Assembly: GCA_003568945.1 (NCBI GenBank)
Contig: BDIP01000035.1
Span: forward strand, 1-40,191
Direction of reading: 5' to 3'
DNA: 40,191 bases
Source of the DNA: Kipferlia bialata
Lineage: Eukaryota
In this document: positions 1 to 40,191 of the stretch, in pieces
How positions within the stretch are numbered: position 1 is the first letter of the stretch
How the letters are laid out: each line of letters starts with the position of its first letter
Translations under genes and position numbers: made by a program
The notes under the pieces: generated by a model
Seen by the model: the letters and a program-made list of their open reading frames with translations, nothing else
Database searches by the model: none
Told to the model about the DNA's origin: nothing

Positions 1-70
1 ATTCGTCTCTCTCCCCCCCCCCCCCCCCCCCATCTCTCATATATATATATATATACCTCTCTTACCCCAG

Positions 71-1808
71 GCATTCACGCCCCTGCCTTCACCTATCTGT
101 GTGTGGGTGGGTCTGGTGTCGATGCCCCCCTGTCCGTGGGTCTATCAGTGCAGGACATAGACCAGGCTGCTAAGAAGATGGATACAGTCCTCAGGGTAAG
201 TGTACTATATCATAGTATATGATGTATATGTATGTCTGTTTTCTATATGTCTGTACAGGACATATGCCGCAGACACCCTAGAAGATGGATGCAGTGTTAA
301 GGGTATGGATTGACTGAAGTATGTTCACAGAAGTATACAGTTCCCTTCTAACCTCCCAGGACCTTGTTGGCTCCTGCAAGGCCTGGGATGCCACTGTGCC
401 TATCAAGAGATACCCCGATGCAGTGCTGTCCATAGCACGGACACTGGCCATTGTATTGGGTACGTGTATGGTTTAGTATATATATATATATCGAGTGTAT
501 GTATATATGTATCAAGAGATACCCAGATGCAGTGCTGTCCATAGCACAGGATATTGTGCTAGGTGCATATTATAGTATATTGTTGCATGTGGGTGTATAG
601 AGTCTCCTTCTATCGCATAGCTAGGACACTGGCCATTGTGCTAGGTATAGGAGATAGTGTAGTATATTAGAGTACACACATGTATGCACTCTGGCTCCAT
701 CCCTCTCTCTTACCCCAGGTGTTGAGATGCCCGCCCCCCTACTACATATCCATAGCGTATCATCATCCCAAATCCATGACAGATGTATATGTATATCAGT
801 TCTCTATATAAGTACCTCACCCCAGGTGTAGAGATGCCCCCCTCCTACTACCTGTCTGGGTGTGAGACCACCAGACTGCTGGCCAGGATGGACCCACTGC
901 ACAGGGACCATGTGGAGGTATATAGTGTATATACTATATGTATATGCTATACAGATATACTGTCTATTCATATACTATATATGTATTGGCCAGGATGGAC
1001 CCACTGCACAGGGACCATGTGGAGGTGGGTATAGTGAGTATAATATAGTGTATTCTGTGTATATCATGTAGGGAGTGTATGTATACTCTATCGGAGAGAG
1101 AGAGAGAGATAGTGAGCAAGGATGGATCCACAGCACAAGGACTGTGAGGGGGTATACTGTATACTCTATAGTGTTTACTATATATATATAGTGACATTCC
1201 CTCCCCTCACCCAGGCCGAGTCCCGCATTCTGTCTGCCGCTGCACTGGACCCTGAGACACAGGACATGCCATACAGGGCACTGGAGACTATTAGGTGTGT
1301 GTTATTGTGTATATATAGTGTAGATAGTATATAGATATACACTCTGTCTAGAGACACAGGACATGCCATACAGGGCACTGGAGACAATTAGGTGTGTATA
1401 TATATATTATAGTGTGTATAAGACTATATGGTATATATATAGATAGTGTGTCGTGTATTGATATACACTCTGTCTAGAGGAACAGGACATGCCATACAGG
1501 GCACTGGAGACTATAAGGTGTGTATATATGTGTATGTATAGATAGATAGATAGATATATAGATGGTACAGAGACACAGGACATGCCGTACAGGGCACTGG
1601 AGACTATAAGGTGTGTATATGTATATATGAATGGATGGTATATCGTGATATATATGTATGTCTAGAGACACAGGACATGCCATTCAGGGCATTAGAGACT
1701 ATTAGGCATGGTGTATCTGATACCTTCTACATTACTTTACTAACCAGCTATGTATATACTAACCCCCCCCAGGCTCCAGCCCGACCAGAGGCAGACCTCT
1801 CTCTCTCT

Positions 1809-1839
<31 letters not shown>

Positions 1840-3791
1840 GCCATATGTATGTGTGTATATATTTATATGCGTATATACTAACCCCTCTAGGCTCCAGCCC
1901 GACCAGAGGCAGACCTCTCTCTCTATATATATACATATACACATATCCCATAAATATGTTTGTGTATATATATATATATGCGTGTGCACTAACCCCCAGG
2001 CTGCAGCCCGACCAGAGACAGACCCTGATGCGTGCTGTTGTGTTCATATACCCAGACCCCTTGGTGTCGCCATTCCTCAGGTACTTGGGTATATTCAAGT
2101 AATAGATGAATATTGTAAATATCGGCATGTGTATTATTTACTTTATGTATATATATATATACCCTAACCCCAGACCCTCTCTTGCCACATATGGCACAGC
2201 TGTCACCAGAAGGCAGCTAGAGGGTATCATGCTGGTGCTAGTGACCAGTATGGTGGACAAGCTGACACACGGCAATGAGGATGAGGTATATATATGTATT
2301 GGATATTCATGTACCCATGTGTGTGCAGTGACTGGTAATGGGGGGGTCCTTTCATATGTACATCCCTCCATTGTATGCTATCCCCTCACCCCCAGCACTC
2401 CTCTAGCGCTCTCTCCACCTTGCGTACATACGTGGCCAACATAGTATGTGGACTCAGAGGGGCAGACTTGGAGGTACAGGATACATATGTGTATGCCAAT
2501 ACTCTACATAGATACTATATATATATACTACTATGTATGCGTCTCTCACCCCCCAGGTGGTTGAGGCCTTTAGAGAGCTACTGGTCAGGTTCAGATTTGG
2601 GGGCAGGGACTTAGCCATACCCCCTCTCGACAAGACATTCAGCCAGCACATAGGTATGTATATATATGTATATATGTTCACAAATATGTGCAAGTTTTAG
2701 ATTAGCAATAGGGCCATCTCACCCTCAGGCTACTCGTCTGGTGCCCCTACTAGTCAGGCCCTGCTACCTGCTGAGCAGTCACACGACACGGCACACAGGT
2801 ATATACATGTGTAGTATATATACTATTATTAGTAATATGTATATTGCATACTAAAGCATATATACCTGCTGAGCAGTCACACGACACGGCACACAGGTAT
2901 ACACATGTATATTATATATACTACTATTAATATGTATATTGCATACTAAAGCATATATACCTGCGGAGCAGTCACACGACACGGCCCACAGGTAGGAGTA
3001 TAGTGTACATTCACCCAGATACCCACTCTCTACTCCATATCTGAATATATCTGTTTATATATATGTAGTCTCCTCACATCCGTGTACTCATCCCAGACTG
3101 CTGTGCCTCCTCCACCTGGACTGGACCCTTGTGTCTGCACCCTTATGGACAGACTCAGTCACCCAGACACTGCTGTCATACGCAGACAGGTATGGTATCA
3201 ATGTATATGTATAGAGAGAAAGATATATATAGATAGGTATATATGCAGAGAGGTCACCCAGACACCGCTGTCATACGCTGACAGGTAGGTGGTAATTTCA
3301 CAATCTCATAAACTGGACACTCTTCCTACTCATTGTATTACGTTGTGTATTTGGTTTTACTATAGCCATGACACCCCCCCCCCCTAACCTCAGCGAGCAC
3401 CAGCCGACCTGTGGTGTCTCCACCCTGGGCCCTCTGTCCCAGACGCCAACAGAGACAGAGAGACAGGGGAGGGATAGGGCACCTAGCACAGACAGACAGA
3501 CATCTAGGGCACACACCACTGGAGGTAGGATACATATATATATACTGCAAATACACTAACTATGCTGTGAATATACTATTAAAGAGTTGTATATGGTGTG
3601 TGTGTATGCTACTGTCCTTTACCCCTCCAGGCAAGTCCGGTGACAGGGACAGAGAGAGAGAGAGAGGCAGTGACGGCCCCTCTGGTGACACTGGCTCCCT
3701 GGACACAGACACTCTGTCACAGGGGACTGACCCCTTAGAGTATCTAGCTGCTATGTGTCCAGTGCCCACTGCCGTGCAGGTATTGTTATAT

Positions 3792-3834
<43 letters not shown>

Positions 3835-6800
3835 TATATGTTACTATCTAACCATCTCTTAACCCAGGTCACCGCTGTTGTGTCCTCCCTGGCCCGGATA
3901 GTGAGTGATGCCGGACACACAATGTTCACAGAGCTCTACAGGTATCACTGTACATCCATGATACATACATAGACCTGCTCTCACCCCCCAGACAGGTCTA
4001 TGCCTCTGTCGAGCCCTCCCCCTCTGAGGCCCCCTCCCCCTCTCTGCACCACCCGATGGGTAGGCAGGTAGAGGCACAGGGGGAGGGGCAGGAGGCACTC
4101 TCACTCCAGCACAGGTATGTGTATATGTATGTCTATATGCAGTATTCCTTCATGGCGCAATATACATCTGACCCTCCCAGAATCCTTGCCAAGACTGTCA
4201 ACTACCTGACACCCAACTACCTGCAGCAGAGATGTGTACACAGGTACGGATGGATACTATCTATTCATATTATATTATTCATAGATGTAAATCTTTATGC
4301 ATGGAGATGTGTCAAGCTTCAAGTGATAGTTGACGAAGCATGTATGTATACATGACTATCACTCTCACTCCCCCCTCACCCCCCCAGACACAATGCCCTC
4401 GACACTCTCCTCGAGTGCCTGACCACTGTGCCTGCCCTGCCTACAGAGATGGACGTATTGACAGGGAGGTACGGGACAGTGCTTATAGTTATAGTTATAG
4501 AGCTATACATATGAGTACATGTATATGAGTGTATATGAGAGATGGACCTGCTCACAGGGAGGTACGGGAGGGTGTATATGTGTATATATATATATGAGTG
4601 AGTGCATAGACATGTCATATATGCTGGTCGCTTTGTACTTACCGCCTAGGCACGTGTATGTATAGTTATGTAACCTATATTTTTCCTCACCCCCCCAGGC
4701 ATGTCTATGAGCTCCAGGCTGCCTCCCCCCAGGCCGCTAGGCTGATCGTCAAGATGATAGGGGCTAGGGAGAGAGAGAGAGAGAGGCTGAGGGCAGAGAG
4801 GGAGAGAGAGGTCCAGAACGATAGTACCATGGACCTGTCCTCTATTGCCAGGGCATCTGTTACTCTATCAGAGGCAGAGAGGAAGAACATCAGGATATTG
4901 GAGGTACCTTGCTCTCTCGCTCTCTCTATATGTATATTCTAACACGTCATACTCTTGGAGCTCAACCATGCCCTGTATGATGTCTATCTCTTCTCTGTAT
5001 GAATGCTATAGTATACTGTATATAGCATCTTACCCCAGGAGCTTAAGCTTGCCCTGTACGATGTCCTAGATGGCCAGGACATGCCTGACGATGCAGTGGG
5101 GGCATGTCTGACAATGGAGGGGGAGGAGGCACTCATGAACAGGGAGACGCGGTACGGTAGATATAGTTTCATAAAGTATGAAGTATAATGAATTGTATAT
5201 TAGTGTCCATCTCTCTCTCACCCCGAGCCTTGCGCAGTACATGCGTGTATTAATTCATATATATATAGGGTAGTATACTACCCTACTCTCTCACCCCCAC
5301 TCTTAAATATATATACACACATATATATGTACATATATATACAGTACCCGTTACTCATCCTAGCCTTGCTCAGTACATGCGTGTGTGCGGCCACCCCCAC
5401 TCTGCCCAGCTGTTACTAACAGAGGGAGAGACACGGAGGGAGAGAGAGAGAGAGGCCAAGGTGCAGGCAGAGAAGGAGAGGGAGAGAGAGAAGGAGAGGG
5501 AGAAGGAGAGACTCGCAGCCGTGGAGGCCGAGACACAGCGAGAGAGAGAGAGGGAGAGAGAGCTGATGCGTGAGAGAGCCGGTTCCCTCTCCATCTCCCT
5601 TGACATCCCAGTCCCTCCCCCACCCTCCTCCGCCCTTAGCAATGTGTCTTCCACCTCTACATCCTCCACACTCCCTAGTATCACTCTCAGCCAGACACAA
5701 GGGTCTAACAGTGCTACTAAGGCTGAGGCTGAGGCAGAGGCTGAGGCTTCCTTGACCCCTAAGGAGAGAGAGAGAAGGGGAGACAGAGAGGCCATCAAGG
5801 CAATGACGAGGTAGGGTAGTAGACTGCATTTACCTATTCATATATTGCCATGGTTGTCTTACAGAAGGTACCAGCTCCAGATGTCCCTCCTTGGCGAGCA
5901 GCACCAGTGGCATGCCCTGTTCGACATTGCAAAGAGGTATACTTTACACACATAATTACACAAGGAGCTATTCCTGTCTTAGAGGTGGTTTTCTAGCATT
6001 GGCTATGTGTGTGTATTTGGGCATAGTTTAGTATTTATACCCAACCCCCCCCCCCCCATCCCCTCACCCCCAGGTGCAAGGCCGCCCTTGACAGCGGTGC
6101 CTTTGTTGTACCACCCCCCCAGGCTGACATGGTCACACACCTGTGGGGGGAGGTGGACAGGGTGGTGGAGGCATTGAGGAAGGGTGGGTTGCTNNNNNNN
6201 NNNNNNNNNNNNNNNNNNNNNNNNNNNNNNNNNNNNNNNNNNNNNNNNNNNNNNNNNNNNNNNNNNNNNNNNNNNNNNNNNNNNNNNNNNNNNNNNNNNN
6301 NNNNNNNNNNNNNNNNNNNNNNNNNNNNNNNNNNNNNNNNNNNNNNNNNNNNNNNNNNNNNNNNNNNNNNNNNNNNNNNNNNNNNNNNNNNNNNNNNNNN
6401 NNNNNNNNNNNNNNNNNNNNNNNNNNNNNNNNNNNNNNNNNNNNNNNNNNNNNNNNNNNNNNNNNNNNNNNNNNNNNNNNNNNNNNCTATATATGTGTGT
6501 ATTAGTGTAGTTATACATATATACCTGTGGGGGGAGGTGGATAGGGTGGTGGAGGCATTGAGAAAGGGTGAGTGTATAGTCACATCCACACTGCTCATCG
6601 ATTCCGAGAATGCTCTATATATACATGTGTACCCATAGTGTATGTGGATTCTCTCCTCCTCCTCCTCACCCCCCTAGGCACCAAGGTCAACCCCCGCACC
6701 CAATGTATGCTCTATCTCTCTCTCTCTCTCTCTCCTTCTCTCTCTCTCTCTATATATATATATATCCCCCTCACCCCATAGGCACCAAGGTCAACCCCCG

Positions 6801-8334
6801 CACCCCTGCCCTGGGCCAGTCAGATGACATGGGCATACTCAGTGTGATAGCCGCTACACCAGGTATGTATAATGGTATTTCTATATATGTGTATATACGC
6901 AGTGTATGTGTATCTAGTGGTTCAATGGGCATACTCAGCGTGATAGAAGCAACAGCACGTGGGCATACATGTATATATACCATTGGATATTTGAAGAGTG
7001 TCTATCTATCTGTATCTGTATGTATATGTGTATGTGTCTCTTACCCCCCAGCCGCCCCCCTGTCTGTGACTGAGGAGGAGGTTGAGCTGTCCAAGGGTCT
7101 AGTGCTCACGCTGGTACTGACCTCACCGGATATGGTGCTCAGTGCCATATGTCACAACTCGAGGTATGCAGAGGGAAATTGCATATAACTAAATTTGTAA
7201 TACACATTCACACATGTGTAACCGTATGAATGCATATGCCACAACCTAGGGTATATTTTCACACTATTCTATGTTATTCTACATTGCATTTATCTAAGAA
7301 TTGTTCTCTAATCATATATGCATGTATATGATAGATATGTATTTAACCCCCCTAGGATCATGGCCATCTTCCTCCCTGTCCTTGATTCTTATATAGGCGT
7401 GTTCAGTATTATATGTGTTCTATCCATCTCTAACCCCCTAGGATCATGGGCATCTTCCTACCCGTGCTTGAGGCTGCCAAGGCAACGGCACTGGCCGTGG
7501 CAGACGTGGCGGGGGTGCAGGTATATAGAAGTGTGTATACAATCTAACTATTATTATATATAGAGAGTATATGCTTATTTATGTATGGAGAGACAGAGTG
7601 ATCATGGGTAGTGTGAGCGTGGCTGGGTTGCAGATACCTTATGAGTATTTACATACTCCTATGGTCAGGCCCACTCTATGCTACATAGGGATGGCATGTA
7701 TATATGTGTTATGCCATGTATACTTTCATATGTCTATGTATATATATATATGTACATCTCTATATGCACTCTATTACTAACCCTCAGGCCCACTCCATCC
7801 TACATAGGGATAGCATGTATATATATTTTTATGCCATATATACTTTCATATCTCTATGTATATATCCATATTGATATCCTATGTACTTACACCTTGGCCC
7901 ACTCCATCCTGCACCGGGATGGCCTGGCCACTACTGTATATATATATATATACATCTCTATATACTCTCAATATCTCATTAACCCTCAGGCCCACTCCAT
8001 ATTACATAGGGATGGCCTGGCCACGGCTAGGGCCCACATTGCATCACTGAGGCACAGATCATCGACCAGGGACATACCCACTAAGCTGCTAGGTGGGTAG
8101 TAGTGGACTATATATGTATATATCTATATACATATACGGCCCTCACCCCCAGTGTACCAGCTCATGTTCATGCTACCTATCAATATGGTCCAGTATCATA
8201 TATGCATGTGTATTATCATATGTGTTAACCTCTAACCCCAGGTTACCAGTATGTATCATGTAGTTGTATTTACAATGTTCATTAACCCCAGTGTACCAGT
8301 TGATGTTCATGCTGGCCCCCATGGCCACCAGACA

Positions 8335-8367
<33 letters not shown>

Positions 8368-11300
8368 TTTATATGTATATGTATACATGTGCATTAGTAT
8401 TATATATATATATATTAATACTGATAGCTACCTACTGACCCCAGTCTATCAATTGATGTTCATGCTGGCCCCCATGGCCACCAGACTCACAGACATCGGC
8501 ACAGTGCTGTTGATGCTGAGGTGGGTATATTCCCTTGTACATGTATTTATACCATGTGCAATATACTATATTCTATATAGTTAGAATACGTTGTATAGTT
8601 TCAAGTATGTTACTGCATGATGACATATTACCCCCTCACCTCTCACCCCCTAGGGAGAAGCTCCTCGATGGCGTTGCCTCCTCTCTAGTGAATGGGTCGA
8701 GGAGGGCTAGAGTACTCACAATGGCGCAGATGGGTGAGGCTACACATATTACACTTCTACTCTAAATGTGTTTGTATTATATGTTAATGTATATATATAT
8801 TACTGACCCTTACCTCCAGCCCTTGAGGTAGCAGAGTGCTCCGTTGTCCTCTTACTCAAGGAGGAGGCAGCCAAGGAACTGACGGTACGGATTGTATATA
8901 TACAGTATATATACAGTATACATTAGTGTATGTATATATATATATAGATATGAATGTACTCAAGGAGGAGGCAGCCAAGGAACTCACGGTACGGTTGACA
9001 TCTATATACATATGTGTATAGTTATATATGTATATTCTATAGTTATCCTATATCATACTTACCGTATTTCATACCCTTCCCACCCCAATGACGTCAGGAT
9101 GCCCAGCAGAAGACCCGGCACTCCCCCTTCTACCTCCTCGAGTGTCTGTGTGCCATATGGGTGGCAAGGTACGTTCTCTCTCTCTATATATATATATGAA
9201 TTTGTATTCCTCTGCTTGTCTAACATTAATATATGTATATGTATATACTACTACTGCTGATACCTCTTCGAGTGTCTGTGTGCCATATGGGTGGCTAGGT
9301 ATGGGATATGTATATGTATATGAGTCTAAACACAGCTACTTATGTTGTATACAGTCTATTTGGAGCTGTGTGCCATATATGGGTGCCTAGGTACTCTCTC
9401 TCTCTCTCTCTCTCTCTAATTACATATCTGAACATATACATATATGTTACATATCCATATACCTCCTAACCGCCCAGGTCCCCCCAGGTCTGGGAGGCTG
9501 TGTCCACAGTTACTATGTATACATGCTCCCTCCTCTCATATATACATATATATGTGTGTACCTCTATCTCCATATACACACTCAATATAGGTCCCCCGAG
9601 GCCTGGGAGGATGTGTCCACTGTGTCCCAGCTGGTGGCATCTAGACGGATGATGCTCGCTGGGCTGGCAGACCAAGTGGGAGGTATGTTGTGTATATATA
9701 CAGACGATATGTAGAGGCATAATGCTATTGTATTGCAGTGCTCTCTATCAATTGACGATATCTGTCTTACCTCACCCCCAGGCCTTGGTCAGCAGGTCCT
9801 GAAGCACCAGAACCTGATCAGAATGATAGACCAGACAGGTGGGTAGAGATAGAGTACATATATAACGCAGCAATATAGTATATGCATGTATGAGTATTAT
9901 AGGAGTATGCACAGAATGATCGACCAGACGGGTATGTGCATCTATGTCTGTATATATGTATGTATAGTCATATCAGTATCATATGATACTCACTTACCAG
10001 CCGAGAACACCGTTGTGGACATGACCCTGTTGTATGTTCTATATATGGATGTATATATATGGTTATATGAATAACATGACCCTGTTGTATGTTCTATATA
10101 TGGATGTATATATATGGTTATATGAATATATACCTATAACTGTCTATCATACTCACCCCCCAGCCGAGAACACTGTTGTGCACATGACCAGACGGGCCAG
10201 GCACCTGGGGAGACCTCTCCTGGGGCTAGGTAGGGAGAGGGTATATGTGTGGAAATAATCACATATGCATATGTGTATGTATATATCTCTCCCTAACCCC
10301 AGGCATGGCCTACCGCAAGGGCACCGAGCTCAGGCACTACTGGAGCCACATTGGCTACATCATTGAGAGCAGCCTGTGCCACATGGCATGCGGCAGATAC
10401 GAGGTGTGTGTATGATATATACTGCTGTGTATTCTGTTATATACACAATCTACTCACCCCCAGACTGCCCTCTCTGTCCTAGTCTCCAATGACGTGACAG
10501 GGGATGGTAGAGTGGCATCAGTCATGCTCGCACAGACAAAGGTGTGTATGTGCACTGTTTACACTACAAATATTTTACCTAGTAAAGTGTAGTCTCTCGC
10601 CCCTAGAGCCGCATCCTCCCCGCCATGGGCCAGCACACTGTCCATTATTAATACTCTATATATATATATTATACAATGTAATACTTATAGTGAGTATTCA
10701 CCCCAGGGCCGCATCCTCTCTGCCATGGGCCAGCACACTGTGTATAATACTATCTATATATGTAAATATTGAATTATCAGTGTATTATGCTATCCTTACC
10801 TCAGGGCCGTATCCTGTCTGCCATGGGCCAGCACACCGAGGCCCAGCGGGTATTGGAGGGGGCAGTGGCTACAGCTAACGGGGCCAGTACAACGGTACGG
10901 ACAGTGCTGATACATCATGTATACCAGAATACATTTCATTGTACTCTACCCTTCTGCATATATATTTCTGTACATGTTTAAACTGTATTCACCCCAGGCC
11001 TGGCTCCACCTAGGCCAGTCCATGGTGCATGACCTGCACTCACCCTCCCGTACCCAGAGGGGCAGACTACCCACTGACGCTGAGGCCCAGGCCATACACG
11101 CATCATCCCTGTCTCTCGTGCACTCTCTCTTGTCTAGCTGTCTGTTAGGTGGGTAGTTAGTGTATCTGCATATAGTACTCACTACGTATTTATGTGTACA
11201 ATATTTCACAACCCCTTACCCCAGGCTGCCGCAGATACACCCTCCGTGGCGCCAGGATGGTGTGCTCTCTCCTCAGGGCTGTATATGCACCCCCATACCC

Positions 11301-13945
11301 CCTGACCCTGGGGGGGACAGCGGCCATGGTAGAGAGAGTGGGCGGGTACGGTAGTGTGTATATATCAGAGTAGTACATTTATCCTAATGGGGGGGAGGGC
11401 AAATAGTTGAGTCAGCCATACCACTAGTATATATACCAGATGGGTAGTCTGTTGTTGATCTGTCTAACCCCTCAGCTACGGTCTCCAGGCCCCTGATGCG
11501 AGTGGTGTTGTGAGGGACATGCCTGACCTGACAGGGGTAGTGCTGGCAGACGCTAGGTATAGAATGTAGATAGATATATATAAATTTAGCAACAACTTCC
11601 ATATACGATATGTATATTGGTCTGACAGGGGTTGTGCTGGCAGATGCTAGGTATAGGTATATACTATATTTATTCGATAACCCATTTCGGTTACTCTTCC
11701 AATGCCTCTCTCGCTCATTCTACCTTACCCCCAGACTCCTCCACCACCGCGTCCCCTTCCTCCTTGATAGGATCAGACACGTCTCTAGGATGGAGAGAGA
11801 GAGGCAGGAGGGAGAGGGAGAGAGACTGAGACAGGCCACGCAGAGTGGCATGCCTGCCAAGAGGGAGCAGTCATTGAGGCCATTAGTGGTGTATGCTGCA
11901 TCACTCGTACTGAGGTGGGTATCTCTCTCTCTCATTATACATATACATATAGATAGATAGGTATTTGTATTCATGGTTACTATATGGCCCTCTCACCCCT
12001 CAGGACCCTCTGCTCCGACGTCCCCCTCCCCCTGCACCTAGCTGTCTCTGTGCAGTACCATGCCCTACTCGCTGTGAAGGAGGAGAGAGAGAGAGAGACA
12101 GGAGCAGAGGGAGAGAGTGGGTCTCAGCCAATTACATCTGTCGATGTGCCCCCCTATGTGTCAATGGCTGTGGCCAAGTGTATGCACAAGGGTATGCATA
12201 TACATACACTGATACACACATATATATATGTATGTGTATCAACAGATACCTATTCGCATTGTACCTCACCCCTCACCCCAGGCCGTGACACTCTGTTCTC
12301 TGGCCTCCGTGTCTGTGTAGATGCATCTGCTGCACCCAACGCCTCTAACCAGGGGTCCATTGGATACACAGCGGCCATGTACCTCTACTGTGTAATGCAG
12401 GTGGGTATTTATGAACATATGAGTTTATATATGAATATTTGTGCACCTTATACTAATGTATATGTGTATCCTATATGGTTCTTCCATTTGGCCCTCTCAT
12501 TCTCTCTATCTCAGTGTATTTTTCCCTCACCCCAGGCCCTGCACCCCTCTCTGACCCATGCCCTCAGGTCTCTGGCTCAGTCTGTATCACACCTGGATGT
12601 GTCAGTGCTGCACTGGTGAGTATATGTATGTATATGCATATGCAGACACACTATATATATATATATATATGGATGGATACCAACTCATACATTTTGACAG
12701 AACTGTATCTAACCCCCAGGTGCCTATATGCTCTTGGTGAGTTGATCACTGTCCGTGGCACACCTCTTCCCCCACCTGGGCCAGAGAGAGAGAGAGAGCA
12801 GCAGAGAGAGGCACAGTGTGTGTCCCTTGTGTCACTGTGCTTCAGCCATGCAGAGACTGAGATGCAGGACAGGCTTAGTCAGATACCAGGTATTATTCAT
12901 ATACACCAGATAGTCACCTACATTCCCTACTCTTTGACCCCCCAGGCTCCTCCGATGCCCTGGCCGATTTCTCAGTCGCCAAGTTCTGTGCAGACAAGGC
13001 GGTGAAGACAGGTATGAATAGTGTAGGAGAACTGGATACTCTTTAACGTTTAGAGACAGTAATGGTACTGTTCTTTCCGTTCCTCCCTCCCACCCCAGGC
13101 CGTGGAGACTCGGATGGTGTCAGACAGCTGCTGTTGGCCAAGGCCACGATCAGGTGTGTATGTATGTACTCTCTCTTCTATCTCTCCCACTCTTTTGTCT
13201 GTAGTGTTGCACTATACGTATATGATTCCCTCCTCAACCCCCAGCCGCGTTGTGTCCTCCCTGCCCTGCTCCACCCCATCATTCTGCATAAGGGGTCTGG
13301 ACGCATTCCACGCTGCATGCTCACTGTCGACAGAGAGAGGCAGGGGTAGAGAGGCTAAGGGTACCCAGAGACTGTGTGATAGGACGCACTGTCTACCTAC
13401 CCCCACCCTCACTGAGGCTGTGAGTGAGGTGGCCGTGCACGACATACCCAATGCGCAGAAGGTTGGTACTTTCACTTCTATATTTAACACAGTATAGCTG
13501 TGTCTTACATATGACATGTTCTGAAGATATTCAGGGGGTGCCTGTTTATATAGTAGTATTCTAGTCCTGACTCCCATATGATCTCCATCTGGTCCCGTGT
13601 ATTACATACCCTGTCTCACCCCCAGGAGGTTGGTGTCATTGCCAACGTCAAGACCACCCCATCCGTGGTGCCACAGGTGCGTAATAGCTATGCTGCATGT
13701 ATTCATAAGTTATATACACTGGTATGTATGTATTTGTTACTACACTGTACTCTTATATACATCCCCCCTCACCCCCTAGGGCGATGCCAAGATGCCCCAT
13801 GCCCCCTCCATGTGTGTGCCTGAGGTGTCACTCCTAGGCATAGTCCATGGGAGTGCTAAGATAGAGACATCCGGCCATGGCATACCTGTGATAGGGTGCA
13901 GGTACATTAGTATGTATTGTATATGGTAATTACTTGTCTGCCTAG

Positions 13946-13984
<39 letters not shown>

Positions 13985-15457
13985 CTCAGGATGGCCACCT
14001 CTCAGTCTGCCCCCAGGCACTGCCGCATCATCACCCTACCCCACGCCCTGCCCACTAGTGACAGTACCACTACTATGGATGAGAGTGACGCCACTGCCAT
14101 TGGAGTACGCACTGCCCTGACCGCCTATGACTCCGGTGTCTCTGTGGATGCACTCTCTCTGGGCCAGAGGTTCAGAGACACTGTATCTGCCCACACCCGT
14201 ATGGATGCCAATATTGCCAAGAGAGAGGGGCCACAGGACCTGTTCCCCACCACCAGTGGGTACATGGCACTCACACCTGACGCTCTGGTGAGTATTTCTA
14301 TGATAGCAGATACATTGTCATATATGTGTAGTTTCTTATAGTATGTCTCACCCCTCTCCCTCTGACCCCCCAGATCTGTCTAGAGCCCATCGACACACAC
14401 TACCAGGTCCCCCTGTCTGAGTGTCTATCCGGCATAGAGATGGCCGTTCCCCTGTCACCCCCCATGGGAGGCATGTCCATGTTCCCCTTGCCCTCTATGG
14501 GTATGGGCAGTGGACAGCACAGTGGGGACATCACTATGCTAGGGAGTGCCAGTGGTGGGGAGGGAGAGGGAAGGGAGGAGGACAACTCTGATCTGTGCGG
14601 TCTGGACAGGGCTATACTGCAGAGACACAGTGATGTGCACACAACAGCAGAGATGGGAAGGAGGGAGGGAGAGAGACCCAGAGAGTACACATTCACTGAG
14701 ACCTCTAGTCAGCTGCTGGATGAGACATTTGCCACAAGGTATGATCCTACTACTACCACTCATATACATATACAGTGTATACCCTATCCATATATACCCC
14801 CCCCCTCTCACCCCTAGGCATGCCTCTGGTGGTCACACCCACCTGGCCCTGTCGTCTCTAGGCAGGGGTCTAGGCCATGCTCTGGTGACAGAGGCTGTGG
14901 TGGGTATGTGTGCAAGTGGCGCCGTAACACCCACACACACACCCACACCCCACACCGATATCATGTCCTGTGGGGTGTCGCTATCTAGTGGCAAGGTGTC
15001 TACGCTGGGTAGGGTGCGTACTGTACTAGCACCCCCACCCGCTGCATCGGTCACAGCACCACAGGCACACAAGACACTGCCGGACCCAGCTGTCAATGCT
15101 CTGCCCCCTATCCCTGCGCCTCTCCTATCAGCCCTACCCCCCTCTCTCGTCTATGGACCATTGGCTGTGGGGGTGGGTGTGGCGGCACATGCCTGCAAGG
15201 CTGTCAGTGGGCTGGAGGACACCCTCACTTTACTAGAGACAGAGAGAGAGGCACTGTGCCCCCCTACAACCGGGGCTGGGGGTATGAATGCAGGGGAGAG
15301 GTGCTGTGCCGCACTGGCTGCTATAGGCAGTCTCTCCCCATCTGTTGTCAGACCCCATGTGCCTGAGACAGGTGATGGGGATGGTAGTGCATACCCTAGC
15401 TGTGGGGCCCTGGTGGCTCTGGAGGACAGCGTCAATAGGGGTAGAAGGTGGGAGTAG
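71..15457 (+). CDS. Multi-exon gene (about 50 exons here, 5' end upstream of the window): divergent TRRAP/Tra1-like PIKK-family pseudokinase (helical solenoid, FAT, degenerate kinase, FATC-like end)
   Basis: Hand splicing at GT..CTNACCCCAG gives a continuous frame, e.g. exons 71-195, 360-459, 826-917, 1215-1294, 2000-2080, 2174-2285 and last exon 14818-15457 (TAG). Motifs resemble TRRAP/Tra1 as I recall it, in the right order: YLTPNYLQQRCVHRHNALDTLLECL (cf. LLSKDYH..Q...RPNVVQALLEG), YQLQMSLLGEQHQWHALFDIAK (cf. QW.AL.D/E), RRARHLGRP, HRVPFLLDRI (cf. IPQLL), SLSSGKV, LVYGPLAVGVGVAAHAC (cf. GVSGPLTASMIAVARC). No database search was run. Confidence 0.65.
1254..1710 (+). repeat. Exon 3' end plus donor repeated five times (ETQDMPYRALETIR|gt): one working copy and four echoes
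   Basis: GAGACACAGGACATGCCATACAGGGCACTGGAGACTATTAG|GT-like units end at 1294, 1391, 1517, 1610 and 1705, separated by TA-rich spacers. Confidence 0.95.
1989..1999 (+). promoter_or_regulatory. Example of the fused branch-point/3' splice-site motif CT(A/C/T/G)ACCCC(C)AG used by most introns here
   Basis: ctaacccccag; the same motif is at 61-70 (cttaccccag), 348-359, about 1205-1214 and dozens of other acceptors on both strands. Confidence 0.8.
2763..2995 (+). repeat. Recent tandem triplication of exon end plus donor, with near-identical intron spacers
   Basis: TACCTGC(T/G)GAGCAGTCACACGACACGGC(A/C)CACAG|GTA occurs three times; two spacers share tatgtatattgcatactaaagcatatata. Confidence 0.95.
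6194..6486. other. Assembly gap (N run) inside an intron of the TRRAP-like gene
   Basis: The Ns are flanked by two copies of the same exon end (HLWGEVDRVVEALRK|gt), the likely cause of the break. Confidence 0.97.
14818..15457 (+). CDS. Terminal exon of the TRRAP-like gene (degenerate PIKK C-lobe and FATC-like tail)
   Basis: Acceptor ctcacccctag ends at 14817. The frame is open to TAG 15455-15457 and matches the 3' part of ORF 14546..15457. There is no DRH..N or DFG motif. Confidence 0.7.
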
Positions 15458-15649
15458 ACAGAATGGATGCTCCCACATGAATAGATATAGTATTCAACAC
15501 TTGCTCGTCTGTCATTTATAGGTCTATACATGTATGTGTCTGTATGTGGTAAGAAAGGGACGCCCTGCCAAGGCTAGAATTTAGCTCGGTGGGTCATACC
15601 ATATAACTGTGAAAAGAGAAAGCTGGCTGGGTCTAACCCAGACCAGACC

Positions 15650-16501
15650 CTATACATGGCACACCTTCAACACAAATGCCCTTTTGGAGTAGTCTGTTAT
15701 GACTAGAACACTGTCACTACTAAGGACACAGACCCTATACACCCTCTCGCTCCTGGAAATACCCAATACACTTGCCACAAGTCCAAGGTCCACACTCTCC
15801 CCGGATACCCTCTCATGCAGTCTCACAACCTGTCTGTATCCCGTTGATATCTCCATTAGGACCCTATCTAGAGGGAGTAGGGTTCCTAGGGCCTCTCCCT
15901 CTCTGAGGGTCTCAGTCACAGTGCTACCCTCTCTTAGGCCGCACAGCCCACTCTCCCCATACCAATACCACTCTTCAGCCCCTTTCACCAGGATGTAGGT
16001 CTCAGTACGAGGGAGAAGGTCGGTGCATTCACTCCACTCTCTTGTCTCTGTATTGTAGAAAACGGTCGTGGTTGGGTATCCAAGTGGCTCTCGGAACCAC
16101 AGACTCTTCTCGACGACTCCTGAGGCACGTTCATCTATGATTCGTCTAGACTGCTCGTAGACGAGAGTTTCAACCAGCCTCCATGTGTGTGTGTCTAGCG
16201 ACAGCGCCCAGAGTGCTATTTTGTCGGTATAGAGAGGGACCTCCTTGGCATATACATCACCACCCACACGGCCAATGGGGGAAAGATTGCCGGCTGGGCA
16301 CCACACCATCTCTTTATGAATCGTGTAGTCACTGCGGATGGTGATTATGACCGCCACGTATCTACCACTAGTCAAGTGTCTTCCAATCCCAATTGCTTGG
16401 TTCTGACCTAGGCTGTGGAGTTTCATATCGGGTACATCGTGGCCCCAGAGCTTGAGAGGTATCTCTGTAGCCAGGAGCTGAATTTGAGGCTCCAGTGACA
16501 T
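15650..16501 (-). CDS. Intronless hypothetical protein (about 283 aa), possibly kelch-like beta-propeller; paralog of 17338-18213
   Basis: Long ORF free of microsatellites. The start at MSLEPQIQ was chosen because it aligns with MTLEPLIQ in the neighbour. Shared motifs: PIGR, VYAK, WALSLDT.TWR..ETL, LWFR, YNTETREWSE, GAEEWYWY, SKRAFVL.V. YNTETREW resembles the kelch YDP.T..W strand. Confidence 0.8.
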   Translation of the reverse strand: MSLEPQIQLLATEIPLKLWGHDVPDMKLHSLGQNQAIGIGRHLTSGRYVAVIITIRSDYTIHKEMVWCPAGNLSPIGRVGGDVYAKEVPLYTDKIALWALSLDTHTWRLVETLVYEQSRRIIDERASGVVEKSLWFREPLGYPTTTVFYNTETREWSECTDLLPRTETYILVKGAEEWYWYGESGLCGLREGSTVTETLREGEALGTLLPLDRVLMEISTGYRQVVRLHERVSGESVDLGLVASVLGISRSERVYRVCVLSSDSVLVITDYSKRAFVLKVCHV

Positions 16502-17337
16502 ATGTGCGGTATAGAAGCAGGGGATGAAGGACACAAATAGCTCACACGAGAGTATCACTAATTGAGGGTTTCATAGTGATACTTTCATTCCAAGCAGAAG
16601 TCATGTACACTTATATGACACTAAGTTAGTGTGCATGACATTTTACGTTATGTCTCAGCGTCTACGCGTCTCAGCGTCTCATTAGTCTACCCACGCCATG
16701 CAAGTAGGAGGGCCATTATTACCCAGGCACTGTTGTATTGAAAGACGATGGCATTGAGACGCAGCCCATTCAACACATTCAATGTGACATTAGTTGACCT
16801 TGATGTTGCGCTTGAACCCAAAAGTGTGATTCACACTGTGAATGGTACATTTGTAACCTCAACTAGACAGAATCTCCTAGCTGGCAGACATTCACCCCAT
16901 ATACAAGTCTGATACTGGTCTGAGTCAGACCGTAGCATCACCTGTATCAACCATCCAATATGTCGATGAGTTTGAAAACTCTATCTGATATCTCAATGCA
17001 TATGATGTATATGATGTATGGGATGTATATGATAGAGCATTACTGAGGTGATGGTCTTCTTACTGCACATGTTGTTTTGCATCAGCGTTAACCGGGGTAG
17101 ATGGAGGGAGTAGGCAGACTCTGCAGCGGAGAGAGCATATGTTCCAACAAGAATACATATAGTGATCATACTTTGAATGTTGTTCTCTGTTCAACAGCAT
17201 CTGTTGTATATGCAAAGCATTCAAGTTCATAGATCCAGCTAAATGCGTCGTACTCTAATGATCAGAAATTCTCTGATTTATGAAGTCTCAGCCTGAGACT
17301 CAGGGAGTATCACAATGTGAAGATATGCTGGCTGAAT

Positions 17338-18213
17338 CTAACCTAGACTAGACCCTATACGTGACACTTCCAGTACAAATGCCCTTTTGGAGTGTGTTAT
17401 CACTAGGACCCTGTCATCACCGAGCACACATGCAGTTAGGACCCTCTCTTTTGTGGATGAGCCCAAAACACTCCCGATGGGTCCAAGGTCCAGGCACTCA
17501 CCAGATATCCTATCATGCACTCTTAAAACCGGCCTGGAGCAATTGGGTATCTCCAGAAGTGTCCTTTCTAAAGGGAGGAGTATTCTGGGAAGCCCGTCGT
17601 GATGGTTATTGTCTGTGAGTGTCTCAGCCTCGTCGTGTTCTGTTCTCTGACTGTACAGGCGTTGCTGAGGACCTCGTCCCGCGTACCAGTACCACTCCTC
17701 TGCCCCAGTTACTACACGATGCAGACACTCACGTGGGTGGCCGGCCACCTCACTCCACTCTCTGGTCTCTGTGTTGTAGAGCATAGTGACATGATCGACT
17801 CGGAACCATAGACACTCGTCAATGATGCCTCTGCCGTTTAGATGTCGCATCCGTTCAGTCTGGTCTGTCAGAGTCTCCAGGACCCTCCAAGTCTCTGTGT
17901 CTAGAGACAGAGCCCATATAGCCCCTTGGCAAACCCCAGGTGGGGCAACCGTCTTAGCATATACCACACCCCATATACGACCTATAGGGTGGCACTGCGG
18001 CTTTGGACACATTAGAGGGTGTATATCGACTGTGTCGTCACTCTGTAGAGTCACTATGAATGGGAAGAGTGAACTACTAGTGACTGGGAACCCGGTAGGT
18101 AACCTAACACACAGTGCCTGGCTGTGACCTATGGGGTGGAGGTACATTGACCATTCAAACACACTCCAGCTTATCTCTGTAGCGTGTATCTGGATAAGAG
18201 GCTCTAGTGTCAT
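17338..18213 (-). CDS. Intronless hypothetical protein (about 291 aa), possibly kelch-like beta-propeller; paralog of 15650-16501
   Basis: Long ORF colinear with its paralog over the full length. ATG at 18213 (MTLEPLIQIHATEI), TAG at 17338-17340. Confidence 0.8.
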   Translation of the reverse strand: MTLEPLIQIHATEISWSVFEWSMYLHPIGHSQALCVRLPTGFPVTSSSLFPFIVTLQSDDTVDIHPLMCPKPQCHPIGRIWGVVYAKTVAPPGVCQGAIWALSLDTETWRVLETLTDQTERMRHLNGRGIIDECLWFRVDHVTMLYNTETREWSEVAGHPRECLHRVVTGAEEWYWYAGRGPQQRLYSQRTEHDEAETLTDNNHHDGLPRILLPLERTLLEIPNCSRPVLRVHDRISGECLDLGPIGSVLGSSTKERVLTACVLGDDRVLVITHSKRAFVLEVSRIGSSLG

Positions 18214-18329
18214 ATTATGTGAAGTAGAGGGTAAAGAGTGGAGTAGTACAGTAATGGTTCGTACTGATTCCATACTGTTGGATGAGGACTTCACTTCAAC
18301 AAAGATGGTTTCTCATGTACTGAGTGAGG

Positions 18330-18403
18330 GCCTCAGAGTCTGAGGCAGACTGACACTGTCAGTCAATTGCTGTACTCATTAGTGGTGAGTCACCACTAAT
18401 GAG
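18330..18403. promoter_or_regulatory. Three adjacent perfect palindromes upstream of the 18213 ATG
   Basis: GCCTCAGA-g-TCTGAGGC (18330-18346), GACTGACA-c-TGTCAGTC (18348-18364) and CTCATTAGTGGTGA-g-TCACCACTAATGAG (18375-18403). The palindromes are certain; a regulatory role is a guess. Confidence 0.45.
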
Positions 18404-18599
18404 GACTGTAGAGTAAACGAATTGCTGTAGACGGCCTCAGATGACCCAAGGTGCGAGGCATATTTGATTGCTACAGGAACACTGTTTAAGTGATTGGTTC
18501 TGATATGTCTATGTGTTTATCTGATACGATGGATAATTCCTGCCGCATACATATGTTGCATCTATTGTTGCATCTATTGTCTAGTGTCTATCGTTGCAT

Positions 18600-18714
18600 C
18601 TAGCAGTTGAGGGTGAGTGCGCTCTCTCTCCTCCTGCCCCTAGTGGCTGCACTCAGCCGACCCCTAACGGGCAGAATGCCCCAGTTGCCAGGGTTGGTGT
18701 GCAGCAGCACATAC
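18600..18714 (-). CDS. Terminal exon of the USP7-like gene
   Basis: Acceptor ctcaaccccag, then (R)YVLLHTNPGNWGILPVRGRLSAATRGRRESALTLNC-TAG, in phase with exon 18966-19058. Confidence 0.75.
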
Positions 18715-21700
18715 CTGGGGTTGAGAGTGTATATTCAATAATTATACAGTAACGCATCTAGTAAATTCTGTAATATATATCGGTGTGCAGCAATACATAC
18801 CTGGGGGTGAAATTAGGGTATGAAATTTCTATACAGTAGAACACAAATTAGTATATATGGTAACGTACACATTGGAGTGGAGCAGCAGTACCTCGGTGGG
18901 GGATGGTGACTTATGTAATGGATATCTACTTTCCAATACTATGTTCATGTATTCAACAGCCTCACCTGTCTCCTTTGTGAAGCTTGGGCAGGGGTCTCTC
19001 TCTCTCCCTGTCTCTACCCCTCAGGGTCTTACTGAGGGGCCTACCCACCCTGGCACCCCTGGGAGTGGGTGGCAGAAGACACATACCACATACGTACTAG
19101 AGAGTATAGCATACACATTCAATGGAATAATGACGTTATGACTGTGAAGACGCACCTGTGATCCACCACCACGAGTGACCACTCTCTCTCTCTCTCCCTC
19201 TCCCCGGCTATCTCCCCCTCCAGGGGTACTGCTAGATCGGAGTACTCTGTCTCACATGCCGCAAAGGGGAGGGAGGGTGCACTGCTTACAGCATCCACAG
19301 CTGAACTAGTAGCACTACTACACCCATCTACAGTGACAGAGGGTGATGTCTCTGTGTGTGTGTCAGAGTCTGCTCTGGAGGCCTTCTCTCTCTCTGCCTC
19401 TCTCTCTCTCCTCTCCTTGGCCTTCTGTCTCAGAGACTCCTGCCTCTGCCTGGGGGTCAAACAGAATAGAATGACATGTAAAAGACTGTAAGAAAGTATG
19501 GGGGTCAGTCTAGGCTAGTTTCTTGCACGCACCAAGGTATTGGGTTGACTCACTCCACTGTGTCGAATGGATCTCCCATCCATGTACCATTATACACATG
19601 TAGACATATAGTTATACATATACATGTATACTTTGTGTATCTCACCTGACTGTGTCGAATGCCTGTACACACACATTAAAAAATATAAATATATATATGA
19701 ATATAGTCACATGATGTACACTACCTGACTGTGTCGAATGCCTGTCCCTGGTCACTACACATACATACATATATAGATATACATAGAGACCCATATAGTT
19801 ATACACACAAATATGGTGCATCCCACCTGACTGTGTCGAATGCCTGTCCCACCCTAGTCACTATGCTCAGACAGGACTCAGGGGCCTGGGGGGTGAGGTG
19901 GCTGCACAAAGAATACATGTATGTTCATGTAAATATCCACTCTTACCTCCGCTGTCCCCCCCAACTGTAACAATCACTATATATATATATACAACTGTAC
20001 ATAGATACACATACTGGAAGTCAGAGAGTGTCTACCCACCTCCTGTGTCCCCCCCACCGTCACTATGAGTGGGTGGCCAAACAGAATGGCACCTGACCCG
20101 TACTGAGTCATGGAAACACTCCTAGGGGTGAGGAGAGACAGTCGTGCACTCTACATATACACCAATATATACCCCAGAATAGATAAAACATCACCCGTAC
20201 TGGGTCATGGACCAACTCCTAGGGGTGAGGACAATAGAAATGGCGTAGAAACTCCACAATCGTATAGCCGTTCACGTACTATCAATATTGTACATAATGA
20301 CACATGTACACCCACCTGTGCCGCATCGCTGTGGGGAAGGACCCGTGGTGCAGGATGATCTAGGGGGTTAGGAGGGGTGCGTGAATACATATATATATCA
20401 AGACTACATGTCAAGGCCAGGGTAGGGAAGAGAGGATGCATCCAAAATCACTCGGTTAGAAAGAGGTATAGAGAAGGTACATGCGATGAGAGCAATTGAA
20501 CACACACACACACACACACACACACACCTGGCGTCTGTGGTGATGGACCTTGGGCTTGTCAGCCTTCTCTGTCTTCTCCGCAGTGCTGGTACCAGCCTCA
20601 CCCCCGGGGGCATCGCCGGCCTGGGCCTTCTTGGCCTGGTCCTCTGCCTCTCTCTCCCCCTCTTCACCTAGACTAGTGCTCCTCTTCCCACTCACAGCAG
20701 GGGTCTCTCTCTTTCTCTCCCCTACCTCTCCATCTCCCTCTGCCTTAGTAGGAGTGAGTGTCTCCGCACTGGGTAGAGTGTCAGCCAGAAGGGTCGGGGG
20801 GCGGTGCTCCTCAGCCTCATTATGCTCAGCCTCTCTCTCTCCCTTTGTCTCTGTCTCTGTCTGTGTGGGAGGTGTGCTCTGGGACTCAGCGGCAGGGGTG
20901 TCCTATAGATGAGATACTGATAACCCACTAGTATAATACACTACATACCCATATACTTCCATTTAGAAGTATAGACCAATACACTACATACCCCCGGTGT
21001 GACTGGGTCCGACACCGAGACAGGTGCAGAGACAGTGGCAACGGGTACGAGGTGAGGGTGGATGGGGGGCTGGGGTAAGGACGCGTATTGCAGCACAAAT
21101 CTTGAGAATATAATGAAGTCAGATCAGATGTATGGATACGTATATGCACATATATGTTGATATCCACCTATACACTCAGATACATACGGTGACATAGACA
21201 TACACACCTTGTGGGTAACTGGGGCAGTCTCTGCCGCAGCCAATGTGTCTGGAAGGTAAGAGGGAAAGGAGGTAATATACATATTCAAGAGGCGTTACAG
21301 TACGACAGAGGAGCTGGTAAATATGTGCTGAAACACGGATGTTAATAACACAGACACACTATCTTTGTATTTACAGTTGTATATACATACACTCCATACC
21401 TCCCTCTGTGGGTGGCAGTGTCTCCAGGGCAGGGTGGCCATACTCGGCCCTGAGGGGTGAGGTAATGGTTAGATGGGTATATATGTGTATATATCATGCA
21501 AAGATATTGTATTTGAATACCATACTCAGCCCTACTGATTGAAGGGAGACACATAGTGTTCATAGCATGTACAACAGTACAAACCAATACATACATTCAT
21601 ACCTATAGAATGGGCTTAGGCACCCTCTAACTGCCTCTGTGAGTGTGACATCTGCCATTGAGGGGGTCAGGAAGCGCATGATACGGCCAGAGGTGTCAGC

Positions 21701-24700
21701 AGCCACCATGTATCTGAGTGTTAGTGTATATTATGAATACATGCATAAACATACAGTAGCATTAGTATACTAGTGACAGGGCCAGAAGAGTCATCATGTA
21801 CCTGAGAGTGAGTAAATGCATATACATAGTGACGTATTGATATTATGAATAACCACTCACACTGATACTTGAGTCAAAACGATGTTCATAGGGTGTGAGA
21901 TAATACATACGGTGCATACTTAGTGCACATGACATAAACGAACCTGATGCTCTGCGTGTCATACTCATCCACACTCTCTCCCTCTCCCTCTCCCTCTCCC
22001 TCTCTCTGTCTCTTCCTCAACAGACCATCCTGTCTCAGTCTCTCAATGACACCAGCGTACAGATGCCTCAGCCTGGCGTCCTTTCTATGGTTAGACAAAT
22101 ATACATCAATACTATACCGTCATAACACACATAGTACATATACTCTCATCTCTATGACTGGATGTCTCAGTCTGGCGTCCATCCTATGGTTAGAGTCATG
22201 TAAATATAGCGGTGTATGTACAGAATATTGGGAATTATGACTATATGTATACATACCTAGGCACCAGCACTGTGATGTCACCAATGGGTAGAGGAAATAT
22301 ATATATATATATATGAATATATATATCTACCACACCATACCTAGGCACCAGCACTGTGATGTCACCAATGGGTAGAGGAATATATACAACTACAGGTATA
22401 TATACATGTACGAATGAATAAGTCCATCCATATATACCTAGGCACCAGCACTGTGATATCCCCGATCGGCAAGGGATAAGATATACTTACACTAGTATAG
22501 GTATATATATAAATACATATCTATATATATATCTGTATATCGATATGCATACCTCGGTACCAGCACCGTGATGTCTCTGATGGGTAGGGGCTCCTCTCCA
22601 AACCATACAACACGCACTGGGAGTGAGAAGACAGGTATACAGGAAGACACTCTAAAAATATATAAGTACATTGTATCTATTAGTATTTATCCAGAATATT
22701 TCATGTCATCAATAGTGTGTATACATACATACCTGGCGTGGTGTGTGTGTACACGGCCGGGGGCACGGTGAGTCTGCGATAGAACAGACGGTACGAGCCA
22801 TAGGAGCCCCTGGGGTTAAGGATAAAAATATGTAGTTAATCTATCCAACATGGGTGGTCGCATCCCCAACCTGAAGAAGGTAGCGAGTGTGACTGGTGGC
22901 TTCACCCAAAACATGGTCTCTCTCTGAATATACACGCACATAAATATGAGTGAATATATACTCCTACCTGAGGAACGTGGCGAGTGTGACTGGTGCCCTC
23001 TTCCCCCACACCCCCTCCTCTGTCCTATCCAGGGTGTCTAGAGGCATGTCTGATGCCTGTACAGATCTGTACTGGGATATAGGGGTGTACTTGGTCATGC
23101 CGTAGGTGTCCTGAGGGTGAGACATCGTATATATATGTATATATATACTATCAAAATATATATGTATATATAATCGCCACATTATGTATGTGGTCATCCC
23201 ATAGGTGTCCTGAGAAGTATCAGCATCGGCGTATGACAGAGAGATAGAAATACATTAGTATAGCAGTATGGTAACACACACTCTCACACACACATATATA
23301 TAGTGCACTTGGTCATGTCATAGGTGTCCTGGGGGTGAGATATTATAGATATCTCTATATTATATTGTATATAGACATTCCATATATATATTGTATTTGG
23401 TCATACCATAGGTGTCGTGGGGGTGAGACTACAGAATGTAGGTATATCACATAATATATAGGCTATATTTATATATTGTGCATATAGATGTAATATAGTG
23501 TAGTATTTGATATGGGGGTGTACTTGGTCATGCCATACGTGTCCTGGGGTGAGATATCAGCCGATGGTATAGAGAATGTGCATATATACACATCTCCATA
23601 TTTGGTTGCGTGAAGAGTATCAATATAGACACACATATGTATTGACATTTACATATACACCCATGTGGATAGATATCTCTACCCACCTGGCTGAGTGTGT
23701 AGAGTATGACTGGGTCTGCTGTGTCAGGGAGAGCATCGGGCCTGGGGGTGAGGACACAGGTATCTCTGCATACATATGATACATCTAAGAAGGGGAGAAA
23801 ACATCTATCAAGTATGTACCAAGTATATACTTAGTATATGAACCTCAGGTATCGGCTCAAGGGTGGAGGAAAATAGCGTTATGTGTATGAATAGAGTATA
23901 TACCTCATGCACGTTGCCGTGGCTGCAGGGGGGATGAGGTGTATATAGGATAAAGCACATGCTCAGTATATACACACATATATATATATAGTATAATAAC
24001 AGTATACACACCTCATGCACGTAGATGTGTCCCTCTGCATGTATGGTGGTATCTCTATATCCTCAGGTACAGTCAGGGCACCAGGTAGAGTGGCACCTGG
24101 GTAAGAGAGATACCCTATATAACACTATCTGTATATACATATAGCAATGTATATATAGCTAGTAGAGTATAGGTACAGTCAGGGAGAGTGCTACCTGGGT
24201 GAGATGGGCTATGGGTAACGATATAAGGAGTATAGTGGTTCATGTACTCGATCTACAACATGGCACTGGCAGCACTTCCAAAGAATACAGTATATAGTCA
24301 TTTGGCAGATACTTTCTATATCCTAAGTACCGTATTGTAAAACATACACATTGAAAATACATATCTCCAAACTGTGTACGGCTACACCCCTACCTATCTG
24401 GCTGCAAAGGTCGGCTGTGACACTAGGCACTGTATCACTCCTAAGGGGTCAGAGAAGCATGACTAAGCGTCATAGTACGTATACATATGTATGATATATG
24501 GACCATATATATACATTTCCATATATATACATTTCCATATATATACATTTCCATATTGAATGCGTACTCAGTAAATGAATATACCTCAGCGCTGACACCG
24601 TGAGCGTCTAGAAATACATGATACTTATATATATATAAACACACTAACATAATGTATAGTATATATATATCTCTGTGTGTATATACCTCAGAGCAGACAC

Positions 24701-27700
24701 CGTGAGAGTGGGCAGGGGTGTGGACATACACATGATATATATATATATATATACATACATATTGTACATACCTCAACGCAGACACCGTGAGGGTGGGCAG
24801 GGGTGTGGACACAGTAGGGGTGGATAGTGCAGAGAGGTCAGTGGACAGCATCAGGTGGCGCTCCTTGGTGCTGGGGTAAGAGACACAAGAAATAGTTCAC
24901 AGTGTTCATCGGTATTGATTATGTGTGTGTTGTCATGGAGTAGTAAACACATGCTGATTGTATTAGGTTGGTACTGGGGGGATAGACATGTAAATATAAG
25001 AACAAATAGTGCGTACCTCTATTGTACATGGGTATTCACATAGAGGAGCACAGATGTATACATGTACATGGACATGGACCCCTTTTGCATAGGTAGTGGT
25101 ATATATATACCTATAGAATGTATATACCGTGTACACACACATGCATATATACATATACATGTATTTATAATGCGTATGCATATACCTGTACATGGCCCCT
25201 GTCTGCACGTACATGTCCTCCAGGGGGGATACAGTCAGTCTCACTCTGGCACTGCCTAAGGTAAGGGGGAGGGGGGCGGGAGAGGTTACACCCAATGCAT
25301 TGTTTGTACTGAAGTACAATCATCGCCATAATACAACAAAAGCTTCCACCAATAGTATGTATATTAATGCAATATCCACCTAATATATATATATGATCCT
25401 GGTAACGAAGATGGCGAAGATAGAACACACAATTACATTCCAATCTTCTCAATATCTATATGATTCATGCAACAGTATGCTATATACTATTGTACTGCTA
25501 TATACTATTGTACAGTATGCTATATACTATAGGTACATTCATACACATACACTCACCCATCAAGTATGCCCCTGGCACCGAGGGCGGGAGTGATGCTGAC
25601 CTCAACAAGGCAGTCTCAGAGGGAGAGTACATACCACCCTTGCCTAGTATGAACAAAAGGGGTGTAGAGGGGGAGAGAGAGAGAGAGAGATACTACACAT
25701 ACCCGGCATCAGGTTGTTAGCCAATAGACTCAGTGCTGTGTCTGCCTCATCTCTTGTGCTCACAGTCTCTCTCTCTCCCTCTCTCTCTCCCTGTGTAGCT
25801 GTGACCTTGAGGGTATCTAGAGTCTCACTGGCCGGGGTCTCTACCTCTCCCTCTCCCTCTCCCTCTCTTTCTCCCTGTGTCTCTGTGTCGTATACAAACT
25901 GGGCACACAGGATGTCGCCAGTCCTGAGAAGTGAGACGTGTTGTGAGACACACCATGTAATAGTAGTATACAACACGTGTGTGCCTTGGCCAATTCAAGA
26001 AAATCCAATTGTCATGACCGAAACGAATGGTGTATATGATAGTATACCATATGTGTATTCCGTCATGTCCTATGCACACCTGATGTGACTGGTGAGTAAT
26101 GTGTACAATTAACTTCTGAATGTCTATACCTGATGTGACTAGTAAGAGGTCTCTCCTCCAGCAGTACCCTAGTCAGGTATGTGCTGTTGCACTCTAGGTA
26201 CAGATCAATGGCAGCAGACTTGGCACGGGTCAGGATGGACTGGGATAAGAGAATATACAGTTAGTAATATGATATGTATGTAGTATACATATAGCTATCA
26301 ACATATAGGGTCACGACGGACTGGGGTAAGGTTTGCAGGAGTAATATGTAATTACACCTGGCACCTCTTGTTCCACTGTCCCAAATAGTGTCATGAACTT
26401 GTGTGTCATGTGTCATATATACATAGCGTTATATACATACATATGTCATATTACAAATCCACATACATGTGCAAAATGCGAAAAGTAGCCAGTGACAAAA
26501 CTCTTCAATAAACACCTCTGTCTCATACTATGGTGTCGGGCACACAAAGCACTAGAGTACCAGAGAGCAACACAATATAGACCACACTGCATACCTCTGT
26601 CTCCTCTTGTCCCAGTCTACTAATAGCACATATACAAATATATATGTAAATGAAAAGGGGTATAGAATACAAATCTACTCTTCACTGCATACCTCTGTCT
26701 CCTCCTGCCCCAGTCCCTCTCTTACACACTCTGTCCACATATATATAAATATATATGTGTATGTACATGACAACACAGGTACGGTTGGTATAGGGTTCGC
26801 ATATTGCAAATGCTAATCATGTACCTCTGTCTCCTCTTGGCTCAGTCCCTCCTCCACACACGTGGCAGACAGGCCCCACCTGGGGTGAGAGGGAAAGGTT
26901 GGGACAGTATATGCATGTAGATATAGGTATGTGTGATCATACGTACATCAGGAGTGCCCTGACATGCCCTATGGAGTGACTGACAGCAGGTGAAGGGGGC
27001 AGGGAGAGGGTGTCCAGGAAGCGTATCCTCCTGTACTCCACAGCCATACTGACACCCCCGGCACCTGGGTTAGATATGAGTATATATATGTAGATAGAGA
27101 GAGAAAAATATAGAGGCATACCCCCGGCACCTGTGTTAGGTGTGTGTATATATATGTATAGATATATATAGAGAGATAAATATTGAGTCTACATCCATAC
27201 CCCTTGTACCTGTCTCAGAGGCAGTGTCACTCTCTGCATCTGCCTCTGCCTCTCCCTCTGCCTCTGCCTCTGCCCCCTTCTCACCCCCTGCCCTTGGTAC
27301 CACAGGGGAGAGTGACTCGTCATGGTCATCGGTGGTCACGAACTCGTCTTCTCTCTCTCCCTCTAGCCCCTCATGCCCCTCTCTCTCCCCCTCTCCACTG
27401 ACCCTAGATGCATTCACCTCCATGTGGGTACGGAGCTCAGGTGAGACAACCTCAAAGCCGGTGGAGTCTCCAGCAACCTCTGACTCTGGCTCTATCTGAG
27501 TGTCTCTCTCTCCCTCTGCCTCTCCCTCTCCCTCTGTCTGTCTCTCTGGTACCTCAGGGAAGTATCCCTTGATAAGGACACGCACAGGGTTGTGGCAGCT
27601 GGGGGTGAGATATGTATTAGTACATCATTGTATCAAAGTGAAGATACACTTGTTGTAGATACATAATATTGAAGACGGGGTTGTGGCATCTAGAGGCTAG

Positions 27701-29133
27701 TATGTATGAACAATAGGCTCCCTGATGAACACAACTACATACTAATGAAAGATTGAAATATAGCACTGGATAGATACCTCTCCTCCCTGATTCGCAGTGA
27801 GTATAGTCTAAGTATATATATATATAGATATATATACTTATAGATACTTACACATACATATTTCACCAATCTGTACCTCTGCTCCCTGATTCCCAGTGAG
27901 TGAACGTATAGTCCATTCGAATACATGTATACATACATTAATGACTACACCAATATCCTCGTACCTCTCCTCCCTGATACCGAGTGAGTGCTTGAACCCA
28001 GCCACAGCCACAGCCACTCCCTCTCCCTCTGCCTCTCTCTCCTCTATGTATGCAAACAGCCTTCTGCTCTTGAAGGTGGAGGCAGGCTCGGTCCACTCGT
28101 GCCACCTGGGTATTAGAGCTAGCATCGTTACATAATGACAGTACATATGTATATACAATCACATATGACTATAATTATAGATATGTGTGTATACACAATG
28201 TGTATATATATATATATTAAGTGTAGAGGCAGGCTCAGTCCACTCGTGCCACCTGAATGTGAGTAATACACTTAGAACATCAATACATATATACAGATCT
28301 TACTGCAAATACAGACATATATATACCTCAGCCTCGTCACAGGTCTGATGCATGCCGCGGGTGCTGTCTGGCCTAGTCTACTGGAGTACAGGGTGGAGGT
28401 GGGCTGGTGGTGCATTCTGGGGTTAGTATGGTAAGAGATACACGAGCACCAGTTGCATAGTACCACACACCTACTTCTCTCGCCCAGGGTGTACAGCGTG
28501 ATGGGTGCTCTACCAGTAGTGGCACTAGTAGTACCAACAGTGACCCCACTATCAGACCCTGTCCCTGTGCATGTCACATTGTCATAGGCACACACTGCAG
28601 AACTGGGGGGTTAGGGATGCATGGAATATGAAGTATATATATTAATATGGAGAAATATGTATGTACCTGAATACCCTCACACATTCTTTCAGATTCCCGT
28701 ATGATATTGGTGTTTCACTATATATCTCCACCAATCCACACATATATACATATATATCTACACATCTGAATCCCCCCATGCTCTGTGTCATATTGTAGTG
28801 CCAGTATATATTATATGCATACCCCTATATATATATGTCGGCATATACATCAATACATTACTATATATATATGTGTGTGTGTACCTGAATCCCTCCATGC
28901 TCTCTGTCATATTGTAGTGCCACATTGATGTATACACGATATATATGCACCTATACATATACATATACATATACATATATACTCATATATATAGGTATAC
29001 TCACGTATATGTACCTGAATCCCTCCAAGCTCTCTGTCATGTTGTCGTGTGCATATGCAGTGGACTCGACAGACAGGGCACAGTCTAGGCCTGGTATTAT
29101 ATACGTCAAAGTGGATATATATATATATATAGA

Positions 29134-29176
<43 letters not shown>

Positions 29177-31851
29177 CAACAGACAGGGCACAGTCTAGAC
29201 CTAAGGGGTGAGATATCAATACCAACACATCATAAGACAGAGAAAGAGACAGAGAGAGAGAAAATAACTCAACAGACATGGCACAGTCTAGACCTGGGGG
29301 GTAAGGAGTTCTTAATGAATAGACCAACAACACATATCCGTATCCACATAAATATATATATACATATTAATACATACCTGCCCCCCTGATCCATCCCAAA
29401 AAATACGTGTACATATGTATATGAAAATATGTATAGTATACACTATATCCACACCCATACCTGCCCCCCTGAGCCCATCCCTCAGGCACTGTGGTGTGAC
29501 TATAAGCTACATATATACTCTATATATATTAACTATCTATACATGTATAACTATATAATCATGCACCTGCCCCCCTGAGCCCATCCCTCAGGCACTGGGG
29601 TGTGACTATCCTATATTGTACCCATGAGGCAGCCTTGATCTTCTCTCTCTCCCTCTGGACCTCGAGGTCATCGGCTGACTGTCATTAGGTATATATATAT
29701 ATGTGTGCGTATGGTTATGTATATATACATATTGAGTATAGGTCATCGGCTGACTGGGGGTGAGGAGGAGTGTACACAACATACAATGAAAACAAACATA
29801 CATTGATACATACATGTTCACCCACCCGGAAGTAGTGCAGCAGGGCCCATATGTATATGCACGTCTCTGTAGTACTAACAGTAATACACATATATACTCA
29901 ATAAGTGTGTCTATATATACCTGGAAGTACTGGAGCAGTATCATATATATGTATATATATATATATATATACTTATGTAATGATATATCCTTATGCAAAC
30001 AGTCACATTTCTTCCCACCTGGAAGTACTGGAGCAGGGCATCGGGTACAGAGAGTGCCCCCTGTATGCTGTCCTTCCTGGATAGGACAGGGCATCTCTCC
30101 CCCTCTGTCTCTCCCTCTCTCTTGGCACGGGCTGCCTCTACACGACGAAGGGCCCTGTGATTAACACTAGGCAACCATTGTGGAAAATCAATTGAATGTA
30201 TTTACATTTATGTGGTGAGTAGACATATTCGTAAGCCCTTGTGACGTGTGGATATGGTAGATGTCATAGTCTGATAGTATACACACAACCGTGTTCATAC
30301 GTATTCCCCACCCGTTGGTAGGCATCGACAGTGCCAGGTGGTACGGTTACACACACATTCTACCCCATGTACTATACACTATATATACCTGTTTGTAGGC
30401 ATGGAGAGTGCCAGCTGTGAGTCCTGTACATAGCACAGCATGTAGGCAGTGGGGGCAAAGCGGCCTGGGTTATCAAAATATTCTAGTACTATAGCAAATA
30501 TTGAAATTAATACCATGTTTCCATATCTATAGCATGTTGGCAGTGGGGGCTAAGCGGCCTGGAGTCAGGGGTAGAACACTGTCACAATTCATACCAAATA
30601 GCAACATATACAAATGTACATGTACATATGCACAGACATATATAGCCAAAACAACATGATAACCCAAGAGACTCCGATATATGTGACACAGGCATCAAAT
30701 ACCCGACACATGTTCATACCCATACCTGTTCCCCCCCATGACTACTACAATCATATATGTATATACATATGTATGTATAGGATATATGATATATATATAT
30801 ATATATATATCATATTCATACCCATACCTGTTCCCCCCCATGACTCATCACAGACATCGTCGAAGGACAGAGTGTCAACCCTAGGAGTTAGGTAGATGCA
30901 TAGAGATGAATACATGGACACATAGTAACTCTACATTGATCTGAAAACATAGAGGGTCAACCCTGTGGATGACATATTCAGCTAGACAAATACAATTCAT
31001 ATGAAACATTCTTCATGGAGAGTGTCGACCCTAAGGGTGAAAAGGGTAAACACACCTATACATATATGTATATTGCCCCATAAATATAGGCTGTATATGT
31101 ACACTATATATACACACCAAACCTCGTGTCATTGCAGCACATCCAGTATGTACATACTATATACTCTACTGTCATATATGTATTTGTATATTTGAATATA
31201 TATTATACCTCTTGTCATACTATATACTCTAATATCCTATATACATACACTATAGACATATACATACTATATACACACCATACCTCGTGTCATTGAAGCA
31301 CATCCAGTCTGCATCTCTGTACTGAGCCTGGTAGTGGGCAGTGGAGACCTGGTATGAGAAACAGATATGAATATGTATAATATACACACATACAAAAAGT
31401 ATAATACATATATATATACACACACACTACCTCACCGTGCCCCAGCCTCCCATACAATAATATATATATATATAGTGACATAACATTGAAGGCATGCATA
31501 TATAGGAATAGGTGGAGACCTGGGACAGGGGCAGAAATGTATATATATATATATGCATACACCACACCATACCTCGCTGTGCCCTAGTCTTCCATCGAAC
31601 TCTGGCATGGGTCTCTCTCTCTCTCTCTCTCCAACCGCCCCTCTCTCAACCTATATGTATATACAAATATATAATACACCTATACACCATACCTCACTGT
31701 GCCCCAGTTATCCATCGTACTCAGGCCTGGGTCTCTCTCTCTCTCTCCAACCGCCCTCCCATCAAACTCTGGCATGGGTCTCACAAAGGCATAGTAGTGA
31801 CCACCACCTGTATGTAAGAGGATATATATACTACATGCATTTATATATGTG

Positions 31852-31882
<31 letters not shown>

Positions 31883-34800
31883 GGAACTCTGGCATGGGCC
31901 TCACAAAGGCGTAGTAGTGGCCAACGCCTGGAGGGTGAGAGAGAGTACACAATAGACACTACACAAAGGTATATACACACATACCTGTCCCCCCGTGGTG
32001 CACTAGCACACTGTACAGACTGTATAATGTATATATAGGCATACATATACATGTATATATATATATTAGTATAAGTATGTATATTACTTATATGTATACA
32101 TACACACCTGTCCCCCCGTGGTGCACCAGCACACTGTACAGACTGTATGAAGTGTCTGACACAGGGCACCGGCGGAGCTTCTTGAGAGGTGAGAAGGGGA
32201 GGGAGGGGGGGCGGGGAAGCATCTTTGAACATACACATACATACATATATATATACCAGATGACTACCATACCCTGAACATCTTCCAGAAGTGTGGTGGG
32301 GGAGGGGGGGGGTGAGGAGAGGCATTCTTGATCACAATAACATACAAATATACATATATACACAAATATGCATATGTACTCACGCATCATACCCTGAACA
32401 TCTTCTTGAAGTGTGTCTGTGTCTTGGCTGTCTCGGTGGGGTGGGCCCTGGGGATAAGAGGTGATATATATGTACTACAGGTACAGTACATACAAATGAT
32501 ATGTGTGTGTACAAAAAAAAAAAAAAATCACTTATATATATATATATATGTGTCTTGGCAGTCTCGGTGGGGTGGGCCCTGGGGGTGAGATAGGATATAT
32601 AGGATATAGATACGATACATATACATATGATACTCGCACACACATACATTAATACTGTATGTTGGTGGTGTGGCCTCTGGCGGAAAGAGGTACGCGGAAT
32701 CGGCACTCACACCATACTGTATATACCCAGTGTATCTCTGTAGACATGTTTATATATGAATAGATATATACCTTAGGTACTGAGACACCGGGCTGTCACT
32801 GCCTATTATGCTATATATTCAAAACTATATAGAGTCCTACACTACTATGCAGGATATATATATATATATATATACATTGTACATAATATGTGTACATACC
32901 TCAGGTACTGTGAGACTGGGCTGTCACTGCCGATGAAGGGACTCATCTCTAGCCGGGCAGGGTACTCCAGTCTGGGGGTGAGACATGGGTATATAAGGTA
33001 TGTTATATATGAATAGACCTATAGAGTATTCATCTCTAGTCTGGCAGGGTACTCAAGCCTAGGGGTCAGACATGTGTCTATAAGGCAAATGACATACATA
33101 TATTGGACATGGATAAATTCATATATAGTAAATGTGCACATGTATACATATATTGATAGCATGCTCATCTCTAGCCTGGCAGGGTACTTCAGCATAGGGG
33201 TGAGATGTGTCAGCATCAAGGTCAAGTGAGTCACATAGATATTAGCATATTGGTTGTGTATTGTGATGTCCTCATCTCACAGTTGGCTGGGTACTCAAAC
33301 CAAGGGGTGAGAGTATGGTAGAAATGAGTTTATGGCAATTGAATAGTCTTACATATAGTATCAATATAGATATATATACATCCACCCCCATCTCGTTGTG
33401 ATCTTGACATGGATATATATACAGTTATAAGTACGTATACATTGTAATGGACAATGAATGGACACATTGAAATATACAGTAGTTTTGTGAAGTATACATG
33501 TATATACCCACCTCGATGTGATCTTGACGGGCTGGAAGGTACGGAGGTCAAGGTCAAACCTGGGGGGTTAGTGTGGCCATGCATGTATATAGTAAGAAAT
33601 ATACTAGGGTAAGCATGAGTCCAGACATGTCAACACTCTCGAGAAACCATACGTCATTAGAAGTATCCCAGCATACACACGTCTGTTGAGCGTTGTATAT
33701 ATATGTATATACATACTAGCCTCTTCAGTGTCATGATTCTGACTAGTGGAAGGGTGAGAACATACACGCACATCATACACCAACTACATATACAATGTAT
33801 GTATGAATAGTACCCCATACTACATATATGTAAATATACACTTAAACATATGTATACCTCTTCAATGTCATGAACATGACTGGGGGCAGAGTGGTCAGGG
33901 CCTCTCCCATCACAGCGGGGTGCTTGCCCTGGCCAGGCACCTCGTACTGGTATTAGGGGATACAGACACACTATACACATACTACTATAGAGACAGTATC
34001 TCTAAATACACTGAGTAGTGCTTGCCCTGGCCTGGCACCTCGTACTGGGGTGAGAGAGGGAATATGAGTAACAAACAGATTGATGTAGAACTATATGGAG
34101 AGGTATATGAGTTATGAGGTAGAAGGAAGAGAGTGCTTGCCCTGACCTGGCACCTCGTACTGATGCATAAGGGGATGAATGGATATAGAGAGAGTGCTAG
34201 AAGAGGGTCTGAAGTATATCAATAACGCAAAATGAAAGTCTTCCACTCAAATCACTGTGCCTTTACCTTGTTCTGCCCGTCTAACACAGATGGCTGTAGC
34301 ATGGACCGCAGGGAGTCATATACGGTACTGCAGCCTGGTGTGTTAGATATGAAACCCCATTCAATATACGTATAAAGAACACCAAAAATTCGTATATATA
34401 TCTATATTGATAGACAGGGAGTGTCATCGTGTGCCATAGAGGGTGATACAGCCTGGGGGGTTAGTGTGCACCTGATGTATATAGCGAGAGAGAGGTTGAG
34501 AGAACGGTAATCAAAAGATGGTGCTACACCCTACCTTCATGTGACTAGTATATACCTATATATATATATGGATATGTATATACATGTACATATGTATACA
34601 TATATCATACCCTTGACTGGCAGTTGGAGTGTCAACTGGGGTGCAGACTCAGACTCAGAGACATAGTCTATGTCGGTGCAGCGGATGTATCTAAAGGTTA
34701 GTATAGAGTACAGGGTTAGTATAGATTACAGGGGGGGATATGGAGTATACATACGAGAGTACTAGTATCAAAGTCTCACACACACAGTCTATAATGGATA

Positions 34801-37800
34801 TGTCGGTGCAGCACACACATTCATATACATGCAACAAATGTCACTGAATAATGCTGAATAATGCTGAATGACACATCCCCCACCTACTAGTCTTGACCCT
34901 AAACATGTCAATGAAGGCACAGGGTATGTGTACTATTATAGTAGAGGCCATAAGTGTATAATAATAACACATATATATATTGGTACATAGAACTAGTGTC
35001 ATACCTGCTAGTCTTGACCCTGAACATGTCGATGAAGGCCTGCTGTCTGTCCTTGTCCTCCCCTGGGGTTAGGAGATACACATGAGAAGAATACCTAGGG
35101 AGAGATATATCACAAATTATATTGCACTGCTAAGGCCTTGTACTGTCTGTCCTTGTCCTCCCCTGGGGTCAGATACCTATTGATATATATGTACATATCT
35201 TCACATAGATAGATTGATACGTGAACATAGACACAAATGGGCATATACTTATACGATATGGTATTGTATCCTGTCTGTCCTTGTCCTCTCCTGGGGGATA
35301 AGAGAGAGGGAGGTATAAATATACATACACACACACACATATATATACTCCATATATCCATAATACATACCTAGCTTCTCCTCAATCTTCTCAAACAGTA
35401 TGTGCATCAGCTCCCCCACATCATGCTGCTGGAATGCCTCGGCACCAGACCAACCGAAGGCAGCGGTCAGTTGCCTATGGTAAGGATGTGCATATGAACA
35501 TCACTACTTGTACAATACTATGGGTATATAAGGATATCTCCCCCCACCGACTCCCTCGAAGGGAGATGACGGAAGCTGTATGTGGTAAACGAATGATATA
35601 CTTGCATAAAATCTCTCCGTCCCACATCCACATACACACATGAATACCCTTGAACATATCCCACTATTATGCAACACCGCACATACACACAAGCAACTAT
35701 ACCTATCGTAGATTAATGCAACCATACCTAGTGGACACACTCTTAGGCGCTGTCTCCATCCTGTAGAACAGCCTCTGCAGCTCTAGGAGCATGCCTAGAT
35801 GTGAGAGGTGTATGGTTGAGTATTAGTATACATTCAATACACAAACACATACTCCCACCTGCCCCTTCTCTGGCCACCACTGCAATGCCTCAATCCATGT
35901 ATTATAATATATACTATATATACACAGTATACATATATATACTATATATATATACTATATATATATGGATATGTACCTGCCCCCTCTATGGCCACCACCT
36001 GTGCAGTGTCCATTCTTTATATACCATATATATACCATATATATACCATATATATACCATATACTTATACTATATATATACCATATATATANNNNNNATA
36101 CCATATATATACCATATACTTATACTATATATATACCATATATATACCATATCTATACTATATACTGTATATACTATATATGTATACTATATACCTACCC
36201 CCTCTATGGCCACCACACAGCATTGCCTCTCTATCCATATATCCTCTCAAGGTGTGTATATGTAGCTGTTGGGTATATGTATCTGTTTCTGTACCTGCCC
36301 CCTCAATGGCCACACATTATTGCATATTCATTATATACAATGTATGTTTATAAATTCATATGCTCTAGAAGTATCCAAGTGTACCTGCCCCCTCTATGGC
36401 CACCACCTCTGTGCCCTTCCGCTGCACAGTATTGCAGCCATACACAAGGTGCCTGGCAGTGAGGGGATAATGACATACATATATAGCTCTATACTATATA
36501 CACATAGATGTATGTGCTGCACAGTGTGACACCCATACACGAGGTGCCTCGGGTAAGGTGGTAATACTGTATCACAGTATACTAGGAGATAGTACACTCA
36601 GGCGTATATATGTGTGACACCCATAAACGAGGTGCCTGGGGTAAGGGTTGGGACACACAATGTGAACATGTTGGTTATCCCCTAACGTATACTCTACCCT
36701 TAGTCCAATATATGAATACACAACCCTGAAACTGACACCCATACCTCAGTCCTGACAGGTGGTGCATGGACTGCAGGAGACTGTTCATATAGCACGTGGC
36801 ACCCTGGGGTCAATAGAGTATATATATATATATACATGTATATATATTATGAATTATGTTCTACAAAATATAATGCAGTATATAATAGTAACAGCTGTAG
36901 AATGTTCATGTAACAGGTGGCACCCTGGCATGAGTGATCGATGAATGTATATAGTGCGTATTTCCCTACTGATATTAATGAAAAGAAATACACAATCCAT
37001 GCTGCCACTGCGACCAAGGTTGAATCACTCATGCCTCCCTCAATATACACTAATACCAATATCATTGATGTATATAAAAATACAATACCCGTACCTTGTT
37101 GAACAGCCCAATGTACCCATGCCTCCCCCTCCAACATCTATATGTATACACCTAGATACACACATATATACTCATAGATACATACATGTATATATTACCC
37201 TACCAACCTGGTTGAACAGTCCGATGTACCCGTGCCTCCCCCTCCTCCTGATGGTGCTGGAGGCCTTCCTGCCAGGGGCACTGTCCCTCTCTCTCTCTCT
37301 CTCGTCCTCCACACCTCTGTCACTTGTCACACTGGGGGTTAGTGATAGAGGAGAGAACACATACATATATTGGTTTACGTACACCTTGGATGGACATATA
37401 CCCACCTGGACTCTGCCTATAGATATATATACATATCATCAATGTATATATACTCATATATATACATATCCATACCTTGATTCTGTCTCCCCGTCCCTGT
37501 CGTCCTGTGCCTCAGAGGCAGCATCAGAGAGGAGGGTCACATCGACCTAATGTCAGTGCACTACACAACTATATTTACTATATGCACATATGTAATGTAT
37601 TTTAATATATAGTGCCTCAGAGGCAGCATCAGAGAGGAGGGTCACATCGACCTGAAGTCAGAGTATCCAATATTCATTAATACTAAACTACATAGACACA
37701 CAACATACCCCCACTATACACCCCCCGTTGTGTACATAGTCCATGTCCTCCAGGGTATGGATAGGGGCAGTATATATACTATACACCATATACTATATAT

Positions 37801-38809
37801 ACTATACATACTATTTATACACTCACCCCCACTATGCACCCCCCGTTGTGTATATAGTCCATGTCCTCCAGTGTCTGGACAGGGGCAGTATATACAAATA
37901 TATATATATATACTATCAATGCACTATACTATGCATATATGGAGTTCATACCCCCACTATACACCCCCCGTTGTGTATGTAGTCCATGTCTTCTAGTGTC
38001 TGCACAGGGGCAGGCTGGTTGTAGTAGGGGTCACGGCCATAGCCATAGCTAGTGTGCTGGGGTTAGTAAACAATTGAATATATATATATACTCATTAATA
38101 CATACATACAAAGACGTTGTATTGTAGCTGTCACGGCCATAGCCATAGCTAGTGTGCTGGGGTTAGTGGTATAGAGAGTCGGTATAGTATGAGGTATATA
38201 GTATTGCAGAAATATACTGGACTATTGCTGTCAGCTGTGCTGGGGGTTAGTATAGCACAGATAGCTAGGCTACAAGGAAAATAGTTAATATATCTGTTGT
38301 ATATACATATATACTGTTGTATATATTTACATTGCGGGAACAATGCACCTCTATATTTATACATATATATATATGTGTGTGTATCTGTTTCGCGTACCAG
38401 TCTGGCAATAGCTATATATGTAGGTATATATATACATCTGCTACAAGTACCAGTCTGGGCTGTGGGAAGAATGCACGGAACCCATGCTGCAGAGAGCCTG
38501 GGGGTAAGAAAATATGGAGGAAAAAACTGATTCCACACTCAATGAGACAGCCTGTGGTGGGAAAGAGAGAGAACACGCCTATTGTACACATATATTGGAT
38601 ATATGTTATATGCCTTATCTCTCTCGAATGTCCATGTTGACCTGACCATGTATATACTGTTGTCCATTCATGGAAGATATTCTAATATCGATACAAACAC
38701 TGTATGAATACATTATACATTACCTCTCTCGAATGTCCACGTTGATCTGACAATACATTATATATATAAGTATAATAATGCATATATTACTAATTGTACT
38801 ATTAGTATA

Positions 38810-38850
<41 letters not shown>

Positions 38851-40146
38851 AAGATACCTCTCTCGAATGTCCACGTTGACCTGACCGGTCTCTTCCTCTG
38901 TATCCACTGTAAGGAGGGGTCGGATATGTCGGAGACAGTCAGACGGTCATCGCTGGGGTAAGATAATACTACATATATATACACATATATATATATATAG
39001 AGAGAGAGGGGGGGGGGGAGGGGGTCGGATATGTCAGAGACAGTCAGGCGGTCGTCGCTGGGGTAAGGTCTCAAAACTATTGAGTCAAAAAGCTCACAGA
39101 TACTGAATAAAGTGATACGACAACAGAAGTATACTACATATACGTATCACAGGTAGTAACTAGTAGTGAATAAGGAATATATATACCTTACAGGACTGCT
39201 AGCAATTGATGCCGACACAACAGAAGCTGTCATCTCTGGGTATATATATATGTATGTAGACTCACTATAAATATACATATACTTGTATACTAATGTACCT
39301 CACGGGGCTAGATGCTATTGATGCCGATACCACAGATGCCGTCATCTCTCAGTATATCTACTTATATTTACATATACTAGATATGTATAGATAGTCAACA
39401 TTATCAGTAGCGTATACCTCACAGGACTAGATGCAATAGATGCCGACACAACAGAAGCTGTCATCTCTGGGTATATATATATATATATAAACATACATAT
39501 ATATATATATAATCCCATAGCATAGACAGTAACTAATAGAGTATACCTGACAGGACTAGATGCCATTGATGCCGACACGACCGATGCCGTCATCTCTGGG
39601 TCTGGGGACAGGTCTCGGACAGTGTTGTACAGATCACACAGGAGGAACTCGACCTAGGGGTAAGACTAGCATATGTAGTATCTATAGTATTCCTCCTCCC
39701 CCACCCCTCACTGTCACTCTCCTTGACACTATGCTCAGGTATATACAGACACAATTTTCTCTTTATAGAGTGTCTATATGACTATTTATATATATATATA
39801 TATATATATATCATACACCATACCTCTGCTCTTCTCCCCCATGTGTCTGTGTCACTCTCCTTGACACTGGGCACTATGCTCAGGTATATGTTCCTCTTAC
39901 CACTGATGACCAGACGCCACTTGGTCTGGGGGGTGAGAGAGATGGAGAGAGAGAAACAAGGAAACAAAGATACATAGACAGATAGATAGAGGGAGTCCTG
40001 CCACTGATGACCATGTGATAGAAAGATGCATATGCACTATAGAAGAGGTATGAATGCACACACTAGTGCATACCTCATTGAGTGTGAATGTGGGCGAGTA
40101 TATGTGGTCAGGGGCAGACACGTAGTGGGGGATGCGCCACACAAAC
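18600..40146 (-). CDS. USP7: Multi-exon USP7/UBP15-like ubiquitin carboxyl-terminal hydrolase (MATH, USP catalytic domain, UBL region, C-terminal tail); 5' end lies beyond the window
   Basis: Spliced peptide contains MATH-like FVWRIPHY..DHIYSPTFTLNE|TKWRLVI..IYLSI, Cys box GYIGLFNQ|GATCYMNSLLQSM, ALELQRLFYRM, QLTAAFGW...AFQQHDVGELMHILFEKIE, LPPVMFMTLKR|F, KITSRLEYP, His box YSLYSVLVHHGGT|GGGHYYAFVRP, WMCFNDT|RV, TAYMLCYV, UBL-like TGDILCAQ and tail YVLLHTNP...RESALTLNC* (cf. USP7 EKAIKIHN). Exon phases were continuous wherever checked. Confidence 0.85.
23081..23550 (-). repeat. Acceptor plus exon 5' end (DTYGMTKYTP) repeated five times
   Basis: cag|GACACCTAYGGNATGACCAAG-like units lie near 23110 (working), 23209, 23328, 23416 and 23543. 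Confidence 0.95.
31284..32180 (-). CDS. USP His-box exons
   Basis: SYSLYSVLVHHGGT|GGGHYYAFVRPMPEFDGRA|VSTAHYQAQYRDADWMCFNDTR; the catalytic His and Asn/Asp motifs are present. Confidence 0.85.
36018..36195. repeat. Intronic minisatellite/microsatellite (ATATATACC-type) containing a short N run
   Basis: Repeated ataccatatatat units; Ns near 36092. Confidence 0.85.
36745..37332 (-). CDS. USP Cys-box exons (about 37208-37332 and 36745-36803)
   Basis: RHGYIGLFNQ | GATCYMNSLLQSMHHLSGLR, joined by a phase-0 intron. Confidence 0.9.
39185..39601 (-). repeat. Exon 3' end plus donor (PEMTASVVSAS[M/I]ASSPVR|gt) repeated four times
   Basis: Four copies of about 53 nt, spaced roughly 110-130 nt apart. 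Confidence 0.95.
39823..40146 (-). CDS. Two exons (40074-40146 and about 39823-39924) encoding the first strands of the MATH/TRAF domain
   Basis: FVWRIPHYVSAPDHIYSPTFTLNE followed by TKWRLVISGKRNIYLSIVPS matches the F.W.I...S.....S..F....WRL....YLS MATH pattern. Confidence 0.75.
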
Positions 40147-40191
40147 CTAGGGTAAGAGGGGGGGGGGGGGGGGGAGAGAGAGAGGTATGGG

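What the first reader, a model, noticed from the sequence alone, without database searches (positions are those of the whole stretch)
196..40020. Introns are filled with codon-aware 'echoes' of the neighbouring exon ends
Seen: dozens of introns in both large genes (about 40 echoes counted by eye in the + strand gene alone) hold 15-55 nt partial copies of the adjacent exon. Downstream copies are the exon's 3' end plus GT donor; upstream copies are the acceptor plus 5' end. They stack up to four deep at about 90-130 nt spacing. They are not whole exons, since each lacks one splice site, yet their differences from the working exon are mostly synonymous, including two-base Leu swaps (CTG/TTA, TTG/CTC, CTC/TTA) and Arg swaps (CGG/AGA). 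Established: a dead tandem duplicate decays neutrally, giving roughly three replacement changes per silent one. Inference: the echoes were once-functional versions of the exon end. One model is one-sided homologous recombination or repair with a divergent allele, primed in the conserved exon and resolved in (TA)n microsatellite, which installs a new exon end and pushes the old one into the intron. Alternatives are gene-conversion donor cassettes or usage in unusual splicing. I know of no description of this architecture.
Basis: partly seen in the sequence, partly recalled or inferred. Interest (0 to 1): 0.92.

Follow-up and report, generated by a model that had tools for sequence, protein, structure and literature searches.

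The report
Introns storing displaced exon-end alleles
In the free-living protist Kipferlia bialata, half of the introns of two genes hold short, now-dead copies of the neighbouring exon's end with its splice site that differ from the working exon mostly by silent changes, so they are likely former working versions pushed aside by recombination between very divergent alleles, which would make one genome a fossil record of its species' hidden diversity.

Summary
Confirmed. The window is Kipferlia bialata. Curated gene models (51 and 56 exons) match the annotation and the RNA offsets. 109 echoes were found where 0.4 are expected by chance, in 55 of 105 introns. They are strictly polarised and about 103 nt apart. 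Echo versus exon: dN/dS 0.12 (0.09-0.18); plain duplication plus decay predicts about 0.5 and is rejected. Echoes are dead now: splice dinucleotides decayed 4.6% (like dN), some carry frameshifts, and mRNA carries the working bases. Yet changes private to inner echoes are also silent (23:5). The intron beside the splice site is usually unrelated to the working intron, even for perfect echoes. So each echo likely was a working exon end in another lineage. Re-assembled DNA contigs of the same sample carry the tandem layout at full depth. The layout itself is published (amphioxus 'mirages'), and this scan noted similar arrays in sea-urchin DNA. The density, silent bias and unrelated spacers were not found in print. 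No TA microhomology was found. New variant of a known kind; mechanism inferred from one strain.

The parts
71..15457 (+). Large gene, 51 exons, 2182 aa, 5' end outside the window; protein not identified (TPR-like by eye only). 34 echoes in 19 of 50 introns, none in introns 39-50
   Evidence: Pfam on 7 single exons blank; homolog search blank
18600..40146 (-). USP7/Ubp15-like deubiquitinase, 56 exons, 1866 aa, 5' end outside the window (K. bialata KIPB_000315 = P0001 plus two exons the annotation skips). 74 echoes in 36 of 55 introns
   Evidence: RNA contig offsets 686/686, 455/455, 648/648
987..1151 (+). 2 donor echoes of exon 3 (987-1024 is identical over 38 nt, with an unrelated intron flank; 1119-1151 is decayed)
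1351..1705 (+). 4 donor echoes of exon 4; the farthest has lost its GT
1773..1915 (+). 2 acceptor echoes of exon 5
2863..2991 (+). 2 donor echoes of exon 9; here the spacers are homologous (a classic mirage unit)
7669..7931 (+). 3 acceptor echoes of exon 25
10607..10738 (+). 2 acceptor echoes of exon 35
280..11650 (+). 19 single echoes. Donor type: 280-302, 616-644, 3253-3284, 4538-4561, 6523-6567, 6925-6958, 7618-7633, 8957-8988, 9261-9298, 9912-9931, 11622-11650. Acceptor type: 719-732, 4958-4984, 5228-5248, 6678-6701, 7356-7385, 8292-8333, 9478-9507, 10001-10026. Gapped extras at 510-547, 8164-8174, 9366-9385
39187..39472 (-). 3 donor echoes of exon 3 (51-55 nt): 19 silent codon changes against the exon including TCT>AGC, with a non-nested A/B/A pattern
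38619..38751 (-). 2 donor echoes of exon 4
37709..37888 (-). 2 donor echoes of exon 6 (62 nt each, the longest)
36516..36635 (-). 2 acceptor echoes of exon 10
35859..36313 (-). 4 donor echoes of exon 10 (a 6-N gap lies inside the array)
35143..35290 (-). 2 acceptor echoes of exon 13
34018..34159 (-). 2 acceptor echoes of exon 16
33030..33193 (-). 2 acceptor echoes of exon 18
30951..31030 (-). 2 acceptor echoes of exon 23
   Evidence: inside one DNA contig
29826..29938 (-). 2 donor echoes of exon 25
29378..29503 (-). 2 donor echoes of exon 26
29172..29293 (-). 2 acceptor echoes of exon 27
28766..28919 (-). 2 donor echoes of exon 27
27778..27902 (-). 2 donor echoes of exon 30; the RNA carries the working bases
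26516..26719 (-). 3 donor echoes of exon 33, inside one DNA contig with the exon
24585..24726 (-). 2 donor echoes of exon 38
23191..23543 (-). 4 acceptor echoes of exon 42, each with its own variants; spanned by one 2182-nt DNA contig with 0 differences; the RNA carries the working bases
22257..22457 (-). 3 donor echoes of exon 44 (the outer two are identical over 35 nt, with barely alignable spacers)
19646..19748 (-). 2 donor echoes of exon 53, both identical to the exon, with unrelated flanks
18782..39057 (-). 29 single echoes. Acceptor type: 39057-39021, 38156-38130, 37651-37612, 36924-36899, 32578-32549, 31927-31885, 30558-30531, 29753-29740, 28252-28226, 27689-27678, 27130-27120, 22183-22161, 21531-21520, 20218-20193, 18800-18782. 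Donor type: 37132-37095, 34918-34884, 33736-33721, 33408-33392, 32803-32772, 32295-32273, 32025-31985, 31147-31123, 30743-30726, 30337-30312, 26090-26080, 23914-23904, 22898-22871, 19963-19947. Gapped extras at 39744-39693, 24184-24171, 19581-19557 and others
31432..31807 (-). His-box exon 21 and three echoes whose shared end is longer than the working exon as assembled; boundary uncertain, left out of the counts
   Evidence: read by eye

Best explanation
Inferred steps: a broken end invades the other allele inside the exon. It copies that allele's exon end, its splice site and about 40-140 nt of its intron, then rejoins the other broken end. The new exon end now works, and the old one, with its own intron, sits one unit further out. 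Invasion by the other end gives the mirror-image acceptor echo. Unequal crossover or conversion between an echo and an allele's working end would then lengthen stacks and reuse the same junction. Shown: the layout, the polarity, the silent bias, the present decay, the unrelated flanks and the age order. Inferred: the allelic source, a silent diversity of about 0.2-0.3, and the repair pathway.
For: dN/dS 0.12 (bootstrap 0.09-0.18), dS 0.29, dN 0.035 over 108 echoes. It stays 0.08-0.12 across four score thresholds with or without trimming, and is the same inside and outside the UCH core. Simulated duplication plus decay gives a silent fraction of 0.40 (max 0.54 in 200 runs) against 0.70 observed. 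Changes where an inner echo differs while an outer echo equals the exon are 23 silent: 5 replacement; in exon/e1/e2 triplets 12:2, p 4e-6. A single-lineage time series gives 2-4 such silent changes, and 0 of 300 runs reach 12. The intron flank resembles the working flank above the control 99th percentile in only 8 of 107 echoes, and in 1 of 11 perfect echoes of 18 nt or more; copies with 10% or 25% substitutions would pass in 100% or 81%. Post-death decay read from GT/AG is 10 of 216 sites, like pN (p 0.34) and unlike pS (p 4e-12). The nearest echo is closer to the exon than the farthest in 13 stacks, farther in 2, tied in 10. Donor and acceptor stacks never interleave in 18 of 18 introns. Only 2 of 27 ends of exons over 150 nt carry echoes, against 71 of 182 others (post hoc cut). 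Silent differences have no GC/AT direction (58:53). Context from papers: metamonads lack NHEJ and Fornicata use Dmc1 without Rad51A (PMC8516963, section 8 read); Dmc1 tolerates mismatches (PMC8682777, PMC7809202, abstracts in a listing); crossovers in hypervariable Schizophyllum favour exons (PMC4209137, abstract and section 12).
Against: No second allele was seen. DNA contigs laid on 20192-32200 show only 2 other letters at >=92% likeness, and no other strain or relative was found. So high diversity and unalignable allelic introns are assumed, not shown. No intron-like (TA) microhomology at the exon-side junction: z -0.3 to -1.2. Stacked echoes share the junction within 1 nt in 18 of 48 pairs against 8.6% at random, which independent breaks would not give. 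Measured against the pooled decay rate instead of the inner echo's own replacements, the 12 private silent changes are only p about 0.10. Weak residual similarity remains within about 20 nt of the splice site (0.38-0.50 against 0.29-0.38 at positions 7-12), and a few units have plainly duplicated spacers. The exon-length effect is not significant without a threshold (p 0.10).
Confidence: 0.5

Rival explanations
1. Old tandem duplications of exon-intron boundaries (classic mirages) whose spacers have long since diverged, while the exon-like part is repeatedly overwritten by gene conversion or unequal crossover from working exon ends of divergent alleles. It shares the core inference (echoes sample once-working alleles) but needs no illegitimate join after the first duplication.
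For: Shared junctions in 18 of 48 stacked pairs. Perfect echoes beside unrelated flanks. Residual similarity near the splice site. Some homologous spacers, such as + exons 9, 5 and 25. No microhomology needed.
Against: Differences per echo are not overdispersed (dispersion 1.11, p 0.22; 11 perfect against 7.3 expected), as a mix of self-converted and allele-converted copies might be. 30 of 48 pairs do not share a junction. It does not by itself explain the scarcity at long exons.
Confidence: 0.27
2. Ordinary duplication within one lineage, with the working exon gathering silent changes about 7 times faster than the dead copy decays (for example by exon-targeted or RNA-templated mutagenesis), and TA-rich spacers scrambled by slippage.
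For: A 0.25 versus 0.035 rate pair reproduces the pooled silent fraction (0.73) and the exon-odd and e2-odd triplet classes. It needs no hidden diversity.
Against: It gives 2-4 silent changes private to the inner echo against 12 observed; 0 of 300 runs reach 12. With equal rates it gives a silent fraction of 0.40. I know of no 7-fold exon-specific mutation excess (recalled).
Confidence: 0.1
3. The echoes are in use now, as alternative or recursive splice partners or as conversion donor cassettes kept under selection.
For: 56 of 62 donors keep GT and 42 of 46 acceptors keep AG; no stop among 240 changed codons.
Against: RNA contigs carry the working base at all 18 diagnostic sites of 9 echoes covered. 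Frameshifting indels occur (one further one read by eye). Splice-site loss runs at the replacement rate. Replacement changes are no more conservative than random (BLOSUM -0.33 against -0.59 +/- 0.25), and the lack of stops is p 0.13. Conversion frequent enough to impose selection would erase a dS of 0.29 (inference).
Confidence: 0.07
4. Assembly artefact: haplotypes or strains laid in tandem by a short-read assembler.
For: The published assembly is short-read SPAdes of a genome judged diploid (PMC5874029, parts 1-3 read). The window has two N gaps inside echo arrays. The laid DNA run may be the source of the window, so it is not independent data.
Against: Logan contigs of that run carry echo and working copy in one piece for 20 of the 40 echoes in the laid stretch, with 0-1 differences, at depth 346-453 against 441-511 for most unrelated contigs in the joint table. 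Polarity, age order and decay are not what misassembly makes.
Confidence: 0.03

Closest known systems
[quoted passage not shown]
   Same: Partial exon plus one splice site, stacked in the adjacent intron; both 5' and 3' boundaries affected; normal splicing not disturbed; unit size of the same order (10-160 bp).
   Different: Mirage units are 81-100% identical over the whole unit, intron part included, and evolve in concert at a few loci. Here the intron part is unrelated in about 9 of 10 echoes, differences are silent-biased (dN/dS 0.12), and half of all introns in two unrelated genes are affected (48% of intron DNA).
Homology-facilitated illegitimate recombination and displaced 'orphan' arrays (Vibrio T6SS immunity arrays, Rhs orphan ends; PMC5361080 passages; PMC3240628 abstract in a listing)
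   Same: Homologous anchor at one end, illegitimate join at the other; the new variant goes in next to the anchor and the old one is pushed outward, so arrays are ordered by age.
   Different: Bacterial, gene-sized, by horizontal transfer, and the displaced genes may be selected. Here it is eukaryotic, about 100 nt, at splice junctions, and the displaced pieces are dead.
Exon-confined crossover in hypervariable Schizophyllum commune (PMC4209137, abstract and section 12)
   Same: Recombination between genotypes about 14% apart is confined to conserved exons.
   Different: The parts I read describe no displaced exon ends, and such diversity is not shown for K. bialata.
Tandem exon duplication and mutually exclusive exons (recalled)
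   Same: Silent-biased differences between neighbouring copies.
   Different: Echoes lack one splice site, decay and are absent from the main mRNA.

Membership tests
Amphioxus-type mirage | Tandem copies spanning an exon-intron boundary, next to the working exon | tested here: met
   109 copies against 0.4 by chance; wrong side 0 and 2
Amphioxus-type mirage | Copies keep AG or GT in many but not all units | tested here: met
   56 of 62 GT, 42 of 46 AG
Amphioxus-type mirage | Normal splicing unaffected | tested here: met
   RNA contig offsets match the model; working base at 18 of 18 diagnostic sites; contigs drop rare variants
Amphioxus-type mirage | Minisatellite-like units, similar over their whole length including the intron part | tested here: not met
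   Flank above the control 99th percentile in 8 of 107; spacer pairs within a stack above it in 4 of 45
Amphioxus-type mirage | Copy-number polymorphism or somatic instability | not testable with these tools
   One strain, contigs only
Homology-facilitated illegitimate (one-sided) recombination product | Homology on one side only, with unrelated sequence brought in | tested here: met
   91% identity on the exon side, near background beyond about 20 nt into the intron
Homology-facilitated illegitimate (one-sided) recombination product | Older copies displaced outward | tested here: met
   13:2 (10 ties), p 0.006; replacements higher in outer ranks, p 0.027
Homology-facilitated illegitimate (one-sided) recombination product | Microhomology at the illegitimate join | tested here: inconclusive
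   No enrichment of intron-like sequence at the junction; CAC in 10 of 92 junctions against 3% background, post hoc; the donor sequence is unknown
Homology-facilitated illegitimate (one-sided) recombination product | The donor allele exists elsewhere | tested here: inconclusive
   No second haplotype or relative found
Mutually exclusive or alternative exons | Each copy has both splice sites and appears in mRNA | tested here: not met
   One site only; not in RNA contigs

The most novel reading that the evidence does not exclude
Throughout the K. bialata genome, recombination between alleles 20-30% apart at silent sites, and unalignable in introns, keeps swapping exon ends and parking the old ones in introns. 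Much of the intron DNA would then be a stacked, age-ordered archive of past alleles. That would give population genetics, and evidence of cryptic sex or homolog exchange in a metamonad, from a single genome, plus a new route of intron growth and splice-site turnover.
Probability: 0.4. Interest if true: 0.9.

Novelty: new variant of a known kind. Interest (0 to 1): 0.74.

Why it matters
If the echoes are displaced alleles, a single protist genome records former allelic diversity and its time order. That bears on whether metamonads recombine: PMC8516963 states that no sexual or parasexual process has been directly observed in the group. It would also give a mechanism for mirages, whose origin PMC3087553 calls unclear. 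About half of the intron DNA here would be recombination debris (48% of intron bases lie in echo units). And the K. bialata spliceosome, reduced to 87 of 174 proteins (PMC6679479, passages), would have to pick the true site among up to four near-perfect decoys, which makes it a natural test bed for exon definition. In practice, echoes may mislead gene callers: the annotation skips the two His-box exons of this USP7-like gene.

Tried and rejected
No whole genome is held for this window, so the genome-wide extent is untested. An automatic gene finder absorbed echoes as mini-exons and was replaced by hand curation. A search for relatives of P0001 in metagenome contigs gave 0 confirmed of 98 pattern matches. 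An intron-motif scan gave 32 loci; none is shown to be Kipferlia, and only L003 looks similar in composition. No run is on record as RNA; X2 is RNA by guess. Reads were laid on 20192-32200 only, so the + gene and the rest of the - gene have no read check. The + gene protein was not identified: homolog search blank, Pfam on exons blank, and the representative search was still queued when I stopped. TA microhomology test negative. Overdispersion test negative. Conservative-replacement and no-stop tests not significant. A fixed total unit length was not supported: unit length rises with echo length, slope 0.65 +/- 0.17. The earlier-findings look-ups for this genome and for look-alike stretches were empty. 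Literature searches with no paper on this pattern in Kipferlia, or on silent-biased boundary copies. The genome paper has 0 hits for 'duplicat' and 'microsatellite'; its supplements were not read and could bear on this.
Full report
What the window is. [quoted passage not shown] A single exon retrieves P0001, named K. bialata KIPB_000315, on a 40,191-nt contig. It carries a UCH domain, and its closest relatives are USP7/Ubp15-like at 31-43% identity. I curated 51 exons on the + strand and 56 on the - strand; both read without a stop, 2182 and 1866 aa. The - model equals P0001 at 1824 of 1824 residues and adds two exons holding the GGHY His box. Offsets in contigs of run X2 (RNA by guess) match the model in 3 of 3 multi-exon checks.

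The observation. I aligned each exon end, anchored at its splice site and blind to codons, along the adjacent intron. At score 9 or more there are 63 donor-type and 46 acceptor-type copies; 10,718 non-adjacent pairs predict 0.20 and 0.21, and the wrong-side controls give 0 and 2. All are listed. One echo at the uncertain end of - exon 21 was dropped (including it leaves dN/dS at 0.12). The 108 kept lie at 73 of 209 exon ends and in 55 of 105 introns, are 9-62 nt long, stack up to four deep and recur every 103 nt (IQR 93-120). Donor and acceptor stacks never interleave in the 18 introns with both, and echo units make up 48% of intron DNA. A gapped search listed 12 further matches, mostly older or indel-bearing copies.

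Is it physical? Contigs of DNA run X1, assembled separately though perhaps from the same reads, match 20192-32200 with 0-1 differences per listed piece. They hold echo and working copy in one piece for 20 of the 40 echoes there; the table is cut, so the other 20 are unshown, not contradicted. Their depth of 346-453 is close to the 441-511 of most unrelated contigs in the joint table. Tandem-laid haplotypes would be at half depth and lack junction words (inference). Only two other letters appear, so no divergent second haplotype is visible at 92% likeness, although contigs can hide variants.

Silent bias. The 263 differences in 3030 nt fall 52/26/185 on codon positions 1/2/3; dS 0.29 (0.23-0.35), dN 0.035 (0.026-0.046), ratio 0.12 (0.09-0.18). 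It holds for either gene, either type, nearest echoes only, and stricter thresholds. Simulated through the same detector, that null gives a silent fraction of 0.40, at most 0.54 in 200 runs, against 0.70.

Dead now. GT/AG changes are 10 of 216 sites, matching pN (p 0.34) and not pS (p 4e-12); they are 5 of 146 in nearest and 5 of 70 in outer echoes. Replacements rise with rank (p 0.027) and are no more conservative than random. A 7-nt deletion and a 2-nt insertion break frames. RNA contigs show the working base at 18 of 18 diagnostic sites of 9 echoes. The nearest echo is closer to the exon than the farthest in 13 stacks, farther in 2, tied in 10.

Once alive in separate lineages. Where an inner echo differs while an outer one equals the exon, changes are 23 silent to 5 replacement, against 25% silent expected; in exon/first/second triplets 12 to 2. 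A one-lineage time series with a fast silent clock fits the other classes but yields 2-4 such changes, and 0 of 300 runs reach 12. Against the pooled decay rate the excess is only p about 0.10, so this leg rests on the inner echoes' own low replacement count. A tandem duplication also copies the intron next to the splice site, yet the flank passes the control 99th percentile in 8 of 107 echoes and in 1 of 11 perfect ones, where 10% or 25% diverged copies would pass in 100% or 81%. Identity falls from 91% on the exon side to 0.38-0.50 at intron positions 7-12 (control 0.31-0.38) and to near background beyond 20 nt. This is how orthologs or old alleles compare, not fresh duplicates (inference).

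Mechanism. Most likely (0.5): recombination between divergent alleles starts in the exon, copies through the splice site into non-homologous intron and rejoins illegitimately, so the new end works and the old one moves outward; the mirror event gives acceptor echoes. It explains the polarity, the single splice site, the age order, the foreign spacers and perhaps the scarcity at long exons (2 of 27 ends over 150 nt against 71 of 182; post hoc; p 0.10 without a cut). It does not alone explain shared junctions in 18 of 48 stacked pairs (8.6% by chance), which point to unequal exchange between existing units. The main rival (0.27) is old mirages refreshed by conversion from allelic working ends. 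Both need lineages about 0.2-0.3 apart at silent sites, which I could not observe: the shared core stands at about 0.77. The lineages could be population alleles or long-diverged homologs of a diploid (PMC5874029 infers diploidy from k-mers). Pathway context: no NHEJ in metamonads, and Dmc1 without Rad51A in Fornicata (PMC8516963, passages and section 8); Dmc1 mismatch tolerance (abstracts in the listing); exon-confined crossover in hypervariable Schizophyllum (PMC4209137).

What is known. [quoted passage not shown] So the layout is known. The whole-unit similarity that defines mirages is not met here. Displacement arrays by homology-facilitated illegitimate recombination are proposed for Vibrio T6SS and Rhs loci (PMC5361080 passages). 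I found no paper on this pattern in Kipferlia, or on silent-biased boundary copies (subscription papers and supplements not seen). A metagenome contig of unknown origin, L003, shows a four-deep acceptor stack with alike acceptors, three equal junctions and 6 silent to 14 replacement codon changes in an inferred frame. That is nearer the classic neutral mirage and a small, weak contrast.

Verdict. The feature is real and pervasive in this window. It is a new variant of the mirage architecture, marked by silent bias and unrelated spacers; interest 0.74. The allelic origin is a well-supported inference from one strain and two genes, and other isolates would decide it.

Noticed in passing
window 32180-32108 and 31807-31755 (-): The public annotation P0001 skips these two exons, which hold the catalytic His box. 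The first seems to use an AAG acceptor and the second a GC donor (or a GT three bases on). Three echoes behind the second share an end several codons longer than the assembled working exon: either a real truncation or a local misassembly.
   Followed up: partly
window 15653-16570 and 17341-18312 (-): Two intronless paralogous ORFs (about 306 and 324 aa stop to stop, 44% identical) lie between the two large genes; only sub-threshold Kelch matches.
   Followed up: partly
window 11915-14817 (+), introns 39-50: Twelve consecutive introns without any echo, against 34 echoes in introns 1-38; the exons there are longer.
   Followed up: partly
L003:236-993 (-): Metagenome contig of an unidentified microsatellite-rich eukaryote with four stacked acceptor-plus-exon-start copies running into (CA)n; exon unidentified.
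   Followed up: partly
window 6194-6486 and 36092-36097: Both N gaps lie inside introns with donor echoes, so some arrays may be longer than assembled.
   Followed up: no
both genes, for example 5364-5810 and 20528-20902: (GA)n microsatellites inside exons encode Glu-Arg runs; the long low-complexity exons are nearly free of echoes.
   Followed up: no
L026: Several dispersed GC-rich direct repeats at 100-400 nt spacing in an AT-rich metagenome contig; not examined.
   Followed up: no

Follow-up and report, generated by a model that had tools for sequence, protein, structure and literature searches.

Two intron-rich genes in the window

The window, by which we mean the whole 40,191-nt stretch of Kipferlia bialata DNA analysed here, carries two intron-rich genes. 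Exons have 58% G+C and are separated by AT-rich introns whose spacers have 28% G+C. An automatic gene finder spliced many copies of exon edges (hereafter echoes) into its models, and its exon sets were replaced by hand curation.

71-15457, plus strand: gene A, 3' part; 51 curated exons, 2178 codons without a stop, 33 counted echoes; transcript contig of 15,492 nt
19180-40146, minus strand: gene B, a USP7-like ubiquitin hydrolase; 54 curated exons, 67 counted echoes

About 8.9 kb of the gene A transcript contig lie upstream of the window, and the protein has approximately 5,000 residues. Pfam returned no match for any of the four gene A exons tried; over ten single exons taken from both genes it gave one weak UCH match and none for the other nine. 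A protein search with gene A exon 10998-11147 (proteins of 89-2000 aa) brought up 19 candidates, none of which held up.

Gene B matches USP7 chains (E=5.7e-47) and agrees in 1747 of 1790 residues with the NCBI K. bialata protein KIPB_000315, which is colinear with human USP7 and contains no echo peptides. Exon 22970-23110 of this minus-strand gene is 100% identical to KIPB_000315 (one of three candidates, and the species' own annotation), and no other strain was among the protein matches to that exon. The sole internal difference between the two models is a pair of exons that NCBI omits (32180-32108 and 31807-31752, minus strand). These carry the His-box region of the catalytic domain, and the annotated protein thus looks incomplete.

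The roughly 3 kb between the convergent gene ends (15460-18600) are, by eye, free of the TA-rich intron texture. Two similar stretches, at approximately 15640-16300 and 17340-18000, are possibly mobile-element remnants, again judged by eye. Runs of N occur at 6195-6486 and 36092-36097, in introns of both genes. The first could hide an exon; the frame is continuous without one.

Introns carry copies of exon edges

Each exon was compared, without gaps, with the introns on either side of it. Of the 139 local matches, 39 were dropped as not edge-anchored or scoring below 13. The remaining 100 echoes are anchored at an exon edge with a score of at least 13 and derive from 67 edges of 51 of the 105 exons. 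This count covers the 40 kb window and the two curated genes; it probably includes some chance matches, and older echoes escape it. Exon starts are copied by 39 echoes, which sit upstream, and exon ends by 61, which sit downstream. In all 15 introns where both occur, exon-end echoes come before exon-start echoes. Echoes are 14-62 nt long (about 30 nt), independent of exon length (rho 0.015), and cover a median 38% of the exon with one splice site each. They recur at a unit spacing of 105 nt (median; quartiles 95-121 nt), and the spacers measure at least 45 nt in 99 of 100 cases. Several exon edges are accompanied by arrays:

1351-1705, plus strand: four echoes of the end of exon 1215-1294 that share one free end
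23185-23543, minus strand: four exon-start echoes of exon 23110-22968
22257-22475, minus strand: three exon-end echoes, the nearest with 8 silent and 1 replacement differences
35859-36313, minus strand: four exon-end echoes in the USP7 catalytic-domain region
39187-39472, minus strand: three exon-end echoes with 6-7 silent differences each

Introns that carry echoes are longer, at a median 328 nt (n=52) against 103 nt (n=51) for those without, and 17,948 of the 24,430 intron bases in the window belong to echo-bearing introns. Free ends lie within 3 nt of each other in 27 of 46 array pairs, against 22% at random. Echo length and spacer length are negatively related (rho -0.21, P=0.04), which weakly suggests a fixed copying tract.

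The splice site itself is usually preserved. The AG or GT is kept in 90 of 100 echoes, and intact echo sites are as strong as the real ones (11.17 against 11.12 bits and 6.47 against 6.51 bits). Splicing at the inner site would cause a frameshift or stop in 82 of the 90 intact echoes and leave eight readable in frame. The partner site that an exon would need is mostly missing: none of the 39 exon-start echoes has a good donor near its free end, and an acceptor-like site at a lenient threshold is found in 6 of 61 exon-end echoes, compared with 0 of 61 controls. The reading of echoes as former exons was rejected for want of these partner sites.

The DNA around the echoes mostly does not resemble the DNA around the exons. 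Ranked by likeness to the flank of the exon itself, no more than 5 of the 39 upstream and 8 of the 61 downstream echo flanks reach the top 5%, and 5 of 46 spacer pairs exceed the 99th percentile of likeness. Eleven of the 100 echoes are identical to the exon, and a few units, such as those at 2863 and 2958, are plainly recent in-place copies with alignable flanks; ordinary tandem duplication therefore operates here too.

RNA and DNA contigs at one locus

The region 7430-8333 in gene A was compared with contigs from two runs, X1 (DNA) and X2. The RNA label of X2 is a guess, but the run has GT..AG joints that are missing in X1. The two runs are one sample seen as contigs, which drop rare splice forms, and the skipping of echoes in RNA is known at this one locus.

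7356-7385, plus strand: echo of the start of exon 24; AG intact, 3 silent and 1 replacement differences
7442-7520, plus strand: working upstream exon, gene A exon 24; 0 differences from the RNA contig
7521-7989, plus strand: GT..AG intron of 469 nt holding three echoes; RNA joint in X2, not in X1
7669-7698, plus strand: third and farthest echo of the start of exon 7990; AG kept, 2 silent and 1 replacement differences, skipped by the RNA contig
7788-7817, plus strand: second echo of the same exon start; branch and AG acceptor intact, 2 silent and 1 replacement differences, skipped by the RNA contig
7897-7932, plus strand: focal echo of the same exon start, seen in the sequence and not covered by the RNA contig; TG acceptor, 6 silent and 0 replacement differences
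7990-8092, plus strand: working exon, gene A exon 25; 0 differences from the RNA contig
8153-8175, plus strand: far echo of the start of exon 8445 (VYQLMFML); AG intact, 6 silent and 0 replacement differences over the peptide
8292-8333, plus strand: near echo of the start of exon 8445 (VYQLMFML); AG intact, 3 silent and 0 replacement differences over 42 nt
8445-8520, plus strand: working exon, gene A exon 26; assigned from the reading frame, with indirect RNA support

An earlier note on this DNA had singled out the focal echo, and its coordinates, codons and six base differences from exon 7990-8025 are exactly right: all six are silent, and both copies encode the same twelve residues. It was also right that the acceptor lacks AG, since the echo is preceded by ...caccttg, with TG where AG is expected. 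The note does not list the two further echoes of that exon start, 7669 and 7788. The two VYQLMFML echoes were said to behave in the same way, which is true of their silent-only differences; unlike the focal echo, however, both keep their AG. The far one at 8153 scores 12 and is among the matches left out of the count of 100.

The X2 contig joins 7520 directly to 7990 with the letters of the exon, at depth 96, skipping 469 nt between GT and AG. Before 7440, the letters of its loose end are those that close exon 7052-7163; echo 7356 is thus skipped as well. Beyond 8092 the contig is three letters off echo 8292, the same number by which exon 8445 differs from that echo. From exon 8445 to the stop, the model has 3680 nt and the contig beyond 8092 has 3674 nt. 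With the position of the contig end uncertain, this agreement is weakly consistent with no echo being included downstream. The RNA contig at 7430-8333 thus shows no echo inclusion at a depth of 96, in contigs that drop rare forms.

The earlier note had attributed the skipping of the focal echo to its dead acceptor. Echoes 7356, 7669 and 7788 have an intact AG and are skipped too, and the dead acceptor of the focal echo is therefore incidental. Across the window, AG is kept in 35 of 39 upstream echoes and GT in 55 of 61 downstream echoes.

The note had also named two results that would speak against its reading, the echo being included in mRNA or belonging to another haplotype or locus, and neither turned up in these contigs. 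Run X1, which contains 0.98 of sampled words from 6500-12000, covers 7430-8329 with a single, independently assembled contig (depth 435, 0 differences); the window may itself derive from the reads of X1, which is thus not independent. At 82% likeness it holds no second version of the exons within 7430-8333. These contigs also bear on the idea that divergent haplotypes or paralogues were concatenated in tandem by the assembler. The allele-like divergence pattern and the N gaps in the window would suit such an artefact, but it should leave the copies on separate contigs, and at this locus one contig spans the whole array with no other contig on the exons, in a run that may be the source of the window. 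We regard the artefact as scarcely credible.

Differences between echoes and exons are mostly silent

The focal echo offers 9.3 silent and 26.7 replacement sites. Six silent changes out of six have P=3.0e-4 under neutral decay and P=4.9e-3 if the exon alone is protected. Under the window's own average ratio the probability is 0.089, which makes the focal echo an ordinary member of a window-wide class. The finding is that class and not the single echo.

Over the 100 echoes, comparison with the exon gives 193 silent differences at 644 sites (pS 0.300) and 109 replacement differences at 2092 sites (pN 0.052), a pN/pS of 0.17 (cluster bootstrap 0.13-0.23). With one echo per array the ratio is 0.15 (P=9e-16 against 0.5). 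Echoes compared with each other give 0.19 (46 pairs). Changes private to the echo comprise 34 silent and 26 replacement changes, a ratio of 0.23, and those private to the exon 17 silent and 2 replacement changes. The ratio is 0.155 for the 73 echoes scoring at least 20 and 0.25 for the 27 below, 0.18 without the focal arrays, and 0.17 without the two exons that NCBI lacks.

The silent bias follows the genetic code and not codon position. At third positions, transversions affect 68 of 465 fourfold and 11 of 356 twofold sites; at first positions, 20 of 104 degenerate sites are changed and 46 of 808 non-degenerate ones. In frame, 173 of 262 changed codons keep their residue, compared with 20 of 270 and 29 of 267 in the shifted frames. 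Position-dependent mutability as the source of the bias is ruled out by these degeneracy classes.

According to the earlier note, the silent differences date from a time when both copies were coding. The excess of silent changes over all 100 echoes supports this, and the bias is present in the echo-echo and echo-private comparisons as well. Copies made in place on one chromosome cannot both be coding. The divergence calls for either a second template, from an allele or lineage, or a different regime of rates.

A simpler account is tandem duplication across a splice site and neutral decay of the copy, with the exon alone protected. Such duplication is a known process, described for human F7 intron 7 (PMC1557585), and the account fits recent units such as 2863/2958. 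Since an in-place copy is non-coding from the moment it separates, the account predicts a ratio of about 0.5 overall, about 1 for echo-private changes, and alignable flanks. The observed ratios are 0.17 and 0.23, and most flanks are unalignable. In 480 simulated runs of in-place duplication with exon-only protection (using the score cut and not end-trimming), pN/pS was 0.38-0.51 with a minimum of 0.27; the observed value lies below this minimum, and the scenario is rejected. As the sole cause, simple duplication is refuted by the ratio, the simulations and the flanks together, and we consider it highly improbable as the main explanation.

A ratio of 0.17 is typical of coding DNA, and the echoes could therefore be alternative or mutually exclusive exons under direct selection on the protein, in use now or until recently. 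The eight echoes readable in frame and the six acceptor-like sites would fit this reading. Against it, the RNA contig skips every echo at the tested locus, use of the inner site would disrupt the frame in the great majority of cases, and good donors are absent from the exon-start echoes. KIPB_000315 has no echo peptides and is colinear with human USP7, yet the exons of the catalytic domain give the same ratio as the rest (0.18). We judge current or recent use to be very unlikely.

Replacement differences, not silent ones, increase along arrays

In 23 arrays, pN is 12.5/519 in the copy nearest the exon and 36.5/487 in the farthest (Fisher P=1.7e-4), whereas pS is 0.31 in both. Paired by array, replacements are more numerous in the farthest copy in 14 arrays and in the nearest in 3 (P=0.01). 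By array rank, pS is flat (0.31, 0.28, 0.36, 0.36) while pN triples, and the splice site is intact in 22 of 23 nearest copies. The two kinds of change are also uncoupled among echoes in general: pS is 0.274 in the 44 echoes with 0 replacements and 0.294 in the 29 with two or more (rho -0.015). The replacements look random, with no conservative bias (BLOSUM mean -0.43 against -0.59, P=0.24, 61 changes).

Two fits set in-place parking against a model in which parked copies start with a silent offset (0.28-0.36), and the offset model is better by about 49 and 36 log units. Over a model of slowly changing echoes its lead is only 2.5-3 log units in one of them and 4-4.4 in the second. In that rival model, echoes are in-place duplicates, parked in succession, that act as slow snapshots of earlier states of the exon, silent change in working exons running about 7-8 times as fast as change in parked copies. 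It fits nearly as well over all echoes (negative log-likelihood 300.6 against 297.7-298.2), explains the silent differences between echoes without a second allele, and is in keeping with the 17 silent and 2 replacement changes private to the exon. It should, however, let pS rise with age, and pS stays flat while pN triples; in the rank fit it is the poorer by the larger of the two differences. It also has the echoes remain slow while the intron DNA touching them turns unalignable. We consider slow snapshots unlikely.

Selection could also act indirectly. If deletion or conversion often promoted an echo to a working exon, damaged echoes would be purged, and the nearest copies would show the lowest pN and the best-kept splice sites, as they do. 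The equal strength of echo and real sites fits as well. However, promotion this frequent would erase silent differences, and the nearest copies still have a pS of 0.31; nor do the replacements show the conservative bias that selection would leave. Frequent promotion and high pS could hold together only with very high population diversity, which would lead back to divergent alleles. Indirect selection thus appears to us distinctly improbable.

Echoes as parked pieces of other alleles

On balance we lean, with slightly better than even confidence, towards the view that the echoes are pieces of other working alleles left in introns by recombination repair, from donor alleles that we infer. Two working alleles or orthologues would look much like this, with the protein and the splice dinucleotides conserved, the silent sites diverged and the introns beyond alignment. 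The small, random load of replacements would then be decay after parking. What the data themselves establish is the anatomy of the echoes, their skipping at one locus, the protein-level signature and the gradient of age along arrays; the donor alleles, the repair route and the rule of splice-site choice belong to the model.

Alleles in the population would differ at about 30% of silent sites, and this model predicts the offset of 0.28-0.36 between alleles. Their introns would be unalignable, and pairing would be limited to exons. After a break near an exon edge, one-sided repair could take the other allele as template and copy about 100 nt of it, through the splice site and into its intron. 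The other side would be end-joined, so that the resident exon edge and its splice site become parked in the intron, one unit away. Unequal exchange between an exon edge and an echo on different haplotypes could extend this to arrays with a shared free end and place fresh pieces of alleles next to the exon. Selection would retain only those products that form no new exon and lie an intron's length from the real site. The spliceosome may choose sites that flank a whole exon, a rule suggested by one locus and the gene models, and intact echo sites would then be ignored. The parked copy would from then on decay neutrally.

Direct searches for the second allele have returned none. The X1 contigs at 7430-8333 have been described above, P0001 is a one-member cluster with no second allele there, and a metagenome scan with exon 13991-14287 produced 598 pattern matches, of which 0 were confirmed. 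The recombination machinery that the model calls for is listed for this species: Supplementary Data 2 of PMC8516963 records PolQ (polymerase theta), four Dmc1 recombinases, Spo11 and Hap2 in K. bialata, and records it as lacking Ku70. The same paper reports no NHEJ in metamonads, and its section 10 states that sex has not been directly observed in them, which counts against the model.

A broader claim, to which we give tentative and somewhat less than even credence, is that Kipferlia introns are a running archive of the alleles of the species, with the newest copy beside the exon. Hyperdiverse haplotypes would pair only in exons, their recombination would routinely leave the displaced exon edge in the intron, most intron DNA would have been built in this way, and splicing would proceed by exon definition. 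The introns would then record both diversity and cryptic sex.

Relation to known systems

The closest parallel is the 37-bp VNTR of human F7 intron 7, where tandem units span the exon-intron boundary, extra intact sites are silent, and the most upstream donor is used (PMC1557585). The 100 anchored copies in Kipferlia likewise span boundaries, and the extra sites are intact in 90 of them and go unused (skipping seen at one locus). In F7, however, there is one locus with identical pseudo-sites, whereas Kipferlia has 67 exon edges in 40 kb, on both donor and acceptor sides, with unalignable spacers and a protein-level signature. An F7-type unit would copy the adjoining DNA whole, and here likeness of that kind is limited to 13 of 100 flanks and 5 of 46 spacer pairs. 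Changes in a dead duplicate that decays neutrally would be blind to the reading frame; those in the echoes are not, at 0.23 echo-private and 0.19 echo-echo.

Intron gain by tandem duplication is similar in that a short local duplication includes splice-site sequence and leaves the protein unchanged (PMC3443670). That process makes new introns, whereas the echoes lengthen existing ones and are not simple copies of adjoining DNA. They lie inside single introns, as indicated by the RNA joint and the gene models.

Mutually exclusive tandem exons are neighbouring copies with a low dN/dS, but they are whole exons that have both splice sites and appear in mRNA. Kipferlia echoes share the low ratio; they are partial, carry one splice site and are skipped by the RNA contig at one locus. 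The second site that such exons possess is found in 0 of 39 cases for donors and 6 of 61 for lenient acceptors.

The repair route resembles one-sided invasion or SDSA with polymerase-theta end joining, which copies donor sequence and leaves one homologous and one non-homologous junction (PMC9299229). Template switching by MMBIR also copies donor sequence; in PMC4888836 the term stands in a reference title. One-sided repair is known from transgenes and rearrangements (PMC9299229, PMC4888836), and it is we who infer the link to allelic exon edges in introns.

The K. bialata genome is reported to contain 124,912 introns (PMC5874029). The main text of that paper does not contain the strings 'duplicat', 'ploid', 'polymorph' or 'heterozyg'. 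A literature search, mostly of openly available papers, turned up no description of exon-edge echoes in Kipferlia.

If the allele model is true, a single genome of a free-living metamonad testifies to recombination between divergent haplotypes, although sex has not been observed in this group, and allelic diversity could be estimated from that genome with no sampling of populations. The model would further add a route of intron growth for which we found no earlier description. Real and echo sites of equal strength, of which the former are used and the latter ignored, offer a natural test of site choice, in an organism with a reduced spliceosome (87 of 174 proteins found, PMC6679479). Even if the model fails, non-coding copies with a pN/pS of 0.17 require explaining.

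Irregular exon edges

Several places in both genes depart from the usual arrangement. In gene A, exons 9098 and 9591 are working but have weak acceptors, and the echo at 9478 upstream of the latter has a better acceptor motif than 9591 itself. A perfect two-copy 55-nt tandem repeat at 10019-10128 lies in an intron and begins inside an echo; it is either a recent in-place duplication or an assembly slip.

In gene B, three echoes at 31752-31430 (minus strand) keep an exon end that is in phase with the next exon, an end that the present exon seems to have lost. The exon ending near 31752 probably takes GTTGGA at 31751 as its donor, as though its former end had been lost by deletion. At about 31518 (minus strand), a short exon-start echo lies upstream of an exon-end remnant, the opposite of the usual order. 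Finally, 37416-37402 (minus strand) is either a degenerate exon-end echo below the score cut or possibly a 15-nt micro-exon, as the gene finder has it and the NCBI model does not.
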